Part shown: piece after piece, positions 1 through 29,284 of the stretch | Position numbering within the stretch: position 1 is the stretch's first letter | How the letters are laid out: every line of letters starts with the position of its first letter | Program-made: the position numbers and the translations under genes | Notes under the pieces: generated by a model | The model's database searches: none | The model's input: the letters and a program-made list of their open reading frames with translations, nothing else | Told to the model about the DNA's origin: nothing | NCBI GenBank assembly: GCA_964603125.1 | Contig: CAZRUA010000041.1 | Location: forward strand, 1 to 29,284 | Direction: 5' to 3' | From: an uncultured Flavobacteriaceae bacterium | GTDB taxonomy: Bacteria; Bacteroidota; Bacteroidia; B-17B0; Aurantibacillaceae | Length of the DNA stretch: 29,284 nt

Positions 1-1105
1 CACCATTTGTGCCATTATTACAAGAAACTGGTGTTGAAACCGCTGTTCCTGGCGCACAACAAGCACCAACTGCACTAAAATTTGTTGGAGGATCATCAGT
101 ACACCCTAAACTTGACCATGAACCAGATTCCCCATCACCTGAAGTATTTATATCCACAGATAAATCTGAACCTGGAGCACAACCAGCATCCGTTGTAATG
201 TTCCAACAAAAATTCCATTGACCAGCTGTTGTAACATCACCAGCTGCAGAATTATTATCTCCGAAATTATTTCTAGGGTTTCCATCAGCAGGACTATAAT
301 CAAAATAAAATCCTGCTTGAGAGCCAAATGTACCACCACCGCCAGGGCCAGAAGGATAATAAGCCCAAGTACCACTTCCGCTTAAACTTGCTGGAGGTGT
401 TGCTACTATTGTTGCCGGATTCCATCCTGCACCAAAGCTAGTTTGAACACCATGCAGCCAATTAACACTTATTTCATTATATTGACCAACATGATAACAA
501 AAATTAACCGTTGTGTTTGGGGGATATGCACCGTTAACAGGTAAAGGATTAACTGTTAATGATGAAGCGGTTAAACAATCACTACAATCCTTACTGTTCT
601 GTGCACTGAGAGTAAAAGTTCCTGTTGCTGTAGTTGTATTACCACTAATCTGTAAAAAATAAGTTTGCCCTATAACCATCTGCTCAACTGTTAACGTTAC
701 AGTTCCAGCAGCATTTCCAATTGCGCATCCACCAATACCACCACCTAAACTGCCACAAGTACCTGAATAAAATGTAATGTTTGGATTTGCAAATGAACTA
801 TTTACTGTGAAAGTACCTGTATAACCCGATGCAGTAAATGAATACCATACATCATTTGCAGGATTAGCCTGTGTACCAGTACCTCCAGTACATCCATTTT
901 GATAAATATAAGGATTTCCTGCTGTAGCTGCAACTGTTGTCCCATTAACTGTAGTGGCGGCTCCATTAAGCAAACCAGTTCCACAATTACCTGGATTAGG
1001 CAAAGTTCCTAACGAAGTTGCGGAACACGGATTATCGTTAACTGGCTGTGCAATTGCCAAATAAGAACAAAAAATAAGTGTGACACTTAGTAAAAATTTA
1101 CGCAT
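1..1105 (-). CDS. Secreted Gly/Thr/Asn-rich surface protein, N-terminal part (3' end lies outside the window)
   Basis: The reverse strand from the ATG at 1105 translates without a stop to position 1: MRKFLLSVTLIFCSYLAIAQPVNDNPCSAT..., a signal peptide followed by G/T/N/C-rich repeats. The short ORFs in the track at 9-221, 148-375 and 802-984 are alternative frames inside this gene. Confidence 0.5.
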   Translation of the reverse strand, partial: MRKFLLSVTLIFCSYLAIAQPVNDNPCSATSLGTLPNPGNCGTGLLNGAATTVNGTTVAATAGNPYIYQNGCTGGTGTQANPANDVWYSFTASGYTGTFTVNSSFANPNITFYSGTCGSLGGGIGGCAIGNAAGTVTLTVEQMVIGQTYFLQISGNTTTATGTFTLSAQNSKDCSDCLTASSLTVNPLPVNGAYPPNTTVNFCYHVGQYNEISVNWLHGVQTSFGAGWNPATIVATPPASLSGSGTWAYYPSGPGGGGTFGSQAGFYFDYSPADGNPRNNFGDNNSAAGDVTTAGQWNFCWNITTDAGCAPGSDLSVDINTSGDGESGSWSSLGCTDDPPTNFSAVGACCAPGTAVSTPVSCNNGTNG

Positions 1106-1126
1106 AATATCGGGGATTTAAATAAA

Positions 1127-1501
1127 TTACTTTTTGCTTGTTGTTGTGATTCCTGCTGTTAAATGTCCAGAAGGAAGAATGTTGAAAGAAGGCATAATAA
1201 AATCATCTGCAAACTTAGTTTGATATTCATTAACGTTGACCGCAATTCCTAATCTAAGTAATTCATTTGCAGATAAAAACTCCAATTCAAAACCATTTTG
1301 AAATTTTATTTTCACACGCTCATCTCTTAAGCGATATCCTTCTAAATCAGCTGCTTCTATCGATTTTTTATAAAACTCAACTTGCGTTTGATCCTTGGCA
1401 TTATTTATATTGAAACTGCCTTTAATTGTTCCTTTAAAAACAAAGGAAAAACTAAAAAAAACAAATGCTAAAACTGCGCTTAAAGTGTAAATTCTTTTCA
1501 T
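1127..1501 (-). CDS. Small secreted hypothetical protein
   Basis: 124-aa ORF with an N-terminal hydrophobic signal-like segment (MKRIYTLSAVLAFVFFSFSFVF). I recognise no motif in it. Confidence 0.45.
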   Translation of the reverse strand: MKRIYTLSAVLAFVFFSFSFVFKGTIKGSFNINNAKDQTQVEFYKKSIEAADLEGYRLRDERVKIKFQNGFELEFLSANELLRLGIAVNVNEYQTKFADDFIMPSFNILPSGHLTAGITTTSKK

Positions 1502-1657
1502 ATTTTCTTATTTAATATACAAACTGATATTTTTTGGACATACTAAGATAACACTTGCAGTTTGAAATAGCAAGCTAGCCTAAAGAAAACATTTAACTTT
1601 TTTTGTGAAAATCTTTAAAATCGCCTCTTATTAAGACGAAATGAGATTAAATATCGA

Positions 1658-2404
1658 CTAAAACTTGTTTAATTTTAGTTCTGTCCCATCAAAAACTGCA
1701 TAAGTTTGATAGTTTATCCACTCCCCTAAATTGATGTACCTACAATCATTATTGATTTTCATGTCGAGTGGAAGATGGCGATGACCAAAAATAAAGTAAT
1801 CAATTTTATTTTTTAAAGTATACTCTTTGCAAAATTGCACCAAAAATTCTTTATCGTCTCCTAAATAAATTCCATCGGATGTACCAGTCATAATACGACT
1901 ACGCTTACTAAAATAGTTTGCTAAACCAAAAGAAAAATTAGGATGCAAACGAGCAAAACACCATTGACAAAATTTATTAGCAAAAATCTTTTTAATAAAT
2001 TTATATCCCTTATCGCCAGGGCCCAATCCATCCCCGTGTCCAATAAAAAATTTCTTCCCATTAAAATCTCTTTCAATCGGTGCACGATATATTACACAAT
2101 TAATCTCCTTACTTAAATAATCAAACATCCACATATCATGATTTCCTGTGAAAACATGAATTCTTGTTCCTTTATCAGATAGTTCAGCCAGCTTACCTAA
2201 AAACCTGAGGTAACCTTTGGGTGCAGTATGTTTATGCTCGAACCAAAAATCAAATAAATCACCTACTAAAAAAATTTCTTCCGCATCATTCTGTATTGAA
2301 CTCAACCAAGCAACAACCTTTCTTTCTCTCTCTAAACTCTTCTCAAAAGTTGGAACTCCCAAGTGAAAATCTGAAGCAAAATATATATTTTTACCTGCCT
2401 GCAT
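1658..2404 (-). CDS. Calcineurin-like metallophosphoesterase, LpxH-like UDP-2,3-diacylglucosamine hydrolase family
   Basis: Shows the metallophosphoesterase signature motifs: an N-terminal SDFHLG (D-x-H), LVGDLFD, and GNHD. At 248 aa the size fits the LpxH-like family. Confidence 0.55.
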   Translation of the reverse strand: MQAGKNIYFASDFHLGVPTFEKSLERERKVVAWLSSIQNDAEEIFLVGDLFDFWFEHKHTAPKGYLRFLGKLAELSDKGTRIHVFTGNHDMWMFDYLSKEINCVIYRAPIERDFNGKKFFIGHGDGLGPGDKGYKFIKKIFANKFCQWCFARLHPNFSFGLANYFSKRSRIMTGTSDGIYLGDDKEFLVQFCKEYTLKNKIDYFIFGHRHLPLDMKINNDCRYINLGEWINYQTYAVFDGTELKLNKF

Positions 2405-5400
2405 TAAAATAATTGAAAACCATTTTTACGAATTTCACTGAAAACATTTAGTTGATTTAAGTTTAATGTGAAACGGATATTATCAACATAACGATAGTTA
2501 TTTATACTTAGTGCGTTCTTGATGTTTTGTGAATACGTTATAGGTAAATAAACAACAAAAAACTTTTTATAAATAGAAACTGTCGCACCAACATTGTACA
2601 TAGATTCCATTTGATTTAAACCTGTTGTATTATATAATCCTCCTTCGACATAAAAAGATAAAGGCAATTTAAATAATTTAGGTGTTTGAATATTTAAACT
2701 CGTAAGCCATCTGTTACTTTGTCCAGCAAAAGAGTAAACTTTAAATCCGCCATCATTCTCGTAAACCTGCTGAGATAATACATTCGGAATATTTGCGCTT
2801 CTGCCAAAGTATAAATTATCATATAAATAATCATTTTGTCCAACCCAAGAACTCATTCTGAAACGATAGTCGTTTGTACTTGAGTTTTGTAAAAAGACAC
2901 CTGCAAATAAACGTAAAGTGAATTTCTTTTTTGAATTATAAGTAATACTGTATTTAAAAGTATTGAAAAGCTTACTCATATTGTCGCCCGTTTGAAAAAC
3001 TAAATTGTTTTCAAAAGGATTTATTCTTCTATCATTTACGAAAGAATAACTTAACTCATAAAAATTTAAATTCACATTTTCTTTACTTAATGAATAATTG
3101 TTCTCTTTTAAATAATCAGCCTTAGTTTTACTAATAATTACACTGCGCAACTTAATCTTTTGAGTCCGACTACTGCGCTCTCTTTTCTTTTTAATTTCAA
3201 ATTCAACAAAAGGATTTAGTTTGTTGTACAATTGCAAAAAAGGTTCACTATCATAGTTAAAACGTGCTGCCGATAAGCCTATTGATACTTGCTGAAAAAC
3301 TTTTTTTGGATAAACATTATACTGAAGATTTCCTACACCTGTTAGTGTTGAAGAACCAAAAGCATACATTGGCATAAGTTCATACTCCAGTTTCTTAGAA
3401 AAAGCCAAGTGATTATATATTGAAAGTCCCGCCATTAATTTATCATATTGATTATAGGCTAAAAGAGGTGAAACATACATTTGTTGTTTTGATAGATCAT
3501 CAATAGCTCCTAACAATTTCAACTCAACTGGGGCTGCCTTTTTAAACAAACCTTTTGTACGAATTGAATTATTCTTAGCATTCACATCCATGGTAAACTT
3601 AAAATAATCTAACATAAATTCGTCGTATTCTCCGGGTGGAACGCTTAATTCTTTTTCACCTTCAAAACCATCATACCAAACCATTCCTAAAATTTCACCA
3701 TTTTTCAAACCACATAAAGCAACAGGGCCTTTAATTTCACCAACGTTCTTAACAATTATGCGATATGAATTATCTTCTTCTTTCTTAAAAGATTTTATTT
3801 TATAATCCATTTTCTTTGTTGAGAAAAGCAAATCATCAAAAAACCATGAAAGGTTTTTCTCGCTATAATACTCTAATATTTTTCTTAAATCTTCAGGCTT
3901 CGGATGTTTAAATTTCCATGTATTGAAATAAAACTGCATGGCAACATCAAACGCATCTTCACCCATATAATTCATTAGATAATTAAACGAAGCCGCGGTT
4001 TTAAAATAAACCATTGCACCATAATTCATGTCAGTAAACTCGGCTGAATGAGTTTGACAAGCTTGATCCTTGTTAACTAAAGCTTGCATTTTGTAGAACA
4101 AATAATACTGTTGTTCAGTACCGTATAAATTTAAATTACCATACTTTAATATTTTACTTGTTGTATCAATTCCTAACAAAGTATTTGCCATCCCAAGGTT
4201 GGGATACTTTGTAAGATTATACCTCATTTCATTAAATGAATTTATTCCTTCGTCCATCCAAGGATTTACTCGTTCATTTGAACCTAAAATACCATAAAAC
4301 CAATTGTGCCCAACCTCGTGCATAATAGTAGTTTCGAGTGTAGATTCGTTTCCGGATTTACCAATAACAGTAATATTAGGGTATTCCATTCCTCCGCCAG
4401 CACTTATTGTTCCATCAACGGCTGTAACATGTTTATAAGGATAATCGCCATTCCATAATGAATAGAAAAAAGTAGCATCATTTAAATAAGCAATTGAATA
4501 CTGCCATAACTCTATTTCAGAATCGGTAAACATTGCCCAAGTTGTTACAGTTCTTTTTGTATGAGGAACAATTACTTCACCTTTCAAAACATTGTAACGT
4601 TTATCGCAAAACCAAGCGAAATCGTGAACATTACTTTGTTTGAATCTAAGTGTTTTTATTTCCAAATCCGATTTAGGAAAATCCATACTTAAGTAAACTC
4701 TTTCCTTACCTAGTTTAGAAATTTTTGCTTCAGTTTTTTCAATTTTAGTTTGAAGCCAAGCTAACTCTTCTTCGCCATTAACCATATCACCAGTTGCACC
4801 CAAAACATAGTTTTTAGGGACTGTAATACTAACATCAAAACTACCATACTCTGAGAAAAATTCACCTTGATTTAAATAAGGAATTTGATTCCAACCATTG
4901 TTATCATAAACAGCTGGCTTTGGATACCACTGAGTAATAGTATATGCTTGGCCAACGTGACCTAATCGAGAAATTTCTCCATTTGGAATTTTAACTCGAA
5001 ACGGCGTGGTTATAGTAATCTTACTACCTGGAGACAAAGGCGAGTTTAAAATTAATTTACATATATCAATATTAATTGAATCATAAACCCATTTTATTGA
5101 TTCGCCATTCACTTTAAAATCAAGGCTATCAATATATCCTAAATCATTTGGCTTAGCAAAATACAAATCAGTTGATCCATTTTCTAATAATTGCTTAGCC
5201 AAAGCTGTTTTATTGTTTTTATAAGCGTTTGGCCACAAATGAAAATAAATAAAACTTAAAGTGTTGTTGGAATTATTAATGTACTCGATACTTTCAAAAG
5301 CACGTAACATATTTAAGCTATCATCCAACTTTACATTAATGGTATAATTAACTTCTTGCTGAAAATAATTTTGTCCATTGGAAGAACAAATGCCGAAAGC

Positions 5401-5442
5401 AAATAAAAAAATGAGATATACTTTAACTATTTTGCTTTGCAT
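2404..5442 (-). CDS. M1-family zinc metallopeptidase (aminopeptidase N-like) with signal peptide and long C-terminal extension
   Basis: HEVGHNWFYG is an HEXXH motif with a downstream Glu, and GGMEYPN is a GAMEN-like exopeptidase motif. The N-terminus has a signal peptide. Length is 1012 aa. Confidence 0.75.
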   Translation of the reverse strand: MQSKIVKVYLIFLFAFGICSSNGQNYFQQEVNYTINVKLDDSLNMLRAFESIEYINNSNNTLSFIYFHLWPNAYKNNKTALAKQLLENGSTDLYFAKPNDLGYIDSLDFKVNGESIKWVYDSINIDICKLILNSPLSPGSKITITTPFRVKIPNGEISRLGHVGQAYTITQWYPKPAVYDNNGWNQIPYLNQGEFFSEYGSFDVSITVPKNYVLGATGDMVNGEEELAWLQTKIEKTEAKISKLGKERVYLSMDFPKSDLEIKTLRFKQSNVHDFAWFCDKRYNVLKGEVIVPHTKRTVTTWAMFTDSEIELWQYSIAYLNDATFFYSLWNGDYPYKHVTAVDGTISAGGGMEYPNITVIGKSGNESTLETTIMHEVGHNWFYGILGSNERVNPWMDEGINSFNEMRYNLTKYPNLGMANTLLGIDTTSKILKYGNLNLYGTEQQYYLFYKMQALVNKDQACQTHSAEFTDMNYGAMVYFKTAASFNYLMNYMGEDAFDVAMQFYFNTWKFKHPKPEDLRKILEYYSEKNLSWFFDDLLFSTKKMDYKIKSFKKEEDNSYRIIVKNVGEIKGPVALCGLKNGEILGMVWYDGFEGEKELSVPPGEYDEFMLDYFKFTMDVNAKNNSIRTKGLFKKAAPVELKLLGAIDDLSKQQMYVSPLLAYNQYDKLMAGLSIYNHLAFSKKLEYELMPMYAFGSSTLTGVGNLQYNVYPKKVFQQVSIGLSAARFNYDSEPFLQLYNKLNPFVEFEIKKKRERSSRTQKIKLRSVIISKTKADYLKENNYSLSKENVNLNFYELSYSFVNDRRINPFENNLVFQTGDNMSKLFNTFKYSITYNSKKKFTLRLFAGVFLQNSSTNDYRFRMSSWVGQNDYLYDNLYFGRSANIPNVLSQQVYENDGGFKVYSFAGQSNRWLTSLNIQTPKLFKLPLSFYVEGGLYNTTGLNQMESMYNVGATVSIYKKFFVVYLPITYSQNIKNALSINNYRYVDNIRFTLNLNQLNVFSEIRKNGFQLF

Positions 5443-5450
5443 AACGTATT

Positions 5451-6623
5451 TTATTTAGAAAAAACTTCTTGAAGCTTTTCATCTAATTTTGAACCACGAA
5501 GATTTTTAGCAATAATTTTTCCTTCACGGTCAATTAAAACGGTAAAAGGAATTGCCCCAATGCCAAACTGGCTGCATACACTGCTGCTAAAACCTTTTAG
5601 GTCGCTAACATGATTCCATTTCAATTTATCATCCTGAATTGCTTTCATCCATTTTTCTTTATCCTCATCTAATGAAACGCTAAAAACATCAAAACCTTTT
5701 GAGTGATATTGATTGTAAGCTTTTACAACATTTGGATTCTCTTGACGACATGGACCACACCAGCTTGCCCAAAAATCAACCAAAACTACTTTTCCTTTTA
5801 AAGAAGACAAGGCCAAATTTTTACCCTCAGGAGTTGGTAAATTAATGTCTGACATTACCTTACCATTAGGCAATGATTTATTTAATTGTTGATCTAATTC
5901 GAATTGTTTGGCATAACCGCTCACTGCTTTATCTAATTGATTAACCAAAATTGAGTTTGGATACTTAGCCTTAAGTTTTGTATTTAAATCTTTATAAAAC
6001 TCGAACTCTTCATCAATCTTGATATAATCAAAACCAGCAAAATTTGCAATAGATACTGGATACTCATTAATCATTTTCTTTACTTGCGGCGCATATTTTC
6101 TTATTATTTTATCATATTCAATAGTCCAAACACCATCAAGCGAATCTGCCTTTATTGAATCCATTTTTAAAGCGTAAAGTTGTTTTTGTAAAGCTTTGGC
6201 CAATGAATCCTGTTCTCCTTTTATTTTTTGCACGAATTTATTTAGAGCTATGAATTGCTTTGTATCTGGCGAACCTTCTACTTCAAAACTATTCTGAAGT
6301 GCCTTTGCATCACCTTTTGCAGTTATTTGCTGAGAGGAATCTGCAATGATGATAGTAAAATTTTGAGGCGTTATTTGAACTTTGTAAAAGTCCATCATTT
6401 TTAATTTATTGGCATTTTCAAATTCAAAATTCCCCTTTTCATCCACCTTAGTAGAATCAAGAAGTACTTCACCTTCTGGGGATAATTGTATCAAACGAAG
6501 CATTTCACCATTAGCATTACTTAATGTTCCTTTTAAAGAAAAACCATCTTTTTTATTCCCTCCGCCACAAGACACTAAAACAAGAGTTGATAATGCTATT
6601 ACGGAACCAAATATTCTTTTCAT
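5451..6623 (-). CDS. TlpA-like thiol:disulfide oxidoreductase lipoprotein (thioredoxin fold, AhpC/TSA family)
   Basis: LVSCGG is a lipobox. WASWCGPC is a thioredoxin CxxC active site in the C-terminal domain. The N-terminal half resembles the DUF4369-like domain typical of Bacteroidetes TlpA proteins. Confidence 0.75.
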   Translation of the reverse strand: MKRIFGSVIALSTLVLVSCGGGNKKDGFSLKGTLSNANGEMLRLIQLSPEGEVLLDSTKVDEKGNFEFENANKLKMMDFYKVQITPQNFTIIIADSSQQITAKGDAKALQNSFEVEGSPDTKQFIALNKFVQKIKGEQDSLAKALQKQLYALKMDSIKADSLDGVWTIEYDKIIRKYAPQVKKMINEYPVSIANFAGFDYIKIDEEFEFYKDLNTKLKAKYPNSILVNQLDKAVSGYAKQFELDQQLNKSLPNGKVMSDINLPTPEGKNLALSSLKGKVVLVDFWASWCGPCRQENPNVVKAYNQYHSKGFDVFSVSLDEDKEKWMKAIQDDKLKWNHVSDLKGFSSSVCSQFGIGAIPFTVLIDREGKIIAKNLRGSKLDEKLQEVFSK

Positions 6624-6627
6624 TTTA

Positions 6628-8082
6628 CTAATTTTTATTTAAAGTTTCACTCACTAATTTGCTTGCCAACTTAGGATCGGCTTTACCTTTACTTAGCTTC
6701 ATCACCTCACCCATAAATAAAGCAACCAAATTTGTTTTCCCGTTTTTGTATTCAACTACCTTTTCAGGGTATTTTGCAATAGCTGCATTAACTATGTCTT
6801 GAAGAGCATCTGCATTACTCTCTTGAATAACGTTTAATTCTTCAGCAATTGATAAAGCTGATTTTGTTGGCTGCTCAATCATGGCAGGAAAAACCTTTTG
6901 CGATGCCACTGAATTAGAAATTTTACCCTCGTCAATAATTGAAATTAATTCGGCAATTTTTTCAGGAGCTAAAACAAACTTTTCAATGGTTAAAGCATTT
7001 TTATTTAAATAACTTTTTACATCGCCCATCATCCAATTGGCTGCGGCTTTGTAATTTTTTGTATTAGATACGATTTGATTAAAATACAATGCAATTGCCT
7101 TAGTATCGGTTAAATTTGTTGCATCATAGTCATTCAACTTCAAATCATTAATGTACTTTTTATACAACTCACTTGGTAAAGGTGGCATATTTACTTTAAC
7201 CGAATTAATGTAGTTTTCGGTTACGTAAATAGGTTGTAAATCTGGCTCAGGAAAGTAACGGTAATCATTAGCATTCTCTTTGCTACGAAGGCTAAAAGTT
7301 GTACCCGCTAAAGCATCAAAACTGCGCGTCTCAACAGGAATCTCTTCATTCGCCTCAATCATATCTATTTGACGTTTTATTTCAAACTCAATAGCACGAT
7401 GAACATTACGAATTGAGTTCATATTTTTAACCTCAACTTTTTTACCAAATTCCTTCGAACCCTTTAGCATCACAGAAATATTTGCATCACAACGCATCGA
7501 TCCTTCTTCCATATTCCCATCACAAATATCCAGGTAACGAACCAATTTTCTTACTTCGCTTAAATAAGCATACGCTTCATCAGCATTCTTAATTTCAGGC
7601 TCTGAAACCATCTCTAACAAAGGAACTCCCGCACGATTCAAATCTATTAACGAATCGAAAGGATCTTGATCATGCATTGATTTACCAGCATCCTCTTCCA
7701 TGTGAATTCGAGTGATATTTATTTTTTTCTCTCCCCCGTTTTCAGTTTTAATGGTAATAGATCCTCCGTTACAAATTGGTGTTTTATCTTGAGTGATTTG
7801 ATATCCCTTAGGTAAATCGGCGTAGAAGTAGTTTTTACGCGCAAACTGATTTTCGTATCGAATATCAGCACCGATTGCTAAACCAAACTTAACAGCAAAC
7901 TCAATCGCTCTTTTATTTACACGTGGCAATGTTCCTGGATGCCCAAGGCTAATTGCACTAATGTGTGTATTAGGTAATCCGCCATATTCGGCCGAATCGG
8001 ATGCATACATTTTACTGTTGGTAAGTAATTGCACGTGCACCTCTAAACCAATAACTGCTTCGTATTTATCGTAAACGCTCAT
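6628..8082 (-). CDS. gatB: Asp-tRNA(Asn)/Glu-tRNA(Gln) amidotransferase subunit B
   Basis: The N-terminus MSVYDKYEAVIGLEVHVQL and the overall 484-aa architecture are typical of GatB. Confidence 0.9.
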   Translation of the reverse strand: MSVYDKYEAVIGLEVHVQLLTNSKMYASDSAEYGGLPNTHISAISLGHPGTLPRVNKRAIEFAVKFGLAIGADIRYENQFARKNYFYADLPKGYQITQDKTPICNGGSITIKTENGGEKKINITRIHMEEDAGKSMHDQDPFDSLIDLNRAGVPLLEMVSEPEIKNADEAYAYLSEVRKLVRYLDICDGNMEEGSMRCDANISVMLKGSKEFGKKVEVKNMNSIRNVHRAIEFEIKRQIDMIEANEEIPVETRSFDALAGTTFSLRSKENANDYRYFPEPDLQPIYVTENYINSVKVNMPPLPSELYKKYINDLKLNDYDATNLTDTKAIALYFNQIVSNTKNYKAAANWMMGDVKSYLNKNALTIEKFVLAPEKIAELISIIDEGKISNSVASQKVFPAMIEQPTKSALSIAEELNVIQESNADALQDIVNAAIAKYPEKVVEYKNGKTNLVALFMGEVMKLSKGKADPKLASKLVSETLNKN

Positions 8083-8173
8083 AAAAAATTAAAGGCTAAA
8101 GATACTATTTTTTAAGCTAGCAAAACCAAATTATTTATTTGCACAATAAGCCTAAATTAAGCCAAACAAAAGT

Positions 8174-8181
8174 ATATTTGT
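8174..8181 (+). promoter_or_regulatory. Bacteroidetes sigma-A -7 element (TAnnTTTG) upstream of the ECF sigma gene
   Basis: tatatttg sits about 20 nt upstream of the ATG at 8202 and matches the Bacteroidetes -7 consensus TAnnTTTG. Confidence 0.35.
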
Positions 8182-8201
8182 ACTAACCAATTTACACAAA
8201 A

Positions 8202-8783
8202 ATGCTCCATCCCAAAGAATGGGTTACCAATTATGGCGATTACCTCTATTCAATAGCTTTGCTAAAAACTAATAACAAAGAGGTAGCTGAGGATTTGGTT
8301 CAAGACACCTTTTTATCCGCAATAAAAGCATCTCAAAACTTTAGAGGAGATAGTTCTGAAAAAACTTGGCTAACGAGCATTTTAAAAAATAAAATAATTG
8401 ACTTTTACCGCAAAAAAGATGTACTAAAAAACTACGATTCATATGTTGATGAAACTGAATCAAGTTTTGATGCCGCGTTTTTTCAAACCGATAATTTGTC
8501 TTCTGCGCATTGGAAAAAGGATGCTATTCCGGCTTCATGGTCGGAAAATGCTGATTTAAAAATAAATGAAAACGAATTTTATTCAGTAGTAAAATTATGC
8601 GTGGAAAAACTACCAACTAAATTATTACCCATTTTTACTGCCAAATTTATTGACGATGAAGATTCTGAAAAAATCTGTAAGGATTATAATATCTCTTCGT
8701 CTAACTACTGGGTAATTATACATAGAGCAAAACTCTTAATGAGATCTTGTCTTGAAAAAAATTGGTTTATAAACCTAAAGTAA
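8202..8783 (+). CDS. ECF-subfamily RNA polymerase sigma-70 factor
   Basis: Sigma70 region 2 (DLVQDTFLSAIKA) and a region-4-like C-terminus. At 193 aa it is a typical ECF sigma. Confidence 0.75.
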   Translation: MLHPKEWVTNYGDYLYSIALLKTNNKEVAEDLVQDTFLSAIKASQNFRGDSSEKTWLTSILKNKIIDFYRKKDVLKNYDSYVDETESSFDAAFFQTDNLSSAHWKKDAIPASWSENADLKINENEFYSVVKLCVEKLPTKLLPIFTAKFIDDEDSEKICKDYNISSSNYWVIIHRAKLLMRSCLEKNWFINLK

Positions 8784-8787
8784 AAAA

Positions 8788-9036
8788 ATGAGATTAACTT
8801 GTAAAGAAGCTGCAAAAATAATTTCGAATGAAAAGCATAAACGTAGTTTAAAATTACGTTTTAGCTTATTTATTCATAAAATTATCTGTCCGCCTTGCGC
8901 AAGATTTGCCAAACAACTTGAAATTTTAAATAAAGGATTTAGCAATTATAGAAATCACTTAGAATTAAACAAACAATCCATTTTAAGCGAAACAAAAAAA
9001 CAACAAATACAATCCGAAATAAATAAACTTACGTAA
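8788..9036 (+). CDS. Zinc-finger (zf-HC2) anti-sigma factor
   Basis: Lies immediately downstream of the ECF sigma gene. HKIICPPC matches the H-x3-C-x2-C zf-HC2 anti-sigma motif. Confidence 0.55.
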   Translation: MRLTCKEAAKIISNEKHKRSLKLRFSLFIHKIICPPCARFAKQLEILNKGFSNYRNHLELNKQSILSETKKQQIQSEINKLT

Positions 9037-9138
9037 ATATAATTTTAACATTTGTTTGCATTTAGAGGCGTAAAGTTATTTCAAAAACAAAGTCTATTAT
9101 TAAAACAAAGTTTCACTCATTAAATCAATTTAATAACT

Positions 9139-10188
9139 ATGACAAAAATTAAAATTTATTTCTCACTAGCAATTGCCTTATTAGCAATTACTTTAACGGC
9201 TTGCGGCCAAGCTGTTACAACTCAAAAAGATACTTTAAACATTAAATCAAACAATCCTATGCAAAAAACTGAAGAAGAGTGGAAAAAAGAATTATCCAGC
9301 GAACAATATTATGTTTTGAGAAACAAAGGCACCGAAGCGCCTTATTCAGGTAAATTACTAATGAATAAGGAGAAAGGCGTTTACAAATGTGCTGGGTGTG
9401 GAAATGAATTATTTACTGATGCCATGAAATTTGATTCGCATTGTGGCTGGCCAAGTTTTGATAAAGAAATTGCTGGAGGGAAAATAAAAACAGTTGAAGA
9501 CAACTCGCTTGGAATGAAACGAACAGAAATTATGTGCGCTAAATGTGGAGGGCATTTAGGACATTTATTTGACGATGGACCAACAGAAACGGGTATGCGT
9601 TATTGCGTAAATTCTTTATCATTAGAATTTGTAAACGAAAAAGATTTAAAAGTATCCACATCAACAATAGACACTCTAACCTTAGGTGGTGGATGCTATT
9701 GGTGTGTTGAAGCGGTTTATGAAATGTTGGATGGTGTTATTTCAGTTGAGTCAGGTTTCTCTGGCGGAACCATTAAAAATCCTAGCTATGAAGATGTTTG
9801 CACCGGAACAACTGGTCACGCCGAAGTTGTACAAATCACATTTGATAAAACCAAAACATCAATTGATGAAATTTTCAAAGTGTTTTTTACGGTTCATGAC
9901 CCTACCACATTAAACAGACAAGGAGCGGACGTTGGAACACAATATAGATCGGTAATATTCTACAGAAATGAAGAGCAAAAACTTGCAGCCAAAAGTATAA
10001 TTGACGAACTAAATAAAAACAAAGTTTATGATAATCCTGTGGTAACAGAAGTAAGCCAGTTTACTACTTTTTATAAAGCCGAAGATTATCATCAAAATTA
10101 TTACGCTCAAAACAAAACTAAATCCTATTGCAGAATGGTGATTCAGCCTAAAATTGAGAAATTCGAAAAATTATTCAAAGAAAGGTGA
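9139..10188 (+). CDS. msrAB: Bifunctional peptide-methionine sulfoxide reductase MsrB-MsrA fusion, lipoprotein
   Basis: LTACGQ is a lipobox. The MsrB part has CAGCGNELF and HCGWPSF (CxxC ... RxCxN-like zinc and active sites). The MsrA part has GGGCYWCVEAVY, the GCFWC active site. Confidence 0.85.
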   Translation: MTKIKIYFSLAIALLAITLTACGQAVTTQKDTLNIKSNNPMQKTEEEWKKELSSEQYYVLRNKGTEAPYSGKLLMNKEKGVYKCAGCGNELFTDAMKFDSHCGWPSFDKEIAGGKIKTVEDNSLGMKRTEIMCAKCGGHLGHLFDDGPTETGMRYCVNSLSLEFVNEKDLKVSTSTIDTLTLGGGCYWCVEAVYEMLDGVISVESGFSGGTIKNPSYEDVCTGTTGHAEVVQITFDKTKTSIDEIFKVFFTVHDPTTLNRQGADVGTQYRSVIFYRNEEQKLAAKSIIDELNKNKVYDNPVVTEVSQFTTFYKAEDYHQNYYAQNKTKSYCRMVIQPKIEKFEKLFKER

Positions 10189-10254
10189 AAAAAATAACTA
10201 CAAAAATCACAAAGTAAAAGTTCGATAAAGTTTTATATTTGTGCCCCAAAATAA

Positions 10255-11292
10255 TTGTTCATGCGCTATTTATTTCTTTTTTTGACACTAAGTTCTTTTT
10301 GCTTTTCTCAATCTGAAAAACACTTAAAAAATCTTAAGCAACTTACTTTTGGTGGTGATAATGCTGAAGCTTATTTTTCATTTAATGGTAAAAATTTAAG
10401 CTTTCAAAGTAACAACAAAGCTTGGGGCTTACAATGCGATCAAATTTTTAATATGAAAATTTCGAGTGCAGCAAAAGATACTACTTATAAACCTAAAATG
10501 ATTTCTACGGGAAAAGGGCGCACAACATGCTCCTTTTTCCTAAAAGATAATAAACACATCCTTTTTGCTTCAACGCATTTAGCTGGAGATAGCTGCCCAC
10601 CAGTACCCGAGAGTAAAGGAAAATATTTGTGGGCTGTTTATAATAGCTTTGATATTTTTGTTGCTGACTTAAATGGTAAAATTATATCTCAACTAACTAA
10701 TTCGCCTGGATACGATGCAGAAGCAACTGTTTCTCCAAAAGGAGATAAAATTGTATTTACAAGTGATAGAAGTGGCGATTTAGAACTATGGACAATGGAT
10801 ATTGATGGTAAAAATCAAAAACAAATTACTTTTGGTTTAGGCTATGATGGTGGTGCTTTTTTTTCGCCAGATGGGAAGAAGTTGGTTTTTAGAGCCTCGC
10901 GACCAAAAACAGAAGAAGAACAAAAAGAATATAAAGAGCTATTAGCAAAGGGTTTGGTAGCTCCTACCAACATGGAAATATACACCTGCAATGTTGATGG
11001 AAGCGATTTAAAACAAATAACTAATTTAGGAAAAGCCAACTGGGCTCCATTCTTTACTCCAGAAGGAGATAGAATTATTTTTTCGAGTAACCATCATAGC
11101 AAAAAAGGATACGATTTTCAACTATTTACTATAAAAACAGATGGAACTGATTTAGAGCAAATAACAAATGAAAGTATGTTTAATGCTTTCCCAATGTTTT
11201 CTCCTGATGGTAAAAAACTAATATTTAGTAGCAATCGCAACAATCACGGTACAAGAGACACAAACCTATTTATTGCTGATTGGGTAAAATAA
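10255..11292 (+). CDS. PD40 / WD40-like beta-propeller repeat protein (TolB-like periplasmic)
   Basis: Signal peptide, then repeated SPDGKK[LI]VF and SPKGDKIVFTSDRSGDLELW motifs typical of TolB/PD40 repeats. Confidence 0.6.
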   Translation: MFMRYLFLFLTLSSFCFSQSEKHLKNLKQLTFGGDNAEAYFSFNGKNLSFQSNNKAWGLQCDQIFNMKISSAAKDTTYKPKMISTGKGRTTCSFFLKDNKHILFASTHLAGDSCPPVPESKGKYLWAVYNSFDIFVADLNGKIISQLTNSPGYDAEATVSPKGDKIVFTSDRSGDLELWTMDIDGKNQKQITFGLGYDGGAFFSPDGKKLVFRASRPKTEEEQKEYKELLAKGLVAPTNMEIYTCNVDGSDLKQITNLGKANWAPFFTPEGDRIIFSSNHHSKKGYDFQLFTIKTDGTDLEQITNESMFNAFPMFSPDGKKLIFSSNRNNHGTRDTNLFIADWVK

Positions 11293-11307
11293 TTAATACA
11301 AAAACGA

Positions 11308-11970
11308 TTACTTCCTTTCGCTCTCGCTTAAATTAAGTGGATTCAAATCATATATCTTTCGGATACTTGCGAATTCCTTCGCAATATCAATTTCTAAATC
11401 CTTTAATATTCCTGTTCTTACATCAAACACCCAACCGTGAATTTGAGGATAATTAGTTTTATACCACGAACGTTGCACATGATCAATTTTAACAATATTA
11501 ATGCATTGTTCGTAAACATTTAACTCAACAAGTCTATCAAAACGTTTTCTTTCATCCGTAATAGCATCTAACTCATCTTTATGATAACGGTAAACATCTC
11601 TTAAGGTTTGCAACCAACTATTTAATTGCCCCATATCACTTGGGTTCATAGCTGCTTTTACCCCGCCACATTCATAATGGCCACATACAATTATATGCTT
11701 TACTTTTAAATGTTCAACGGCATACTGAACTACCGCATTGATATTATTATCAGTGCTAACAACTAAATTAGCAACATTGCGATGAATAAAAACTTCTCCC
11801 GGATTAGCACCCATCAAATCTTCAGCAGTTACCCTGCTATCTGCACAGCCAATGTATAAATACTCGGGGTGTTGTCCCTTGCTTAGATTTTCAAAATACG
11901 ATGGGTCTATATTCAATTTATCCGCAACCCACTTTTTATTGTTCTCAAATATATGCTCAAATACTTTCAT
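11308..11970 (-). CDS. Beta-class carbonic anhydrase
   Basis: CADSRV and HYECGG are the zinc-ligand motifs (Cys, Asp-Arg dyad, His-x-x-Cys) of beta-carbonic anhydrases. Length is 220 aa. Confidence 0.85.
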   Translation of the reverse strand: MKVFEHIFENNKKWVADKLNIDPSYFENLSKGQHPEYLYIGCADSRVTAEDLMGANPGEVFIHRNVANLVVSTDNNINAVVQYAVEHLKVKHIIVCGHYECGGVKAAMNPSDMGQLNSWLQTLRDVYRYHKDELDAITDERKRFDRLVELNVYEQCINIVKIDHVQRSWYKTNYPQIHGWVFDVRTGILKDLEIDIAKEFASIRKIYDLNPLNLSESERK

Positions 11971-11981
11971 TTACATTTTTG

Positions 11982-12968
11982 TTATAATAATACGTTATCA
12001 ACTGGATTCATTTTTTCGGGCAAATTCGTTTCACACAAAAATTCCTTAATGTCAATTTCAATATTTCTACATATGGTTGATATTGGCACATCATTTACAG
12101 AATTATCGAATGGATTTTCGCTATACTCCCCTATTTGCTCCATCGTATAAAACACCCACGAAATAAGCATTGAAAAAGGAATGGTTAACCAAACTCCCCA
12201 TGAAGCTAAAGCACTTAAATCCTTCAATAAACCAAATGGCAATAAACATACAAATAATACAACAAACACTCTACTAAAAATACTGTACTGACGGAATAAT
12301 GGAGTACTCTTGATTCGTTCACAACCACCCTGCAAATTAAAAAATTCATTTACATGCTTCATTAAATCGCTGTGTTCATAAGCATCAATCTTTCCTTGAG
12401 CCTTGAGTTTGGCGAGCTCTTCCATTTGGTATTTTAAAATAATCGAAGCCGGATTATTTTGTTTGATTACTTTTTCATAGTAATCCGATTTATTATTCTC
12501 ATCCAATATTCTTTTCACACCTGCATCAAATGCTTCTAATTCCGATCTTTCGCCATGAAAAGTTTGATGCAAATTTTCTTTACTGGTTGCCCATGGAATT
12601 GTTCTTCGTAATTGCAAACGAAAAATATTAATGTAAGCAATGTGTCGATACAACAGAGGTTTGGCCAATTCATTATCTTTTAAAATAGAAAGTAACTGAG
12701 CTGCAAAGTTTCTCGATGTGTTAGTATAACCGCCCCATAATCTTCTTGCTTCCCACAATCTATCATAAGCTTGGTTATTCTTAAAACCCACATAAAAGGC
12801 AACTGCCGTGCCTATTGACGCTATAGGAACAAAAGGAATGGCTAAAAACTTGAGGCCACAGTATTGATATAGAACAACAGCAACAAAGCTTATTATTAAA
12901 GTTCTAAATAAATTCTTCTTAGCAAAGTGCCATAACAATATGAATCTGAATTCCTTTCCTGTGTACAT
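11982..12968 (-). CDS. Bestrophin-like / UPF0187 (YneE) family membrane channel
   Basis: Multiple transmembrane segments and a conserved N-terminal region (RLWEARRLWGG) resembling the bacterial bestrophin (UPF0187) family. Length is 328 aa. Confidence 0.65.
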   Translation of the reverse strand: MYTGKEFRFILLWHFAKKNLFRTLIISFVAVVLYQYCGLKFLAIPFVPIASIGTAVAFYVGFKNNQAYDRLWEARRLWGGYTNTSRNFAAQLLSILKDNELAKPLLYRHIAYINIFRLQLRRTIPWATSKENLHQTFHGERSELEAFDAGVKRILDENNKSDYYEKVIKQNNPASIILKYQMEELAKLKAQGKIDAYEHSDLMKHVNEFFNLQGGCERIKSTPLFRQYSIFSRVFVVLFVCLLPFGLLKDLSALASWGVWLTIPFSMLISWVFYTMEQIGEYSENPFDNSVNDVPISTICRNIEIDIKEFLCETNLPEKMNPVDNVLL

Positions 12969-12996
12969 TACAATTTTTTATTGGTAATTAAACTGA

Positions 12997-13908
12997 CTAC
13001 TTACGTTTAGTGTTGTCTTTAAACACATCTTCCAACTTGCGCTCTTCTTTTTGCATGCCCAAAACCGAATTATTGTGTTTTACTGCGAAATCAAAAATAG
13101 CCTTACGTAAATCTACACTGGCTTCCGATGTAATTTGATATTTAGTGTCAGATAGCTTCTTAATTCTTTCAACGCCATCCAAAGCTTTAAGATAGCTTTC
13201 ATTAATTGCCGACTCAAATTCTACGGTTAAGATACTCTTTTCGCTTGCTACCTTTTTAATTTCGGTAGTTTCATCATTCACCCTTATTTCTCCTTGCGAA
13301 ATAATAATAACTCTATCGCAAACTGCCTCCACCTCTTGCATAATGTGGGTACTAAGCATAACTGTTTTCTCTCTGCCTAAATTTTTAATAAGCTTGCGAA
13401 TATCTTCCAATTGATTTGGATCTAAACCTGTAGTTGGCTCATCCAAAATTAACACCTTTGGATTATGAATAATAGCCTGTGCAATTCCAACACGTTGACG
13501 ATATCCCTTACTTAAGGCGCCTATTTTCTTATTCTGTTCAACTTGTAAACCCGTCATATCAATCATTTCGGCCACACGCTTGTTTATATTCTTTACCTTA
13601 TGCAAGCCGCCAACAAACTGTAGGTACTCCTTAACATACATGTCCAAATACAAAGGATTATGCTCGGGCAAATAACCAACCTGCTCGCGAACCTGAAAGG
13701 ATTGCTCCTCCACATCAAAACCACAAACCGTTACTTTACCTGATGTTTGAGGTAAGTAACATGTAATTATTTTCATCATAGTTGACTTACCAGCTCCATT
13801 AGGACCAATAAAACCCACAATTTCTCCATCCTTAACTTCAAACGAAACATTGTTCAAAGCAGGCTTCTTATCGTACAACTTACTTATGTTTTTAACTATA
13901 ATAGACAT
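12997..13908 (-). CDS. ABC transporter ATP-binding protein
   Basis: Walker A GPNGAGKST, ABC signature LSKGYRQRVG, and Walker B LILDEPTTGLD. Confidence 0.85.
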   Translation of the reverse strand: MSIIVKNISKLYDKKPALNNVSFEVKDGEIVGFIGPNGAGKSTMMKIITCYLPQTSGKVTVCGFDVEEQSFQVREQVGYLPEHNPLYLDMYVKEYLQFVGGLHKVKNINKRVAEMIDMTGLQVEQNKKIGALSKGYRQRVGIAQAIIHNPKVLILDEPTTGLDPNQLEDIRKLIKNLGREKTVMLSTHIMQEVEAVCDRVIIISQGEIRVNDETTEIKKVASEKSILTVEFESAINESYLKALDGVERIKKLSDTKYQITSEASVDLRKAIFDFAVKHNNSVLGMQKEERKLEDVFKDNTKRK

Positions 13909-14312
13909 TACATTAATTTTAAGGTAAACTTACAAAAAAATTAAAGCAATAAAATCTTGTGGTTTGTTTAACTTAACAACAGGCGACCGTTAATAGATAA
14001 GTGGCGCATTTTTGAACGAATTAGAGAGCTAATTTCAGCAATTTTATAGTCAAAATTTAATGCTTCTTATAATTATAATTCAAACTACCAAACCCAAAAC
14101 TTAAAATATTTTCAATATTTTTCATGTCAGCTCAAAAGCCTTTATTATAAAGGGATTTAAGAGTTTTTCAACAATTATGTTAATAAACCCCATTGTTAAA
14201 AAATAGGTTTAAATGTTCATTTCATTTTTACTTTTACTCGTCATTTTTATGAATATTTGTGAAACGCAAAACCGAAGAAATTTTGAATTGATTTTGCGAC
14301 TTTTTTAGTGTA

Positions 14313-14320
14313 ACTATTTT
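14313..14320 (+). promoter_or_regulatory. Candidate Bacteroidetes -7 promoter element upstream of nrdB
   Basis: tatttttg matches TAnnTTTG about 40 nt upstream of the nrdB ATG, within a 450-bp AT-rich leader. Confidence 0.3.
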
Positions 14321-14359
14321 TGACTTTATATATAAACAAAACGAATTAAAATTAATTGT

Positions 14360-15331
14360 ATGAACGAACCAATCCTAACCGAAAACAAAGACAGATTTGT
14401 ACTATTCCCTATTAAGCACAAAGATATTTGGGATATGTACAAAAAAGCAGAAGCTAGTTTTTGGACCGCAGAAGAGATTGATTTAGCTCCAGACTTACAA
14501 GATTGGAACAATAAGTTAAACAATGATGAAAAACATTTCATTAAGAATGTACTAGCCTTTTTTGCTGCTAGCGACGGTATTGTTAATGAAAACCTAGCTA
14601 TTAACTTCTTAAATGACGTTCAATATCCTGAAGCACGTTGTTTTTATGGGTTTCAAATCATGATGGAAAATATCCATTCTGAAACTTATTCCTTATTAAT
14701 TGATACTTATATTAAAGATAATGTAGAAAAAGATAAATTATTACATGCAATCGAAACAGTTCCTTGTGTTCAAAAGAAAGCTGAATGGGCTTTAAAATGG
14801 ATTTCAAACGGAACATTTGCTGAGCGCTTAATTGCCTTTGCTGCGGTTGAAGGTATTTTCTTTTCTGGATCTTTCTGTTCAATTTTCTGGTTAAAAAAAC
14901 GTGGCTTAATGCCAGGCTTAAGCTTCTCTAACGAGTTAATCTCTCGTGACGAAGGTTTACACTGTGATTTTGCATGTTTATTATATTCTCAATTAGTACA
15001 TAAATTACCTGTAACTCAAGTAACTGAAATTATTACTAATGCAGTGGCTATTGAGAAAGAATTCGTAACAGATTCATTACCAGTTAAGTTAATTGGAATG
15101 AATGCTGATTTAATGTGTCAATACATTGAGTTTGTGGCAGATAGATTATTAGTGTCTTTAGGCTGTCCAAAATTCTATAACGCTGCTAACCCATTCGATT
15201 TCATGGAGTTAATTTCTTTACAAGGAAAAACTAACTTCTTCGAAAAACGTGTAGCAGAATACCAAAAAGCAGGTGTTACCAACTCGAAAAAAGAGGATAA
15301 CACGGTGTTTAAATTAGACGAAGATTTCTAA
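14360..15331 (+). CDS. nrdB: Ribonucleoside-diphosphate reductase small (beta) subunit, class Ia
   Basis: 323-aa protein with the R2 di-iron ferritin-like fold (FWTAEEIDL, the ENIHSETY iron ligands, FFAASDG). Confidence 0.9.
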
Positions 15332-15359
15332 TCATTCATCTTACGGTTAAATTACCCCA

Positions 15360-15377
15360 ACGATATAACAATATCGT
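15360..15377 (+). terminator. Intercistronic hairpin between nrdB and nrdA (partial terminator or attenuator)
   Basis: acgatat-aaca-atatcgt forms a 7-bp stem with a 4-nt loop. It lies 29 nt after the nrdB stop and is followed by aagggattttta. Confidence 0.35.
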
Positions 15378-15529
15378 AAGGGATTTTTAGCCTCTGGATT
15401 TAAAGAAAAAAGTAATTAACCGCCAAATTGTTAATAGAAAAATTTGGCACGATAAATAAAAAAACCTTGTTGACGTAAATTGCGTTAAGAAAAAGAACTA
15501 GAGTAAAAACCTTCAAAAAACAATGGCGT

Positions 15530-17944
15530 ATGTTTGTAATTAAAAGAGATGGCACAACAGAGACAGTGAAATTCGACAAGATCACTGCACGTATTCAAAA
15601 ACTCAGCTACGGATTAGATCCTGTACACGTTCAACCTATTGATGTTGCTATGAAAGTAATCAATGGATTGTATGATGGTGTATCAACTAGTCAGTTAGAT
15701 AATTTAGCAGCTGAAACAGCAGCTTCATTAACAACAAAGCACCCTGATTATGCTTTATTGGCTTCTCGTATCGTAGTTTCAAACTTACACAAAAACACTA
15801 CAAAATCGTTTTCAAAAACAATTAGCGATTTATACTTTTATACAGATCCAAAAACAGGACAAAAAGCTGCATTAATTGCTGATGATGTTTATGAAATAGT
15901 TCAGGCAAACGCCCAATTACTTGACTCAACTATTATTTATGATCGCGATTTTGGTTACGATTATTTTGGTTTTAAAACTTTAGAGCGCTCTTATTTATTA
16001 AAATTACACGGTCAAGTTGCTGAACGCCCTCAGCACATGATTATGCGTGTTGCCATTGGAATTCACAAAGAAGATATTACATCAGCCATTGAAACATACC
16101 ACTTAATGAGTGAACGTTGGTTTACACACGCTACTCCAACTTTGTTTAATGCTGGTACGCCAAAACCTCAAATGTCATCTTGTTTTTTAATTCAAACTAA
16201 AGATGATAGTATTGATGGTATTTACGATACATTAAAAAGCTGTGCTAAAATTTCACAATCAGCAGGTGGAATTGGTTTAAGCATTCACAATATTAGAGCT
16301 ACAGGTTCTTACATTAAAGGAACTAACGGAACATCAAATGGTATTATACCAATGTTGCGTGTATTTAATGACACTGCTCGTTATGTTGACCAAGGTGGAG
16401 GGAAACGTAAAGGTTCATTCGCTATCTATTTAGAACCATGGCATGCAGATATTTTTGATTTCTTAGATATCCGTAAAAATCATGGTAAAGAAGAACAACG
16501 TGCTCGTGATTTATTTACTGCACTTTGGATTTGCGATTTATTTATGAAGCGTGTGGAAGAAGAAGGAGATTGGACTTTATTCTGCCCGAACGAAGCTCCA
16601 GGCTTATCAGATTGTTGGGGACAAGAGTTTGAAGCTCTTTACACAAAATACGAAGCTGAAGGACGTGGACGTAAAACAATTAAAGCACGCGAATTATGGG
16701 CTGCAATAATTGATGCACAAATTGAAACAGGTAATCCATACATGTTGTATAAAGATGCTTGTAACTCGAAATCAAATCAACAAAATTTAGGTACCATCAA
16801 GTCTTCGAACTTATGTACTGAAATTTTAGAGTACACTGCTCCAGATGAAATTGCTGTTTGTAATTTAGCTTCTATTGCTTTACCTCGTTTTGTTGACTTA
16901 GAAAAAGGAATTTTTGATCACCAAAAATTATTTGAAGTAACTTATGTTGCTACAAAAAATTTAAACAAAATTATCGATCGTAACTACTACCCAGTTGCAG
17001 AAGCTCGTAAATCAAACTTACGTCACCGTCCTATCGGACTAGGTGTTCAAGGTTTAGCTGATGCGTTTATTATGTTACGTTTCCCTTTTGAAAGTGATGA
17101 AGCTCGTAAATTAAACTCTGAAATTTTTGAAACTATTTACTATGCAGCAATGACAGCTAGTAAAGATTTAGCAAAAATTGAAGGTCCTTACGAAACTTAT
17201 GCTGGATCGCCAGTATCAAAAGGTCAATTCCAATTTGACATGTGGGGTGTAACTCCAAGCCCACGTTGGGAATGGGATGTGTTAAAAGAAGAAGTAATGA
17301 AACATGGTGTACGTAACTCATTATTAGTTGCACCAATGCCAACAGCTTCAACTTCACAAATTTTAGGTAACAATGAGTGTTTTGAACCATATACTTCAAA
17401 CATTTATTCTCGTCGTGTGTTATCAGGAGAATTTGTTATTGTAAATAAACATTTATTAAAAGACTTAGTGAAACTAGGAATTTGGAATGACGGTTTAAAA
17501 AACAAAATTATCGCTGCAAACGGTTCAATCCAACACATTGCTGAAATTCCAGAAAACATTAAAGAACTTTACAAAACAGTTTGGGAAATTAAACAACGTG
17601 CTATATTAGATATGGCTGCTGATAGAGGTGCATATATTTGTCAATCGCAATCATTAAACTTATTTATTCAAGATGCGAACTTCGCAAAAATGTCATCTGC
17701 ACATTTCTATGCTTGGAAAAAAGGTTTAAAAACAGGTATGTATTACTTAAGAACAAAAGCTGCAGCTGATGCAATTAAGTTTACTGTTGATACAACTGCT
17801 AAAGAAGAAATTTTAGGTAACGAAGATATTTTAGTGGCACAACGTAGCACAATGACACCAGCTAATTTAAGCGAAGAAGAAATTCAAGCACAATTATCTT
17901 GCTCATTAGATAATCCTGAAGGATGCGAAATGTGCGGTTCTTAA
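15530..17944 (+). CDS. nrdA: Ribonucleoside-diphosphate reductase large (alpha) subunit, class Ia
   Basis: N-terminal ATP cone ([22 protein letters not shown]) and catalytic-domain motifs (NLCTEI, the C-terminal CxxC tail CEMCGS). Length is 804 aa. Confidence 0.9.
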
Positions 17945-17970
17945 AATTAAGAATTCTAAATATTAAAAAA

Positions 17971-17997
17971 AGCCACGTTAATAGCGTGGCTTTTTTA
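17971..17997. terminator. Bidirectional rho-independent terminator between nrdA and the convergent downstream gene
   Basis: agccacg-ttaatag-cgtggct forms a 7-bp GC-containing stem followed by ttttttatt. It also sits at the 3' end of the minus-strand gene 17995-19080. Confidence 0.7.
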
Positions 17998-19080
17998 TTG
18001 TGTGAATTGCAAAACAGTTGGATCATAGGTTTTATAAGATAGAACCTTAGAAATCTTTCTACCCTTATATTCAATTGTAATTCTGCTTGTGTCTTTAGAA
18101 TTACTAGACGGAAGTTTGCAACCAGCAAACCACGCATAATCGCGCAAATCCGCATAATGATACTCTCCTTCTTCTCCAGAACAATTTATTTCAATCAATC
18201 TATTCTTTGCGTCATATACAAAGTTTATCTTGGAACAATGATTATATTTTCCATTTATTGGTAATGAGTCCGCATCAAACCACTCTATACATTTAATCCT
18301 GTTGTTTTCATAAGTATGTAATTCGAGCGCTATGCCGTAATCATCTCCAATTAAATGACTAGTTGAGTCAAAATATCTCCTTTGAATTAACTTTTTCTGT
18401 GAATAAGTATTTATGTAACCAGACCAAGAGAATTGAATATCACAACCTAAAACTCCTGCCTTTCTATAAAACATTTCACTTACTAAACCAAAGTTCTTAT
18501 TATATTTTGTAACCCAATAATTAATTTTTGTTGTGTCATTTTTTTTAATCTGTCCCCTTACATCATAATTATTTTTAAAATACCAAAAAGATCCTTCACA
18601 AGTATCATTATTTGAAATGTTCTTATAATAAGTTTCACTGAATTTTTTTCCTCTCGTAAAATTAACTTCCTTACAAAACCCTGAAATATTTTCTTTGAGT
18701 TGACCAAGTGAATCGTAAAAAATTGTAGTTCTTTCAATTACCTTTCTTCTTTGAATAGCTCTATAAACCTTATAAGCGATTCCTTCATAATCACAAACTA
18801 GATGACCAAGTGTATCCATATAAGATTCCTTCCAACAACTATTCTTCTTATCCTTTTCTCGCACAACTTCCCATACAGAATTTCCATAGGAATATAATGG
18901 GACGCGTCTATTTGTCGAATCAAAACAAATTTCCTTTGATTTCGATTTACTCAACCAAATTCTTTCAATTGTACTTCCATTGTCTTCTCTAAATTTAATA
19001 TTCGTTCTTTGTGAGAATCCGATTTGACAGAAAGTCAAAACTAAAACAATGAATATTTTTAATAAAAACTTCATTATCAA
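17995..19080 (-). CDS. Secreted hypothetical protein, W/Y/C-rich with YD-repeat-like motifs
   Basis: Signal peptide MIMKFLLKIFIVLVLTFCQIGFSQ. The motifs FYDSLGQL and YDAKNRLIEI resemble YD/RHS repeats. Confidence 0.45.
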   Translation of the reverse strand: MIMKFLLKIFIVLVLTFCQIGFSQRTNIKFREDNGSTIERIWLSKSKSKEICFDSTNRRVPLYSYGNSVWEVVREKDKKNSCWKESYMDTLGHLVCDYEGIAYKVYRAIQRRKVIERTTIFYDSLGQLKENISGFCKEVNFTRGKKFSETYYKNISNNDTCEGSFWYFKNNYDVRGQIKKNDTTKINYWVTKYNKNFGLVSEMFYRKAGVLGCDIQFSWSGYINTYSQKKLIQRRYFDSTSHLIGDDYGIALELHTYENNRIKCIEWFDADSLPINGKYNHCSKINFVYDAKNRLIEINCSGEEGEYHYADLRDYAWFAGCKLPSSNSKDTSRITIEYKGRKISKVLSYKTYDPTVLQFTQ

Positions 19081-19140
19081 ATATAGTCAATCTATATTTG
19101 AATCGCGCAATTCAATTAAATAAAATTTATATTCATTTTA

Positions 19141-19397
19141 AACACGCTGCGAAACCCTTTTAAAATATAGTGATTCAAAGCTATCAGTTTCTAAGAACAC
19201 TGAAATAAAATTTAAAAAGACAAAAAAAATTTTTGCAGATAAAAAATTTAAATTACTTTTGCATCACAAATAAAAATTATAAACTAAAAAATTAAACGAA
19301 AGAAACAATGTTGGTGTTAAATTTACATACGAAACCTTAAACCGGAAACATTAGTACTATCAATACTTTCAGCCCGGTTTATTGCCGGGTTTTTTAT
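19141..19397 (+). repeat. Copy 1 of a diverged ~260-bp direct repeat: promoter-like -33/-7 elements, a ~130-nt A-rich transcript region, and an intrinsic terminator. Candidate sRNA or attenuator leader upstream of rtcB
   Basis: TTTG at 19232-19235 and TAcTTTTG at 19254-19261 match Bacteroidetes -33/-7 elements. A terminator gcccgg-tttattg-ccgggt plus a T-run lies at 19372-19397. The region is homologous to 21901-22185 (cgaaacccttttaaaatatag vs cgaaacacctttaaaataaag; ttttgcatcacaaataaaaatt vs ttttgcatcataaaatattaaaaat). Confidence 0.4.
19372..19397 (+). terminator. Intrinsic terminator ending repeat copy 1
   Basis: 5-6 bp GC stem (gcccgg/ccgggt) with a 7-nt loop, followed by ttttttatttg. Confidence 0.5.
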
Positions 19398-19619
19398 TTG
19401 TTATAATTGAAAACAACTTTTTGGGGAGTCGAAAAGTAACCGGAAAAAATCAAAATTATTTTATTAAAAATCTTAGGTAAGATTTTAGAATTGATTTTCT
19501 AATGTCAGTTCAAGCAGCATTCTCTTTTCAGGAAATGTATCGAGAACAAACTGAAAATCAATTCCGCTTAGTCGAATACATCGACATGGAAAAATATTGC
19601 CTAAACAAAACCAACAATC

Positions 19620-21023
19620 ATGGGAAAAAATAGATTGAAGGGAAAACATTTAAGGAAAATAGATTTCCCTTCGGACATAGCTAAAAGTTTAGCATTAAAT
19701 ATTATGACGAAACATTTTAAACATGTTTCAAACGAAGAAAAATTACAAATAATACAAAACGTTCTTTTAAATCCTGAACAATACTTAGAAGATGAACATC
19801 TAAAACCCTTGTCGATTGCCTTAGTTGGGAAGCCAAAAATGAAAACTGATTATGAAGTTCACATGTTAAAACACAGTGGTGATTTTACCATTTATGGTCT
19901 ACGTCATATCGGACAAAATGCAATTCAACAAATGGAAGCAGCGATGCGATTACCCATCTCGATGAAAGGAGCTTTAATGCCTGATGCTCATCATGGATAT
20001 GGTTTGCCAATCGGCGGTGTACTAGCAACAAATAACGCAGTAATCCCTTTTGGAGTAGGCCTGGATATTGGTTGTCGAATGGCTTTGAGTATTTACAAAC
20101 TTCCAGAAGATTACATTCAACGCAAGGAGTATGATTTACAAAAAGCATTGCGTAGATATACACATTTTGGAAATGATGGGACACTTGATTTTGAAGTAGA
20201 TCATGAAGTGCTTGAGCGCCCTGAATTTCAAGCCACTGAATTACTCCGAAGATTACATGGTAAAGCGTGGTTTCAACTAGGTTCATCAGGCACAGGAAAT
20301 CATTTTGTTGAATTTGGAAATGTAACAATTGCTCAAAACAATACATTGAATTTACAACCTGGGAATTACATTGGTTTACTATCTCACAGCGGTTCAAGAG
20401 GCATGGGTGCTGCCATAGCAGCAACTTATACTAAAATAGCAATGCAAAAATGCAAACTTCCGCGTGAAATGCAATCAATGGCTTGGTTAAGTTTAGATGA
20501 AGAAGCTGGTCAAGAGTATTGGTTATCCATGAACTTAGCGGGTGACTATGCAAAAGCCTGTCATGATGTGATTCACAAAAACCTTGAACGTGTAATGGGC
20601 TTAGAAGCTATATGCAAAGTTGAGAATCATCACAATTTCGCATGGAAAGAAATACACGACGGTCAAGAATTGATTGTACACCGAAAAGGCGCAACGCCAG
20701 CAAACAAAGGTGAATTCGGTATCATACCAGGAAGTATGAGCAGCAATGGATACATAGTAAGTGGTTTAGGATTACAGGGTTCAATTAATTCAGCATCGCA
20801 TGGGGCCGGCCGAAAAATGTCACGTAAAGAAGCAAGAGAGAGTATAACAAAATCTTCGATGACAAATTTATTAGCCGAACAAAGTGTGAAATTAATTGGT
20901 GGCAGCGTAGAAGAGGCTTCATTTGCTTACAAGGATATTGAGACTGTTATGAGCTGTCAACAAGACCTAGTAAAAATAGAAGGTTCATTCACTCCAAAAA
21001 TTGTAAGGATGAACAAAAGTTAA
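19620..21023 (+). CDS. rtcB: RtcB-family 3'-phosphate/5'-OH RNA ligase (PrfH-associated RtcB2-type)
   Basis: DAHHGYGLPIGG and GSSGTGNHFVEFG are metal and GTP-binding motifs. The His-rich core is typical of RtcB. It sits immediately upstream of prfH, as in the E. coli rtcB2-prfH pair. Confidence 0.85.
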   Translation: MGKNRLKGKHLRKIDFPSDIAKSLALNIMTKHFKHVSNEEKLQIIQNVLLNPEQYLEDEHLKPLSIALVGKPKMKTDYEVHMLKHSGDFTIYGLRHIGQNAIQQMEAAMRLPISMKGALMPDAHHGYGLPIGGVLATNNAVIPFGVGLDIGCRMALSIYKLPEDYIQRKEYDLQKALRRYTHFGNDGTLDFEVDHEVLERPEFQATELLRRLHGKAWFQLGSSGTGNHFVEFGNVTIAQNNTLNLQPGNYIGLLSHSGSRGMGAAIAATYTKIAMQKCKLPREMQSMAWLSLDEEAGQEYWLSMNLAGDYAKACHDVIHKNLERVMGLEAICKVENHHNFAWKEIHDGQELIVHRKGATPANKGEFGIIPGSMSSNGYIVSGLGLQGSINSASHGAGRKMSRKEARESITKSSMTNLLAEQSVKLIGGSVEEASFAYKDIETVMSCQQDLVKIEGSFTPKIVRMNKS

Positions 21024-21065
21024 AACGCAATCGGTAATAACACCAATGAAAACAAAAGCTCTTTC

Positions 21066-21111
21066 TTATGTCAGTTCGAGCTTGTCGAGAACAGAATAAG
21101 AAAGAGCTTTA
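21066..21111 (+). promoter_or_regulatory. Strong intercistronic hairpin between rtcB and prfH
   Basis: aagctctttcttat ... ataagaaagagctt forms a 14-bp perfect stem enclosing gtcagttcgagcttgtcgagaacaga. It is not followed by a T-tract. It shares the ATGTCAGTTCRAGC ... TCGAGAACA motif with 19494-19560. Confidence 0.45.
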
Positions 21112-21123
21112 AAAAATTAAAAA

Positions 21124-21774
21124 ATGGAAACAAAAATATTACAAATAACATCAGGTAGAGGCCCCGCAGAATGCTGTTTAGCTGTTGCATTGACCTTGAA
21201 AGAAATATTGAAGGAGGCTAAAGAAAATAATTTAGCATGTGAAGTAATTAACCGCACACCATATAACATAAACGGAACTTTAGCTTCCGCATCTGTTAAA
21301 ATAAGTGGGAAAAACATTTCTCCATTCATTAATTCTTGGCAAGGTGTATTAGGTTGGATTTGTCAAAGTCCTTTCAGAACGATGCATAAAAGAAAAAACT
21401 GGTTCATAGGAATTGAAGTCTACGACTTATCATCCACTTCACAATGGAGTGAAAAAGATGTTTACTATCAAACACTTCGATCTTCAGGTCCAGGTGGTCA
21501 AAACGTAAATAAAGTAGAAACAGCTGTAAGAGCCGTACACAAGCCTTCAGGCGTGCAGGTTTTAGCTAATGAATCTCGTTCGCAAATGCAAAATAAAAAA
21601 ATTGCGTTAGAGCGATTAAAAGAATTATTTATACAATGGCAATTAAACAATTTAAGAAAAACAGAAAAGCAACAATGGCAAAATCATAATTGTGTTGAAA
21701 GAGGTAATCCAAAAAGAATTTACAAAGGAATCAATTTCAAAAAAGAAAAAATTGGACGTAGTCGAATCAATTGA
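21124..21774 (+). CDS. prfH: Peptide chain release factor homolog RF-H (PrfH)
   Basis: GGQ motif in context (LRSSGPGGQNVNKVETAVRAVH). The N-terminal GPAECCLAV, WICQSPFRTMHKRKNWFIGI and C-terminal ERGNPKRIYKG all align with my recollection of E. coli PrfH. Length is 216 aa. Confidence 0.85.
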   Translation: METKILQITSGRGPAECCLAVALTLKEILKEAKENNLACEVINRTPYNINGTLASASVKISGKNISPFINSWQGVLGWICQSPFRTMHKRKNWFIGIEVYDLSSTSQWSEKDVYYQTLRSSGPGGQNVNKVETAVRAVHKPSGVQVLANESRSQMQNKKIALERLKELFIQWQLNNLRKTEKQQWQNHNCVERGNPKRIYKGINFKKEKIGRSRIN

Positions 21775-21900
21775 TAATAAAGGATTCCAAAGCAAATGAG
21801 AAATTAAAAATTAAAAACTAGCAAGTATTAAAAAATTAAAACGAAACATACAGAATTCAATTTTGATTTATAAAAAATAAAATTGAAATAATAAATTTAT

Positions 21901-22185
21901 AATAATTTTAAATAAGGCTCGAAACACCTTTAAAATAAAGCTCTTCAAGGCAGTATGTTTTTAGAAAAGAAAAATATTTAAAATTTATTTCATAAAATAT
22001 TTTTTCAATTCAAAAATTTGATTTAGTTTTGCATCATAAAATATTAAAAATAAAATGAAAAATAGTTTTACATATCGTCAAAAGTCAATCCTGATAGGGC
22101 ATGCGCCGTTATCATATTGCATGGGGTGGTAAAATTATTTTAAATAATAATTCTAAACCCCGATACGCTCGGGGTTTTTTTATGA
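21901..22185 (+). repeat. Copy 2 of the diverged direct repeat (promoter-like elements, ~145-nt transcript region, terminator), downstream of prfH and upstream of the Rnl5-like ATP-dependent ligase gene
   Basis: TTTG at 22005-22008 and TAgTTTTG at 22024-22031. A terminator ccccga-tacgc-tcgggg plus T7 lies at 22155-22181. Homologous to 19141-19397. Confidence 0.4.
22155..22181 (+). terminator. Intrinsic terminator ending repeat copy 2
   Basis: aaaccccga tacgc tcggggttt followed by tttttttatg. Confidence 0.55.
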
Positions 22186-22296
22186 AATAAAAAATGCGAG
22201 TTAGAGAAAATAAAATACAAAACCTGTTTAGTTCAGCCAGTAAATTACCGGCTTACATACTGCGGTTGCGGAAATAATTATGATTGTAAACAATTG

Positions 22297-22328
22297 TAAA
22301 ACCCGTAACCAAAAGTTTCGGGTTTTTT
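22297..22328 (+). terminator. Second tandem terminator-like hairpin upstream of the Rnl5-like ATP-dependent ligase gene
   Basis: aacccg ... cgggtt stem followed by tttttttatgaa. This is the same tail sequence as the 22155 terminator, so the ~145-bp unit is repeated in tandem. Confidence 0.45.
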
Positions 22329-22379
22329 TATGAACAAAAATTGCTAAGGTGTCTCAGTACCAAAGCATGTTAGAGGAAG

Positions 22380-22407
22380 CCTTCCATCAAATGGGTGGAA
22401 GGTTTTA
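22380..22407 (+). terminator. Third hairpin plus T-run immediately upstream of the Rnl5-like ATP-dependent ligase gene start
   Basis: ccttcc-atcaaatgggt-ggaagg followed by ttttat, about 30 nt before the ATG at 22438. Confidence 0.35.
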
Positions 22408-22437
22408 TAAAAAATAAAAGAAAGGAGAAAAAATAAA

Positions 22438-23439
22438 ATGAGGAAATTAGCTTCAATACAAAAAATTAAAAATATAGAACCAATCGAAGGTGCAGATTCA
22501 ATTATGAAAGCAAGTGTTTTAGGTTGGCAATTAGTAATTAGAAAAGATGAATTTAAAATTGGTGATTTATGCGTTTACTGTGAAATTGACAGTGTATTAC
22601 CCGATAAACCAGAATTTGAATTTATCCGTGCTAAAACTAATCGTATTAAAACTATAAAATTACGTGGTCAAATTTCACAAGGTATCTGCTTTCCATTATC
22701 AGTTTTACCAGAAGGTATAGAGATTGTTGAGGATTTAGACGTTACAGAAATAATTGGTGTAACAAAATTTGAACCGCCAATTCCTGCTAACTTAGCTGGT
22801 GAGATTAAAGGCTTATTTCCTTCATTCATGCCTAAAACAGATGAAACTAGGGTGCAAGTTTTACAACATGTTTTAGATCAATACAAAGGATTAACCTGTT
22901 ACATTGCTGAGAAATTAGATGGAAGCTCTGTAACTTATTACTTCAAAGATGGTGAGTTTGGAGTTTGTTCGCGGAATTTAGATATAGTTAAAAACGAAGA
23001 AAACTCAATGTGGAAATTTGCAATTGAGAACGATTTAGAACAAAAGTTAAAATCATTAAACAAAAACATTTGCTTACAAGGTGAAATAATTGGTGAGGGT
23101 ATTCAAAAAAATAAATACAAGTTAAAAGGTCAAACGGTTTTCTTTTTTAATGTATTTGATATTGATAAATATGAATACTTATCATTAAGCTACTTTAAGC
23201 AAATAATAAATGATTTGAACTTAAAGCATGTTCCAATTATTGAAGATCAATATGAGTTAACGAACAATATGGATGAATTAATTTTAAAATCTAAATTAAA
23301 GTCGACGTTAAACAAAGATACAATCGCTGAAGGTATTGTTATCAGGCCAACGACAGAGATGATTGAAAAACATAAATTACAAGGACGCTTGTCGTTTAAA
23401 GTTATCAATCCAGATTTTTTAATAAAATACGACGAGTAA
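22438..23439 (+). CDS. ATP-dependent RNA ligase, Rnl5-like (DraRnl/NgrRnl-type: N-terminal OB-like domain plus nucleotidyltransferase domain)
   Basis: Motif I KxDG (AEKLDGSSV), motif IV EGIVIR, motif III-like FFFNVFDI and a motif V-like RLSFKVINPD. The N-terminus MRKLASIQKIKNIEPIEGADSI ... GWQLV resembles the N-terminal domain of Deinococcus/Naegleria nick-sealing RNA ligases. Confidence 0.65.
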   Translation: MRKLASIQKIKNIEPIEGADSIMKASVLGWQLVIRKDEFKIGDLCVYCEIDSVLPDKPEFEFIRAKTNRIKTIKLRGQISQGICFPLSVLPEGIEIVEDLDVTEIIGVTKFEPPIPANLAGEIKGLFPSFMPKTDETRVQVLQHVLDQYKGLTCYIAEKLDGSSVTYYFKDGEFGVCSRNLDIVKNEENSMWKFAIENDLEQKLKSLNKNICLQGEIIGEGIQKNKYKLKGQTVFFFNVFDIDKYEYLSLSYFKQIINDLNLKHVPIIEDQYELTNNMDELILKSKLKSTLNKDTIAEGIVIRPTTEMIEKHKLQGRLSFKVINPDFLIKYDE

Positions 23440-23547
23440 TTAAGAATGTAGAATGATGAATTCAGAACTAAAGCGACAAATAAAATTCAGTTTTTTATAT
23501 CTACCGAATTACGGTTGAATGGAGATCGTATGCTTAACTAAGCATAA

Positions 23548-23580
23548 GCCCGGTCTCAAAAGGATCGGGCTTTTTGTTTT
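23548..23580 (+). terminator. Terminator after the Rnl5-like ATP-dependent ligase gene
   Basis: agcccg-(13 nt)-cgggct followed by ttttgtttt. It is preceded by a second hairpin, tatgctta/taagcata, at 23530-23547. Confidence 0.5.
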
Positions 23581-23596
23581 ATTGCCTTCTTAGCCG

Positions 23597-23614
23597 ATCC
23601 CGATTGTAATCGGG
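23597..23614. repeat. Variant copy of the CCCGAT-N4-ATCGGG palindromic hairpin (TCCCGATTGTAATCGGGA)
   Basis: cccgatt/aatcggg is a 7-bp inverted repeat. It shares its arms with the 18-bp palindrome at 23649, 23732 and 26642. Confidence 0.5.
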
Positions 23615-23648
23615 AAGGCACTTGTCTTAGAAAAGAAAGGTGAGTTCG

Positions 23649-23666
23649 TCCCGATAGCTATCGGGA
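23649..23666. repeat. 18-bp perfect palindrome TCCCGATAGCTATCGGGA (copy 1)
   Basis: Exactly self-complementary. An identical copy lies 83 bp downstream. Confidence 0.6.
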
Positions 23667-23672
23667 TTGCAG

Positions 23673-23761
23673 AAGGCACAATGCACTTGTGGCGGAAATG
23701 GTATACGCAACAGACTTAAACTCTGTTATGAATGTTGGTTCTCCCGATAGCTATCGGGACT
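23673..23761 (+). tRNA. tRNA-Leu(TAA)-like type-II tRNA-like gene with non-canonical T-arm region (possible pseudo-tRNA)
   Basis: Acceptor GCACTTG/CATGTGC with one T-T mismatch. D-arm GCG-(11 nt with GG)-CGC. Anticodon arm AACAGA/TCTGTT with loop CTTAAAC (anticodon TAA). The T-arm position is occupied by the 18-bp palindrome (23732-23749) instead of a GTTCRANYC loop. Confidence 0.3.
23732..23749. repeat. 18-bp perfect palindrome TCCCGATAGCTATCGGGA (copy 2), embedded in the Leu-like tRNA-like element
   Basis: Identical to the copy at 23649-23666. Confidence 0.6.
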
Positions 23762-23767
23762 ATCATG

Positions 23768-23854
23768 TGCACTAAGAGGAGAAATAATCGAGCAGGGCTC
23801 GAACTTGTTTGCTAAACAATGTGTCCGCCTAATGGTGGTTGAGTGTCGGGAACT
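23768..23854 (+). tRNA. tRNA-Ser(GCT)-like type-II tRNA-like gene with non-canonical D-arm and T-loop
   Basis: Acceptor GGAGAAA/TTTCTCC is perfect. A CTTGT/ACAAT stem carries the loop TTGCTAA (anticodon GCT). The variable arm is CCGCC-TAAT-GGTGG. The T-arm is TGAGT-GTCGGGA-ACTCA and lacks the TTC T-loop signature. Confidence 0.3.
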
Positions 23855-23868
23855 CATTTCTCCGCAAA

Positions 23869-23951
23869 GGAAGATAGCGACCAGTGGTGGTCAGGCAGAC
23901 TTGAAATCTGCAGCGGTCTGAAAGGACAGGGTTCGACTCCTATATCTTCCG
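23869..23951 (+). tRNA. tRNA-Ser(TGA)-like type-II tRNA with weak T-stem
   Basis: Acceptor GGAAGAT/ATCTTCC is perfect. Anticodon arm GCAGA-CTTGAAA-TCTGC gives anticodon TGA. The variable arm is GTCT-GAAA-GGAC. The T-loop TTCGACT is canonical but the T-stem has only 3 bp. The D-arm GACC-AGTGGT-GGTC has one extra nucleotide at each junction. Confidence 0.4.
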
Positions 23952-23982
23952 CAAGTATTAAATTAAAATTGTTCTTTAAACA

Positions 23983-24055
23983 CGATTTATAGTATAATGG
24001 ATAACACACCCGATTACGACTCGGGAGACTTAAGGTTCGAGTCCTTATAAATCGA
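23983..24055 (+). tRNA. tRNA-Arg(ACG)
   Basis: 73 nt. Acceptor CGATTTA/TAAATCG. Anticodon arm CCCGA-TTACGAC-TCGGG. T-arm TAAGG-TTCGAGT-CCTTA. The D-stem has one A-C mismatch. The gene is AT-rich, and CCA is not encoded. Confidence 0.65.
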
Positions 24056-24060
24056 CGAAA

Positions 24061-24134
24061 TGAGATATAGCTCAACAGGTAAGAGCAGGTGCCTTATACG
24101 CACAAGGCTATAGGTTCAAATCCTATTATCTCAA
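24061..24134 (+). tRNA. tRNA-Ile(TAT)
   Basis: 74 nt. Acceptor TGAGATA/TATCTCA (U1-A72). D-arm GCTC-AACAGGTAA-GAGC. Anticodon loop CTTATAC (anticodon TAT). T-arm ATAGG-TTCAAAT-CCTAT. One G-A mismatch closes the anticodon stem. Confidence 0.6.
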
Positions 24135-24143
24135 CAAATAAAT

Positions 24144-24216
24144 CGGTCTATAGCTCAGATGGCAGAGCACCGTCCTTTTAAGACGGGAGTCCTTGGTTCG
24201 AATCCAAGTAGGCCGA
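24144..24216 (+). tRNA. tRNA-Lys(TTT)
   Basis: Fully canonical cloverleaf. Acceptor CGGTCTA/TAGGCCG (one G-U). D-arm GCTC-AGATGGCA-GAGC. Anticodon arm CCGTC-CTTTTAA-GACGG. T-arm CTTGG-TTCGAAT-CCAAG. Confidence 0.8.
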
Positions 24217-24226
24217 CAAATAAAAA

Positions 24227-24299
24227 CGGGATGTATTTCAATTGGTAGAATACGTGTTCTGGAAACATGAGGTTGCAGGTTCGAGTCCTGCCATCCCGA
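24227..24299 (+). tRNA. tRNA-Pro(TGG)-like with C at position 33 and an A/U-rich 3-bp D-stem
   Basis: Acceptor CGGGATG/CATCCCG. T-arm GCAGG-TTCGAGT-CCTGC. Anticodon stem CGTGT/ACATG with loop TCTGGAA (C33, anticodon TGG). An alternative fold gives a 9-nt loop. Confidence 0.5.
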
Positions 24300-24304
24300 C
24301 GAAT

Positions 24305-24378
24305 GGTGAAATTAGTGTAATGGCAAACACAAAAGCCTGTGAAGCTTTTAATACAGGTTCGATTCCCTTATTTCACCC
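24305..24378 (+). tRNA. tRNA-His(GTG)-like (G-1 encoded) with weak T-stem
   Basis: G-1 plus GTGAAAT/ATTTCAC, with C73. D-arm GTGT-AATGGCAA-ACAC. Anticodon arm AAAGC-CTGTGAA-GCTTT. The T-loop TTCGATT is flanked by a 3-of-5 paired stem (ACAGG/CCCTT). Confidence 0.5.
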
Positions 24379-24381
24379 ATT

Positions 24382-24454
24382 GGACAAGTAGCAAACGTGG
24401 TGTATGCGCTGGACTGAAAATCCAGAGAAAGTGGTTCAACCCCACTCTTGTCCA
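24382..24454 (+). tRNA. tRNA-Phe(GAA)
   Basis: Acceptor GGACAAG/CTTGTCC. Anticodon arm CTGGA-CTGAAAA-TCCAG. T-arm AGTGG-TTCAACC-CCACT. 3-bp D-stem with an 11-nt loop and a 4-nt variable loop. Confidence 0.65.
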
Positions 24455-24521
24455 CAAAAATTATTAGTAAAGCAAAAGCTATCTGGCTAAAAAAGAGATA
24501 GTAAATAATTAAAACAAAAAA

Positions 24522-24857
24522 ATGAAAACAACTTTCGAATTCAGAAAAAAGTTTTTAGAAGGTAGAGATGATTCAGGAAGATTCATTGTAACATCATACC
24601 GAACTGGTAAGACGTATTTTATCGAACCTATTGGCCCTGATAGAGCCGCTGATTGGGGAAGTTACAATCCTTCAACAGGAAACATCGAAAACAAAAAAGG
24701 TTTTGATAAACATAGAGGTGCAATTGATGAAAAAGATTCTCTAATTACGAAGGAAAATGGATTCCTTGATATTAGATATTCGGGAGTAGGAGGATCACCT
24801 TTTAGTGTAATTGAAAAAATGGATGCTCAGTATCCCAACATCAATAAAATTCACTAA
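24522..24857 (+). CDS. Hypothetical 111-aa protein embedded in the tRNA array
   Basis: ORF with a proper ATG. I recognise no motif. It lies between tRNA-Phe and tRNA-Tyr and is followed by the hairpin gcggaatt ... aattccgc at 24869-24892. Confidence 0.45.
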   Translation: MKTTFEFRKKFLEGRDDSGRFIVTSYRTGKTYFIEPIGPDRAADWGSYNPSTGNIENKKGFDKHRGAIDEKDSLITKENGFLDIRYSGVGGSPFSVIEKMDAQYPNINKIH

Positions 24858-24868
24858 TGATACTTCTA

Positions 24869-24892
24869 AAAATAAAGCGGAATTTGAAAAAT
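24869..24892 (+). terminator. Hairpin after the 111-aa ORF (8-bp stem, no T-tract)
   Basis: gcggaatt-tgaaaaatt-aattccgc. Confidence 0.3.
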
Positions 24893-24905
24893 TAATTCCG
24901 CAATT

Positions 24906-24989
24906 GGGAATGCGCTAACGATGGTGAGTTAGACTGGTCTGTAACACCAGGGTCATTTGACTTAATAGGTTCGAATCCTATCATTCCCA
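24906..24989 (+). tRNA. tRNA-Tyr(GTA), type II
   Basis: Acceptor GGGAATG/CATTCCC. D-arm CTAA ... TTAG. Anticodon arm CTGGT-CTGTAAC-ACCAG. Long variable arm GTCA-TT-TGAC. T-arm ATAGG-TTCGAAT-CCTAT. Position 8 is C. Confidence 0.65.
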
Positions 24990-25034
24990 CAACAATTATC
25001 GTTTCAAGCCGAAATTGTTATATAGTTCTTTGAT

Positions 25035-26039
25035 TTAATAGTTTTTCAATGCGTCTTTAAATCGCTCTTGCATTTTAAGGCTTAATCTTCTTGGACTTAG
25101 CACTTTTACATGCTCACCATAACCGAGCAGTTCTCGTTCTAACTCAAAGTTCCAAATAACTTTAATAGAAAAGATTGTTCCATCATCTTCTTCTTTTAAT
25201 ACTTCTTGGGAAACGTGGAGTGGTTTTGTAATAATATATGGTGCATGTTCTTTAACAAACTTAAGCACTATGGTTTGGGCTCTTTGATTAATGTTTTTAG
25301 TTACTCCAATTGTATCGGCGTAATAATCATTAACATTAAAGTCAGGCTTTACATACTTCTCTGAGTTTAATTCCTGAATATTGAGTATTCTATCCAGAGC
25401 AAGATTCATAATCGTTTTATTCTTTCGAGTTGCACCAAGAATAAACCATCTATTACGATACTCTTTAAGCAAATACGGATAAAAAATAATTTGCTGAGGA
25501 ATACGAGCTTTAAAAGATTGATAAGAAATTTCAAGCGTTTTTTTGCTAATAATTGCCTTATGCAAAATATCGATATACTTTAAACCTTTCACGAGCACAT
25601 TCTTTTCAAACTCAATATAGGATTTACCTTTATGGCTTTGTTTGTAGAGTTTATCTTCAAGTCGAGTTACCATTCCGTTAAGCTCCTCAAAAAAACCAAA
25701 TGCTTTAAACTGCTTTAAAACATCAACTACTTCATTCAAAGTATTCATGTCTTGTTGAGTTAAAGGATTATTTGTGATACTGTAGTCTTTCTCGGCGTAA
25801 CTATAATACTTTTTATCACTTACAATAATTGGCGCATTGTACCCAAGCTTTTCGCTTCGCATATTATAAATATCGAGTTGTAAAGTTCGTCGACTAACGC
25901 CAGTAGTAATTCCTTCGTATTCATAAAGCGCATCAGAGCAAGCTTCCATAAGATCTTCTAATGTCCATTTACGAAAACGGTTTTGCAAACAGTTATCAAT
26001 TGTTTTATAACGAATAAGGGCTAATTTGTTTATTGACAT
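25035..26039 (-). CDS. WYL-domain transcriptional regulator (N-terminal HTH, central WYL, C-terminal extension)
   Basis: 334 aa. The WYL-domain signature RNRWFILGATRKNKTIMNLALDRILNI gives the W-F/Y-L triad and an (L/F)RLDRI motif. The N-terminal MSINKLALIRYKTIDNCLQNR is HTH-like. Confidence 0.65.
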   Translation of the reverse strand: MSINKLALIRYKTIDNCLQNRFRKWTLEDLMEACSDALYEYEGITTGVSRRTLQLDIYNMRSEKLGYNAPIIVSDKKYYSYAEKDYSITNNPLTQQDMNTLNEVVDVLKQFKAFGFFEELNGMVTRLEDKLYKQSHKGKSYIEFEKNVLVKGLKYIDILHKAIISKKTLEISYQSFKARIPQQIIFYPYLLKEYRNRWFILGATRKNKTIMNLALDRILNIQELNSEKYVKPDFNVNDYYADTIGVTKNINQRAQTIVLKFVKEHAPYIITKPLHVSQEVLKEEDDGTIFSIKVIWNFELERELLGYGEHVKVLSPRRLSLKMQERFKDALKNY

Positions 26040-26247
26040 GATTTCGAATTGAGAATGATAACCAAAAATACAAAAATCAACGCAATGTAAATGCGCAGTT
26101 CAAATAATTCTGAAATGAAATAAAATTAATTCCTTTCATTTCCAGTCAATTATCAAAATATGTAAAGAATTCATTTACTACGCAAATTGACTGCGCACTT
26201 CTTTAATTCCTTTGTATCCATATAAAAACAAAAAATGAAATCGACAT

Positions 26248-26565
26248 ATGAATAAATATATAAGATTAAAAGAAGAGTTAGAAAAAATAGGAATAGGTAA
26301 AATGAAATGCTTTGGAAACTCAATGCTTCCAATTTTAAAAAGCGGCTCATTGCTAACCTTTAAAAAAGAAAATGATTACAAAGTAAATGATATTGTGTTT
26401 TGTAAAGTGAAAGGGAGATTCATCGATGCGCACCTAATTACAAAGATTGATGCAAACAGAGGGTATCTGATAGCAAACAATCATGGTTATGAAAATGGTT
26501 GGACAAAAATAATATATGGAAAAGCCGTATACAGTGAATTTAAGAATGAAAGTAAAAAACTATAA
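26248..26565 (+). CDS. S24-family (LexA/UmuD-like) peptidase domain protein, stand-alone
   Basis: GNSMLP matches the G-[DN]-S-M-x-P catalytic Ser motif of S24/S26 peptidases. A downstream Lys (KVKGRF) could serve as the general base. Only 105 aa, so the peptidase domain alone. Confidence 0.45.
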   Translation: MNKYIRLKEELEKIGIGKMKCFGNSMLPILKSGSLLTFKKENDYKVNDIVFCKVKGRFIDAHLITKIDANRGYLIANNHGYENGWTKIIYGKAVYSEFKNESKKL

Positions 26566-26641
26566 TTGACAAAAGCTCATCCGCCGCGATGGAGTTGAGC
26601 ACCTGCCGATTTTAGAATCGGCATTAATCGGAAGGAAGTAG

Positions 26642-26659
26642 TCCCTATAGCTATCGGGA
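26642..26659. repeat. Third copy of the 18-bp palindrome, with one mismatch (TCCCTATAGCTATCGGGA)
   Basis: 17 of 18 identical to the copies at 23649 and 23732. It lies in the ORF-free region 26566-27610. Confidence 0.5.
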
Positions 26660-26873
26660 GAATAATATATTAACAATTGGTTAGCCAAATATGGCGCACC
26701 AGATAGATGTAAAATTGTTGCTATGCTCTTGTTAAAGCGTAGTTAGTATAAGGAGTGGTTAAAGGCCACAGCTCGATAACAATAAGGGCAAAGTTTGTAA
26801 AAGCCTATACGTTACATAGCATCTATCAAAGTACTGGTTTAATAAATGGAATAAATCCCATTGAAACCTAAAA

Positions 26874-26942
26874 ACATTTCAGGCTATGGCAGCCAATTGC
26901 TCTCCAAAAGCAAAGGACAACGTTCGATTCGTTGGAAATGTG
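26874..26942 (+). tRNA. tRNA-Trp(CCA)-like with shortened D-arm
   Basis: Acceptor ACATTTC/GAAATGT is perfect. Anticodon arm TTGCT-CTCCAAA-AGCAA gives anticodon CCA. T-arm CAACG-TTCGATT-CGTTG is canonical. The D-arm GGCT-ATGGC-AGCC is irregular. Total length 69 nt. Confidence 0.35.
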
Positions 26943-27201
26943 CCAATAGAATAATAGCAGCTAGGGCAAAGCCTTGTTTAAAACGTAGGAAATTCCCGTT
27001 ATTATTCTAAAAACTTAAAACATTGTTCATTGAAAAACAAAATACTGTTCGGAAGAACAAAAAATCTTCCTCGTGCCAGAGGAAGCGCGATACATAAACA
27101 AAACAATGCCTTGTTGTGGGTTTAAAACGCCCCATAGTATTGTACCAGTAGGAATCAATATACTGCAGCGCCATGTTTAGGGTATTGCTCATGTTGGGGT
27201 C

Positions 27202-27359
27202 AAGGGTTCAATTCCCTTTTTGTTCACAAGGACAAATAGCTCAGTTGGTTAGAGCACAACGCTTAGGTTACGGGTTCGAGTCCCGTCACGATTTCGCTCG
27301 TGTAACTCAATGGTAGAGTAATGGACTGAAAATCCATGCGTAGAAGTTGACTTACTTCT
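27202..27359 (+). pseudogene. String of degenerate tRNA-like modules: a 3' T-arm-plus-acceptor fragment, a D-arm-plus-T-arm module lacking an anticodon arm, and a tRNA-Phe(GAA)-like copy lacking a 3' acceptor strand
   Basis: 27202-27226 is AAGGG-TTCAATT-CCCTT followed by TTTGTTC. 27230-27293 is GGACAAA-TA-GCTCAGTTGGTTAGAGC, 13 nt, ACGGG-TTCGAGT-CCCGT. 27296-27359 is GCTCGTG-TA-ACTC-AATGGTA-GAGT-A-ATGGA-CTGAAAA-TCCAT followed by AGAAG-TTGACTTA-CTTCT. The junctions form hairpins: TTTGTTC/GGACAAA and CACGA/TCGTG. Confidence 0.3.
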
Positions 27360-27610
27360 TTAAAAATAGGTCACCAAAGAATGAGCAAATCATTTCAGTC
27401 AAATTACTAAATGTAAAATGACAGTTGGATTTTTGTCAGGATAGGCAGATACCGTTTTCACAAAGGTTTTGCTTTTTAGGCGTAGTAAACAATTACTTCT
27501 AAAAACCACTATTGGAGGTGCAAACTTAAGCTAAATCTTCACCAAAATTTGATGAAGTGCTTTGCAAGTTCTTTAAATAGAATTAAAAACAAAACATAAA
27601 AACAAATAAA

Positions 27611-28714
27611 ATGATACAAAGAGTAAAAGTTGATGCCTGGAAAAAAGGCTTGGTAATTAAAAACAACAATTTAATTGATGTTTTAAGTGAAGGTACATAC
27701 TGGTTATCTGCAAGTGTAGCTGTAATTAATTATGATATGGCTAAACCATTTGTTGCGCCAATTAACCTTAACATTTTGATGAAAAATCAAAAATTTGCAG
27801 ATGCGGTTAAAATAGTAAACGTAGCCGACAATGAAATAGCATTGCGCTATGAAGGAGATACATTTGTTGAAGTATTAACCCAAGGTAAATACCTCTATTG
27901 GGAAGGTTTGGTAGAACACAAAATAATTGCAATTGACTTGAGTGTTGTGGATATTGATGTTGGCATAGATAAAGCAATACTTACACGTAAAGAGCTTGCT
28001 CCATACATACGCACTTTTGTTATAGAACCTAATGAAAAAGCAATTGTTTATATTGATGGTAAGTTCAACAAAATTGTTGAAGCAGGTTCTTACAGCTATT
28101 GGAAAAACAATACTAACATAGCCATAACAAAAGTTGAAACACGAACCATGCAAATGGAAGTTGCTGGTCAAGAAATACTGACAAAAGATAAGGCCGTAAT
28201 ACGACTAAACTTTTACTTGCAATACAATGTTGTTGACGCTGTTAAAGCAATTTTAAACAACAAGGAGTACGAAAAACAATTGTATGTTTTAATACAGCTT
28301 GCTTTACGTGAATTTGTTGGTTCCATGACCTTAGATGAGCTTTTAGAGAAAAAAGAAAATGTATCTGATTACATATTGGATTCAACTGCTCGAAAAGTTT
28401 CATACTTGGGTGTATTAATAAAAGGTTGTGGTATACGTGATATTATTTTACCTGGTGATATGAAGGAAATAATGAATCAAGTATTGATTGCAGAGAAAAA
28501 AGCCCAAGCTAACACAATTATGCGTCGTGAGGAAACTGCCTCAACACGTAGCTTGCTAAATACTGCAAAGCTAATGGAAGACAATGCGATGTTGTTTAAG
28601 TTAAAAGAAATGGAATATGTAGAAAAGATTGCAGAGAAGATAAATACTATTTCATTATCAGGTGGTTCACAAATTGTGGATCAGCTAAAACAAATATTTG
28701 TCTCTAATAAATAG
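27611..28714 (+). CDS. SPFH (band 7 / stomatin-prohibitin-like) domain protein with ~170-aa N-terminal extension
   Basis: The C-terminal half carries an SPFH-domain pattern (KDKAVIRLNFYLQYNVVD ... REFVGSMTLDELLEKKENVS ... IRDIILPGDMKEIMNQVLIAEKKAQANTIMRREE). Confidence 0.65.
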   Translation: MIQRVKVDAWKKGLVIKNNNLIDVLSEGTYWLSASVAVINYDMAKPFVAPINLNILMKNQKFADAVKIVNVADNEIALRYEGDTFVEVLTQGKYLYWEGLVEHKIIAIDLSVVDIDVGIDKAILTRKELAPYIRTFVIEPNEKAIVYIDGKFNKIVEAGSYSYWKNNTNIAITKVETRTMQMEVAGQEILTKDKAVIRLNFYLQYNVVDAVKAILNNKEYEKQLYVLIQLALREFVGSMTLDELLEKKENVSDYILDSTARKVSYLGVLIKGCGIRDIILPGDMKEIMNQVLIAEKKAQANTIMRREETASTRSLLNTAKLMEDNAMLFKLKEMEYVEKIAEKINTISLSGGSQIVDQLKQIFVSNK

Positions 28715-28742
28715 ATAAAACCCTCATTTCAATTTGGAAGTG

Positions 28743-28813
28743 AGGGATAAAATGCCCTTTCGTCTAACGGCAGGACGTTACTTTTTGACAGTAAATATTG
28801 TGGTTCGAATCCA
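28743..28813 (+). tRNA. tRNA-Gln(TTG)
   Basis: Acceptor TGCCCTT/AAGGGCA (U1-A72, as is usual for bacterial tRNA-Gln). D-arm GTCT-AACGGCA-GGAC. Anticodon arm TTACT-TTTTGAC-AGTAA is perfect. T-arm TGTGG-TTCGAAT-CCACG with one U-G pair. The variable loop is 4 nt. Confidence 0.7.
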
Positions 28814-29284
28814 CGAAGGGCAACAAAAATAAACTTATAGATTATCTGCCGCGGCAGAGTAAAAGCTGCTGTAAAATTACTTAACCGCGAAGTGTGGGGA
28901 TAATTCCGGCGAGCCTTGACGTTGCGAAGAGCTGAGTTTACAGTGCACCGGAAAAGAGAAATCAAAGTAGGGAAGCGTATTTATAGCCATACTATTCAGA
29001 AATGAAAATGGAGGTTCGAATCCCATTAGGGCCGCAGAAAGGGACTGACCTGATAAAAAAGGGTTCAGTCCCTTTGTCATTAAAAGAAAATCGCCCGACA
29101 GACGGGCGATTTCAGCGATTACAGAATTTATTTTTGGAGTTCGAAATGACCCATTTTTTCGATCATAAACAATCCCTTCAGGAAAGACTAATTTTTGCAA
29201 TTTTTCCTTGAGATTTATGCTTCCTTTGAGCCACAATCTCGTGATTTTCAGGCACAATTGGGCTACCTCATGTAGGCTTTCGCA

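Follow-up and report, generated by a model that had tools for sequence, protein, structure and literature searches.

What holds two RNA ligases, a release-factor homologue and a crowd of tRNA genes together on one bacterial contig? The window analysed here (29,284 nucleotides), an entire MAG contig, raises this question. Its region 19081–28813 contains at least 13 tRNA or tRNA-like genes and encodes, alongside them, RtcB and PrfH, a ligase of the NgrRnl/DraRnl type, a WYL regulator, an S24-like peptidase and an SPFH protein; the window has no tRNA outside this region. We consider it likely that the region is a chromosomal island of a Flavobacteriia-like Bacteroidota lineage that repairs and rescues the translation apparatus. 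It would consist of four modules: rtcB–prfH; rnl; supernumerary tRNAs with orf111; and WYL, S24-like peptidase, structured RNA and SPFH.

A probable accessory region that recurs in related loci

All proteins named in the initial annotation were recovered (Pfam matches; family cut-offs), as was its housekeeping content to the left of 19081 (GatB, ribonucleotide reductase, MsrAB, carbonic anhydrase and others). Beyond its list, we found at least four more tRNA-like genes and one tRNA-like RNA of about 350–500 nt in the region. No toxin or nuclease gene was found within the window.

The proposal that these components form one functional neighbourhood for translation-apparatus repair is supported by their co-occurrence: RtcB–PrfH, Rnl, WYL, SPFH, S24-like genes and tRNA arrays recur in shuffled order in related Bacteroidota (loci L001–L003, L087, L089 and L090). 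L087, with the order eight tRNAs, orf111, WYL, RNA, SPFH, tRNA-Lys, S24, RtcB and RlaP, holds nearly the full set of the window without PrfH. The association between PrfH and tRNA arrays is more than chance: arrays lie beside five of the six other PrfH loci of the close clade (RtcB 80–86% and PrfH 62–66% identical), compared with 2 among 80 control loci (none of the 17 more distant PrfH loci and 2 of the 63 RF1/RF2 loci; Fisher p = 3.5e-6). The more distant PrfH loci lack tRNAs, so the link is clade-specific and may in part stem from common descent of a small number of loci instead of from selection.

The initial annotation had also described a compositional shift and long AT-rich spacers, and had proposed horizontal acquisition. 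Gene GC and GC3 (0.328 and 0.250) equal those of the flanking housekeeping genes (0.327 and 0.253) and codon usage is similar, so composition carries no sign of recent transfer. The noncoding fraction does rise, from 7% outside to 40% in the region. Three of the five spacers are AT-rich (26–27% GC), although no more so than core spacers (21–30% GC), whereas the other two, which are the longest, are dense blocks of RNA genes (23440–24521, 41% GC; 26566–27610, 37% GC). Composition thus lends acquisition no support, and the evidence for it is confined to different flanks at every locus, mosaic content and a partial recombinase gene at the contig end:

28877–29284, minus strand: 3' part of a recombinase-like gene, in a frame open to the contig end (last 408 bases)

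This partial gene, new here, lies just beyond tRNA-Gln, and the statement that no integrase lies inside the window has to be qualified accordingly. The fragment is a C-terminal part without a Pfam match; its eight relatives are all short contig-edge fragments, and JGI or NCBI labels two of them as (site-specific) recombinases. We read the island as accessory and as mosaic in content.

Predicted ribosome rescue and two RNA ligases

19620–21023, plus strand: RtcB RNA ligase, joining 3'-P or 2',3'-cyclic-P to 5'-OH (PF01139, E = 2.5e-76)
21124–21774, plus strand: PrfH, a release-factor homologue rescuing damaged ribosomes (TIGR03072, 234.7 bits; cut-off 166.65)
22438–23439, plus strand: ATP-dependent RNA ligase of the NgrRnl/DraRnl (Rnl5) family (PF21189 and PF09414; TIGR02306, 193 bits; cut-off 151)

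RtcB has an N-terminal extension of about 95 aa, and its metal-binding and His-GMP motifs line up with those of solved RtcBs. It is 80–86% identical to the RtcB of L001–L003, L090 and L092, and falls under the cut-off of TIGR03073 'release_rtcB' (144 versus 272 bits). PrfH carries the GGQ motif, and among solved structures it is best matched by the PrfH of Capnocytophaga gingivalis (9mor_A, E = 5.7e-60). By the mechanism established for homologues (PMC9304027, PMC9223846, PMC12829566), PrfH would free peptides from ribosomes with a cut 16S rRNA decoding centre, and RtcB would re-ligate the 2',3'-cyclic-P/5'-OH break in the 16S rRNA. An RtcB–PrfH pair with accreted accessory genes has been described previously (PMC6514570).

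The second ligase combines an N-terminal OB domain with a nucleotidyltransferase domain bearing a KLDG motif, and matches the Naegleria RNA ligase 5cot_A at E = 6e-70. According to biochemistry from the Shuman laboratory, the NgrRnl/DraRnl family seals 3'-OH/5'-P nicks in duplex RNA, and the rnl module would likewise provide a ligase for such nicks in base-paired RNA. The idea that anticodon-loop cuts of either end chemistry are resealed is therefore an extrapolation; because Rnl5-type ligases prefer duplex nicks, a role for Rnl on tRNA loops is doubtful.

Leader-peptide units upstream of rtcB–prfH and rnl

19123–19270, plus strand: promoter and upstream regulatory module, copy 1 (Bacteroidota-type −33 TTTG at 19232–19235 and −7 TACTTTTG at 19254–19261)
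19308–19340, plus strand: class-1 leader open reading frame (ORF), translated as MLVLNLHTKP and a stop
19339–19398, plus strand: predicted attenuator (terminator scan, fold, conservation)
21893–22040, plus strand: promoter and upstream regulatory module, copy 2, a direct repeat of 19123–19270
22055–22132, plus strand: class-2 leader ORF, translated as MKNSFTYRQKSILIGHAPLSYCMGW and a stop
22155–22177, plus strand: intrinsic terminator of the class-2 leader (terminator scan; leader fold z = −3.9)

The two modules align at 73–80% identity with the same spacing; we presume copy 1 to be a promoter from its match to the published Bacteroides consensus. Copy 1 is kept upstream of rtcB in L001, L003, L090 and L092, and the copy-2 module also stands ahead of the arrays of L087 and L003 and, in L001, ahead of Thg1–Rnl. 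The 10-codon class-1 ORF recurs in L001, L003, L090 and L092 with synonymous and a few non-synonymous changes, and L002 has a different, 11-codon ORF at this position. Homologues of the class-2 ORF in L087, L003 and L001 have 25–27 codons, share MK(N/H)xF(T/I)Y... and differ in length by whole codons. Leader ORFs and terminators of the two classes are conserved in six and four loci, respectively.

In the class-1 leader, the arm AAACCGG (19339–19345) overlaps the stop codon and is complementary to CCGGTTT (19374–19380), the 5' arm of an intrinsic terminator (19371–19391) followed by a T-run. Read directly from the sequences, this alternative pairing spans at least 6 bp in five of six loci and 4 bp in L092. 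The GGGG closing the class-2 ORF could similarly pair with the CCCC arm of its terminator. Because the end of the leader ORF overlaps the sequence that pairs with the 5' arm of the terminator, efficient leader translation would shift the outcome towards termination, and ribosomes that slow down or stall would shift it towards read-through. Judged from sequence, these homologous promoter, leader-peptide and terminator units, which are new here, look like translation-sensing attenuators. Against this, the stems are nearly invariant, leaving almost no covariation behind the alternative pairing, and the terminator wins in the minimum-energy fold of naked RNA. Statistically, the agreement of leader codons with the isoacceptors of the array could not be told from chance. 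A promoter module, a short leader ORF and an intrinsic terminator, in this order, precede rtcB–prfH and rnl and, in sister loci, the arrays themselves.

A distinct set of tRNA and tRNA-like genes

23546–23572, plus strand: second terminator-like hairpin, directly 5' of the RNA-gene block (terminator scan)
23584–23678, plus strand: tRNA-Leu(UAG)-like gene (compared with the canonical tRNA-Leu(UAG) of L001)
23683–23771, plus strand: tRNA-Leu(UAA)-like gene with a CCCGAT..ATCGGG palindrome in the T-loop (weak Rfam tRNA match at 23683–23736; fold)
23778–23864, plus strand: tRNA-like RNA-1, a cloverleaf of five arms that is also present in L087, L003 and L001 as a conserved RNA
23869–23951, plus strand: type-II tRNA with anticodon UGA, Ser-like (Rfam tRNA-Sec, 34.6 bits; consensus cloverleaf with nine compensated pairs)
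23983–24455, plus strand: six canonical tRNAs in close succession, Arg-ACG, Ile-UAU, Lys-UUU, Pro-UGG, His-GUG and Phe-GAA (ARAGORN; Rfam 56–70 bits)
24522–24857, plus strand: orf111, a conserved 111-aa protein (285 relatives, 60–89% identity)
24906–24990, plus strand: tRNA-Tyr(GUA) with a long variable arm (ARAGORN; Rfam 38 bits; L087 and L090 orthologues 79–82% identical)
26574–26945, plus strand: window-specific RNA block (ARAGORN, fold, palindrome)
28753–28824, plus strand: tRNA-Gln(UUG), which closes the block (ARAGORN and Rfam; orthologues in the L001, L003 and L087 arrays)

ARAGORN found nine tRNAs in the window; Rfam placed seven above the gathering score, with tRNA-Tyr at 38 bits in an E-value scan. 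The six-tRNA block has orthologues in other island loci. In L003 and L001, the first tRNA is immediately preceded by a hairpin homologous to 23546–23572. Orthologous array tRNAs are 93–95% (Lys) and 89% (Ile) identical across loci, and the unusual pair C1–G72 is present in all five Arg-ACG and all four Lys-UUU array copies. Array isoacceptors are limited to 11 amino acids and include none for codon families starting with G, which account for 39% of the tRNAs in viral arrays. These comparisons support the view of the array tRNAs as a lineage of their own that is inherited together. The island tRNAs could be the sole copies of their isoacceptors in the genome; AUA makes up 23–33% of Ile codons, and the UAU tRNA might be its normal decoder.

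The tRNA-Leu(UAG)-like gene has CCCGAT..ATCGGG palindromes inserted in both D-loop and T-loop and folds at −47.7 kcal/mol (z = −7.2). The palindrome is confined to the island and also occurs in a tRNA-like remnant (26574–26672) of the window-specific block, which ends in a tRNA-Trp(CCA) whose D-arm is short and whose CCA is encoded (26874–26945) and has no counterpart in the other loci compared. Nine of the 33 predicted pairs of tRNA-like RNA-1 have compensatory changes; its loop UUGCUAA would give anticodon GCU, and its D and T arms are atypical. The tRNA-like genes with palindromic hairpins are new here, and may simply be pseudogenes.

orf111 lies among tRNA genes in all 15 loci read, phages included. 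It had no match in Pfam, PHROG, NCBIfam or PADLOC, and its AF2 model (pLDDT 85) had no fold match. A conserved small protein of tRNA arrays, those of phages too, is new here; orf111 would be the array-specific small protein of the supernumerary-tRNA module.

Under the reading of a co-inherited auxiliary set, Arg-ACG, Ile-UAU, Lys-UUU, Pro-UGG, His-GUG, Phe-GAA, Tyr-GUA, Trp, Gln-UUG and the Ser- and Leu-like variants would be conditionally expressed, and would replace or shield host tRNAs destroyed by RNase toxins.

A divergent WYL, structured RNA and SPFH module

25035–26039, minus strand: WYL-WCX transcription regulator (PF13280, PF25583; PADLOC WYL, E = 1.7e-26)
26080–26197, plus strand: two operator-like inverted repeats, ACGCAA-N6-TGCGCA (26080–26097 and 26180–26197), in the divergent WYL/S24 promoter region
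26248–26565, plus strand: S24/S26-like peptidase domain of 105 aa that stands alone and bears a GNSM serine motif (PF00717, E = 1.5e-6)
27040–27400, plus strand: structured RNA of concatenated tRNA-like modules, upstream of SPFH (alignment of the window, L002, L087 and L089)
27611–28714, plus strand: SPFH/Band-7 protein (PF01145, E = 6.8e-26)

The WYL protein is 61–76% identical in L002, L087, L089 and L090. Its gene is always transcribed away from one for SPFH or TROVE, and a block of RNA genes lies between the two or follows them. The inverted repeat matches twice against 0.05 expected; the pair also accompanies WYL in L087, and one copy is present in L002. A 73% identical S24-like copy adjoins Band_7 in L087, and copies 40–48% identical have tRNA genes as neighbours in two viral contigs, with RtcB next to the copy in L113. 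In the structured RNA, 20 of 58 predicted pairs have compensatory changes and conservation extends to about 27560; Rfam gave YrlA at 39.7 bits, below the gathering score, and a tRNA match of 31 bits at 27303–27359. The SPFH protein, without an evident membrane segment, is 64–67% identical in L002, L087 and L089 and in each case follows this RNA on its 3' side; a search for viral relatives found none.

For RtcB systems, Burroughs and Aravind (2016) reportedly described scaffolds of the SPFH/Band-7 type that go with a cognate tRNA-like RNA. WYL, divergent from the S24-like peptidase, the multi-tRNA-like RNA and SPFH, probably forms with them an RNP scaffold or sensor, an SPFH counterpart of the Ro60/Y-RNA platform. 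Binding of WYL to the paired repeats beside its own gene would provide a second stress gate.

Precedents and meaning

The earlier view that such an island had not been described as a unit was too strong, as its parts and pairings of tRNAs with ligases are already known. Like the island, jumbo phages combine tRNA provisioning with both RtcB and ATP-dependent ligases (PMC7824862); in cyanobacteria, supernumerary tRNA arrays that stress induces are linked to rtcB and regulated together with it (PMC8421152), and phage tRNAs can escape anticodon nucleases (PMC10264068, PMC11555353). WYL/tRNA-like RNA/SPFH, RtcB–PrfH and the ligase are known RNA-repair parts, and the Bacteroidota combination itself is new. 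Expression of the island would be gated by stress in two ways, through leader attenuators and through WYL on its own operators, and the bundle probably restores protein synthesis after attack by RNA-cutting toxins.

Gene content and composition of the island

All of the proteins that the initial annotation had named in the right-hand part of the window (RtcB, PrfH, Rnl, WYL, S24, SPFH and an orphan ORF, here called orf111) were confirmed, and the genes to their left proved to be as ordinary as it had described. The window, of 29,284 nt, is a whole metagenome-assembled contig. Positions 1-19080 carry chromosomal gene content, encoding both subunits of ribonucleotide reductase, GatB, a DUF4369 thioredoxin-family lipoprotein, an ECF sigma factor, MsrAB, carbonic anhydrase, bestrophin and an ABC ATPase. 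DUF4369 is typical of Bacteroidota. Close relatives of the island proteins were labelled Bacteroidota or Bacteroidia, with Flavobacteriia among the more distant ones. On its left the island adjoins a gene for a 361-aa protein with a signal-peptide-like N terminus and no family match (17995-19080, minus strand).

Principal genes of the island
19620-21023, plus strand: RtcB
21124-21774, plus strand: PrfH
22438-23439, plus strand: Rnl
23983-24455: canonical array of six tRNAs
24522-24857, plus strand: orf111
24906-24990: tRNA-Tyr
25035-26039, minus strand: WYL protein
26248-26565: S24-like protein
27611-28714: SPFH protein
28753-28824: tRNA-Gln(UUG)

The change of character reported at about 19.1 kb turned out to be a drop in coding density with no change in composition. 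The noncoding fraction is 40% in the island versus 7% outside, but gene GC and GC3 are 0.328 and 0.250 in the island and 0.327 and 0.253 outside (33% GC overall), so that the proposed compositional shift was absent when GC and codon usage were compared. Three of the long spacers, said to be AT-rich, have 26-27% GC, like other spacers of the contig, but two kilobase-long ones are GC-richer because they are packed with RNA genes.

Two RNA ligases and a release factor homologue

The first ligase, RtcB, matched the PF01139 domain (E = 2.5e-76), and its catalytic residues (metal-binding Asp, Cys and His and the His that accepts GMP) are present, the motifs MPDAHHGYG, DIGC, GTGNHF, HSGSRG, NHHN and SHGAGR aligning with those of TTHA1785. 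Against the TIGR03073 release_rtcB equivalog it scored 144.3 bits, under the cut-off of 271.8. The window RtcB belongs to a divergent Bacteroidota clade, despite having the same gene context as release_rtcB.

The neighbouring PrfH (216 aa) scored 234.7 bits against TIGR03072 (IPR017509; equivalog cut-off 166.65). It has the GGQ peptidyl-hydrolase motif (SGPGGQNV at residues 120-127), aligns to residues 111-283 of RF2 chains and lacks the N-terminal domain 1 of RF1/RF2. Its nearest relative is 67% identical, and its best solved relative is CgPrfH, which has a tail of 26 residues where the window protein extends about 11 residues past the core. Only 100 nt separate the end of rtcB from prfH, and the two genes are likewise adjacent in 22 other PrfH loci. 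The RtcB2-PrfH pair of E. coli ATCC 25922 and Capnocytophaga gingivalis has the same order, rtcB then prfH. By contrast with that pair, the regulation of which is not known, the window RtcB does not reach the release_rtcB cut-off and is extended at its N terminus, and the window pair is accompanied by tRNAs, a second ligase, WYL and SPFH genes and a putative leader attenuator. Rescue and repair of colicin-E3-type damage by RtcB-PrfH is established (PMC9304027, PMC9223846), the biochemistry of peptide release from ribosomes cut between 16S A1493 and G1494 being known for the E. coli and C. gingivalis PrfH proteins only. A Flavobacteriia subfamily rescues non-stop ribosomes too (PMC12829566).

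The second ligase, the ATP-dependent Rnl, carries an N-terminal PF21189 (PHA02142 OB domain) and PF09414 (RNA_ligase) and scored 193.1 bits against TIGR02306 (Rnl5, the family of DraRnl and NgrRnl; cut-off 151.15). Its KLDGSS motif aligns with that of NgrRnl, and it matched the Naegleria ligase 5cot with E = 6e-70 as well as the phage RNA-ligase PHROG 968. Rnl5 enzymes of Deinococcus and Naegleria seal 3'-OH/5'-P nicks in duplex RNA.

Repair genes and tRNA arrays co-occur in related loci

Related loci were sampled through exact-protein look-ups of PrfH relatives; L001, L002 and so on denote such loci on other contigs. In a close clade, with RtcB 80-86% and PrfH 62-66% identical to the window proteins, tRNA arrays lie beside the repair genes in L001, L002, L003, L089 and L090, and L092 has none. 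Our 80 controls comprised 17 more distant PrfH-RtcB loci and 63 RF1/RF2 loci, the latter being paralogues that one back-translated pattern matched as well. No tRNA was found within 10 kb of the 17 distant loci; the 63 RF1/RF2 loci had 12 tRNAs in total, with at least two in just two loci, and control loci averaged 0.2 tRNA per 20 kb. Arrays were thus present in five of six close-clade loci versus 2 of 80 controls (Fisher p = 3.5e-6).

The content of the related loci is mosaic, and the flanking genes differ in every one. WYL is divergent from SPFH, with an RNA between them, in L002, L087 and L089; in L090, the gene divergent from WYL encodes a TROVE (Ro60) protein, and five tRNAs and RtcB come after it. 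The ligase gene of L001 follows a Thg1-like gene. L087, which was found through orf111, holds almost the whole window set without PrfH, and its S24-like gene is beside SPFH.

Two further gene groups were seen in sister loci. A 680-aa FtsH-type Peptidase_M41 protein is encoded directly after prfH, often overlapping it, in five loci; the window and L002 lack this gene.

Peptidase_M41 genes
L001 10632-12680
L003 10632-12674
L089 842-2887
L090 10631-12673
L092 10596-12677

Neighbourhoods with M41 and SPFH (HflK/C-like) genes recall the HflKC-FtsH partnership, an analogy that suggests that released peptides may be degraded. Downstream of PrfH-M41, L003 (12780-18765) and L092 (12783-18570) carry an NAD/ADP-ribose gene set, with NrtR, Prs and NAMPT in both, NADAR and KptA/Tpt1 in L003, and Macro and ADP-ribosylglycohydrolase genes in L092. 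By its content, this set would tie the close clade to NAD-dependent RNA-end processing.

A small tRNA array with a restricted set of isoacceptors

As the initial annotation had noted, the island contains tRNA genes: ARAGORN called nine, and the Rfam tRNA model recovered seven at gathering score and an eighth at 38 bits. The six canonical array tRNAs, at 56-70 bits against this model, occupy 473 nt. Tran et al. (2016, PMC4758250) set the minimum for a tRNA array unit at 20 tRNA genes and a density of 2 per kb; the island reaches this density but not this number, having nine tRNAs (ARAGORN) or about 14 with tRNA-like genes included. Four additional tRNA-like genes lie between rnl and the canonical array.

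tRNA-like genes upstream of the canonical array
23584-23678: tRNA-Leu(UAG)-like, palindrome in D-loop and/or T-loop
23683-23771: tRNA-Leu(UAA)-like, palindrome in D-loop and/or T-loop
23778-23864: tRNA-like RNA conserved in L087, L003 and L001; cloverleaf, nine compensated pairs
23869-23951: type-II tRNA with anticodon UGA, conserved in L087 and L003; cloverleaf, nine compensated pairs

The palindrome, CCCGAT(N4)ATCGGG, occurs four times in the window, always in the island, when 0.02 copies would be expected. Its copies span 16-18 nt, at 23599-23614, 23650-23665, 23743-23758 and 26643-26658 of the window and at 17342-17357 and 17390-17405 of L001, where an identical 23-nt palindrome copy is present in the duplicated Gln-like and Leu-like genes. 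Within the Leu(UAG)-like gene, pairing between the two copies is possible (fold z = -7.2). This insert may represent a very small mobile element, a decoy design or a product of decay.

Island tRNAs with the same anticodon are orthologous between loci, with identities of 93-95% for Lys, 89% for Ile and 74-84% for Phe. C1-G72 is found in all five Arg-ACG and all four Lys-UUU copies, Ile is decoded by a UAU tRNA, and the D-arms of Phe, Pro and Tyr are odd. The sequences indicate that the island tRNAs form a separate lineage. The 37 ARAGORN tRNAs of seven loci (the window, L001-L003, L087, L089 and L090) are restricted to Phe, Leu, Arg, Gln, Lys, Pro, Tyr, Ile, His, Met and Trp, and none of the 37 reads a G-starting codon (Val, Ala, Asp, Glu or Gly). 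The viral arrays that we sampled have a broader set, in which tRNAs for G-starting codons together with Ser, Thr, Asn and Cys make up 39%. Identity elements were present in the form of G-1:C73 in His, C1-G72/A73 in Pro and A1-U72/G73 in Trp, and most island tRNAs retain the elements by which they would be recognised for charging; A1-U72/G73, here in tRNA-Trp(CCA), is the bacterial Trp identity set.

tRNA-Trp(CCA) itself (26874-26948) was called by ARAGORN and missed by the Rfam tRNA model; it has a 4-bp D-stem and a 5-nt D-loop and is the sole window tRNA with an encoded CCA end. At L003 19835-19943 and L087 9845-9938 we found inserts of about 36 nt in the anticodon loop of tRNA-Ile(UAU) and about 20 nt in the T-arm of one tRNA-Arg(ACG). 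Short tRNA inserts beside RNA ligases raise the question of cut-and-ligate maturation. A candidate minus-strand tRNA at 29195-29284 was rejected, its fold not being tRNA-like.

Candidate translation-sensing leaders

A 150-nt promoter module ahead of rtcB (19123-19270) is repeated ahead of rnl (21893-22040) with 73-80% identity, and its -33 and -7 elements are of the Bacteroidota type. A short ORF and then an intrinsic terminator come after each copy. Ahead of rtcB (class 1), the leader peptide is MLVLNLHTKP, kept in five loci, with another peptide at the same position in a sixth; its stop codon overlaps AAACCGG, which is complementary to the 5' arm of the terminator, CCGGTTT. Ahead of rnl (class 2), the leader is a 25-residue peptide starting MKNSFTYRQK, and pairing is possible between GGGG at the ORF end and the terminator's CCCC arm. 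Leaders homologous to it, 25-27 codons long, are found before the tRNA arrays of L087 and L003 and, in L001, before Thg1-Rnl. Units of these two classes stand ahead of rtcB-prfH, rnl, Thg1-rnl and tRNA arrays.

Leader ORF plus terminator units
Window: 19308-19398, 22055-22184
L001: 8208-8300, 14712-14860
L003: 8258-8350, 19110-19260
L087: 8967-9110
L090: 8252-8345
L092: 8265-8355

These units look like candidate translation-sensing attenuators and appear to be undescribed. A ribosome at the leader stop codon would mask the antiterminator arm, and a slow or absent ribosome would leave it free; ribosome or tRNA damage would then switch on the repair genes and spare tRNAs. Short ORFs, intrinsic terminators and competing pairing over the ORF end are likewise found in the trp, his, pheA and resistance-gene leaders, and a weak match to the Rfam Trp_leader model was seen at 19306-19398. 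By contrast with classical attenuators, the island units precede RNA-repair genes or tRNA arrays and lack a run of one regulatory codon. The stems are nearly invariant and show almost no covariation, so covariation cannot support the attenuator pairing, and the equilibrium fold favours the terminator.

Because leader-peptide attenuators would answer any slowing of the ribosome, one possible explanation is that the island is a general translational-stress regulon and not a system directed against toxins. In it, impaired translation of any kind (through antibiotics, starvation or oxidative damage) would induce the extra tRNAs and ligases, so that the tRNA pool would grow and spontaneous RNA breaks would be mended. 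Translation inhibitors induce the Anabaena tRNA array and rtcB (PMC8421152), and ribosome-targeting antibiotics trigger the E. coli Rtc system (PMC12606134). However, the lesion that PrfH recognises is specific to toxins (PMC9304027), the isoacceptors form a narrow set and no full complement, and sister loci add NAD/ADP-ribose conflict genes and adjoin defence-like genes. We consider this explanation possible without being probable.

An SPFH gene with a linked tRNA-like RNA

The right part of the island combines a WYL regulator with an SPFH gene. The regulator matched the WYL and WCX domains, no HTH model matched its residues 1-150, and it was the only island protein that PADLOC recognised. 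Two ACGCAA-N6-TGCGCA repeats lie between the WYL and S24-like genes and also beside WYL in L087 and L002. They are likely to be WYL operators for a putative unit of S24, RNA, SPFH and tRNA-Gln; the motif was not found upstream of rtcB, rnl or the array. The S24-like protein (105 aa) and the SPFH protein (PF01145) each gave a domain match, and an exact-protein look-up returned no copy of the latter.

Upstream of SPFH we found a structured RNA of 350-500 nt that concatenates T-arm, D-arm and anticodon-arm modules. It is conserved in four loci, and compensatory changes support 20 of its 58 predicted pairs. Its score against Rfam YrlA was 39.7 bits, below the gathering score of 69. One anticodon-arm-like hairpin of this RNA has an invariant stem (AUGGA/UCCAU) and a loop triplet that varies.

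Loop triplet of the anticodon-arm-like hairpin
Window 27321-27337: GAA
L002 12994: GUU
L087 12602: GUA
L089 4575: GUU

SPFH, a conserved tRNA-like RNA and RtcB are neighbours in these loci, RtcB being out of view in L089, the contig of which starts just before PrfH. Burroughs and Aravind reportedly described in 2016 SPFH/Band-7 scaffold genes with a cognate tRNA-like RNA and an RtcB-type ligase, in a catalogue said to include SPFH/TROVE scaffolds, tRNA-like RNAs, RlaP and WYL/CARF sensors. A TROVE domain is absent from the window, which does not qualify as an Rsr (Ro60)/Y-RNA module; its sister L090 does have a TROVE gene.

These RNAs bear on a second explanation, that the array tRNAs and their tRNA-like neighbours act not as spare parts but as decoys, as sensors or within RNPs, serving as a sponge for RNase toxins or yielding fragments as a ligand for WYL and the SPFH-RNA complex. 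Some tRNA-like genes keep the acceptor and anticodon arms and hold palindromic hairpins in their elbow loops (D or T), the SPFH-linked RNA varies in its anticodon-like loop (GAA, GUU or GUA) and is weakly YrlA-like, and the tRNAs of L090 occupy the Y RNA position of Rsr operons. In addition, the array tRNAs of cyanobacteria have been suggested to act as sponges (PMC8421152), and tRNA fragments activate RtcR (PMC7790460). Most array members, however, are canonical cloverleaves with charging identity elements, which fits genuine decoding, and we regard a decoy or sensor role as somewhat doubtful.

orf111, mobility and phage links

For the 111-aa orf111 we found 285 relatives, 60-89% identical, and a family annotation in none of Pfam, PHROG, NCBIfam and PADLOC. 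It lies among tRNA genes in all 15 loci that we read (the window, L003 and L087, a pair of phage-like contigs, and IMG/VR contigs, all ten of those retrieved through orf111 and one through RtcB). A single-sequence AlphaFold model (pLDDT 39.5) was discarded; the MSA-based model that we used (pLDDT 85) had no fold match in PDB or BFVD. orf111 is a marker of tRNA arrays common to Bacteroidota phages and these islands.

Members of the orf111 family (105-115 aa)
Window 24522-24857
L003 20005-20334
L086-L088, L093-L102 and L113

The statement that no integrase lies inside the window holds for a complete gene, but beyond tRNA-Gln there is a partial recombinase-like gene (28877-29284, minus strand), a fragment whose frame stays open to the contig end. 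Two of its eight relatives (P0241-P0248) are named recombinase, and all eight are short contig-edge pieces, as seen at L103 1-205. This pattern suggests a repeated or strain-variable element where assemblies break. In L092, an integrase lies 10 kb upstream together with a defence-like gene set. We found no direct repeat of the tRNA-Gln 3' end in the window, the contig of which ends 460 nt past the tRNA, and no signs of insertion in composition, repeats or the left flank.

The island might be read as a captured fragment of a phage or integrative element, or the end of its cargo: tRNA array, orf111 and ligases would be a counter-defence kit against host anticodon nucleases that is now chromosomal, beside a recombinase. 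The presence of orf111 within tRNA arrays of IMG/VR and phage-like contigs, the recombinase fragment with its recurrent assembly breaks, the L092 integrase and the PHROG 968 match of Rnl are consistent with this origin, as is the finding that in 11 of 27 viral contigs the RtcB relative has a large tRNA array beside it, in some cases along with S24-like or SPFH genes. Against it, the window lacks phage structural and replication genes, viral RtcB relatives are at most 54% identical to the window RtcB, no viral relatives of the SPFH protein were found, neither a tRNA-Gln direct repeat nor a compositional contrast is present, and the tRNA set of viral arrays is much broader. We consider such an origin unlikely.

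More improbable still is that the tRNAs are ordinary housekeeping copies beside RtcB-PrfH in a core-genome region with no joint function: GC, GC3 and codon usage match the flanks, the array tRNAs score well with the expected identity elements, and the genome's other tRNAs lie outside a comparison in which the window is the whole contig, but the restricted isoacceptor set accompanies repair genes into differing genomic contexts at a density far from the 0.2 tRNA per 20 kb of controls, shows lineage-specific oddities (C1-G72 in Arg and Lys, a UAU Ile tRNA), is interleaved with orf111, found elsewhere in phage tRNA arrays, and in sister loci follows a leader-plus-terminator unit, which would be unexpected for constitutive tRNAs.

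Discussion

The region is best filed as known RNA-repair and tRNA-supply parts in a new Bacteroidota arrangement. SPFH/TROVE scaffolds, tRNA-like RNAs, RlaP and WYL/CARF sensors are catalogued RNA-repair parts (PMC7790460, PMC12776372), and a Pseudomonas rtc locus also has an SPFH gene (PMC13086221). The Salmonella rsr-yrlBA-rtcBA locus (PMC7790460) likewise places a scaffold gene by a tRNA-like ncRNA and RtcB, with a divergent ligand-sensing regulator that is CARF-RtcR there and WYL in the window. Compared with Ro60/Y-RNA modules, the window lacks TROVE, RtcA and RtcR and adds an S24-like peptidase, and its RNA is longer, with several tRNA-like modules and a sub-threshold YrlA score.

Supernumerary tRNA arrays (L-arrays) occur in cyanobacteria and other phyla (PMC8421152). 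Those of cyanobacteria stay silent as long as translation is unimpaired, and they are linked to rtcB and regulated together with it (PMC8421152). Like the island, L-arrays are tight arrays of extra tRNAs near rtcB or RNA-processing genes and are shared with phages. However, L-arrays hold 20-43 genes for most amino acids, whereas the island has about 9-14 for restricted amino acids; the island is predicted to be regulated by leader-peptide attenuation, whereas an L-array depends on promoter direct repeats (TrcR repressor); and the island adds PrfH, WYL and SPFH. Mycobacterial tRNA arrays carry RF-1, Pth and tmRNA genes (PMC5966550). Jumbo phages combine tRNA supply with RtcB- and ATP-dependent ligases (PMC7824862), and phage kits in general (T4 Pnkp/Rnl1 versus PrrC; the tRNA sets of T5 and jumbo phages with RtcB, Rnl1 and Rnl2) share the logic of countering tRNA-cutting defences with substitute tRNAs and ligases of both chemistries (PMC7824862, PMC10264068, PMC11555353); Bacteroidota phage contigs have the same architecture of orf111 and array as the island. 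Unlike these kits, the island is chromosomal with one housekeeping flank, has a ribosome-rescue factor and a cellular-type regulator, lacks an end-healing kinase/phosphatase and carries a ligase of the Rnl5 type rather than Rnl1 or Rnl2.

The initial annotation was thus largely right in what it observed, and its reading as RNA repair and tRNA supply is partly supported. Its claim of novelty goes too far: PrfH-RtcB, phage tRNA-plus-ligase sets and cyanobacterial arrays are clear precedents for the concept. Our literature search did not find the Bacteroidota combination of PrfH-RtcB, Rnl5, WYL/SPFH/RNA and a small restricted array, nor the shared leader-peptide units, orf111 or the hairpin-bearing tRNA-like genes.

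A bolder, tentative proposal, which as a whole we find somewhat improbable, is that these parts form a self-contained damage-sensing circuit. The attenuators would report ribosome or tRNA failure and activate a single regulon of two RNA ligases, a ribosome-rescue factor and a dedicated set of replacement tRNAs, toxin-resistant and with C1-G72 acceptor ends; in the same regulon, tRNA mimics with palindromic hairpins in place of the elbow would act as nuclease decoys and orf111 would be a new tRNA-handling or nuclease-blocking factor. The conserved leader codons (Lys, Phe, Tyr, Arg/His, Gln, Ile, Leu and Pro) largely correspond to array isoacceptors, a match that we rejected as evidence because about half of all residues match by chance.

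RNA-cutting toxins (colicins, CDI/T6SS effectors and abortive-infection nucleases) are a main weapon among bacteria and against phages, and cellular counter-measures to them are mostly known as isolated enzymes. Our findings suggest that in some Bacteroidota ribosome rescue, two ligation chemistries and a private tRNA reserve come together under common translation-sensing control. They offer several entry points, namely the toxins that select the isoacceptor set, the C1-G72 and hairpin-bearing tRNAs, which may be nuclease-resistant or act as traps, the SPFH-RNA particle and orf111. They would also extend to another phylum, in which the predicted switch is a different one, the stress-induced supernumerary tRNA operons hitherto investigated in a single cyanobacterium.

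Follow-up and report, generated by a model that had tools for sequence, protein, structure and literature searches.

Probable leader-peptide attenuators behind paralogous promoters, predicted to gate rtcB-prfH, an RNA ligase gene and a tRNA array in a Bacteroidota island

Introduction

To our knowledge, the way in which ribosome and tRNA repair is switched on is known for few systems, namely enterobacterial RtcR and the PA5471.1 leader of Pseudomonas. The rtcB-prfH pair acts in ribosome rescue and 16S rRNA repair (PMC9304027, PMC9223846). In Pseudomonas aeruginosa, a 13-aa leader peptide, PA5471.1, is encoded ~250 bp upstream of the RtcB-like gene armZ (PA5471) and PA5470 (prfH), and controls both (PMC3516279, PMC12057347). 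In the model for this leader, full translation permits termination, and stalling or premature stops lead to read-through (PMC13041342, PMC12057347, PMC3516279). The anti-repressor role of ArmZ is specific to Pseudomonas.

Protein regulators induce RNA repair genes or a supernumerary tRNA array under translational stress in two further systems: RtcR, a CARF-domain sensor of tRNA fragments that activates rtcBA with sigma-54, and TrcR, a transcriptional repressor of the Anabaena tRNA array (PMC7790460, PMC8421152, PMC10272220). Short upstream ORFs sense ribosome-targeting antibiotics in toiL-topAI of Escherichia coli, the vmlR leader of Bacillus subtilis, and the erm and cat leaders (PMC12121999, PMC9226507, PMC8274638). 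In the amino-acid attenuators trpL, hisL, pheL and thrL, the position of the ribosome on a leader ORF decides whether the antiterminator hairpin or the competing terminator hairpin forms.

Here we analyze an RNA repair island of an uncultured Flavobacteriaceae bacterium; the window, meaning the whole stretch of DNA that was analyzed, spans 29,284 nt. PA5471.1 is the closest known case. As in that system, a tiny leader ORF (13 aa there, 10 aa here) lies a few hundred nucleotides 5' of an rtcB-like/prfH pair, with terminator structures between leader and genes; unlike it, the locus belongs to another phylum and carries a promoter of the Bacteroidota TAnnTTTG type. At residues Q3 and F4 of PA5471.1 (PMC13041342), the two positions compared, the peptide does not match the ML(V/A)L start seen here.

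Results

A sequence-only reading of this DNA had described two diverged direct repeats flanking rtcB-prfH and aligning over their whole length. Two blocks indeed recur on the forward strand, which carries all features described below, both displaced by 2770 nt: 19123-19193 against 21893-21963 (73% identity) and 19221-19270 against 21991-22040 (80%). Aligned without gaps, copy 1 (19123-19270) and copy 2 (21893-22040) are identical at 98/148 positions, as compared with 70/148 for the runner-up place within the window on either strand, a background mean of 48.7 (sd 5.6) for AT-rich 148-nt windows, and, for shuffles (best of ±20 offsets, n = 2000), a mean of 64.2 (sd 2.7) and a score of at most 75; nhmmer relates the two at E = 4e-5. 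The transcribed halves (19271-19400 and 22041-22186) have no mutual nhmmer match at E ≤ 0.01. Homology is confined to the promoter and upstream halves, the two transcribed halves being unrelated.

Each repeat is a promoter region of ~150 nt, and the two are paralogous. The upstream motif AATTTATAWTMATTTTAA-N9-GAAW-N5-TAAAAT occurs in just these two places (chance expectation, 0), and the copy 1 module also contains the block AATTTATATTCATTTTAA...GAAACCCTTTTAAAAT (19124-19165). Each module bears the -7 TAnnTTTG box that had been proposed for it, TACTTTTG at 19254-19261 and TAGTTTTG at 22024-22031; the accompanying -33 TTTG is present in copy 1 (19232-19235), whereas copy 2 reads TTTC (22003-22006). 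Transcription from copy 1 is predicted to start near 19267-19269. The module precedes both leader 1 and leader 2 in three relatives (L001, L081 and L094), where it has been kept as a pair, and promoters predicted by consensus match place TAnnTTTG 18-48 nt 5' of the leader ATG in 18/19 leaders; the remaining one, leader 2 of L100, was scored at a guessed coordinate.

Behind copy 1 lie rtcB (19620-21023; Pfam PF01139) and prfH (21124-21774; Pfam PF00472), the genes predicted to be under leader 1 control. Copy 1, its transcribed half included, stands 222 nt from rtcB, in agreement with the ~220 bp first estimated. At the E. coli ykfJ-prfH remnant, we noted a candidate 15-codon ORF upstream.

Each copy had been taken to be devoid of protein-coding ORFs. 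Inspection of both revealed conserved short ORFs, at 19308-19340 and 22055-22132. Leader ORF 1 (MLVLNLHTKP plus stop), whose ATG lies 312 nt ahead of that of rtcB, has exactly 10 sense codons in 14/14 diverged sequences 5' of rtcB-prfH, at loci in which RtcB identity ranges from 87% down to ~60%. Across these 14 sequences, frame 0 contains no stop, whereas frame +1 has 20 and frame +2 has 5; the codon for Leu2 varies synonymously (TTG, TTA or CTG), and indels occur in the 5'UTR with none inside the ORF. Leader ORF 2 (MKNSFTYRQKSILIGHAPLSYCMGW plus stop, 25 codons) has homologues of 25-27 codons in seven other loci (L001, L081, L094, L082, L096, L100 and L103), where the genes behind it are an Rnl5 ligase, Thg1 or tRNA arrays. 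Its frame 0 is open in all six sequences counted (the window, L001, L094, L082, L096 and L103), with 15 stops in frame +1, and synonymous changes (CGT/CGC, CAA/CAG, TTA/CTA) are found here as well. A point against leader-peptide attenuation is that the peptides show loose sequence conservation outside ML(V/A) and MKNxFTY.

Such conservation could also mark independent genes for small proteins of 10 to 27 aa, with functions of their own as toxins or signals and with their own terminators, and the moderately conserved N-termini MKNxFTY and MKR(S/N)LQP are in keeping with this possibility. Nonetheless, a 10-aa peptide that varies at 7/10 positions is an improbable functional product, and none of six peptides tested matches Pfam or NCBIfam. 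The proposal also leaves unexplained why, in three leader families unrelated to one another, the stop codon consistently falls in or beside the strand complementary to the terminator arm; we regard it as very unlikely.

Intrinsic terminators with GC stems and T-runs are found in both copies, as the sequence-only reading had stated, between the leader ORF and the downstream gene. Terminator 1 (AGCCCGG-TTTATTG-CCGGGTT, then a T-run; 19371-19397, hairpin 19371-19391) is paired in 95.2% of cells across 12 loci; terminator 2 (AAACCCCGA-TACGC-TCGGGGTTT, then a T-run; 22155-22184, hairpin 22155-22177) resembles it in kind alone. One might suppose that the repeat is simply the relic of a local promoter duplication in AT-rich intergenic DNA, with ordinary gene-end or insulating terminators and no switching, and terminator 2, ~380 nt 3' of the prfH stop, could end the rtcB-prfH transcript. 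This account is most improbable: terminator 1 sits between promoter and rtcB with no gene ahead of it, the modules persist as a pair in relatives, and the leader architecture is kept even at the most diverged loci.

The stop region of each leader ORF can pair with the 5' arm of its terminator, an arrangement that points to a ribosome-dependent attenuator design. In leader 1, UAAACCGG (19338-19345), which comprises the stop codon and the next 5 nt, is complementary to CCGGUUUA (19374-19381), the 5' arm and loop of terminator 1; the predicted antiterminator helix thus includes the stop codon itself, unlike that of PA5471.1. This helix is short and mostly invariant, with 97.9% of cells paired as against 11-60% in slid controls, and its single compensatory double change (UAG:CUA, in L100) involves the stop codon. 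In nascent-transcript folds with a ribosome footprint, 12/12 loci form the antiterminator while the P site is at codons 1-6 and lose it once the P site is at codons 8-10. Untranslated leader 1 RNA is predicted to favor antitermination over termination in 9/12 loci, a difference from amino-acid attenuators. Equilibrium folds of the full leader favor the terminator at any ribosome position in 8/12 orthologues, and the switch must therefore be kinetic.

In leader 2, UGGGGU (22122-22127), 2-5 nt 5' of the stop, can pair with ACCCCG of terminator 2 (22157-22162). The (U)AUGGGG motif is kept among relatives in differing reading frames, indicating constraint at the RNA level, and in footprint folds the antiterminator is lost with the ribosome in the last 4-6 codons at 6/6 loci. 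Antiterminator helices span 5-9 bp and are mostly invariant, so covariation is thin, amounting to the one double change in leader 1. Copy 2 has little conserved RNA structure beyond the terminator, which is its sole strongly conserved helix; terminator and a 3-bp stem survive in relatives. Taken singly, the units give weak shuffle tests: 7-55/200 shuffles reach the observed value of stop-region:terminator pairing (p ~0.04-0.27), and one unit, L103, fails. Units that combine an ORF, a terminator and a stop-region duplex are found at 44/166 terminators on the rtcB strand, as compared with 8/129 on the other strand.

Each unit also contains a promoter-like box and a strong terminator, as would two small RNA genes of ~130 and 147 nt that act in trans by base pairing elsewhere, their ORFs being incidental. 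The copy 2 transcript of the window folds well below its shuffles (z -3.9), and terminated leaders of ~130 and 147 nt would accumulate and resemble small RNAs on a Northern blot. The option of two copies of one small RNA gene is nevertheless unsupported, because the transcribed parts are not homologous; moreover, the long hairpin of copy 2 shows no conservation in relatives, copy 1 has no folding advantage over its shuffles (z -1.1), the ORFs keep their start, frame and length, the units are always sense-oriented directly 5' of the same genes, and neither matches an Rfam family. We consider trans-acting small RNAs unlikely.

The attenuator layout appears to be repeated in series. Copy 2 lies 253 nt from the ligase gene, close to the ~250 bp estimated originally, and the intervening DNA holds a tandem unit, 2b (22194-22329), with a 27-codon ORF (MRVRENKIQNLFSSASKLPAYILRLRK, 22194-22277) whose last codons, GGUUGCGG (22264-22271), are complementary to CCGUAACC (22303-22310) within a hairpin that resembles a terminator and has a T-run (about 22299-22329). 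Similar second units exist in L096 and L100; the evidence for unit 2b is weaker than for the remaining units. The ATP-dependent RNA ligase gene that follows (22438-23439; Pfam PF21189, PF09414), which we take to be of the Rnl5 family, encodes a protein homologous over its full length to Naegleria NgrRnl (5cot_A, E 6e-70). Unit 3 (23453-23572) comes next, directly 5' of the tRNA array, with a 21-codon ORF (MMNSELKRQIKFSFLYLPNYG, 23453-23518) and a GAGAUCG (23522-23528) that pairs with CGGUCUC (23551-23557) of its terminator (23546-23572). Its homologues (L001, L081, L082, L096 and L100) follow the ligase gene, precede tRNA arrays, or do both, and in footprint folds the antiterminator of leader 3 units behaves as in leader 1 (6/6). 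Units 2b and 3 came from a search that demanded an ORF, and their open frames are consequently partly circular evidence. The tRNA array (23580-24455) opens with tRNA-like genes that are degenerate or interrupted, continues with Arg-ACG, Ile-TAT, Lys, Pro, His and Phe, and is presumed to be the last target of the copy 2 transcription unit; equivalent arrays lie behind leaders 2 and 3 in L001, L081, L082 and L094.

We also weighed RNA sensors (riboswitch-like, T-box-like or protein-dependent antiterminators) whose ligand would be a metabolite, a tRNA (whole or as a fragment) or a protein, for instance the neighboring WYL regulator. These islands share a conserved gene for a WYL/WCX regulator, a protein could bind the common upstream DNA module, and 3' of terminator 1 the rtcB 5'UTR (19471-19603) is structured: the apex (19473-19479) of a hairpin at 19471-19487 pairs with 19597-19603, 16-23 nt ahead of the rtcB AUG, in a strongly covarying long-range helix (87% paired, 5/7 pairs compensatory, 0/500 shuffles reaching the observed score). 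The stretch from promoter to terminator, in contrast, has no conserved aptamer-like structure; what is conserved there is the ATG, the open frame of fixed length and the complementarity of stop codon and terminator. Rfam 15 covariance models (sRNAs, riboswitches, T-box) gave nothing at the gathering threshold in 19000-22500, the best match, Trp_leader, scoring 27 bits where 41 are required, and the weak sub-threshold matches to leader models run through the terminators. Protein control of the promoters would not compete with attenuation and could operate alongside it. Riboswitch-like sensing, one of the options first put forward, is thereby disfavored, and we rate RNA sensors as quite improbable; the sensor is most likely the ribosome translating the short leader ORF.

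Discussion

The option of a common promoter-leader-terminator architecture fits the data best among those originally raised: the promoters are paralogous, each is followed by a leader and an intrinsic terminator, and the layout is kept in relatives. We conclude that the elements are probably ribosome-dependent (leader-peptide) transcription attenuators, predicted to gate rtcB-prfH, the Rnl5 ligase and the tRNA array. The repeat, the promoter boxes, the conservation of the ORFs, the terminators and the conserved potential for pairing are observed directly; the start sites, translation of the ORFs, the switch and its inducing signals we infer by folding and by sequence comparison. When leader 1 is translated through to its stop, the ribosome would cover UAAACCGG and the terminator would form, ending transcription ~220 nt short of rtcB. 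Were ribosomes late at the last codons, the UAAACCGG:CCGGUUUA antiterminator would instead let RNA polymerase enter rtcB-prfH; such read-through could be triggered by ribosomes that are damaged or carry a drug, by tRNAs that are missing or cleaved, or by a complete lack of translation. Leader 2 would work likewise, its UGGGG just 5' of the stop pairing with CCCC of the terminator, and together with the units at 22194-22329 and 23453-23572 would jointly gate, in series, the ligase and the tRNA array. Most likely, then, RNA-repair enzymes and spare tRNAs would be turned on when ribosomes fail to finish a leader.

Relative to PA5471.1, the design appears to be reused behind a paralogous promoter and in series, before an Rnl5 ligase and a tRNA array; what would be added to the known is a Bacteroidota version, serial use, and extension to the ligase and the array. 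Leader-peptide control of a tRNA array has no description in the literature, as far as we searched. The predicted logic is that of trpL, hisL, pheL and thrL, but the leader peptides are compositionally diverse, no residue recurs in runs, codons for a single regulating amino acid are not clustered as in trpL/hisL, and the genes behind them are RNA repair enzymes and tRNAs rather than biosynthetic genes. As general sensors of translation stress, the short ORFs resemble the toiL, vmlR, erm and cat leaders; those serve toxin-antitoxin or resistance genes, several through Rho-dependent or translational control, whereas here intrinsic terminators precede RNA repair genes. Unlike the RtcR and TrcR systems, the island has no RtcR, and control is predicted to act in cis by leader translation, possibly atop a WYL regulator.

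More tentatively, the island as a whole might be a self-contained 'translation-health' circuit, in which a chain of attenuators behind two co-evolving promoters gauges completion of ORFs of 10, 25, 27 and 21 codons and releases RtcB-PrfH, the Rnl5 ligase and reserve tRNAs stepwise. Such a circuit, encoded in cis, would serve as an alarm for ribotoxin and anticodon nuclease attack, its longer, compositionally diverse leaders acting as broad probes of tRNA availability. If the leaders themselves behave as proposed, rtcB-prfH operons of different phyla would share a recurrent solution, in which damage is read from the failure to translate a tiny ORF, and Bacteroidota would have placed the same device serially on an Rnl5 ligase, Thg1 and supernumerary tRNA arrays. 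This serial use would offer a testable model of why such arrays exist and when they come into play, and simple cis elements for translation-stress reporters in Bacteroidota.

The RNA-repair island and its relatives

The window is a fragment of a bacterial chromosome of low GC content (33%), in which housekeeping genes (gatB, msrAB and nrdAB) are followed by an RNA-repair island. This island comprises rtcB (19620-21023), prfH (21124-21774), an RNA ligase gene (22438-23439) with a tRNA array after it, and genes for a WYL/WCX regulator, an S24 peptidase and an SPFH protein. The ligase is homologous over its full length to Naegleria NgrRnl (5cot_A, E 6e-70), and we therefore take it to be an Rnl5-type member of the Rnl5 family, in agreement with the Rnl5-like label of an earlier sequence-only reading. 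Comparison loci (L-numbered) were obtained through RtcB relatives and one DNA pattern scan; among the matches listed, the rtcB loci closest to the window come from Bacteroidota MAGs. In most relatives (L081-L108), an FtsH-like AAA/Peptidase_M41 gene (~680 aa) directly follows prfH as the third operon gene; the window carries none there. The islands of L081-L108 variously hold Thg1, a second RtcB, WYL/WCX, SPFH and an upstream reverse transcriptase.

A repeated promoter module precedes rtcB and the ligase gene

Two diverged direct repeats, copy 1 and copy 2, flank rtcB-prfH. Their similarity falls into two blocks, both offset by 2770 nt (19123-19193 versus 21893-21963, 73%; 19221-19270 versus 21991-22040, 80%), and gapless identity over the whole 148 nt is 98/148. 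By comparison, the runner-up 148-nt window on either strand scores 70/148, AT-rich control windows average 48.7 identities (sd 5.6), and among 2000 shuffles, each scored at its best offset within ±20, the mean is 64.2 (sd 2.7) and the highest score 75. The pair is also detected by nhmmer (E=4e-5), and a 42-nt motif taken from the distal block is confined to this pair of sites (0 expected by chance). The transcribed halves (19271-19400 and 22041-22186) gave no mutual nhmmer match at E<=0.01; thus the repeat that had been proposed is real, though confined to promoter and upstream DNA.

In line with the earlier description, each copy has a TAnnTTTG box (19254-19261 and 22024-22031) and a terminator (19371-19391 and 22155-22177), whereas the -33 TTTG assigned to both copies is present in copy 1 and absent from copy 2. 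Across loci, the TAnnTTTG box occurs in all units of the leader-1 and leader-2 types described below, mostly inside TTGATTTACATTTG, and many have a TTGACA-like -33 element. The 170 nt upstream of leaders 1 and 2 in L001, L081 and L094 align with both window copies, with AATTTAtAatmATTTTAA and GAAwcaCCTTTAAAAT as common blocks. Proximally, the two promoters are more alike within one genome than either is to its own orthologues, as exemplified by AATAATAGTTGGAGA...AAAAAAAATGATTTACATTTG, present in both L001 copies. This pattern suggests that the promoters have either undergone gene conversion or co-evolved with a common DNA-binding factor, for which the conserved WYL/WCX regulator may be a candidate.

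Both copies encode conserved short ORFs

Neither copy had been thought to contain an ORF; both in fact hold conserved ones. Among the matches listed, the copy-1 unit lies upstream of rtcB in every close relative, with an ORF that starts at ATG and always has ten sense codons (leader 1; 19308-19340 in the window). Its peptides are MLVLNLHTKP (the window form), MLALNLNKHT, MLALNQHTKF, MLVVKLHTKP, MLAINFKTKP, MSAVKSNIKP, MLVVKYHTKP, MLVHDTNTKP, MLVANSHTTF, MSVLNLTGKS, MLVLHSNKKP and MLVAKFNTKP, and two Cytophagales-like loci with an RtcB identity of only ~60% encode MLVLNLHIFK and MLVLRSHIFK. Across 14 sequences, frame 0 of the ORF contains no stops, as against 20 in frame +1 and 5 in frame +2; the Leu2 codon varies (TTG, TTA, CTG), and indels are absent from the ORF and present in the preceding 5'UTR. 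Among the distant RtcB loci listed (L003-L080), leader 1 is confined to L005 and L008 plus variant forms in L004 and L023, and most others lack it. Cultivable relatives such as Fulvivirga sediminis and Ohtaekwangia thus have related leaders (L004 and L008).

Copy 2 holds a 25-codon ORF (leader 2, 22055-22132; MKNSFTYRQKSILIGHAPLSYCMGW), with homologues of 25-27 codons in L001, L081, L094, L082, L096, L100 and L103. These share a conserved MKNxFTY start and differ by synonymous changes (CGT/CGC, CAA/CAG, TTA/CTA). Downstream of the unit stands a tRNA array (L001, L081, L094), the ligase (L100), or Thg1 together with that ligase (L082, L096), and in those loci the unit is never alone. DNA pattern scans for leader 2 returned no match in a viral collection, and one true homologue plus one chance match in a metagenome collection. 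No known small-protein family was found for the leader peptides; amino-acid diversity is significantly unusual in only 3/7 leader-2 peptides.

Ribosome position is predicted to set the choice between antiterminator and terminator

In leader 1, a strand that spans the stop codon and five bases beyond it (UAAACCGG, 19338-19345) shows complementarity to the loop of terminator 1 and the inner half of its 5' arm (CCGGUUUA, 19374-19381). Over 12 distinct loci, 97.9% of cells in this putative antiterminator duplex pair, against 11-60% for a slid partner; in the only locus whose stop is UAG, the partner reads CUA, a compensatory change. The terminator 1 helix is paired in 95.2% of its cells. A UGGGG(U) strand located 2-5 nt ahead of the leader-2 stop pairs with CCCC of the terminator arm. 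Because this motif is conserved yet falls in differing reading frames between loci, the constraint on it lies in the RNA. The antiterminator helices are short and nearly invariant, and single-unit shuffle controls are weak (7-55/200).

Nascent transcripts were folded with the terminator 3' arm left out and a 27-nt ribosome footprint masked for each codon in turn as P-site. At all 12 leader-1 loci, a ribosome on codons 1-6 leaves the antiterminator in place and one on codons 8-10 abolishes it; in six leader-2 units the antiterminator is lost only in the last 4-6 codons. With no ribosome, it forms in 9/12 leader-1 loci. Accordingly, a leader translated to its end is predicted to stop transcription, and one left unfinished to permit read-through. 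Equilibrium folding, which produced a switch in only 4/12 leader-1 loci, was set aside for the nascent-transcript folds; since the terminator prevails in 8/12 complete leaders folded at equilibrium, the modelled decision would have to be kinetic, as in other attenuators. An anti-antiterminator formed by the start-codon region and a conserved UAAUAUCAAUA block was rejected: the register of pairing varies from locus to locus, and the antiterminator is missing from free RNA in only 3/12.

A ribosome-sensed transcription attenuator is the probable explanation of both units. Of the options first offered, attenuator control thus stands, with its riboswitch-like form modified to sensing by the ribosome; two copies of a small RNA gene are not supported. 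Rfam searches at gathering and permissive thresholds returned only tRNAs and weak terminator-driven matches, and a strong hairpin in copy 2 of the window, considered as a conserved structured sRNA, is not conserved.

Further units appear to be arranged in series

A unit finder combined an ATG ORF 6-40 codons long with a perfect terminator and with a duplex between the stop region and the terminator 5' arm. Of the terminators in the loci, it matched 44/166 on the strand of rtcB versus 8/129 on the other, with almost all matches within these islands. It identified unit 3 (ORF 23453-23518, MMNSELKRQIKFSFLYLPNYG), in which GAGAUCG shortly after the stop pairs with CGGUCUC of a terminator (23546-23572) immediately ahead of the tRNA array. 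Related units come after leader 2 or after the ligase gene in L001, L081, L082, L096 and L100, and units of this type behave likewise in the footprint folds. Between leader 2 and the ligase lies unit 2b (ORF 22194-22277), whose last codons pair with an arm of a terminator-like hairpin, weaker evidence than for the other units. The order of the copy-2 transcription unit thus appears to be promoter, leader 2, unit 2b, ligase, unit 3 and tRNAs. A 13-bp hairpin followed by UUUUAU (22378-22408) lies 30 nt before the ligase start codon, and L096 and L100 have GC-rich hairpins at the matching place.

The rtcB 5'UTR past terminator 1 contains a hairpin (19471-19487, AATCTTAGGTAAGATT) whose apex pairs with TGCCTAA (19597-19603), 16-23 nt before the rtcB start codon. 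Over 10 loci, 87% of cells pair, with compensatory changes at 5/7 pairs; 0/500 shuffles reach the observed score, and slid partners give 17-46%. This helix could be a second, possibly translational, layer of control, or a pseudoknot. An element, ATGTCAGTTCRAGC...TCGAGAAC, occurs twice in the window, at 19502-19515 in a ~100-nt insertion of the rtcB 5'UTR absent from orthologous UTRs, and at 21068-21081 in the rtcB-prfH intergenic stretch, within a perfect 15-bp hairpin (21055-21110); the element resembles a small palindromic repeat.

The tRNA array

A recurrent set (window 24061-24135; L001, L081, L082, L094) of Ile-TAT, Leu-TAG, Arg-ACG, Pro-TGG, Phe, His, Tyr, Gln and Lys tRNAs is unusual, its Leu-TAG having a short variable arm; these are supernumerary tRNA arrays linked to RNA-repair genes. 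The idea that leaders sample exactly the codons of array tRNAs was not borne out, given 11/24 matches for leader 2 against a 32.5% background (p=0.12), 10/20 for the unit-3 ORF (p=0.08), and further uncalled tRNA-like genes in the array. An 18-nt palindrome, TCCCGATAGCTATCGGGA, occurs four times (23598-23615, 23649-23666, 23742-23759 and 26642-26659; 0 expected by chance). Three of them lie within tRNA-like sequences heading the array (23580-23775), uncalled by ARAGORN, where L001 has an uninterrupted tRNA-Leu(TAG); the copies look like small hairpin insertions in D- and T-loops. Degenerate tRNA-like sequences cluster at 27150-27360, and the Y-RNA-like family YrlA (RF02553) matches 27262-27326 over its tRNA-like part (39.7 bits, below the threshold of 69; E 2.7e-6). 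No Ro/Rsr gene was seen in the window.

Relation to known systems

RtcB2-PrfH rescues and religates ribosomes whose 16S rRNA has been cut by colicin E3-type toxins (PMC9304027, PMC9223846, PMC13166195), and PrfH variants of Flavobacteriia additionally rescue stalled ribosomes that are intact (PMC12829566). No leader is mentioned in these papers or in Baranov 2006 (PMC1586002). In the literature, we found no description of Bacteroidota leaders or their serial use, nor of leader-peptide control of an Rnl5 ligase or tRNA array; in Anabaena, translational stress induces the tRNA array via the repressor TrcR. In Pseudomonas aeruginosa, armZ (RtcB-like) and PA5470 (prfH) are controlled by a 13-aa leader, PA5471.1, ~250 bp upstream, whose complete translation allows the terminator, and read-through follows stalling by aminoglycosides, chloramphenicol or loss of SuhB, Cca or Fmt, as well as a premature stop, and is also raised by Q3Am or deletion of PA5471.1 (PMC12057347, PMC13041342, PMC3516279). 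In E. coli K-12 (NC_000913.3, 882-929), a 15-codon ORF, MTNPLSMTLCRPFQD, unannotated in the record and with a strong Shine-Dalgarno sequence (AAGGAGG), lies 286 nt upstream of ykfJ (an rtcB2 remnant) and prfH; ykfJ is reportedly inducible by 4-azaleucine (PMC3516279), and the ORF may encode a leader peptide akin to PA5471.1 and to leader 1 of the window. With a peptide that looks unrelated and a promoter of the Bacteroidota type, leader 1 represents the same idea as PA5471.1 in a different phylum.

What the first reader, a model, noticed from the sequence alone, without database searches (positions are those of the whole stretch)
19620..21774. RtcB-PrfH pair: ribosome rescue coupled to 16S rRNA repair
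The 216-aa ORF has the GGQ motif and strong similarity along its whole length to E. coli PrfH as I recall it (GPxECCLAV, WICxSP..RxxHxRKNWF.GI, TLRSSGPGGQ.VNK...AVRA.H, ERGNP.R.). It sits directly downstream of an RtcB-family ligase gene. In E. coli this pair has been shown to release peptides from ribosomes whose 16S rRNA was cut at the decoding centre by colicin E3-type ribotoxins, and then to religate the rRNA. Seeing the pair in a Bacteroidetes-like background, bracketed by repeat elements, supports the idea that it moves as a cassette. A perfect 14-bp-stem hairpin lies between the two genes, so stoichiometry may be tuned by partial termination or RNA processing.
Basis: partly seen in the sequence, partly recalled or inferred. 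Interest (0 to 1): 0.7.

Follow-up and report, generated by a model that had tools for sequence, protein, structure and literature searches.

The report
RtcB–PrfH ribosome rescue-and-repair operon
The window really carries the two-gene system that frees and re-seals ribosomes whose RNA has been cut by bacterial toxins; the system is already known, but here the ligase comes from a different lineage than in E. coli and a small upstream peptide probably acts as a stall sensor.

Summary
rtcB (19620-21023) and prfH (21124-21774) are intact and adjacent, and a perfect 15-bp hairpin lies between them.

- **PrfH.** It passes the curated PrfH model. It keeps GGQ and most residues of the E. coli pocket for the cut 16S rRNA end. 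Its best solved relative is Capnocytophaga PrfH.
- **RtcB.** All ten E. coli RtcB catalytic residues checked are conserved. It is not an RtcB2: it scores on the RtcB2 models exactly as E. coli RtcB1 does. It belongs to a long (467 aa) Bacteroidota clade. One branch of that clade is followed by prfH (28 of 80 genomes). The sister branch sits with WYL, Band-7 or Ro60 genes.
- **Repeats.** The "bracketing repeats" are two Bacteroidetes-type promoter/leader copies plus a small dispersed REP-like motif. They are not cassette ends.
- **Hairpin.** It is specific to this lineage and has no T-run.
- **Leader.** A 10-codon uORF lies upstream of rtcB in all ten distinct close-relative leaders. Its stop codon pairs with the 5' arm of a terminator. 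The Pseudomonas armZ-PA5470 (RtcB-like/PrfH) operon uses the same stall-sensing logic.
- **Missing gene.** Close relatives carry an FtsH-like gene after rtcB-prfH (after rtcB in two that lack prfH). The window lacks it.

Verdict: a new member of a known kind, in an RNA-repair island.

The parts
19221..19270 (+). Bacteroidetes-type promoter of the rtcB-prfH operon (TTTG at 19232-19235, TACTTTTG at 19254-19261); copy 1 of the 50-nt direct repeat
   Evidence: Direct repeat D3. The motif is conserved upstream of rtcB in 8 aligned close relatives. The promoter consensus TTTG...TAnnTTTG is from my own knowledge of Bacteroidetes promoters.
19308..19340 (+). 10-codon upstream ORF (MLVLNLHTKP, stop TAA): candidate leader peptide
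   Evidence: It has exactly 10 sense codons in all 10 distinct leaders. Substitutions at Leu, Asn, Lys and Pro codons are synonymous, and 7 of the 10 end in Lys-Pro-stop.
19338..19345 (+). Antiterminator strand A: the uORF stop codon plus 5 nt (UAAACCGG)
   Evidence: In each of 10 leaders it is the only 8-nt window upstream of the terminator that is fully complementary to the terminator 5' arm and loop. L088 covaries (UAGGCCGG with CCGGCCUA).
19371..19395 (+). Intrinsic terminator of the leader (stem 19371-19391 plus a T run); 19374-19381 (CCGGUUUA) is antiterminator strand B
   Evidence: Terminator scan; folds; covariance model R1 matches at 71-115 bits in the close lineage only.
19470..19585 (+). 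Structured 5' UTR. It holds hairpin H2 (19470-19483), a 12-bp-stem hairpin (19488-19564) carrying the REP-like motif 19504-19547, and hairpin H4 (19571-19585).
   Evidence: Fold. H2 and H4 are present with different stem sequences in relatives. The REP-bearing hairpin is absent from relatives.
19620..21023 (+). rtcB: 3'-phosphate/5'-OH RNA ligase, long Bacteroidota form (A-type, PrfH-linked), not RtcB2
   Evidence: Pfam PF01139 at 258 bits. Catalytic residues D149 C152 N227 H228 H256 R260 H338 H394 R398 R402 are all conserved. It is below the RtcB2 cut-offs. Tree.
21055..21109 (+). Intercistronic hairpin: 15-bp perfect stem, with the REP-like motif 21070-21092 in its 25-nt loop; no U-tract follows
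   Evidence: L001 and L084 have a 13-bp hairpin at the same spot without the loop insert.
21124..21774 (+). prfH: release-factor homologue for ribosomes damaged at the decoding centre, with a short C-terminal tail (216 aa)
   Evidence: TIGR03072 at 234.7 bits, above 166.65. PDB 9mor CgPrfH E 6e-60 and 7sa4 EcPrfH E 8e-46. GGQ at 124-126. The equivalents of E. coli pocket residues R83, H86, R88, K89 and N90 are R85, H88, R90, K91 and N92.
21965..22194 (+). Second promoter/leader (copy 2 of the 50-nt repeat), a 25-codon ORF at 22055-22132, and a terminator at 22155-22177, upstream of rnl
   Evidence: It is conserved just downstream of the M41 gene in L084 and L001.
22438..23439 (+). ATP-dependent RNA ligase of the DRB0094 type (N-terminal OB fold plus RNA_ligase domain)
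   Evidence: TIGR02306 at 193 bits, above 151. Pfam PHA02142 and RNA_ligase. The same gene lies near rtcB-prfH in L085, L086 and L088.
23777..24990 (+). tRNA-like pair (23777-23954) followed by a tRNA array: Arg-ACG, Ile-TAT, Lys-TTT, Pro-TGG, His-GTG, Phe-GAA, then (after a 111-aa ORF) Tyr-GTA
   Evidence: Arrays recur next to this RtcB clade.
25035..26039 (-). WYL/WCX-domain regulator
   Evidence: Pfam. It is linked to B-type RtcB in relatives.
27222..27359 (+). tRNA-like / YrlA-like RNA elements between the WYL gene and the Band-7 gene
   Evidence: YrlA hit at 39.7 bits, E 5e-6, below the gathering score; weak tRNA hits. The same pattern occurs in L084, L060, L065 and L046.
27611..28714 (+). 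SPFH/Band-7 protein, partner of B-type RtcB in relatives. No RtcB follows it in the window before the contig ends.
   Evidence: Pfam.

Best explanation
The region is a functional rtcB-prfH operon of the Bacteroidota type. [quoted passage not shown]

Proposed mechanism:
1. A colicin-E3/CdiA-type ribotoxin cuts 16S rRNA between A1493 and G1494. This was shown in E. coli, not here.
2. PrfH enters the empty A site, recognises the 3'-phosphorylated A1493 and releases the peptide through its GGQ motif. This was shown for E. coli and Capnocytophaga PrfH. Here it is inferred from family membership and conserved pocket residues.
3. RtcB reseals the 2',3'-cyclic/3'-phosphate and 5'-OH ends. The ligase chemistry is inferred from the complete catalytic residue set. 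The 16S target is inferred only from conserved, translationally coupled linkage to prfH, because this ligase is not an orthologue of the characterised RtcB2.
4. Expression is probably switched on by failing translation. Transcripts from the promoter near 19260 carry a 10-codon uORF. Its stop codon plus 5 nt can pair with the 5' arm of an intrinsic terminator. A ribosome that reaches the stop codon masks this antiterminator, so transcription ends. Ribosomes that are absent, or stalled at or near the start codon, leave it free, and transcription reads through into rtcB-prfH. This step is inferred from comparative sequence only.

The PrfH tail stops where the Capnocytophaga mRNA-channel helix begins. 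I therefore expect rescue of damaged ribosomes only, not of non-stop ribosomes.
For: - **PrfH identity.** TIGR03072 at 234.7 bits against a 166.65 cut-off. RF2, RF1 and ArfB models score far lower. The best solved relatives are PrfH chains 9mor and 7sa4. The protein is 41% identical to EcPrfH, with GGQ and the equivalents of R83, H86, R88, K89, N90 and ERGNP conserved.
- **RtcB.** Pfam hit at 258 bits. All ten E. coli RtcB catalytic residues checked are conserved.
- **Linkage.** prfH follows this RtcB clade in 28 of 80 Bacteroidota genome loci. Gaps are -4 to +11 nt in 19 of 27. PrfH-linked members form one subclade that contains the window.
- **Leader.** Promoter, 10-codon uORF and terminator are conserved in 10 distinct leaders.
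- **Antiterminator.** In each leader the only 8-nt window complementary to the terminator 5' arm starts at the stop codon. L088 shows a compensatory change.
- **Precedent for the logic.** P. aeruginosa PA5471.1 is a 13-aa leader peptide about 250 bp upstream. It controls armZ (RtcB-like, PRK09588 cluster) and PA5470 (peptide release factor) by stall-sensing attenuation (PMC3516279, PMC13041342).
- **Where damaged ribosomes stall.** ColE3-cut ribosomes pile up at start codons (PMC13166195). That would leave the uORF stop region uncovered.
- **Function of the system.** PMC9304027 and PMC12829566.
Against: - The ligase fails both RtcB2 models (144 against 272 bits; 172 against 407). It scores the same as E. 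coli RtcB1 and is nearer RtcB1 by BLAST and by clade HMM.
- In E. coli, RtcB1 cannot repair the 30S subunit (PMC9304027). A 16S target for this ligase is therefore not guaranteed.
- No Bacteroidota RtcB has been assayed in the papers I read.
- Two PrfH contact residues differ from E. coli (H85 to M87; R52 to A54).
- The leader is confined to one narrow lineage. Its covariation rests on one fully compensated pair, seen in one sequence.
- Nothing is known about transcription-translation coupling in this organism.
- All close relatives have an FtsH-like gene after rtcB-prfH (after rtcB in two that lack prfH); it is missing here. This copy may be a reduced version.
Confidence: 0.8

Rival explanations
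1. The ligase repairs tRNA, or RNA broadly, rather than 16S rRNA. PrfH clears ribosomes stalled for any reason. The pair is then one arm of a general response to tRNA damage that also uses the spare tRNA array, the ATP-dependent ligase and the Band-7/tRNA-like module.
For: The ligase is RtcB1-like by score. Its sister subclade sits with Band-7, Ro60, WYL and tRNA-like RNAs. tRNA arrays, Thg1-like and Rnl genes recur next to rtcB-prfH in relatives. In Anabaena, rtcB and a tRNA array are co-induced by translational stress (PMC8421152).
Against: The PrfH pocket for the 3'-phosphate of A1493 is conserved. Tight coupling of prfH to this subclade in 28 loci argues for a shared substrate. EcPrfH acts only on damaged ribosomes (PMC9304027).
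Confidence: 0.25
2. PrfH here is a dual-function PrfH-CT like the Capnocytophaga protein. It would also rescue intact non-stop ribosomes, as ArfB does.
For: Its closest solved relative is CgPrfH. N50, a hallmark of PrfH-CT, is conserved. The tail 205-216 holds five basic residues.
Against: The protein ends at residue 216. It lacks equivalents of CgPrfH R218, K222, R223 and K226 and the helix that fills the mRNA channel. It is 216 aa, whereas PrfH-CT proteins are 225-250 aa. L001 and L084 also have short tails, so this is not a sequencing error.
Confidence: 0.12
3. The intercistronic hairpin is a regulatory element that sets the RtcB:PrfH ratio, by partial termination or by acting as an mRNA processing or stability site.
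For: The hairpin is very stable. Stable hairpins of unrelated or only partly related sequence occupy the same gap in L001/L084, L085 and L090.
Against: No U-tract follows it. Nineteen of 27 PrfH-linked loci have gaps of -4 to +11 nt with no room for a hairpin. L086 has none. The window's loop carries a dispersed REP-like motif that is also found upstream of rtcB and in viral contigs. That points to insertion of a repeat rather than a tailored regulator.
Confidence: 0.25
4. The promoter, uORF and terminator form a stand-alone small-peptide or small-RNA gene. They do not control rtcB, which would have its own promoter downstream.
For: The terminator lies 225 nt before the rtcB start codon. Further conserved hairpins fill that interval. 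A second, similar promoter + small ORF + terminator unit (21965-22194) has no clear antiterminator.
Against: The unit is always found directly upstream of rtcB and nowhere else in 91 sources. No convincing promoter motif lies between the terminator and rtcB (my inspection). The stop-codon/terminator complementarity is specific and covaries. The Pseudomonas operon has the same layout.
Confidence: 0.2

Closest known systems
E. coli RtcB2-PrfH (ATCC 25922; PMC9304027, PMC9223846, PMC13166195)
   Same: The gene order is rtcB then prfH. PrfH is 41% identical, with GGQ and the pocket for the 3'-phosphate of A1493 conserved. The expected function is the same: peptide release from ColE3/CdiA-cut ribosomes, then religation of 16S rRNA.
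   Different: The ligase is not an RtcB2. It fails TIGR03073 and PRK09588, is 31% identical, has about 75-95 extra N-terminal residues, and has RtcB1-like motifs. There is a 100-nt gap with a hairpin instead of overlapping genes. A leader uORF lies upstream.
Capnocytophaga gingivalis PrfH-CT (PDB 9mor/9mq4; PMC12829566) and its neighbouring RtcB
   Same: Same phylum. It is the closest solved PrfH (E 6e-60; aligned 1:1 over residues 1-212). N50 is conserved. PrfH-RtcB pairing in Flavobacteriia/Bacteroidota is already catalogued there (SSN cluster 1a).
   Different: The window PrfH ends at residue 216 and lacks the basic C-terminal helix (to residue 231) that gives CgPrfH its non-stop rescue activity.
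P. aeruginosa PA5471.1 leader peptide - armZ (PA5471, RtcB-like) - PA5470 (peptide release factor) operon (PMC3516279, PMC13041342, PMC12057347)
   Same: A short leader ORF (13 codons there, 10 here) lies about 250-280 nt upstream of an RtcB-family gene followed by a release-factor homologue. Complete translation favours a terminator, and stalled ribosomes give read-through.
   Different: Different phylum, no sequence similarity in the leader, and an RtcB2-type (PRK09588) ligase there. ArmZ has also been co-opted as the MexZ anti-repressor. The window's attenuator is a three-strand design in which the stop codon itself is part of the antiterminator. It is untested.
Band-7/b7a-tRNA-RtcB and Rsr(Ro60)-Y RNA-RtcB repair systems (Burroughs & Aravind 2016, NAR, from my memory; cited in bioRxiv 10.1101/312249)
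   Same: The window carries a WYL regulator, YrlA-like/tRNA-like RNAs and a Band-7 gene 4-8 kb downstream. The sister (B-type) RtcB clade is linked to exactly these genes in 22 of 80 loci. L084 and L090 carry both modules.
   Different: In the window no RtcB follows the Band-7 gene before the contig ends. The RtcB studied here belongs to the PrfH-linked branch.
Anabaena trn tRNA array co-regulated with rtcB under translational stress (PMC8421152)
   Same: A tRNA array sits in the same neighbourhood as rtcB. The proposed role is as a back-up tRNA supply when translation is attacked.
   Different: Different phylum and regulator (direct repeats at the promoter). No PrfH is involved there. Co-regulation in the window is untested.

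Membership tests
PrfH (peptide chain release factor H, TIGR03072 / IPR017509) | Scores above the curated equivalog cut-off, and better than on RF1, RF2 or ArfB models | tested here: met
   234.7 bits against a 166.65 cut-off; prfB 105.3, prfA about 80, ArfB 48.9
PrfH (peptide chain release factor H, TIGR03072 / IPR017509) | GGQ motif present, RF domain 1 absent, length about 200-250 aa | tested here: met
   GGQ at 124-126. The 216-aa protein aligns to RF2 residues about 111-316 only.
PrfH (peptide chain release factor H, TIGR03072 / IPR017509) | Pocket residues that bind the 3'-phosphorylated A1493 (EcPrfH R83, H86, R88, the Arg of ERGNP, the G-P loop) and h18 contacts K89 and N90 | tested here: met
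   R85, H88, R90, K91, N92, G13-P14 and ERGNP are conserved. H85 to M87 and R52 to A54 are not.
PrfH (peptide chain release factor H, TIGR03072 / IPR017509) | Encoded directly downstream of an RtcB-family gene | tested here: met
PrfH (peptide chain release factor H, TIGR03072 / IPR017509) | Releases peptide only from ribosomes cut at the decoding centre | not testable with these tools
   Needs a peptide-release assay
PrfH-CT subfamily (CgPrfH type) | Basic helical C-terminal tail; length 225-250 aa; residues equivalent to K215-K226 | tested here: not met
   The protein ends at residue 216, followed by TGA TAA. L001 and L084 also have short tails.
RtcB superfamily (PF01139) | Pfam domain above the gathering score and the full catalytic set (metal ligands Asp/Cys/His, the His nucleophile for GMP, Arg residues) | tested here: met
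   258 bits against 27; D149 C152 N227 H228 H256 R260 H338 H394 R398 R402
RtcB2 (PrfH-associated RtcB of Proteobacteria; TIGR03073 release_rtcB / PRK09588) | Scores above the curated cut-offs of the RtcB2 models | tested here: not met
   Window 144.3 and 171.7 bits against cut-offs 271.8 and 407. Controls: EcRtcB2 618/643 and EcRtcB1 143.9/173.2.
RtcB2 (PrfH-associated RtcB of Proteobacteria; TIGR03073 release_rtcB / PRK09588) | Closer to EcRtcB2 than to EcRtcB1 | tested here: not met
   BLASTP gives 170 bits to RtcB1 and 104 bits to RtcB2. The clade HMM gives 223 and 130 bits.
RtcB2 (PrfH-associated RtcB of Proteobacteria; TIGR03073 release_rtcB / PRK09588) | Conserved operon with prfH | tested here: met
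   28 of 80 loci, forming one subclade
RtcB2 (PrfH-associated RtcB of Proteobacteria; TIGR03073 release_rtcB / PRK09588) | Ligates 16S rRNA cut at A1493/G1494 in 30S subunits but not cleaved tRNA | not testable with these tools
   Needs an in vitro ligation assay
Leader-peptide transcription attenuator (PA5471.1-armZ type) | Short conserved translated ORF upstream of the operon | tested here: met
   10 codons in all 10 distinct leaders, with synonymous third-position changes
Leader-peptide transcription attenuator (PA5471.1-armZ type) | Intrinsic terminator between the leader ORF and the gene, with a mutually exclusive alternative pairing that depends on ribosome position | tested here: met
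   Terminator at 19371-19395. The stop+5 window is the only complementary 8-mer in 10 of 10 leaders, and L088 is compensated. The evidence is thin: one fully compensated pair.
Leader-peptide transcription attenuator (PA5471.1-armZ type) | Read-through induced by ribosome stalling | not testable with these tools
   Needs a reporter or Northern experiments
Intrinsic terminator (for the intercistronic hairpin) | G+C-rich stem followed by a U-tract on the transcribed strand | tested here: not met
   The stem is A/U-rich and is followed by AAAAAATTAAAAAA. The terminator scan does not call it.
Mobile cassette bounded by repeats | Terminal repeats or target duplication flanking both genes, with a recombinase or transposase | tested here: not met
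   The repeats are promoter/leader copies conserved in place and a REP-like motif, one copy of which lies between the genes. No mobility gene is found in the window.
Band-7/b7a-tRNA-RtcB system | Band-7 gene with an adjacent tRNA-like RNA and an adjacent RtcB | tested here: inconclusive
   Band-7 (27611-28714) and tRNA-like/YrlA-like RNAs are present. No RtcB follows within the 570 nt left before the contig ends, whereas in L084 it starts 80 nt after Band-7.

The most novel reading that the evidence does not exclude
PrfH has been coupled twice, independently, to non-orthologous RtcB lineages: RtcB2 in Proteobacteria and the long A-type RtcB in Bacteroidota. In both cases a short leader peptide that senses stalled ribosomes switches the operon on. 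In this lineage the pair would be the stall-induced core of a wider translation-damage island that includes a spare tRNA array, an ATP-dependent ligase, Band-7/Y-RNA-like modules and, in relatives, an FtsH-like protease and a Thg1-like enzyme. 16S-specific repair would then have evolved twice, from a tRNA-type ligase each time.
Probability: 0.3. Interest if true: 0.55.

Novelty: new member of a known kind. Interest (0 to 1): 0.35.

Why it matters
The pair itself adds little. RtcB-PrfH is characterised in E. coli, and its presence in Flavobacteriia/Bacteroidota is published.

Three things are useful to the field.

1. The Bacteroidota partner ligase is as far from RtcB2 as housekeeping RtcB1 is. 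The rule 'PrfH partner = RtcB2 = 16S-specific' cannot simply be transferred. An assay of this ligase would show whether 16S specificity arose twice.
2. A conserved uORF-terminator leader gives a concrete, testable account of how a ribosome-repair operon senses ribosome damage. It parallels the Pseudomonas armZ-PA5470 leader, which the PrfH papers I read do not discuss.
3. Close relatives carry an FtsH-like protease gene after rtcB-prfH (directly after rtcB in the two that lack prfH), with Thg1-like, Rnl and tRNA-array neighbours. These are candidate accessory factors, for example for disposal of the released peptides.

Tried and rejected
- **Phage origin.** Rejected. Megablast of 24.8 kb against phage genomes gave no match. 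The left 18 kb carries housekeeping genes: gatB, a sigma factor, msrAB, carbonic anhydrase and nrdBA. GC content is uniform at 0.29-0.40.
- **Known RNA family for the hairpin or leader.** None. Rfam at E<=1 gave only a chance 'Trp_leader' hit at 27 bits over the leader terminator.
- **Leader in distant PrfH-linked or B-type loci.** Not found with covariance model R1. Two viral-contig pattern hits (L092, L093) lack rtcB and do not match the model.
- **Consensus structure of the 5' UTR downstream of the terminator.** RNAalifold failed because the hairpins are too divergent for MAFFT. I only inspected them by eye.
- **Formal pair counting of the antiterminator.** Abandoned. L088 stays one column out of register in both alignments. 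It was replaced by a per-sequence complementarity scan.
- **Leader-2 as a second attenuator.** No clear alternative pairing.
- **Remnants of the M41 or Thg1 genes in 21600-22500.** None.
- **Burroughs & Aravind 2016.** Not held, so it is cited from memory and through bioRxiv 10.1101/312249.
- **Literature search for a leader peptide at rtcB-prfH.** It found nothing for Bacteroidota, but it led to the Pseudomonas precedent.

Full report
**What is in the sequence**

ORF listing gives a 467-aa ORF at 19620-21023 and a 216-aa ORF at 21124-21774, both on the + strand. The first hits Pfam RtcB at 258 bits. The second passes the NCBIfam equivalog for PrfH (TIGR03072, 234.7 bits, cut-off 166.65). It scores much lower on RF2 (105), RF1 (80) and ArfB (49).

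Against solved structures, the two best PrfH matches are PrfH chains: Capnocytophaga gingivalis PrfH 9mor (E 6e-60, aligned 1-212 to 1-212) and E. coli PrfH 7sa4 (E 8e-46). RF2 follows at about 1e-19. I fetched an intact E. coli rtcB2-prfH operon.

The EcPrfH residues that bind the 3'-phosphorylated A1493 and helix 18 are R83, H86, R88, K89, N90, the Arg of ERGNP and the G-P loop (PMC9304027). They correspond to R85, H88, R90, K91, N92, ERGNP and G13-P14 here. H85 and R52 are replaced by M87 and A54.

The intergenic hairpin is real. It has 15 perfect base pairs (21055-21069 with 21095-21109), a 25-nt loop and dG -26.3 kcal/mol, and none of 200 shuffles folds as well.

**Genomic background**

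The window is a whole NCBI contig. Its left 18 kb carries ordinary chromosomal genes: gatB, a sigma factor, msrAB, carbonic anhydrase, an ABC ATPase and nrdB/nrdA. It has no phage match, and GC content is uniform. Relatives of the RtcB are all Bacteroidota. Promoter-like elements match the TTTG...TAnnTTTG consensus of that phylum (my own knowledge).

**The ligase is not an RtcB2**

The window RtcB falls far below the cut-offs of both RtcB2-type NCBIfam models: TIGR03073 release_rtcB at 144.3 against 271.8, and PRK09588 at 171.7 against 407. As controls, E. coli RtcB2 scores 618 and 643. E. coli RtcB1 (the rtcBA ligase) scores 143.9 and 173.2, the same as the window protein. PrfH-linked RtcBs of Chitinophaga and Reichenbachiella and a Band-7-linked RtcB score the same again.

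BLASTP gives 170 bits to RtcB1 and 104 bits to RtcB2. An HMM of 77 clade members scores RtcB1 at 223 bits and RtcB2 at 130. All ten E. coli RtcB catalytic residues I checked are conserved (D149, C152, N227, H228, H256, R260, H338, H394, R398, R402). The Bacteroidota proteins share an N-terminal extension of about 75-95 residues that both E. coli proteins lack.

In a neighbour-joining tree the Bacteroidota clade splits in two. One subclade holds nearly all PrfH-linked members, including the window. The other holds members linked to WYL, SPFH/Band-7 or TROVE/Ro60 genes.

Linkage to prfH is nevertheless conserved. It occurs in 28 of 80 genome loci, with gaps of -4 to +11 nt in 19 of 27. In the papers I read, the Bacteroidota ligase appears only in a model figure and was not assayed.

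**The PrfH tail**

Tian et al. 2026 describe a PrfH-CT subfamily (225-250 aa, mostly Flavobacteriia). Its basic C-terminal helix (contacts K212-K226) lets CgPrfH also rescue intact non-stop ribosomes. The window protein keeps N50, a PrfH-CT hallmark. However, it ends at residue 216 with two stop codons. L001 and L084 end similarly at 213 aa. Other relatives are either 204-206 aa or 230-241 aa. I infer that it rescues damaged ribosomes only.

**Close relatives and what the window lacks**

I examined loci whose RtcB is 77-87% identical (L001, L002, L084-L091, L094-L100). They consistently show rtcB-prfH followed by an approximately 680-aa AAA+/Peptidase_M41 (FtsH-like) gene that overlaps or abuts the prfH stop. 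Two loci, L002 and L091, have rtcB followed by M41 without prfH. The window has no such gene and no remnant of it. The sequence found just after the M41 stop in L084 reappears about 120 nt after the window's prfH.

Around the operon, relatives carry the following:
- a Thg1-like gene;
- the same DRB0094-type ATP RNA ligase as the window's 22438-23439;
- tRNA arrays;
- WYL, Band-7 and a second (B-type) RtcB (L084), or Ro60 (L090);
- defence genes: a CD-NTase with TIR-STING gene pair in L088, OLD-TOPRIM plus UvrD in L090, and reverse transcriptases in L001, L085 and L094.

Flanking genes differ from locus to locus. That fits an island-like history, but the window has no mobility gene.

**The repeats**

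The 50-nt direct repeat (19221-19270 and 21991-22040) is two promoter/leader units. Each is followed 100-130 nt later by a terminator (19371-19391 and 22155-22177). Both keep their positions in relatives. The first lies upstream of rtcB. The second lies downstream of M41 and upstream of the tRNA array in L084 and L001.

The other repeat, GTCAGTTCRAGC...TCGAGAAC, occurs at 19504-19547 and 21070-21092. Each copy sits in the apical loop of a long perfect hairpin, and L001 lacks both copies. Near-identical copies (GTCAGTTCGAGCG[CT]AGTCGAGAAC) occur in unrelated viral contigs, once in tandem. It is therefore a small dispersed REP-like element, not a cassette boundary.

**The hairpin in relatives**

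L001 and L084 have a 13-bp hairpin at the same place. Its outer and inner parts match the window stem and its middle differs on both arms. The window version is that hairpin extended, with the REP-like motif in its loop. L085 and L090 have unrelated stable hairpins there, L088 has a weak one and L086 has none.

No U-tract follows the window hairpin, and the terminator scan does not call it. A role in mRNA processing or stability is possible but unproven. It is not a general feature of PrfH operons.

**A candidate stall-sensing leader**

In the close lineage the region upstream of rtcB aligns well. It contains the promoter and, about 45 nt later, an ORF of exactly 10 sense codons (window: MLVLNLHTKP). 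Leu, Asn, Lys and Pro codons carry synonymous changes, and 7 of the 10 distinct leaders end in Lys-Pro-stop. An intrinsic terminator follows.

The stop codon plus five bases (UAAACCGG, 19338-19345) is complementary to CCGGUUUA (19374-19381), the 5' arm and loop of the terminator. Without the 3' arm, every sequence folds into this pairing, at -8.6 to -15.5 kcal/mol. In each of 10 leaders it is the only fully complementary 8-mer upstream of the terminator. L088 carries UAGGCCGG with CCGGCCUA, which is one fully compensated pair plus one G.U to G-C change. The window and L002 have A-U where the others have G.U. A covariance model finds the leader only in this lineage.

The logic is as follows. 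A ribosome that completes the uORF sits on the antiterminator strand, the terminator forms, and the operon stays off. Ribosomes that are scarce or stalled at or near the start codon leave the strand free and allow read-through. ColE3-cleaved ribosomes accumulate at start codons (PMC13166195).

This is the mechanism established for P. aeruginosa. There the 13-aa leader PA5471.1, about 250 bp upstream, controls armZ/PA5471 (an RtcB-like protein of the PRK09588 cluster) and PA5470 (a predicted peptide release factor) in response to ribosome stalling (PMC3516279, PMC13041342, PMC12057347). The regulatory idea is therefore not new. Here it appears in another phylum, with an unrelated leader sequence and a non-orthologous ligase. 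I rate this part at about 0.55.

**Wider island**

Downstream of prfH lie, in order:
- the ATP-dependent ligase;
- two tRNA-like units and seven tRNA genes, including an unusual Ile-TAT;
- a WYL regulator on the opposite strand;
- an S24-like ORF;
- YrlA-like/tRNA-like RNAs (39.7 bits, below the gathering score);
- a Band-7 gene, another tRNA-like gene and a Y-RNA-like element.

This matches the Band-7/'b7a-tRNA'-RtcB systems predicted by Burroughs and Aravind (cited in bioRxiv 10.1101/312249). The exception is that no RtcB follows Band-7 before the contig ends. tRNA arrays recur beside this RtcB clade. An rtcB-tRNA array connection is known in Anabaena (PMC8421152).

**Verdict**

The finding is a correct identification of a known system. 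It is a new member of the Bacteroidota RtcB-PrfH group, reduced by loss of the FtsH-like third gene and carrying a short-tailed PrfH. The points worth carrying forward are the non-RtcB2 nature of the partner ligase and the conserved uORF-terminator leader.

Noticed in passing
window 21775-21964, compared with L084 7634-9658 and L001 11465-13486: Close relatives carry an approximately 680-aa AAA+/Peptidase_M41 (FtsH-like) gene after rtcB-prfH, overlapping or abutting the prfH stop (directly after rtcB in L002 and L091, which lack prfH). The window has none and shows no remnant. This third gene may dispose of the peptides that PrfH releases.
   Followed up: partly
window 21965-22194: A second promoter + small ORF + terminator unit (25 codons, 22055-22132, MKNSFTYRQKSILIGHAPLSYCMGW) lies upstream of rnl. 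It is conserved, with synonymous changes, downstream of M41 in L084 and L001. I saw no clear antiterminator, and its function is unknown.
   Followed up: partly
window 19504-19547 and 21070-21092; L101, L102, L106, L108: A small dispersed REP-like motif, GTCAGTTCGAGCG[CT]AGTCGAGAAC. In the window both copies sit in the apical loops of long perfect hairpins, as if the motif inserts into hairpin loops. It also occurs in unrelated viral contigs, once in tandem.
   Followed up: partly
window 23983-24455, 24906-24990; L001 14316-14899; L084 10355-11212; L037, L044, L058, L061: tRNA arrays recur beside A- or B-type RtcB in Bacteroidota. Phe-GAA is almost always present, and the unusual Ile-TAT occurs in the window, L001 and L058. 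They may be spare tRNAs against anticodon nucleases.
   Followed up: partly
window 23777-23954: An approximately 180-nt element holding two tRNA-like units. One resembles a Ser-UGA tRNA with a long variable arm (weak tRNA-Sec hit, 34.6 bits). It is conserved at 77-82% identity next to the arrays in L084, L085, L086, L088 and L001. ARAGORN does not call it.
   Followed up: partly
window 26566-27610 and 28753-29037: About 1 kb of non-coding sequence between the S24-like ORF and the Band-7 gene holds YrlA-like/tRNA-like units (27222-27359) and a doubtful tRNA-Trp (26874-26945, called by ARAGORN only). After Band-7 lie a tRNA-Gln-like gene and a Y-RNA-like element (28858-29025). That element matches the WYL-Ro60/Band-7 spacers of L047, L050, L061, L066 and L088.
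   Followed up: partly
window 27611-29284: In relatives (L084 and many B-type loci) a second RtcB starts 80-300 nt after the Band-7 gene. In the window none appears in the 570 nt before the contig ends. It has been lost, moved, or lies beyond the contig.
   Followed up: partly
L001 7336-8823, L085 227-1702, L094 7926-9482: A reverse-transcriptase gene (RVT_1, about 495-518 aa) lies directly upstream of the rtcB leader in several relatives. Other defence genes (a CD-NTase with TIR-STING gene pair in L088, OLD-TOPRIM plus UvrD in L090) and NAD-salvage/Tpt1 genes (L098, L001) lie nearby. None of these is in the window.
   Followed up: no
window 17995-19080 (-), 24522-24857 (+), 26248-26565 (+): Three ORFs lie around the island: a 361-aa ORF with no family hit, a 111-aa ORF inside the tRNA array with no family hit, and a 105-aa S24-peptidase-like ORF next to the WYL gene.
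   Followed up: no
window 23649-23673, 23742-23766, 26642-26666: Three copies of a palindromic TCCCGATAGCTATCGGGA motif lie in the non-coding stretches of the island. L090 has a similar CCGATAGCTATCGG inside its rtcB leader.
   Followed up: no

What the first reader, a model, noticed from the sequence alone, without database searches (positions are those of the whole stretch)
22438..23439. Rnl5-like ATP-dependent RNA ligase placed next to the RtcB-PrfH cassette and directly upstream of the tRNA array
The protein has the covalent nucleotidyltransferase motifs I (KLDG) and IV (EGIVIR). Its N-terminal module (MRKLASIQKIKNIEPIEGADSI ... GWQLVIRKDEF ... GD.CVY.EIDSVLP) resembles the N-domain of DraRnl/NgrRnl nick-sealing RNA ligases. 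These ligate 3'-OH/5'-phosphate ends, the opposite chemistry to RtcB. Having both ligases on one island, with the ATP-dependent one adjacent to tRNA genes, parallels phage T4 Rnl1/Rnl2 with its tRNA cluster for countering anticodon nucleases. Here it is on a bacterial chromosome and without a Pnkp end-healing enzyme.
Basis: partly seen in the sequence, partly recalled or inferred. Interest (0 to 1): 0.65.

Follow-up and report, generated by a model that had tools for sequence, protein, structure and literature searches.

The report
RNA ligase in tRNA-repair island
The gene is a genuine nick-sealing RNA ligase (Rnl5 family), and in a lineage of uncultured Bacteroidia it always sits in front of a cluster of spare tRNA genes inside a conserved RNA-repair island, which gives the first testable clue to what this enzyme family repairs in cells.

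Summary
Observation confirmed. ORF 22438-23439 (+, 333 aa) is a full-length Rnl5 (DraRnl/NgrRnl) ATP-dependent RNA ligase. It matches PF21189 plus PF09414, scores above cutoff for TIGR02306, and hits NgrRnl structures at E 6e-70. All 12 mapped NgrRnl active-site residues are kept.

The adjacency is not chance. In the ligase's own clade (11 other genomes, 69-78% identity) every copy is followed directly by 7-12 tRNA genes. It lies in a recurring island: RtcB-PrfH, (Thg1-like), Rnl5, tRNA cluster, WYL regulator, (Ro60/TROVE with Y-RNA-like RNAs), SPFH, S24-like peptidase, (RNase T). The window is a reduced version without Thg1, TROVE and RNase T.

The clustered tRNAs diverge fast but keep their cloverleaf through many compensatory changes. 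The rtcB operon is preceded by a conserved 10-codon leader ORF with overlapping antiterminator and terminator, which looks like a trp-style attenuator.

Best reading, inferred: a translation-damage response in which Rnl5 seals 3'-OH/5'-P nicks in structured RNA that RtcB cannot join. This would explain why no Pnkp is needed. The gene is known; the island is a new variant. Function is untested.

The parts
19232..19261 (+). Bacteroidota-type promoter (TTTG ... TAnnTTTG) of the rtcB-prfH operon. It lies in a ~170-bp region duplicated upstream of rnl5.
   Evidence: Pattern match. Direct repeats 19123-19270 vs 21893-22040, 73-80% identical. Conserved TTGATTTACATTTGC in relatives.
19308..19340 (+). 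10-codon leader ORF MLVLNLHTKP*. Its 3' end forms the 5' strand of a predicted antiterminator.
   Evidence: ORF kept in 9 unique homologous sequences, including 5 metagenome loci. Alifold pairs GAAACCTTAARCCGG with the 5' half of the terminator. Masked folding gives trp-like logic.
19371..19397 (+). Intrinsic terminator of the rtcB leader
   Evidence: Terminator scan. Conserved in relatives.
19620..21023 (+). RtcB 3'-phosphate/5'-OH RNA ligase, 467 aa, paired with PrfH
   Evidence: PF01139 E 2.5e-76. Below cutoff for the proteobacterial TIGR03073 model.
21124..21774 (+). PrfH release-factor homologue (GGQ present)
   Evidence: TIGR03072 equivalog 234.7 bits against a cutoff of 166.65.
22018..22032 (+). 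Promoter -7 region (TTGATTTAGTTTTGC) of the rnl5 (in relatives thg1-rnl5) operon
22055..22132 (+). 25-codon leader ORF (MKNSFTYRQKSILIGHAPLSYCMGW*) ending just after the conserved TGGGGT
   Evidence: Exactly 25 codons in all 6 unique homologues at ~74% nucleotide identity.
22155..22177 (+). Intrinsic terminator of the rnl5 leader
   Evidence: A compensatory G-C/A-U change at one stem pair.
22336..22425 (+). Conserved 5'-UTR element: invariant GGTGTCTCAGTACC mini-hairpin plus a covarying hairpin, 90 nt before the rnl5 start
   Evidence: Found 90-136 nt upstream of rnl5 in all 5 loci without Thg1. 5 of 14 pairs show compensatory change. No Rfam match.
22438..23439 (+). [quoted passage not shown] Nucleophile K159; D161, E216, E298, K321, R138; N-domain R2, D51, K110.
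23546..23572 (+). Strong intrinsic terminator after rnl5 (11-bp stem)
   Evidence: Conserved in L008 and L014.
23584..23678 (+). Homologue of the short tRNA(UAG) of related clusters, interrupted by the 18-bp palindrome in the D-loop and T-loop. Probably a pseudogene.
   Evidence: Sequence comparison with relatives.
23683..23771 (+). Homologue of the short tRNA(UAA), with its T-arm interrupted by TCCCGATAGCTATCGGGA. Probably a pseudogene.
   Evidence: Alignment by eye to L005 11524-11598 and L012 1803-1878. Weak Rfam tRNA hit 23683-23736.
23778..23864 (+). Atypical tRNA-Ser(GCU)-like gene
   Evidence: 77-80% conserved in all relatives. ARAGORN calls Ser-GCT in the array of L005 (11669-11756); equivalence to the window element was not aligned. 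D-hairpin covaries against L012.
23869..23952 (+). tRNA-Ser(UGA), class II
   Evidence: ARAGORN at 85% threshold. Rfam tRNA-Sec model E 7e-4. Lies in the 23777-23954 block that is 77-80% conserved in relatives, e.g. L001 11523-11703, which contains L001's tRNA-Ser(UGA) at 11618-11701.
23983..24455 (+). Six tRNA genes: Arg(ACG), Ile(UAU), Lys(UUU), Pro(UGG), His(GUG, G-1 encoded), Phe(GAA)
24522..24857 (+). 111-aa protein of unknown fold, a family found only inside tRNA clusters
24906..24990 (+). tRNA-Tyr(GUA)
25035..26039 (-). WYL/WCX-domain transcription regulator, present in the related islands whose downstream flank is held
   Evidence: PF13280 and PF25583. PADLOC WYL. Synteny.
26248..26565 (+). 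Small S24-like peptidase (105 aa), an island component
   Evidence: PF00717 E 1.5e-6. Syntenic in relatives. A similar gene sits in the phage-like tRNA cluster of L198.
26874..26945 (+). Atypical tRNA-Trp(CCA)-like gene (ARAGORN only)
   Evidence: No Rfam hit. Homologous to L001 17082-17163.
27152..27359 (+). Tandem tRNA-like / Y-RNA-like modules
   Evidence: Sub-threshold YrlA hit 27262-27326 (39.7 bits against 69) and partial tRNA hits. 27194-27259 is 82% identical to the L001 YrlA-like RNA next to TROVE.
27611..28714 (+). SPFH/Band-7 protein, an island component
   Evidence: PF01145 E 7e-26. Synteny.
28753..28824 (+). tRNA-Gln(UUG). In relatives this is the first tRNA after rnl5.
28845..29036 (+). 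~185-nt structured non-coding RNA ending in a T-arm-like hairpin, conserved in L011 and L012
   Evidence: 44 pairs, 9 with compensatory change in 3 sequences.

Best explanation
The ORF encodes an active Rnl5-type ligase: ATP- and Mn2+-dependent, working through lysyl-AMP on K159, sealing 3'-OH/5'-phosphate nicks where the 3'-OH strand is RNA. It is the ATP-dependent arm of a conserved island in uncultured Bacteroidia that responds to damage of the translation machinery. In the proposed scheme, RtcB with PrfH rescues ribosomes whose rRNA was cut by metal-independent ribotoxins (2',3'-cyclic-P/5'-OH ends). Rnl5 directly reseals 3'-OH/5'-P nicks in base-paired parts of tRNA or rRNA left by metal-dependent nucleases; in most relatives it does this together with a Thg1-like 3'-5' polymerase. 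No Pnkp end-healing would then be needed. A cluster of fast-evolving spare tRNAs replaces tRNAs that are lost. In relatives, Ro60/Y-RNA and RNase T clear irreparable RNA. Expression is set by a WYL regulator and by leader-peptide attenuators that read ribosome stalling. Shown here: the enzyme family, intact catalytic residues, conserved synteny, structurally constrained tRNAs, and the conserved leader ORFs and terminators. Inferred: the substrates, the inducing signal and the physiological benefit.
For: Family and active site. Residue map against the NgrRnl mutational and structural study PMC7261155: R2, D51, K110, T134, R138, K159, D161, R179, E216, F237, E298, K321 are all present, and all invariant in 14 homologues. 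Synteny: every Rnl5 that is 69% or more identical (L001-L003, L005-L015; 11 distinct genomes besides the window) is followed directly by 7-12 tRNAs. A WYL regulator follows in the loci whose downstream flank is held, and RtcB-PrfH, Thg1, TROVE, SPFH, S24 and RNase T appear in most. These form one clade in an NJ tree. Two further clades (L017+L023; L026+L074+L081) also carry tRNA clusters with TROVE and/or RtcB, while about 60 stand-alone homologues have essentially none. tRNAs: mean identity 0.63-0.83, yet 10-18 stem pairs per family show compensatory changes and few cells are non-canonical. GatB (76%) and Rnl5 (76%) diverge equally between the window and the L001 genome. Attenuator. Shared promoter region for both ligase operons. 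Literature: PrfH-paired RtcB2 repairs 30S subunits but not tRNA (PMC9304027). Rnl5 prefers duplex nicks and its substrates are unknown (PMC4408790). A bacterial Schlafen cuts the tRNA anticodon stem at 30/31 (PMC13056530). Thg1-RNA ligase neighbourhoods were noted in 2010 (PMC2904730). DRB0094 ligase is 140-fold enriched in gut phages whose tRNAs carry theta ribozymes (PMC10879173).
Against: There is no experimental datum for this protein or island. The window copy lacks Thg1, TROVE, RNase T and the FtsH-like protease, and two of its tRNAs look disrupted, so this particular island may be decaying. A strong terminator separates rnl5 from the tRNAs, and no promoter for the cluster was found. Most Rnl5 homologues at 60-64% identity have no such context, so the family as a whole is not tied to tRNAs. 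The RtcB scores below the cutoff of the RtcB2-type model. The attenuator stems show no covariation because they are almost invariant. For the rnl5 leader, simple folding did not yield an antiterminator. The end chemistry of tRNA nucleases in Bacteroidota is unknown.
Confidence: 0.6

Rival explanations
1. Phage-derived counter-defence cargo. The ligase, tRNA cluster, hyp111 and S24-like gene came from huge Bacteroidota phages. They either serve a mobile element against host anticodon nucleases or are a cryptic remnant, rather than a host stress system.
For: Rnl5 hits phrog_968 at E 5e-76. 350 phage records carry homologues; the closest (57%) is a 735-kb megaphage with 25 tRNAs within 12 kb. hyp111 relatives lie inside tRNA clusters of 100-520-kb phage-like contigs. 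tRNAs are fast-evolving and phage-like. Flanking genes differ between genomes. PMC10879173 links DRB0094 ligase to tRNA-associated theta ribozymes in gut phages.
Against: No capsid, terminase or integrase genes within 10 kb in any of the island loci, nor in the window. Island proteins diverge in step with GatB. A host-type WYL regulator and attenuators are present. Only 13 of 82 viral loci have a tRNA within 5 kb of the ligase.
Confidence: 0.2
2. RNA maturation role. Rnl5 joins or circularises products of the adjacent non-coding genes (atypical or insert-bearing tRNAs, Y-RNA-like RNAs) as part of their biogenesis, rather than repairing damage.
For: The clusters contain atypical tRNA-like genes, tRNA hits with 36-70-nt insertions in relatives (L002 11716-11824, L001 16452-16594), and structured RNAs ending in T-arm-like hairpins. 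The ligase always sits at the head of the cluster.
Against: Most clustered tRNAs are contiguous canonical cloverleaves. No ribozyme or intron family was detected. The insertions in the window are copies of a dispersed palindrome that breaks arms. Ribozyme or endonuclease products would carry cyclic-P/5'-OH ends, which are not Rnl5 substrates.
Confidence: 0.12
3. DNA-repair role as proposed for Deinococcus DraRnl: sealing RNA-patched nicks in DNA. The RNA-repair neighbours would then be incidental.
For: Deleting DraRnl sensitises D. radiodurans to ionising radiation (PMC5397189). Rnl5 accepts a DNA 5'-phosphate strand (PMC4408790).
Against: No DNA-repair genes lie in the island. There is conserved linkage to tRNAs, RtcB-PrfH, Thg1 and Ro60.
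Confidence: 0.06
4. Chance adjacency of an ordinary ligase gene and ordinary tRNA genes.
For: tRNA genes are often clustered. Most Rnl5 genes are stand-alone.
Against: All 12 distinct clade members (the window included) have the same arrangement. About 60 out-clade loci have essentially no nearby tRNAs.
Confidence: 0.02

Closest known systems
Rnl5 nick-sealing RNA ligases (Deinococcus DraRnl / DRB0094; Naegleria NgrRnl, PDB 5COT)
   Same: Same two-domain architecture: N-terminal OB domain plus nucleotidyltransferase, with no C-terminal domain. Full-length alignment at E 6e-70 (identity not computed). All active-site residues conserved. TIGR02306 equivalog.
   Different: It has a conserved genomic context of tRNA cluster, RtcB-PrfH, WYL, and (in relatives) Thg1 and Ro60. 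No physiological substrate is known for the characterised members.
RtcB2-PrfH ribosome rescue and repair pair (E. coli; PMC9304027)
   Same: PrfH equivalog directly downstream of RtcB on the same strand.
   Different: The RtcB is divergent (below the TIGR03073 cutoff, with an N-terminal extension). The pair is embedded with a second ligase and tRNAs. It has leader-peptide attenuator control. Relatives add an FtsH-like AAA/M41 protease.
Phage T4 tRNA repair (Pnkp + Rnl1, Rnl2) with a phage tRNA cluster
   Same: An ATP-dependent RNA ligase is co-encoded with spare tRNAs. The presumed purpose is to survive tRNA-cleaving nucleases.
   Different: This one is chromosomal. It has no Pnkp. The ligase is of duplex-nick type (Rnl2-like in activity), not the loop-specific Rnl1. 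An RtcB is present as well.
rsr-yrlBA-rtcBA RNA repair operon of Salmonella (Ro60/Y RNA + RtcB; PMC7790460, PMC4201824)
   Same: In relatives, Ro60/TROVE with tRNA-like Y RNAs sits beside an RNA ligase operon that is induced by translation or RNA damage.
   Different: The regulator is a WYL protein plus attenuators, not RtcR/sigma-54. There is an Rnl5 ligase and a tRNA cluster. The window itself lacks TROVE.
tRNA array units of bacteria and phages (PMC4758250, PMC5966550) and phage tRNAs that evade tRNases (PMC10264068)
   Same: Dense cluster of accessory, fast-evolving tRNA genes.
   Different: It is smaller than the formal array definition (20 or more genes). It is tightly linked to RNA-repair enzymes.

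Membership tests
Rnl5 (DraRnl/NgrRnl) RNA ligase | N-terminal OB-fold domain specific to the family | tested here: met
   PF21189 E 1e-35, residues 4-87 covering profile positions 1-92 of 92.
Rnl5 (DraRnl/NgrRnl) RNA ligase | Covalent nucleotidyltransferase domain with motifs I, III, IV, V and the KxDG lysine | tested here: met
   PF09414 E 1.2e-26. K159-L-D-G, E216, E298-G-I-V, K321. All invariant in 14 homologues.
Rnl5 (DraRnl/NgrRnl) RNA ligase | Active-site residues defined in NgrRnl (Arg4, Asp53, Lys121, Arg149, Lys170, Asp172, Glu227, Glu312, Lys326) | tested here: met
   Mapped through the alignment onto R2, D51, K110, R138, K159, D161, E216, E298, K321. Residue roles are from PMC7261155.
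Rnl5 (DraRnl/NgrRnl) RNA ligase | No C-terminal domain after motif V (unlike Rnl1-4) | tested here: met
   The protein ends 12 residues after K321. The alignment to NgrRnl runs end to end.
Rnl5 (DraRnl/NgrRnl) RNA ligase | Curated equivalog score | tested here: met
   TIGR02306 193.1 bits against a cutoff of 151.15.
Rnl5 (DraRnl/NgrRnl) RNA ligase | Seals 3'-OH(RNA)/5'-PO4 nicks in duplexes via ligase-AMP | not testable with these tools
   Biochemistry is needed.
RtcB2-PrfH rescue/repair pair | PrfH equivalog with GGQ, adjacent to RtcB | tested here: met
   TIGR03072 234.7 bits against a cutoff of 166.65. GGQ is seen in the translation. The genes are 100 nt apart on the same strand.
RtcB2-PrfH rescue/repair pair | RtcB of the PrfH-associated subfamily | tested here: inconclusive
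   TIGR03073 scores 144.3 bits against a cutoff of 271.8. It is RtcB2-like by context only.
tRNA array unit (PMC4758250: at least 20 tRNA genes, at least 2 per kb) | Gene number and density | tested here: not met
   9 ARAGORN tRNAs, about 11 with homology-based calls, over 5.3 kb. The core block has 8 in 0.7 kb. It is a tRNA gene cluster, not a formal array unit.
Ro60/Y-RNA module | TROVE-domain protein | tested here: not met
   No TROVE remnant in the window (tblastn E > 0.9). Present in L001, L002, L006, L008, L012, L014.
Ro60/Y-RNA module | YrlA-type Y RNA | tested here: inconclusive
   RF02553 scores 39.7 bits against a gathering score of 69 at 27262-27326. It could be the tandem-tRNA false positive that PMC4201824 warns of, but it is homologous to the YrlA-like RNA beside TROVE in L001.
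T4-type Pnkp/Rnl1 tRNA repair | Polynucleotide kinase-phosphatase end-healing enzyme | tested here: not met
   No kinase or phosphatase family hit in any island protein or in the annotated relatives.
Thg1-like 3'-5' polymerase partner | Thg1 domain gene next to the ligase | tested here: not met
   Absent from the window. Present directly upstream of rnl5 in L001, L002, L006, L008, L011, L013.

The most novel reading that the evidence does not exclude
The island is a self-contained, inducible spare translation kit. Leader peptides sense ribosomes stalled by damaged tRNA or rRNA. They switch on two ligases of opposite end chemistry (RtcB for rRNA, Rnl5 for nicked tRNA stems), while rapidly diversifying backup tRNAs escape the attacking tRNases. 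This would give Rnl5 its first physiological substrate. It would also show that bacteria, not only phages, keep decoy or replacement tRNA sets against tRNA-targeting toxins.
Probability: 0.3. Interest if true: 0.8.

Novelty: new variant of a known kind. Interest (0 to 1): 0.6.

Why it matters
The physiological substrates of Rnl5 ligases have been unknown since DraRnl was described in 2004, as stated in PMC4408790. A clade in which Rnl5 is invariably linked to spare tRNAs, a Thg1-like polymerase, Ro60 and RtcB-PrfH points to tRNA or rRNA nick repair. The question becomes directly testable in cultivable carriers. The island also suggests that chromosomal tRNA clusters can act as damage-response modules under attenuator control, extending a concept so far established mainly for phages.

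Tried and rejected
1. Remnants of Thg1, TROVE, RNase T, the M41 protease and other relatives' genes in the window: tblastn gave only noise, E > 0.2.
2. An integrase or recombinase at the right end, from ORF 28877-29284 on the minus strand: no Pfam hit. That stretch is instead a conserved structured RNA.
3. Known defence systems: PADLOC hit only the WYL regulator.
4. Theta/HDV-like ribozymes or other known RNA families beside the tRNAs: none in Rfam, even at E up to 5.
5. hyp111 as a hidden end-healing enzyme: no family hit. The AF2 model (pLDDT 79) found nothing in PDB or BFVD.
6. An antiterminator for the rnl5 leader (UGGGGU pairing with RCCCCG): not favoured in masked folding, so it remains a weak idea.
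7. The 18-bp palindrome as a WYL operator: rejected, because copies lie inside tRNA loops and between tRNAs in several genomes, with compensatory variants. It is more likely a dispersed hairpin element.
8. Codon-position bias in leader 1: only modest (2/4/6 variable columns).
9. Burroughs & Aravind 2016 (NAR) and Sim et al. 2020 could not be read, so prior description of parts of this neighbourhood cannot be excluded.
Full report
**1. The observation**

The ORF at 22438-23439 (+) exists as described: ATG start, 333 aa.
- Pfam gives the Rnl5-specific OB N-domain PF21189 (E 1e-35, residues 4-87) and the RNA_ligase nucleotidyltransferase domain PF09414 (E 1.2e-26, residues 155-323).
- NCBIfam's equivalog for the Deinococcus DRB0094 ligase, TIGR02306, scores 193 bits against a cutoff of 151.
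- The best solved structures are all Naegleria gruberi NgrRnl, at E 6e-70, aligned end to end.

I mapped the residues that the NgrRnl structural and mutational study defines as contacting ATP and the two metals (PMC7261155) through that alignment. Arg4, Asp53, Lys121, Thr145, Arg149, Lys170, Asp172, Arg190, Glu227, Phe248, Glu312 and Lys326 correspond to R2, D51, K110, T134, R138, K159, D161, R179, E216, F237, E298 and K321. All are present, and all are invariant in an alignment of 14 homologues at 62-100% identity. The protein ends 12 residues after motif V, as in Rnl5 and unlike Rnl1-4.

**2. The surroundings in the window**

Bases 1-18,000 carry housekeeping genes: GatB, a sigma factor, MsrAB, carbonic anhydrase, an ABC ATPase and NrdAB. 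G+C is about 32% throughout. GatB is 75-82% identical to proteins of uncultured Bacteroidia/Bacteroidota MAGs. The window is the whole 29,284-bp contig of an NCBI MAG.

From 19.1 kb onward the content changes:
- RtcB (19620-21023) and PrfH (21124-21774; equivalog above cutoff), then Rnl5.
- tRNA genes Arg-ACG, Ile-UAU, Lys-UUU, Pro-UGG, His-GUG and Phe-GAA (23983-24455).
- A 111-aa unknown protein, then tRNA-Tyr.
- A divergent WYL/WCX regulator.
- A 105-aa S24-like peptidase.
- A tRNA-Trp-like gene and tRNA-like/Y-RNA-like pieces.
- An SPFH protein, tRNA-Gln and a structured RNA.

No kinase or phosphatase of Pnkp type is present.

**3. Is the adjacency meaningful?**

I fetched loci around homologues: 4 by exact protein look-up and 80 from one genome per species. 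I annotated them with ARAGORN and with tblastn, using the window's island proteins plus Thg1, TROVE, RNase T and others taken from relatives.
- Every Rnl5 that is 69% or more identical to the window's (L001-L003, L005-L015; 11 distinct genomes named Flavobacterium, Sediminibacterium, Bacteroidia or Bacteroidota) is followed directly by a tRNA cluster. The cluster typically reads Gln-UUG, "Leu"-UAG, Ile-UAU, Pro-UGG, Arg-ACG, Phe-GAA, His-GUG, Tyr-GUA.
- Then comes a divergent WYL regulator, in the loci whose downstream flank is held. Usually TROVE/Ro60 follows, with more tRNAs and YrlA-like RNAs, SPFH, S24 and RNase T.
- Upstream are RtcB, PrfH, an AAA/M41 FtsH-like protease, an unknown 468-aa protein and a Thg1-like protein.

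In an NJ tree these ligases form one clade, and every member has 7-12 tRNAs within 6 kb. Two other clades (L017+L023; L026+L074+L081, from Cytophagales and Emticicia) also combine Rnl5 with tRNA clusters plus TROVE and/or RtcB. About 60 other loci have essentially none. Chance adjacency is excluded.

The window is a reduced variant. It has no Thg1, TROVE, RNase T or M41 protease, and no remnants of them. The basal members L012 and L014 and the window's neighbours L005 and L010 show no Thg1 in the sequence held either, so its absence here may be ancestral rather than a loss.

**4. The tRNAs**

Across islands the same isoacceptors are only 63-83% identical. Yet 10-18 of about 20 stem pairs per family show double (compensatory) changes, with very few non-canonical cells. 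For Arg-ACG, 18 of 21 pairs are compensatory and 9 of 378 cells are unpaired.

So these tRNAs are under structural selection and diverge fast, faster than the proteins next to them. Rnl5 and GatB are both 76% identical between the window and the L001 genome. From general knowledge, housekeeping tRNAs at this genomic distance are normally near-identical, so these behave like accessory, phage-like tRNAs.

tRNA-His encodes G-1. None of the tRNAs whose 3' flank I read encodes CCA.

At the head of the window's cluster:
- Homology shows two further class-II-like Ser tRNAs (23778-23864 and 23869-23952).
- There are also two homologues of the short UAG and UAA tRNAs. These are interrupted in their D and T loops by an 18-bp palindrome, TCCCGATAGCTATCGGGA. 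They are probably pseudogenes.

**5. Regulation (new here, partly inferred)**

A ~170-bp promoter region is duplicated upstream of rtcB and of rnl5 (19123-19270 vs 21893-22040). It carries a Bacteroidota-type -7 box.

*The rtcB leader.* Downstream of the rtcB copy lies a 10-codon ORF, MLVLNLHTKP*. It is preserved in 9 unique sequences, including 5 found by a metagenome pattern scan.
- Its last codons and the following GCCGG can pair with the 5' half of an intrinsic terminator (19371-19397).
- Constrained folding reproduces trp-attenuator logic. Naked RNA forms the terminator. A ribosome held on the early codons lets the antiterminator form. A ribosome at the stop codon brings back the terminator.
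- The stems are almost invariant, so there is no covariation support.

*The rnl5 leader.* The rnl5 (in relatives thg1-rnl5) copy is followed by a 25-codon ORF of constant length (consensus MKNxFTYHAELSQIGHSPL...WGK*) and a terminator (22155-22177). One terminator pair shows G-C/A-U compensation. I could not derive a convincing antiterminator for it.

*The 5'-UTR element.* In the five loci without Thg1, a further conserved element precedes rnl5: invariant GGTGTCTCAGTACC plus a covarying hairpin.

A strong terminator follows rnl5 (23546-23572), and no promoter for the tRNA cluster was recognised.

**6. Phage connection**

- Rnl5 matches phrog_968 and occurs in 350 phage records, all below 60% identity. 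The closest (57%) is a 735-kb megaphage that has 25 tRNAs within 12 kb of the ligase.
- In IMG/VR, 13 of 82 ligase loci have a tRNA within 5 kb.
- A 2024 study found DRB0094-family ligase 140-fold enriched in gut phages whose tRNAs are flanked by theta ribozymes (PMC10879173).
- The 111-aa protein inside the window's cluster belongs to a family of about 285 clusters. Every context I examined lies inside a tRNA cluster, including 100-520-kb phage-like contigs with 10-30 tRNAs per 16 kb. Its predicted fold matches nothing.

The island therefore shares parts with huge-phage tRNA regions. But it has no phage structural or integration genes in any of the island loci.

**7. Mechanism**

Established facts:
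- Rnl5 enzymes seal 3'-OH/5'-PO4 nicks in duplexes whose 3'-OH strand is RNA. They are feeble on single strands, and their physiological substrates are unknown (PMC4408790).
- RtcB joins 2',3'-cyclic-P/3'-P ends to 5'-OH ends.
- The PrfH-paired RtcB2 of E. coli repairs colicin-E3-cleaved 30S subunits but not tRNAs (PMC9304027).
- Thg1-like proteins rebuild RNA 5' ends, and their linkage to RNA ligase genes was noted in 2010 (PMC2904730).
- Bacterial tRNases exist that cut inside stems, for example a Schlafen that cuts at anticodon-stem position 30/31 (PMC13056530).

The most economical reading has four parts.
- RtcB-PrfH handles rRNA damage.
- Rnl5, with Thg1 where present, reseals nicks with 3'-OH/5'-P ends in paired regions of tRNA or rRNA. 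These are the ends left by metal-dependent nucleases, so no Pnkp is required.
- The spare, diversifying tRNAs substitute for destroyed ones.
- Ro60/Y RNA and RNase T, where present, dispose of irreparable RNA.

The substrates, the inducing signal and the benefit are all inferences.

Rivals are phage-derived counter-defence cargo, a maturation role for cluster RNAs, and a Deinococcus-style DNA-repair role. They are weighed in the rival section. The first is partly compatible with the main reading.

**8. Comparison and novelty**

As a gene this is a new member of a known, biochemically characterised family, already auto-annotated "RNA ligase (ATP)" in relatives. RtcB-PrfH, Ro60/Y-RNA-RtcB operons, Thg1-ligase neighbourhoods and tRNA arrays are each known.

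I found no description of three things in the literature I could search:
- the obligate Rnl5 to tRNA-cluster linkage in a Bacteroidia clade;
- its assembly with RtcB-PrfH, Thg1, Ro60 and WYL into one island;
- the leader-peptide attenuators.

I rate it a new variant of a known kind. Interest is 0.6: the gene itself is unsurprising, but the context makes the long-open question of Rnl5's substrate testable.

Noticed in passing
window 19232-19397: A trp-style attenuator candidate in front of rtcB-prfH. It has a promoter, a 10-codon leader ORF MLVLNLHTKP* (19308-19340), an antiterminator overlapping the ORF end, and a terminator. It is conserved in 9 unique sequences. It would couple RNA-repair expression to ribosome stalling.
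   Followed up: yes
window 22018-22177: A second leader upstream of rnl5 (upstream of thg1-rnl5 in relatives). It is a 25-codon ORF of constant length rich in Lys/Asn/Phe/Thr/Tyr/His codons, with conserved TGGGGT and a terminator. The antitermination mechanism is not resolved.
   Followed up: partly
window 22336-22425 (also L005 9853-9950, L010 86-185, L012 436-585, L014 9891-9985): A conserved 5'-UTR RNA element: invariant GGUGUCUCAGUACC mini-hairpin plus a covarying hairpin, 90-136 nt upstream of rnl5. It occurs only in the loci where no Thg1 precedes rnl5. It has no Rfam family and may be a new cis-regulatory RNA.
   Followed up: partly
window 23598, 23649, 23742, 26642; L001 (7 copies), L002, L006, L044, L054: The 18-bp perfect palindrome TCCCGATAGCTATCGGGA is dispersed within and between tRNA genes of several islands. 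Compensatory end variants (CCCCG...CGGGG) occur. In the window it interrupts the D and T loops of two tRNA homologues. It may be a small mobile hairpin element.
   Followed up: partly
window 24522-24857: A 111-aa protein family (about 285 clusters, 60-89% identical, no Pfam) found exclusively inside tRNA clusters, both in bacterial islands and in 100-520-kb phage-like contigs. The AF2 model has no structural neighbour.
   Followed up: yes
L001, L005, L010, L012 and megaphage L085; remnants at window 23584-23771: The clusters carry 74-75-nt class-I tRNAs with Leu anticodons (UAG, UAA, CAG) that lack the long variable arm bacterial tRNA-Leu normally has. They also carry the rare tRNA-Ile(UAU). 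The amino-acid identity of the short 'Leu' tRNAs is unknown.
   Followed up: no
window 28845-29036 (L012 6443-6641, L011 10633-10812): A ~185-nt conserved structured RNA ending in a T-arm-like hairpin: 44 predicted pairs, 9 with compensatory change in only 3 sequences. In L012 it lies between TROVE and tRNA-Lys, the place expected for a Y RNA. The minus-strand ORF 28877-29257 that overlaps it is probably not a gene over that stretch.
   Followed up: partly
window 27152-27359 and 26693-26862: There are tRNA-like fragments without an anticodon arm, and a sub-threshold YrlA hit. Both are homologous to RNAs beside TROVE in L001, although the window has no TROVE gene. A further 170-nt block (26693-26862) is 77% conserved with L001 16845-17012 and is of unknown nature.
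   Followed up: partly
L002 4767-6815, and L006, L008, L013, L014: In relatives PrfH is followed by a soluble AAA+/M41 (FtsH-like) protease, possibly to degrade peptides released from damaged ribosomes. L002 also carries an ATP-grasp/HAD/sulfatase/radical-SAM cassette inserted between the tRNA cluster and the WYL gene.
   Followed up: no
L001 6761-8272: A reverse transcriptase (RVT_1, 503 aa) lies upstream of Thg1-Rnl5 in one island variant (L001/L015), separated from Thg1 by two small unannotated ORFs.
   Followed up: no

Follow-up and report, generated by a model that had tools for sequence, protein, structure and literature searches.

The tRNA array analysed here, which lies in a window of 29,284 nucleotides (the whole stretch of DNA under study), is best explained, with moderate confidence, as a supernumerary and horizontally mobile set of tRNAs in an RNA-damage-response island, where it would be co-expressed with RNA ligases and provide spare decoders when tRNAs or translation are damaged. 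The island consists of an RtcB-PrfH pair, a DraRnl-type ligase (Rnl), a WYL regulator, a small S24-like protein and a Band-7 protein with a tandem tRNA-like RNA, it is conserved in Bacteroidota, and its tRNA genes are genetically linked to RtcB-PrfH, Rnl and WYL as well as to Band-7 and the tRNA-like RNA. This arrangement of array and repair genes recurs in many Bacteroidota and their phages, and has hardly been described so far. Judging from the sequence, the spare set is most likely stress-inducible, and its tRNAs may plausibly escape anticodon nucleases.

In the region 23673-24989, ARAGORN predicted seven tRNA genes on the + strand with default settings and tRNA-Ser(UGA) at a relaxed threshold. 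Genes were assigned to the Rfam tRNA family (RF00005) when they scored at least 29 bits, the gathering score of the model, and had all four arms. In total, the window array has 10 tRNA or tRNA-like genes in 1.3 kb, to which a tRNA-Trp and a tRNA-Gln are added (the closest relatives are loci L033-L038):

23683-23771, + strand: tRNA-Leu(UAA)-like gene, read by eye; Rfam tRNA 22.5 bits, below threshold
23778-23864, + strand: atypical tRNA-Ser(GCU)-like gene, missed by ARAGORN and Rfam; conserved in L033-L037
23869-23952, + strand: tRNA-Ser(UGA), ARAGORN at relaxed threshold only; conserved in L033-L037
23983-24056, + strand: tRNA-Arg(ACG), ARAGORN; Rfam 59.4 bits
24061-24135, + strand: tRNA-Ile(UAU), ARAGORN; Rfam 70.4 bits
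24144-24217, + strand: tRNA-Lys(UUU), ARAGORN; Rfam 65.2 bits
24227-24300, + strand: tRNA-Pro(UGG), ARAGORN; Rfam 61.8 bits
24305-24378, + strand: tRNA-His(GUG), ARAGORN (as 24306-24378, without G-1); Rfam 56 bits
24382-24455, + strand: tRNA-Phe(GAA), ARAGORN; Rfam 59.7 bits
24522-24857, + strand: ORF111, a conserved protein of 111 aa and unknown fold, inside the array between Phe and Tyr
24906-24990, + strand: tRNA-Tyr(GUA), class II, ARAGORN; Rfam 38 bits
26874-26945, + strand: tRNA-Trp(CCA), ARAGORN only; no Rfam hit
28753-28824, + strand: tRNA-Gln(UUG) with U1-A72, ARAGORN; Rfam 56.5 bits

The Arg, Ile, Lys, Pro, His and Phe genes reached 56-70 bits (E 1e-9 to 1e-13) and, like Tyr and Gln, combine a score above the gathering value with four arms; the Leu(UAA)-like (22.5 bits), Ser(GCU)-like (no hit), Ser(UGA) and Trp genes fall outside this definition. 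An earlier sequence-only reading had placed an array here with Arg-ACG, Ile-TAT, Lys-TTT, Pro-TGG-like, His-GTG, Phe-GAA and Tyr-GTA genes, all of which were recovered by ARAGORN and Rfam. Its single Ser/Leu-like type II gene resolves into three genes (Ser-TGA, a Ser-GCT-like gene and a disrupted Leu-TAA-like gene), while the spacers of 3-20 nt that it gave hold only among Arg, Ile, Lys, Pro, His and Phe (3-9 nt), the gap between Ser and Arg being 30 nt. The acceptor stem ACATTTC was wrongly assigned to the array, as it belongs to the tRNA-Trp outside this region; that gene carries G73-CCA, and no gene inside 23673-24989 encodes CCA, as had been observed. ORF111, the WYL regulator, Band-7 with its tRNA-like RNA, PrfH, the Trp and Gln genes and the disruption of the Leu gene did not figure in that reading.

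The elements that direct charging are retained: G-1:C73 in His (G-1 is encoded at 24305), C1-G72 and A73 in Pro, A1-U72 and G73 in Trp, U1-A72 in Gln, G73 with a long arm in Ser, and A73 in Leu, Phe, Lys, Ile and Tyr. The GC content of the tRNAs is 38-54%. The Ser(GCU)-like gene has a 5-bp D stem, a 5-nt loop, a long variable arm, the T loop GTCGGGA and G73, and its D stem and variable arm show compensatory substitutions across L033-L037; the Ser(UGA) gene, whose top Rfam match is the tRNA-Sec model (34.6 bits against a gathering score of 47), has an acceptor stem of 8 bp and a T stem of 3 bp; the D stem of Phe has 3 bp; and the Trp gene, with a short D arm and an encoded CCA, is 83% identical to that of L036. 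Compared with the arrays of its closest relatives, which have 21-23 genes and serve all amino acids, that of the window is reduced and partly eroded: it has fewer genes (10-12 vs. 21-23 in L034-L036), its Leu(UAA) gene is disrupted, Arg has an A-C mismatch (A12-C23, the only one in the D stem), Pro has C33 in place of the near-universal U33 (its loop TCTGGAA is unique among 37 island tRNA-Pro), and the T stems of His (a weak stem) and Ser(UGA) have no more than 3 bp. In the Leu(UAA)-like gene the acceptor, D arm, anticodon arm and A73 are retained and the T arm is replaced by the 18-nt palindrome (23742-23759), so that it is probably not a working decoder.

Among 38-49 island genes per isoacceptor, stems are kept by compensatory substitutions, with double changes in 16/17 pairs of Phe, 19/21 of Arg and 13/18 of His; the island genes are tRNA-shaped and their shape is under selection. 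Identity between the window tRNAs and their counterparts in the closest relatives is 72-95% (89-95% for Ile(UAU) against L033-L035), whereas the phylum-wide median is 60-69%. Related genomes show the island tRNAs to be diverged extra copies of canonical isoacceptors, either within one genome, as in Flavobacterium sp. NRK F7, where another Arg-ACG gene, located 9 kb from the island one, shares 63% identity with it, or across congeneric species, as in Kordia, where the canonical tRNA-Phe is identical in three species and encodes CCA, and the island tRNA-Phe is 96-100% conserved among four species and 57% identical to the canonical gene of congeners. In each of the two pairs, the differences include loop positions 32, 37 and 38. 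Across islands, position 37 is G in 38/49 Phe genes and U in 38/50 Asp and 13/33 Glu genes, Leu genes have 73-76 nt and no long arm, and hairpins are inserted in the T arms of some tRNAs.

The protein-coding genes of the island were annotated as follows:

19620-21023, + strand: RtcB-family RNA ligase (Pfam PF01139, E 2.5e-76; PHROG tRNA splicing ligase)
21124-21774, + strand: PrfH, peptide chain release factor H (NCBIfam TIGR03072, 234.7 bits vs. 166.65; Pfam RF-1)
22438-23439, + strand: ATP-dependent RNA ligase of the DraRnl type (DRB0094, N-terminal OB fold; TIGR02306, 193 bits vs. 151)
25035-26039, - strand: WYL-WCX transcription regulator (Pfam WYL and WCX; PADLOC WYL)
26248-26565, + strand: small S24-like protein, LexA/signal-peptidase fold (Pfam PF00717)
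27611-28714, + strand: SPFH/Band-7 protein (Pfam PF01145)

RtcB stays below the NCBIfam equivalog cut-offs (TIGR03073, 144 bits vs. 271.8), and prfH, an equivalog match, begins 100 nt past it, directly downstream; PrfH is the ribosome rescue partner of RtcB. The DraRnl-type ligase also matches the Pfam PHA02142 OB and RNA_ligase domains and PHROG 968. The WYL-WCX gene is convergent with the array, the S24-like gene sits between tRNA genes in relatives (synteny, L033-L038), and RtcB lies 6.6 kb upstream of Band-7.

RtcB, the ligase and the array are each fronted by a promoter and leader-ORF-terminator unit of one kind:

19123-19391, + strand: promoter/leader copy 1, upstream of RtcB, sharing direct repeats D3/D4 with copy 2
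21893-22177, + strand: promoter/leader copy 2, with promoter TTGATTTAGTTTTGCA at 22018 and terminator at 22155-22177
23453-23572, + strand: second leader ORF (23453-23518, MMNSELKRQIKFSFLYLPNYG) and terminator (23546-23572), directly 5' of the array

Copy 1 has a Bacteroidetes-type -7 box (TAcTTTTG), a short ORF (19308-19340) and an intrinsic terminator found by a terminator scan (19371-19391), and its repeats D3/D4 are 73-80% identical to those of copy 2 at a constant offset of 2770. Copy 2 carries a leader ORF at 22055-22132 (MKNSFTYRQKSILIGHAPLSYCMGW), and its leader folds with z = -3.9; in L033-L036 its homologue directly precedes the array, and in L037 a homologue lies before Rnl. The third unit has its homologue immediately 5' of tRNA-Gln in L035 and L036. 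Leader ORF and terminator are kept in six leaders, in which a G-tract near the stop codon complements the 5' arm of the terminator; in an RNAalifold analysis of the six (the RtcB leader ORF is different) the terminator was the sole conserved structure, and a 1:2 hairpin was not recovered.

Several palindromes and structured non-coding elements accompany the array:

23598-23615, unstranded: 18-nt palindrome, variant copy (loop TGTA)
23649-23666, unstranded: 18-nt perfect palindrome TCCCGATAGCTATCGGGA, preceded by GTTCG
26642-26659, unstranded: palindrome copy with one mismatch
27152-27359, + strand: tandem tRNA-like (YrlA-like) non-coding element (Rfam YrlA 39.7 bits; partial tRNA hits of 27-31 bits)
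28845-29040, + strand: structured non-coding element of ~190 nt with a T-arm-like hairpin at its end (blastn, alignment fold)

In L105 and L061 the palindrome occupies the T-loop position that it has in the Leu(UAA)-like gene, and a comparison of filled and empty sites shows that it has taken the place of 5 nt of T loop and stem. An archaeal-type, protein-spliced tRNA intron was considered for it and rejected, as its removal restores no T arm and a bulge-helix-bulge geometry is absent. The YrlA match covers 27262-27326, which corresponds to the tRNA-like domain of YrlA, at a score below the gathering value of 69. This element lies ~250 nt upstream of Band-7, is present also in L033, was found with nhmmer 270-560 nt upstream of Band-7 in 32/48 Band-7 loci, and is likely the 'Band-7-associated tRNA'. 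The ~190-nt element has 72-73% blastn matches in L034, L035, L037, L038 and L078, with 8 covarying pairs in the alignment fold.

In order to place the island among its relatives, 80 Bacteroidota genome loci were collected via ORF111, a marker of tRNA arrays in phages and Bacteroidota islands. All co-occurrence figures are therefore conditional on ORF111: tRNAs lie within 6 kb at 70/80 loci (five or more at 52/80), Band-7 at 47/80, RtcB within 10 kb at 38/80, WYL at 21/80 and PrfH at 11/80. The density of roughly 7 tRNAs per 12 kb compares with ~0.1-0.2 that we estimate for a 4-5 Mb genome with ~50 tRNA genes. A functional link to the ligases had been proposed, and gains support from the presence of at least one repair gene (Band-7, RtcB, WYL, PrfH or Rnl) at 60 of the 80 loci as well as from the RtcB/Rnl type of promoter/leader directly before the array in L033-L036. 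In the closest relatives the anticodon set is the same, its order is rearranged, and ORF111, WYL and S24 are interspersed; with all 20 amino acids represented, the largest arrays amount to a complete minimal set of decoders.

The phage-like or mobile character attributed to the array is borne out by ORF111 homologues (60-84% identity) inside the tRNA arrays of 9/10 IMG/VR viral contigs; one homologue is also found on a 554-kb phage-like contig, and the viral contigs with ORF111 homologues carry HNH endonucleases and RtcB. The tRNA arrays have spread by horizontal transfer, since ORF111 is 84% identical to a protein of a 101-kb viral contig vs. 40-50% in Flavobacterium chromosomes, and since flanking contexts and tRNA repertoires (1 to 23 genes) vary between ORF111 loci. 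In the 29-kb window, Pfam and PHROG searches found no phage structural, replication or lysis genes: the PHROG matches were to the ligases and the RF-1 protein, apart from a single weak one (E 5.6e-06) of the WYL regulator to a PHROG without assigned function, and the flanks are cellular (GatB, MsrAB, NrdAB, carbonic anhydrase and similar). A stray phage remnant was rejected, as the array belongs to a conserved Bacteroidota repair island.

As a damage-response set, the array would form one operon with Rnl, running from the promoter at 22018 through the leader/terminator, Rnl, the second leader/terminator, the tRNAs and ORF111 to Tyr, from which RNase P and RNase Z would excise the tRNAs for completion by a CCA-adding enzyme. 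The leaders could act as ribosome-mediated attenuators: when tRNAs are cleaved or scarce, a ribosome would stall on the leader codons (Phe-Thr-Tyr-Arg-Gln-Lys...) and leave the 3'-terminal G-tract of the ORF free to pair with the CCCC arm of the terminator, allowing transcription to read through. The ligases would then reseal broken RNA, PrfH would rescue ribosomes that have stalled, and the array would supply new tRNAs, altered in their anticodon loops, that may be poor substrates for nucleases. The window has no nuclease gene, and the array tRNAs decode common, AT-rich host codons, so the repertoire could reflect codon use rather than nuclease targets.

It is unlikely that the island tRNAs are decoys for tRNA-cleaving toxins, or cofactors or scaffolds acting with Band-7 and RtcB as Y RNAs do with Ro. 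The island does contain non-decoding tRNA-like RNAs (the YrlA-like and the ~190-nt T-arm elements) and oddly built tRNAs (Leu without the long arm, Asp and Glu often with U37, hairpin insertions in T arms), a sponge has been suggested for the Anabaena array (PMC8421152), and a cofactor role for the Band-7-associated tRNA has been raised (bioRxiv 10.1101/312249); however, deep divergence has left anticodons and aminoacylation identity elements in place, and a decoy or scaffold would not need tRNAs for all 20 amino acids. We give a similarly low probability to passive cargo, i.e., what is left of a phage or mobile tRNA cluster in decay, which came to lie near repair genes and has no role in the cell. 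The close match of ORF111 to the viral protein, the reduced and defective window array and the wide range of repertoires would fit such a remnant, but many cultured species of Flavobacterium, Kordia, Tenacibaculum and Emticicia have the array at a constant position with respect to ORF111 and Band-7, compensatory substitutions occur throughout and conservation in Kordia is high, arrays and ligases have a promoter/leader in common, and the window is free of phage structural genes.

A decidedly improbable account is codon supplementation for the island, a phage or a fast-growing host, unrelated to RNA damage. It is the classical explanation of phage tRNAs (summarised in PMC10264068), the codons AAA, TTT, TAT, CAA, ATA and TTA are frequent in the 33% GC window, and ATA and CGA are ~twofold and ~fivefold more frequent in island than in flanking genes; yet most of the decoded codons are already common ones, which the host must serve well, and the linkage to RtcB, PrfH, Rnl and Band-7, the attenuator-like leaders and the divergence from canonical isoacceptors are left unexplained. 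That the array is simply a housekeeping tRNA operon is hardly credible: the host is AT-rich (33% GC), and genes without an encoded CCA are no exception in the phylum (a canonical-looking Flavobacterium tRNA-Arg also lacks it), but Rfam scores and GC content are low, identity falls from the closest relatives to the phylum as described above, presence is patchy with canonical copies elsewhere in related genomes, and a core set would hardly include tRNA-Ile(UAU), armless Leu genes and disrupted members.

Burroughs and Aravind (2016, NAR 44:8525) reportedly predicted RNA-repair systems of Band-7, b7a-tRNA and RtcB, with Band-7 beside a tRNA-like RNA and RtcB; all three are found in the window, with the tRNA-like non-coding RNA adjacent to Band-7, and the trio is conserved. 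As these systems are cited in bioRxiv 10.1101/312249, the prediction apparently concerns a single tRNA-like RNA, in contrast to up to 23 decoding tRNAs and an embedded protein here. RtcB2-PrfH, a ribosome rescue and repair operon (PMC9304027, PMC9223846), likewise has rtcB adjoining prfH, but the E. coli module is without tRNA array, Rnl, Band-7 and WYL, and the window RtcB scores below the TIGR03073 cut-off. The Salmonella rsr-yrlBA-rtcBA operon, with Ro60, Y RNAs that have a tRNA-like domain, and RtcR activated by tRNA halves (PMC7790460), shares the association of repair genes with a tRNA-like non-coding RNA; induction by damaged tRNA is known from Salmonella, and the window is without Ro60, RtcA and RtcR/sigma-54, having a WYL protein and attenuator-like leaders instead.

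The tRNA L-array of Anabaena PCC 7120 is horizontally acquired and silent, is induced together with rtcB by translational stress, and aids survival; the phyla with L-arrays include Bacteroidetes (Santamaria-Gomez et al. 2021, PMC8421152). Both arrays are encoded on one strand, divergent, spread by horizontal transfer, supernumerary (for the window probably so, as judged by relatives) and close to RNA-processing genes including rtcB. Co-regulation with rtcB is established for Anabaena (PMC8421152); in the window, the regulatory architecture consists of leader ORFs and terminators. Unlike the Anabaena array, that of the window has ~10-12 genes, lies physically inside the repair island, is linked to PrfH and to Band-7 with its tRNA-like RNA, has ORF111 and an S24-like gene between tRNAs, and, where Anabaena has a direct-repeat operator, comes with a WYL regulator and leader-ORF-terminator units.

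Phages also combine tRNA clusters with RNA ligases, as in T4 (tRNAs, Rnl1 and Pnkp vs. PrrC), jumbo phages and T5, whose tRNAs act against retron and PARIS-type defences (PMC10264068, PMC11555353, PMC7824862), and phage tRNAs have been proposed or shown to replace host tRNAs depleted by nucleases (PMC10264068, PMC11555353). The window array resembles these clusters in its compact, AT-rich, CCA-less and divergent tRNAs with U34/G34 minimal-decoding anticodons beside RtcB and ATP-dependent ligases, and ORF111 homologues and HNH endonucleases occur in such phage arrays. The window, in contrast, is bacterial chromosome, its 29 kb being free of phage structural and replication genes, and the beneficiary here would be the cell, not a virus.

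The first 19 kb of the window, a bacterial contig with a GC content of 33%, carry ordinary cellular genes (GatB, a DUF4369-redoxin, an ECF sigma factor, MsrAB, carbonic anhydrase, bestrophin, an ABC ATPase and NrdAB). An island starts at around 19.1 kb, with RtcB, PrfH, a DraRnl-type ATP-dependent RNA ligase (Rnl), the tRNA array, a WYL regulator, an S24-like protein, tRNA-Trp, a tandem tRNA-like element, a Band-7 protein and tRNA-Gln in this order. Two flanking open reading frames on the minus strand (17995-19080, 361 aa; 28877-29257, 126 aa) had no match in PHROGs, NCBIfam or PADLOC, and the former had none in Pfam.

Features of the island in the window
19123-19391: promoter-leader-terminator unit preceding RtcB-PrfH
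19620-21023: RtcB, the first island gene
21124-21774: PrfH (NCBIfam TIGR03072, 234.7 bits against a cut-off of 166.65)
21893-22177: promoter-leader-terminator unit preceding Rnl
22438-23439: DraRnl-type ATP-dependent RNA ligase (TIGR02306, 193 bits against a cut-off of 151)
23453-23572: second leader-terminator unit, preceding the tRNA array
23453-23518: second short ORF, MMNSELKRQIKFSFLYLPNYG, immediately 5' of the array, with a terminator at 23546-23572
23598-23615, 23649-23666, 23742-23759, 26642-26659: copies of an 18-nt palindrome, the first with a variant loop, the last with one mismatch
23683-23771: Leu-TAA-like gene, with an 18-nt perfect palindrome in place of the T arm
23778-23864: Ser-GCT-like gene, 5-bp D stem, T loop GTCGGGA
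23869-23952: Ser-TGA, 8-bp acceptor stem, 3-bp T stem
23983-24990: Arg-ACG, Ile-TAT, Lys-TTT, Pro-TGG, His-GTG, Phe-GAA and Tyr-GTA
24522-24857, plus strand: ORF111, a 111-aa protein, between Phe and Tyr
25035-26039, opposite (minus) strand: WYL-WCX regulator, 3' of the tRNA array
26248-26565: small S24-like protein, between WYL and tRNA-Trp
27152-27359: tandem tRNA-like modules, the central part matching the YrlA tRNA-like domain (39.7 bits, below the gathering score)
27611-28714: SPFH/Band-7 protein, between the tandem tRNA-like element and tRNA-Gln
28845-29040: conserved element of about 190 nt, stems with some covariation, one hairpin resembling a D arm, a 3' one resembling a T arm, and a large insert

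The array described in the sequence-only reading is real according to both ARAGORN and Rfam, while its type II stretch, its spacers and the presence of ORF111 required correction. ARAGORN at default settings gave the seven genes at 23983-24990, as well as Trp-CCA at 26874 and Gln-TTG at 28753; with the Rfam tRNA model Arg, Ile, Lys, Pro, His, Phe and Gln reached 56-70 bits and Tyr 38 bits. The stretch previously described as Ser/Leu-like type II resolves into Ser-TGA, which came up solely with ARAGORN at a relaxed threshold and, scoring under the cut-off, with the Sec model, a Ser-GCT-like gene, which was overlooked by ARAGORN and Rfam yet is kept with compensatory changes in five related loci, and a disrupted Leu-TAA-like gene. 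The relaxed ARAGORN search also produced tmRNA and intron calls in the window, all spurious. Spacers between Arg, Ile, Lys, Pro, His and Phe measure 3-9 nt, and the Phe and Tyr genes are kept apart by ORF111. No gene in the stretch covered by the earlier reading encodes CCA, as had been claimed, but the acceptor stem ACATTTC assigned to it belongs to tRNA-Trp, which lies outside and does encode CCA.

The window tRNAs keep their identity elements, as assigned by established tRNA identity rules: G-1:C73 in tRNA-His (G-1 is encoded in every island tRNA-His), C1-G72 with A73 in Pro, A1-U72 with G73 in Trp, and U1-A72 in Gln, while position 73 is G in Ser and A in Leu, Phe, Lys, Ile and Tyr. Identity of the window tRNAs is 72-95% to those of the closely related loci L033-L037 and has a median of 60-69% to island tRNAs with the same anticodon across the phylum. 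Three Kordia loci hold an identical canonical tRNA-Phe (with CCA, 53% GC). In four Kordia species the island tRNA-Phe is 96-100% conserved from one to another, yet shares only 57% identity with the canonical gene, has 42-45% GC and is without CCA. Likewise, Flavobacterium sp. NRK F7 has another Arg-ACG gene 9 kb from its island Arg-ACG, with 63% identity between the two. Positions 32, 37 and 38 of the anticodon loop are different in the Kordia pair and in the NRK F7 pair alike. Judged on these Kordia tRNA-Phe and NRK F7 Arg-ACG sequence comparisons, the island genes of these related genomes are divergent duplicates.

Position 37 of a tRNA is normally always a purine. Anticodon loops of the island tRNAs are unusually variable among loci L033-L113, with G37 in 38 of 49 tRNA-Phe and U37 in 38 of 50 tRNA-Asp and 13 of 33 tRNA-Glu, and the window tRNA-Pro (24227-24300) has C33 in place of U33. 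To our knowledge, all normal bacterial tRNA-Leu have a long variable arm; in about 35 Bacteroidota loci (spanning L034-L112) island tRNA-Leu (UAG, UAA, CAG) are mostly 73-76 nt long and without this arm, still with a Leu-type D arm and A73 (e.g., L062 9457-9530, L097 9396-9470, L050 9485-9638). Separately, several tRNAs of normally short types reach 88-96 nt in island arrays (L033 9845-9938, L040 10948-11038 and 11173-11261, L109 11150-11241) and phage arrays (L020 1887-1976, L030 6396-6484) through hairpins of 16-18 nt inserted either 5' in the T loop or within the variable region; one such insert, ACGGTCGGCCGCYGCCGT, is common to two different tRNAs of Emticicia (L040). Phage arrays also show tandem pairs with the same anticodon (Pro-Pro, Asp-Asp, Tyr-Tyr).

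All four window copies of the 18-nt palindrome, TCCCGATAGCTATCGGGA, lie inside the island, and the one in the Leu-UAA gene has most likely inactivated it. In other islands (L105 9835, L061 8703, L050 8689/9422, L052 8713, L094 7543/7634) the palindrome sits in the T loop of recognisable tRNA genes, and also in an anticodon arm and in a D loop of a homologous tRNA-like gene. When filled and empty sites were compared (Leu-UAG, L105/L073; Gln, L061/L062), it was found to replace 5 nt of T loop plus stem, with a net gain of 13 nt. An exact-match scan recovered it from at least 120 metagenome contigs (L115-L234), giving 134 copies in 121 new loci (the 120 listed contigs and one viral contig), most of them without relation to tRNAs or repair genes; several occupy the D loop of a tRNA fragment, one of these fragments lying in a 16S-23S spacer. 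An archaeal-type intron was rejected, given that there is no bulge-helix-bulge and excision leaves no T arm, and so was a WYL operator, as the palindrome is missing from the WYL-S24 and RtcB/Rnl promoter regions and has exact copies in the at least 120 unrelated contigs; a sequencing or adapter artefact is unlikely since isolate genomes carry it as well, in homologous positions of tRNAs. A literature search for the palindrome sequence returned nothing. It could be a mini-hairpin that moves, a site bound by a protein, or another kind of element; we regard it as a widespread, putatively mobile or recruited mini-hairpin. Other lineage-specific hairpins were seen in T arms of island tRNAs.

The mobile or phage-like character proposed for the array holds up well. 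Homologues of ORF111 lie inside arrays of 5-14 tRNAs in 9 of 10 IMG/VR viral contigs, which also hold HNH endonucleases and, in one case, RtcB; one homologue was located in a 554-kb contig with aminoacyl-tRNA-synthetase fragments. Parts are exchanged between phage tRNA arrays and the repair islands of chromosomes. In 50,697 phage records, blastn with the array as query found nothing beyond generic matches (about 90-110 nt, 74-78% identity, single tRNA genes, mostly unannotated), which are not informative on origin and were set aside. Scanning one genome per species via ORF111 yielded 80 loci, nearly all in Bacteroidota (including Flavobacterium, Kordia, Tenacibaculum, Winogradskyella, Emticicia, Spirosoma, Fluviicola and Chitinophagales), with at least one tRNA within 6 kb of ORF111 in 70 and at least five in 52. 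Within 10 kb, Band-7 was present in 47/80, RtcB in 38/80, WYL in 21/80, PrfH in 11/80 and Rnl in 3/80. The suggested functional link between array and ligases is likewise well borne out, as 60 of the 80 loci have at least one repair gene within these 10 kb and the leader units described below are shared.

In the closest relatives, L033-L038, the anticodons are those of the window but their order is reshuffled and ORF111, WYL and S24 stand among them, at identities to the window of 79-86% for ORF111, 70-75% for WYL and 77% for Rnl (L037). In L034-L036 the array comprises 21-23 genes, enough to serve all 20 amino acids through a minimal set of U34/G34 anticodons, which makes the window array a shortened form of what was ancestrally a larger unit. 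As side observations, the S24 protein (105 aa), present also in L033-L038, consists of an S24 peptidase-like domain only and adjoins the WYL regulator between tRNA genes, and in L033, the closest chromosomal relative, the island goes on after RtcB (17089-20131) with two RlaP nucleotidyltransferases, a HipA_2 kinase and DUF3037, partners that the window lacks.

RtcB and Rnl are each preceded by one copy of a direct repeat (19123-19270 and 21893-22040, 73-80% identity) whose end is a Bacteroidetes-type promoter, TTGATTTA(c/g)(a/t)TTTG(c/t)A, followed by a short ORF and an intrinsic terminator; a sigma-70 promoter scan of the window was set aside as not meaningful for Bacteroidota. The same unit lies directly 5' of the tRNA array in four relatives (L033 8928-9099, L034 8955-9125, L035 8915-9089, L036 9069-9243) and 5' of Rnl in L037 (5550-5724). 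In five leaders the ORF, of about 25 codons, starts with MK(N/H)xF(T/I)Y, often followed by (R/S)Q, and a conserved G-tract just 5' of its stop codon complements the 5' arm of the conserved terminator, AAACCCCGA...TCGGGGTTTTTT. The window leader folds with z = -3.9, its 5' codons pairing with the G-tract region. The ORF/terminator stretch immediately before the window array is homologous to the region before tRNA-Gln in L035 and L036. This layout is that of a ribosome-mediated attenuator: a ribosome stalled early on the leader would leave the G-tract free to block the terminator, one reaching the stop codon would cover it, and scarcity or cleavage of the tRNAs read in the leader would thereby induce RtcB-PrfH and the Rnl-array operon. 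The attenuator is a model, weakened by an alignment fold that recovered the terminator and no conserved 1:2 hairpin, by the small sample of six leaders and by the deviating ORF of the RtcB leader. The WYL-S24 intergenic stretch (26165-26240) resembles the L033 RtcB upstream region (15580-15657), and the WYL regulator may add control.

Two further RNA elements belong to the island. The tandem tRNA-like element recurs in L033 (12466-12645) and, with a simple nhmmer profile, 270-560 nt upstream of Band-7 in 32 of 48 Band-7 loci; it is probably the Band-7-associated tRNA predicted by Burroughs and Aravind, as told in bioRxiv 10.1101/312249. The 190-nt element has no Rfam match; in relatives it is flanked by the WYL gene on one side and the array's second half on the other (homologues at L034 12140-12335, L035 12683-12885, L037 10638-10825, L038 2024-2220 and L078 7857-8060).

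Several functions were weighed for the island tRNAs. Alongside the disrupted Leu-UAA gene, alignments of island tRNAs with the same anticodon contain very many compensatory changes with the cloverleaf kept (16 of 17 pairs in Phe, 19 of 21 in Arg-ACG, 13 of 18 in His), and passive, decaying cargo appears unlikely. A housekeeping operon is highly improbable, as related genomes have canonical copies elsewhere. Phe, Asp, Arg-ACG, His, Pro, Leu-UAG, Tyr, Glu, Lys, Asn and Gln are the commonest island species, whereas Ala, Gly, Val, Thr, Met and Ser are rare. Known nuclease targets comprise Tyr, His, Asn and Asp for colicin E5, Arg for colicin D, Lys for PrrC, and Glu, Lys and Gln for zymocin-type toxins (also PMC10264068). 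The overlap of the prevalent island tRNAs with these targets is suggestive only, as they overlap the set of common AT-rich codons too; codon supplementation is very improbable in our judgement. Decoy or cofactor RNAs, with which the non-canonical loops and arms could be reconciled, are an improbable explanation beside the retained anticodons and identity elements.

Of the earlier interpretation, the phage/mobile kinship and the ligase link stand, and a backup pool is the best-supported function, on balance probable; escape of these tRNAs from nucleases is plausible. More tentatively, and with considerable doubt, Bacteroidota may own a dedicated, self-contained 'tRNA-damage regulon', in which leader-peptide attenuators rich in Phe/Thr/Tyr/Arg/Gln/Lys codons would sense the loss of tRNAs hit by anticodon nucleases. 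Its output would be RtcB-PrfH, the ATP-dependent ligase and replacement tRNAs that are nuclease-resistant and structurally non-canonical (armless tRNA-Leu, U37 tRNA-Asp and tRNA-Glu, G37 tRNA-Phe), assisted by the array-specific ORF111 and by a Band-7/tRNA-like RNA particle. A less likely idea is that the short T/D-loop hairpins found in some array genes are mobile, and that the ligases encoded alongside would be needed to remove or tolerate them. If the proposed model is correct, bacteria, and not just phages, would hold an inducible second tRNA set as a safeguard when toxins cleave tRNAs or translation is damaged. A sensor responding directly to the supply of tRNAs would connect this set with RNA ligases and ribosome rescue, and a concrete, genetically tractable system would be available in culturable Flavobacterium, Kordia, Tenacibaculum and Emticicia. 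The island could reveal what bacterial RtcB, Rnl and Band-7 systems repair, how far tRNAs can drift and still work (Leu without the long arm, U37, C33, 3-bp T stems), and the role of the conserved array protein ORF111.

Of the systems described so far, the nearest is the Anabaena L-array, a silent array gained by horizontal transfer that translational stress induces along with rtcB and that helps survival, and Bacteroidetes are among the phyla with L-arrays (PMC8421152). Phage tRNA sets occur next to RNA ligases, and replacement or evasion of nuclease-hit host tRNAs by phage tRNAs is established or proposed (PMC10264068, PMC7824862, PMC11555353), while RtcB2-PrfH repairs and rescues damaged ribosomes (PMC9304027, PMC9223846). 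Our literature search found no description of the Bacteroidota arrangement itself, which is set apart from these systems by arrays placed in a Band-7/RtcB island, the marker ORF111 in common with phages, shared leader-terminator units and non-canonical tRNA structures.

Follow-up and report, generated by a model that had tools for sequence, protein, structure and literature searches.

Serine tRNA genes of 8/4 shape and probable leucine tRNA relics in an RNA-repair island of a Bacteroidota chromosome

Three adjacent tRNA-like sequences with well-kept helices and irregular T arms raise the question of whether they are working tRNA genes, RNAs with some other task, or genes in decay. They lie in a stretch of 29,284 nt from an uncultured Flavobacteriaceae bacterium (the window, by which the whole analyzed stretch is meant), and an earlier note, made from the letters alone, had proposed that their helices are preserved by selection for something other than ordinary translation. 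This picture was partly confirmed: two of the three are genuine, conserved genes for serine tRNAs, and a palindrome has disrupted the third, a leucine tRNA gene. As a joint explanation, we regard it as probable that the serine genes encode functional tRNAs of the 8/4 type, that they belong to an auxiliary tRNA array in an RNA-repair island, and that the leucine genes of this array are dead.

Detection of the tRNA-like sequences

All three sequences are present, at 23683-23771 (Leu-UAA-like), 23778-23864 (Ser-GCU), and 23869-23951 (Ser-UGA); the span given earlier for the third was correct, while those of the first two were each 10 nt too low. All three escaped the standard detectors. ARAGORN called nine tRNAs in the whole window, none of them at 23584-23951, and Rfam at the gathering threshold gave no match for any of the three. 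At E-values of at most 10, the sole match of Ser-UGA was tRNA-Sec (RF01852) with 34.6 bits (gathering threshold 47), the Leu-UAA-like sequence matched tRNA (RF00005) over its 5' half with 22.5 bits, and Ser-GCU matched nothing, RF00005 included. None of the three conforms to the canonical bacterial tRNA as defined by RF00005 and ARAGORN, with its 7/5 cloverleaf and T54-Psi55-C56...A58 loop. Real tRNA genes in metagenome-assembled genomes (MAGs) of Bacteroidota are thus silently missed by standard finders, which skews tRNA inventories and estimates of codon capacity.

Structure and conservation of the two serine tRNA genes

The Ser-UGA gene (23869-23951, forward strand) was delineated by its MFE fold, the tRNA-Sec match below the gathering threshold, its orthologues, and covariation. 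It has a shape like that of tRNA-Sec, with an 8-bp acceptor stem (GGAAGAUA/UAUCUUCC) followed by G73, a 5-bp D stem, all five pairs of which covary, with the tetraloop GUGG (NUGG in relatives), a 5-bp anticodon stem with the loop CUUGAAA and position 26:44 unpaired, a 4-bp variable stem, and the T loop UUCGACU. The T stem consists of G.U, G-C, and G-C followed by an A.A mismatch. The 3-bp T stem described earlier is real in this sense, three standard pairs plus the mismatch, and is accounted for by the 8/4 register.

Orthologues of Ser-UGA were found in eight Bacteroidota lineages, and ARAGORN calls three of them as tRNA-Ser(tga). Further relatives are carried by 23 IMG/VR contigs with tRNA arrays, and some of these relatives are also called as tRNA-Ser by ARAGORN. 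Within the clade, 94.7% of cells are paired and both sides have changed in 12 of the 26 pairs. A comparison of 26 different sequences shows covariation at the fourth T-stem pair (A-U in 12, G-C in four, and U-A in one), while in the clade of the window it is A.A. The eighth acceptor pair is possible in 25 of the 26, compared to 15 of the 26 for the alternative 7/5 pair, which is possible in only one of eight within the window's clade.

For the Ser-GCU gene (23778-23864, forward strand; MFE fold, orthologues, and covariation), the MFE fold is an 8/4 cloverleaf with -31.5 kcal/mol and a z of -3.9. Eight pairs (or seven, with U8 counted separately) form the acceptor stem, which is followed by G73. 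The D stem has 5 bp (possibly 6) with covariation in four of five pairs and a loop of 5 nt (or 3 nt), CRGGG, which is no strict tetraloop; the variable stem has 5-6 bp and the T stem (GAGU/ACUC) 4 bp. The anticodon stem had been described as clean, but its 6 bp, which covary, are interrupted by a single bulged nucleotide in the 3' strand, and the canonical pair 27:43 is never Watson-Crick. The orthologues, from seven Bacteroidota lineages, all lie, like those of Ser-UGA, 3' of RNA ligases that are 71-80% identical to the window's ligase. Within this clade 98.5% of cells are paired and both sides have changed in 15 of the 28 pairs; with the phage relatives added, the values are 97% and 24 of 28. 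In the controls for both serine genes none of 500 shuffles was as good, and slid controls reached 36-53%. Within the clade the 8/4 and 7/5 registers of Ser-GCU fit equally well. In one relative (L173) the eighth pair has changed from U-A to A-U and the 7/5 alternative is U.U, and this single compensatory case favors 8/4 over 7/5 plus U8.

The T54-A58 pair is near-universal in tRNA T loops. The T loop of Ser-GCU reads GUCGGGA, as had been noted, with U55 and C56 kept and both T54 and A58 replaced by G, and it is invariant across the orthologues, except for one substitution (L072), while the stems diverge. As the phage relatives carry UUCGAGU, the GUCGGGA loop is a derived one, and exact and degenerate searches of IMG/VR with the T arm of Ser-GCU gave no matches, so the loop appears to be clade-specific. 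We assume that Ser-GCU, with G54 and G58 in place of the usual pair, can still form the tRNA elbow. The fixed loop is a case in nature from which one could learn what part of the T54-A58 elbow is dispensable in a working tRNA.

Relation to 8/4 tRNAs and tRNA-Sec

The non-canonical T arms of the serine genes are explained by the published architecture of 8/4 tRNA-Ser, which predicts them (PMC5389517). That paper describes 8/4 tRNA-Ser in phages and bacteria, names Clostridia, Proteobacteria, Acidobacteria, and phages as their sources, and reports that seryl-tRNA synthetase (SerRS) accepts both 8/4 and 9/3 tRNAs. Our comparison with this family (Mukai 2017) was based on its features as described there. 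In these terms, both serine genes share with the family the 12-bp acceptor/T branch split 8+4, a tRNA-Sec-like D arm in which a long stem carries a very small loop, the extended variable arm, G73, the serine anticodons, and the location in tRNA gene clusters, phage ones included. The variable stems, 4-7 bp in length, covary, and the discriminator, G73 or U73 in the family, is invariably G73 in all Ser-GCU and Ser-UGA rows. A tRNA-Sec match below the threshold, as for Ser-UGA, is also how the 8/4 family was discovered. Unlike the members described, the window's genes sit in Bacteroidota chromosomes. Ser-GCU also differs in its GUCGGGA loop without T54 and A58 and in its bulged 6-bp anticodon stem, and Ser-UGA in the A.A at the fourth T-stem position and an anticodon stem of 5 bp, while more than 5 bp is a feature of the family. 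The 8/4 tRNA-Ser is an already described, rare shape, for which Bacteroidota is a new phylum.

Ser-UGA resembles bacterial tRNA-Sec (RF01852) in several respects: an acceptor stem of 8 bp that starts with GGAAGAU, a long D stem capped by a 4-nt loop, an extended variable arm, UUCGACU as the T loop, and G73. In contrast to tRNA-Sec, its anticodon is UGA and not UCA, its T stem has 4 and not 5 bp, its branch has 12 and not 13 bp, and its score of 34.6 bits stays below 47; with neither UCA nor the 8/5 branch, it does not belong to tRNA-Sec.

The tRNA array and the RNA-repair island

The RNA ligase gene (22438-23439, forward strand; domains PF09414 and PF21189) lies directly upstream of the array, and between the two is a conserved leader (23488-23581, forward strand), in which a helix overlaps the 5' arm of an intrinsic terminator at 23546-23572. 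Downstream of the serine genes follow six canonical tRNAs for Arg-ACG, Ile-UAU, Lys-UUU, Pro-UGG, His-GUG, and Phe-GAA (23983-24455, forward strand; ARAGORN, and Rfam with 56-70 bits) and a type II tRNA-Tyr(GUA) with the usual 7/5 shape (24906-24990, forward strand; ARAGORN and fold), located 3' of a conserved 111-aa ORF embedded in the array. The tRNA-His has two T-stem mismatches, and tRNA fragments were seen at 27152-27359. By domains and synteny, genes were assigned to RtcB (19620-21023, forward strand), a PrfH-like protein with an RF-1 domain (21124-21774, forward strand), and a WYL/WCX-domain regulator that is conserved in the orthologous loci (25035-26039, reverse strand). A YrlA-like (Y-RNA-like) element, a tRNA mimic, is found at 27262-27326. 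The array just 3' of the ligase gene is part of a chromosomal RNA-repair island of Bacteroidota with RtcB, the PrfH-like protein, the WYL protein, and the Y-RNA-like element, and it is probably co-expressed with the repair genes upon damage to the translation apparatus. PADLOC found nothing in the window apart from the WYL domain.

The window is bacterial chromosome, with genes for GatB, an ECF sigma factor, MsrAB, and RNR. A huge phage had been considered, since the best tblastn match of the ligase was to a 735-kb uncultured phage (57% identity), and was rejected on the ligase homologues of 70-80% identity and the conserved synteny in Bacteroidota MAGs together with the housekeeping genes. 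A megablast of 23400-24500 against phage records gave no match. Beside ligases of 39-66% identity, arrays are absent except on one short contig (L136). Because of this patchy distribution and the phage-like anticodon set we call the array auxiliary, and infer that it is lineage-specific, phage-like, and additional to the housekeeping set.

The array resembles the long tRNA arrays of the Anabaena type (PMC8421152), for which Bacteroidetes are among the phyla listed, in its dense extra tRNA genes, some of them pseudogenes, in a neighborhood rich in RNA-processing genes including rtcB, and in the proposed role in translational stress. However, it is shorter, with about 11-16 genes or relics (approximately 11 within 1.4 kb, and outliers), it is physically joined to the RtcB-PrfH-Rnl-WYL island, and in place of the direct repeats of Anabaena it has a WYL protein and a putative switch at the terminator.

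Function of the serine tRNA genes

The claim that the preserved helices reflect selection and not decay stands for both serine genes, given the covariation across seven to eight Bacteroidota lineages and phage arrays, and falls for Leu-UAA. No orthologue departs from the window's genes in the anticodon loop, at G73, or in the first three acceptor pairs. Both genes combine the long variable arm, G73, and G1-C72/G2-C71/A3-U70, which make up the SerRS identity set, with cognate serine anticodons and invariant U33-NNN-A37 anticodon loops. The simplest reading is that selection on both genes is probably for ordinary decoding. Ser-GCU and Ser-UGA would be functional serine isoacceptors of the 8/4 type, whose coaxially stacked acceptor and T stems together keep a length of 12 bp; the long variable arm and G73 would be the features read by seryl-tRNA synthetase. 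Most likely, both tRNAs carry serine and read AGY and UCN codons.

The main alternative, which comes closest to the proposal in the earlier note, is that the array RNAs are decoys, sponges, or regulators and are not meant for decoding. They would then titrate or detect anticodon nucleases or other toxins that attack tRNAs, or alert the repair system to damage. The setting speaks for it, as the locus is an RNA-damage island (RtcB, PrfH-like, RNA ligase, and WYL) with a YrlA-like tRNA mimic, and the odd T loop of Ser-GCU could change recognition by nucleases. A sponge role has also been voiced for operonic tRNAs of the Anabaena long arrays, some of which are cleaved under stress (PMC8421152), and some natural allo-tRNAs are inactive in translation (PMC5389517). 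On the other hand, a decoy would need only the targeted arm, whereas here the entire cloverleaf, acceptor end included, covaries like that of working tRNAs, and serine identity elements are matched with serine anticodons. In addition, the same tRNA types occur in phage arrays that supply decoding capacity, and 23 of 26 Anabaena array tRNAs are aminoacylated in vivo (PMC8421152). A decoy role is not needed to explain any of the observations, and we consider it unlikely compared to decoding by functional 8/4 serine tRNAs.

The 8/4 tRNA-Ser is now physically tied to an island of RtcB, PrfH, RNA ligase, WYL, and a Y-RNA-like element, which makes the island a concrete test system for auxiliary arrays as backups or decoys under ribotoxin or antibiotic stress.

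Leucine tRNA relics

The Leu-UAA-like sequence (23683-23771, forward strand) had been taken for a type II tRNA. By alignment with intact orthologues, nhmmer, Rfam, and folds, it is instead the relic of a 75-nt tRNA-Leu(UAA) with a short variable loop, since the orthologues have 74-75 nt and a variable loop of 5-6 nt, and its apparent long arm is due to the inserted palindrome. Intact orthologues align at 7524-7598 of L065 and 1520-1594 of L071 (nhmmer E-value 2.9e-05). The relic keeps the acceptor stem, the D arm, the anticodon arm, the 5' strand of the T stem, and UUC, while the palindrome (PAL) and CUAU stand in for the remainder of the T arm and the 3' strand of the T stem (CCAAC) is gone. 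The perfect acceptor pairing reported earlier holds for Ser-UGA, where the eight pairs are 100% paired, but not here, where a U.U mismatch leaves six of seven pairs. The 18-nt palindrome at the T-arm site, in contrast, is as described: PAL (TCCCGATAGCTATCGGGA, unstranded, found by repeat search) occupies 23742-23759 in the T loop, where the 3' part of the T arm would be expected.

A further relic, absent from the earlier note, was seen at 23584-23679 (forward strand) and derives from a 74-75-nt tRNA-Leu(UAG), as indicated by nhmmer (E-value 1.7e-05 to orthologues), alignment, and fold; this gene is the first or near-first in every orthologous array. The acceptor stem is complete (7/7 pairs), the anticodon stem is defective, and two palindromes are inserted, a variant (TCCCGATTGTAATCGGGA) in the D loop at 23598-23615 (unstranded, repeat search) and PAL in the T loop after UUCG at 23649-23666 (unstranded, repeat search and folds). 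The relic folds as a single long hairpin (-47.3 kcal/mol, z -7.6), and the intact 74-75-nt orthologues of both relics fold as normal cloverleaves. A tRNA-like fold in its own right was considered for the Leu-UAG relic and discarded, as its homology is that of a damaged 75-nt tRNA.

Compared to the intact orthologues, both relics have lost an essential helix. Leu-UAA is regarded as pseudogenized because of the lost T-stem strand, the acceptor mismatch, and the existence of intact orthologues, and both relics are most likely dead. In this genome, a small REP-like palindrome has been written over the D and T loops of the array's two tRNA-Leu genes with short variable loops (UAA and UAG).

It is also conceivable that the palindrome-bearing genes still function, with the hairpin tolerated as an extra arm or excised and the ends rejoined by RtcB or the RNA ligase. 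The acceptor strands are kept in both, as in an L091 tRNA-Gln with a PAL-type replacement, which could reflect residual function and not merely recent damage; PAL is confined to loops, and two RNA ligases are encoded nearby. Engineered tRNAs tolerate hairpin tags, according to PMC7590224. Nevertheless, removal of PAL restores no T arm in Leu-UAA, which lacks the CCAAC strand, and leaves a 3-nt D loop beside the defective anticodon stem in Leu-UAG, so that PAL as an excisable intron was rejected. The PAL copy at 23649-23666 is perfectly complementary to that of the Leu-UAA relic over 19 nt, and such mutual pairing would trap Leu-UAA in a 19-bp duplex. The same 18-mer also occurs in many non-tRNA contexts, and we know of no bacterial endonuclease for such a hairpin excision. 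Continued function of the two leucine genes is accordingly very improbable, and we retain the reading of both as dead.

Decay of all three flagged sequences, as pseudogenes of a horizontally acquired, phage-derived array, hardly deserves credence. It could draw on the lack of ARAGORN and Rfam calls, the clear damage to both leucine relics, the mismatched tRNA-His, and the tRNA fragments. For Ser-GCU and Ser-UGA, however, it is refuted by covariation, as both persist in seven to eight lineages, where 12-15 pairs have been compensated and hardly any are broken, and the GUCGGGA loop has stayed fixed, with its one exception in L072, despite stem divergence. That the orthologous loci are assemblies of one population is disfavored by ligase identities of 71-80%.

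The palindrome

Four copies or variants of PAL occur in the window, where none was expected in shuffles; one copy has the loop TTGTAA and the one at 26642 a C-to-T change. Diverse viral contigs contain the 18-mer as well, in 46 stretches, and L091 and L092 have a hairpin similar to PAL. Rfam has nothing covering the palindrome in seven PAL-bearing loci, and a literature search for its sequence returned no paper. The triple palindrome and broken leucine genes as an assembly or amplification artifact of a 29-kb MAG contig can practically be dismissed: amplified libraries do yield inverted-repeat chimeras, but the copies differ among themselves, the 18-mer and the PAL-like hairpin recur in the independently assembled viral stretches and in L091 and L092, and repeats of 18-19 nt are below the usual assembly k-mers.

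The very small mobile repeated elements of cyanobacteria, reportedly described by Elhai et al. in 2008, are comparable to PAL. PAL is also like REP/REPIN repeats (Bertels and Rainey 2011, PMC3116915) in being a short perfect palindrome that is multi-copy, mostly intergenic, present in many genomes, and sometimes nested or half-duplicated. Unlike these, it has 18 nt only, no RAYT or TnpA gene was seen, and in the window's clade it lies within tRNA gene loops, replacing internal tRNA segments; its mobility is putative.

More speculatively, the island could be a "repair and replace" module of translation and PAL, separately, a tiny mobile element homing to single-stranded DNA hairpin loops, a combination that we find rather doubtful. 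The array, regulated by the WYL protein and gated by the terminator, may deliver tRNAs of deviant structure together with RtcB, PrfH, and Rnl, and the deviant set may comprise the 8/4 serine tRNAs, Ser(GCU) with its G54/G58 T loop, and the class-I-shaped leucine tRNAs. If so, altered elbows, T loops, and arms would let array tRNAs escape toxins that disable the housekeeping tRNAs, and the homing of PAL would explain why tRNA genes are hit in their D and T loops. A palindrome that overwrites tRNA loops is in any case an unexplained small repeat that merits a dedicated survey. PAL does not always cap a longer perfect inverted repeat, as strict extension was found in one of 46 cases. Several cases have offset inverted flanks, as judged by eye.

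Detection of the flagged units

A read of the region 23300-24400 placed the three tRNA-like units listed in the earlier note at 23683-23771 (anticodon UAA), 23778-23864 (GCU), and 23869-23951 (UGA), with six canonical tRNA genes directly downstream. All three are present, and the spans given in the note for the first two were each 10 nt too low. ARAGORN made nine tRNA calls in the window, spanning 23983-28824, and the three units were absent from these calls as well as from the Rfam matches at gathering thresholds. At permissive Rfam thresholds, the Ser(UGA) unit matched the selenocysteine-tRNA model only (34.6 bits, against a threshold of 47), the Leu(UAA)-like unit matched the tRNA model over its 5' half with 22.5 bits, and the Ser(GCU) unit gave no match at all. 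The Infernal tRNA models, the check proposed in the note, rescued no canonical T arms; the irregularities are real. The original observation was borne out in part: the two serine units are genuine, rare tRNAs, while the Leu(UAA)-like unit is a wrecked gene.

The Ser(UGA) and Ser(GCU) units

The minimum-energy fold of the Ser(UGA) unit has an acceptor stem of 8 bp (GGAAGAUA/UAUCUUCC), two linker nucleotides before a 5-bp D stem capped by a GUGG tetraloop, a 5-bp anticodon stem with the loop CUUGAAA, a 4-bp variable stem, and a T arm of G·U, G-C, G-C, and A·A closed by the canonical loop UUCGACU. The 3' strand of the acceptor follows the T arm directly, with no spacer, and position 73 is G. In an alignment of eight lineages, 94.7% of the cells of this cloverleaf were paired and 12 of the 26 pairs showed changes on both sides, a level of covariation reached by none of 500 shuffles; slid controls gave 36-53%. 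A degenerate-pattern search found the same type of tRNA in 23 IMG/VR contigs, mostly inside phage tRNA arrays, and with these relatives included (26 distinct sequences) 97% of the cells were paired and 20 of the 26 pairs covaried. The eighth acceptor pair is possible in 25 of the 26 sequences, while the pair required for a reading with 7 acceptor and 5 T-stem pairs (7/5) is possible in 15, and in only one of eight within the clade of the window. As the fourth T-stem pair, 12 sequences have A-U, four have G-C, and one has U-A. The 8/4 register is thus supported over 7/5, and what had been described as a 3-bp T stem belongs to an 8/4 tRNA-Ser(UGA) and is a 4-bp stem, with A·A as its outer pair in this clade.

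The Ser(GCU) unit folds with eight acceptor pairs, a D stem of 5-6 bp closing a loop of 3-5 nt (CRGGG), an anticodon stem of 6 bp in which one 3' nucleotide is bulged and the canonical 27:43 pair is never Watson-Crick, a variable stem of 5-6 bp, and a 4-bp T stem (GAGU/ACUC) with the loop GUCGGGA. Across seven lineages, 98.5% of the cells were paired and 15 of the 28 pairs covaried, rising to 24 of 28 when phage relatives were added; these relatives lie in phage arrays and are called tRNA-Ser(gct) by ARAGORN. Within the clade a 7/5 reading, with U8 unpaired and U68-A84 as the fifth T pair, fits as well as 8/4. Among the relatives, one (L173) has A-U in place of U-A as the eighth pair, where the 7/5 alternative would be U·U, and another (L182) is plainly 7/5. 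While the stems diverge, the T loop is invariant except for one substitution (GUCGGUA in L072). It keeps U55 and C56, positions 54 and 58 are both G, and the D loop retains GG, so that the elbow contacts G18-U55 and G19-C56 would still be possible. The phage relatives have the ordinary T loops UUCGAGU or UUCGAAU, and no IMG/VR sequence carried GUCGGGA; the loop is therefore derived and fixed in this Bacteroidota clade. We conclude that the unit is a tRNA-Ser(GCU) built broadly like the Ser(UGA) unit, with a derived T loop.

tRNAs with 8/4 and 9/3 acceptor branches were described by Mukai et al., who discovered them as sub-threshold matches to tRNA-Sec. In these tRNAs the D stem is long and ends in a tetraloop, the variable arm is long, and position 73 is G or U; (8/4) tRNA-Ser species that carry Ser anticodons are known from bacteriophages, proteobacteria, and rumen Clostridia (PMC5389517). 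The Ser(UGA) unit has the tested defining features of this class and the Ser(GCU) unit most of them. Neither is a tRNA-Sec, as anticodon, branch length, and score all differ. Both extend a known, rare class to a new phylum and a new genomic setting.

The earlier note suggested that the preserved helices may reflect selection for something other than canonical translation, a reading supported in part. Selection is indeed present: in both serine units, purifying selection maintains the complete cloverleaf. Both also combine Ser anticodons with the Ser identity set and have kin in phage decoding arrays, and the selection is probably for translation. SerRS accepts 8/4 and 9/3 shapes (PMC5389517). 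The two tRNAs would be charged with serine and read AGY and UCN codons. The genomic setting and the G54/G58 T loop of the Ser(GCU) unit are worth experimental study.

The leucine units and the palindrome

Intact orthologues of the Leu(UAA)-like unit (L065 7524-7598 and L071 1520-1594) are 74-75 nt long, have A73, and fold into ordinary cloverleaves in which the D loop is Leu-like, the T arm is normal, and the variable loop has just 5-6 nt, which contradicts the assignment of this unit to type II. In the window, the unit keeps both acceptor strands (six of seven pairs, one U·U), the D and anticodon arms, and, from the T arm, the 5' stem strand (GUUGG) and UUC. The palindrome TCCCGATAGCTATCGGGA (23742-23759) and CUAU then follow, and the 3' strand of the T stem, CCAAC, has been lost. 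The unit is a damaged 75-nt tRNA-Leu(UAA), wrecked by the palindrome. A further relic at 23584-23679, unlisted in the note, is the orthologue of the 74-75-nt Leu(UAG) gene of related arrays (GCCUUCUUAGCC...AGAAGG). Its D loop holds a variant of the palindrome (23598-23615), its anticodon stem is defective, and its T loop holds the palindrome after UUCG (23649-23666). Both leucine units have thus lost helices relative to their intact orthologues. Alone, the relic folds as one long hairpin (-47.3 kcal/mol, z -7.6); in a joint transcript (-74 kcal/mol, z -6.1) the copy at 23649 pairs perfectly over 19 bp with that at 23742, and this duplex encloses the 5' two-thirds of the Leu(UAA) unit.

The window contains four copies or variants of the palindrome (23598, 23649, 23742, and 26642) and 100 shuffles contained none. 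The exact 18-mer was found in 46 stretches of IMG/VR contigs with a GC content of 27 to 49%; several contigs hold 2-5 copies and 41 of the 46 occurrences lie outside long open frames. Some copies show nested half-duplications or sit inside larger repeated two-hairpin elements, and one lies in the D-loop region of a tRNA-Met-like sequence (L022). In the tRNA-Gln of the L091/L092 array, a similar hairpin (L091 1419) replaces the anticodon loop through the T arm, while the acceptor strands stay. The palindrome matched no Rfam family, and a literature search found no paper on it. We read it as a putatively mobile, REP-like miniature repeat that tends to settle in hairpin loops.

Normal bacterial tRNA-Leu is type II. 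The 'Leu' tRNAs (UAG, UAA) of the arrays are 74-78 nt long with a short variable loop and are therefore class-I-shaped; they have A73, a Leu-type D loop, and usually G1·U72 (L065 7383-7598, L067 7269-7343, L069 1724-1797, L071 1407-1594, and the phage arrays L172, L174, L176, and L184).

The tRNA array and its leader

In loci with a ligase at least 71% identical to that of the window, the gap 3' of the ligase is a tRNA array. It usually starts with Gln(UUG), the 74-75-nt 'Leu'(UAG), sometimes the 75-nt 'Leu'(UAA), Ser(GCU), and Ser(UGA), and continues with Arg, Ile(UAU), Pro, His, Phe, Tyr, and Lys. By nhmmer and covariance-model searches, the Ser(GCU) unit was found in seven distinct lineages and the Ser(UGA) unit in eight. 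At loci with 39-66% identical ligases the array was absent, with the short contig L136 as the sole exception; it is therefore a lineage-specific addition. Most of its anticodons have U34, Ile-UAU among them, and we infer an auxiliary, horizontally acquired set.

Santamaria-Gomez et al. described long tRNA arrays from several phyla, Bacteroidetes among them. Translational stress induces these arrays, a few of their genes are pseudogenes, and a role as sponges for toxin RNases was raised as a possibility; in cyanobacteria rtcB is among their neighbours, the Anabaena array being co-regulated with it (PMC8421152). The array of the window resembles these.

A conserved leader (23488-23581) separates the stop codon of the ligase gene from the array and supports regulated entry into it. 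In this leader a helix GGAUUGG/CCRRUCC, represented in the window by GAGAUCG/CGGUCUC, overlaps the 5' arm of an intrinsic terminator at 23546-23572, which suggests an antiterminator/terminator switch. The helix is kept in eight lineages, partly via altered bases. A second, weaker copy is present in L072 (4104-4171).

Several other features of the tRNA genes were observed. The array tRNA-His of the window (24306-24378) has two non-standard T-stem pairs (ACAGG/CCCUU), an encoded G-1, and C73; its L067 orthologue is regular. The tRNA-Trp(CCA) at 26874-26945, not reported by Rfam at the gathering threshold, has an encoded CCA end, a 5-nt D loop, and a single nucleotide between the acceptor and D stems. 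The inter-tRNA spacers of L065, L066, and L070 contain a different motif, CGGCGGACACAGUCCG, repeated at least four times (L065 7760-8080), and in the L065 spacer region ARAGORN made a spurious tmRNA call spanning two tRNAs.

The RNA-repair island

The window encodes RtcB (19620-21023), an RF-1-domain protein of the PrfH type (21124-21774), the RNA ligase (22438-23439), and, on the minus strand, a WYL/WCX regulator (25035-26039); farther upstream are GatB, an ECF sigma factor, MsrAB, carbonic anhydrase, and ribonucleotide reductase. Homologues of the ligase with 70-80% identity are found in many Bacteroidota MAGs, with the shared gene order RtcB, PrfH-like, (M41 peptidase, Thg1), RNA ligase, gene-free gap, 111-aa ORF, and WYL, followed 3' by a TROVE/Ro60 gene or others. 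Our initial impression of a huge-phage origin was overturned by these homologues and the conserved synteny, and the window is bacterial chromosome. Pairs of RtcB and PrfH repair ribosomes that colicin E3 has cleaved (PMC9304027, PMC9223846). The array may be transcribed with the ligase gene, or by read-through from it, under RNA-damage conditions.

The 111-aa ORF (24522-24857), without Pfam or PADLOC matches, is embedded in the tRNA array and keeps this position in L067, L068, and L069. A sub-threshold match to the Y RNA-like YrlA (27262-27326, 39.7 bits, GA 69) is flanked by tRNA-fragment-like matches (27152-27359); a TROVE/Ro60 protein is encoded in the orthologous locus L067 and not in the window. 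The viral contig L183, which carries a tRNA-Ser of the Ser(UGA) type, also encodes two tRNAs with the CUA (amber) anticodon (5175-5389), labeled 'Pyl' by ARAGORN, which could be suppressor tRNAs.
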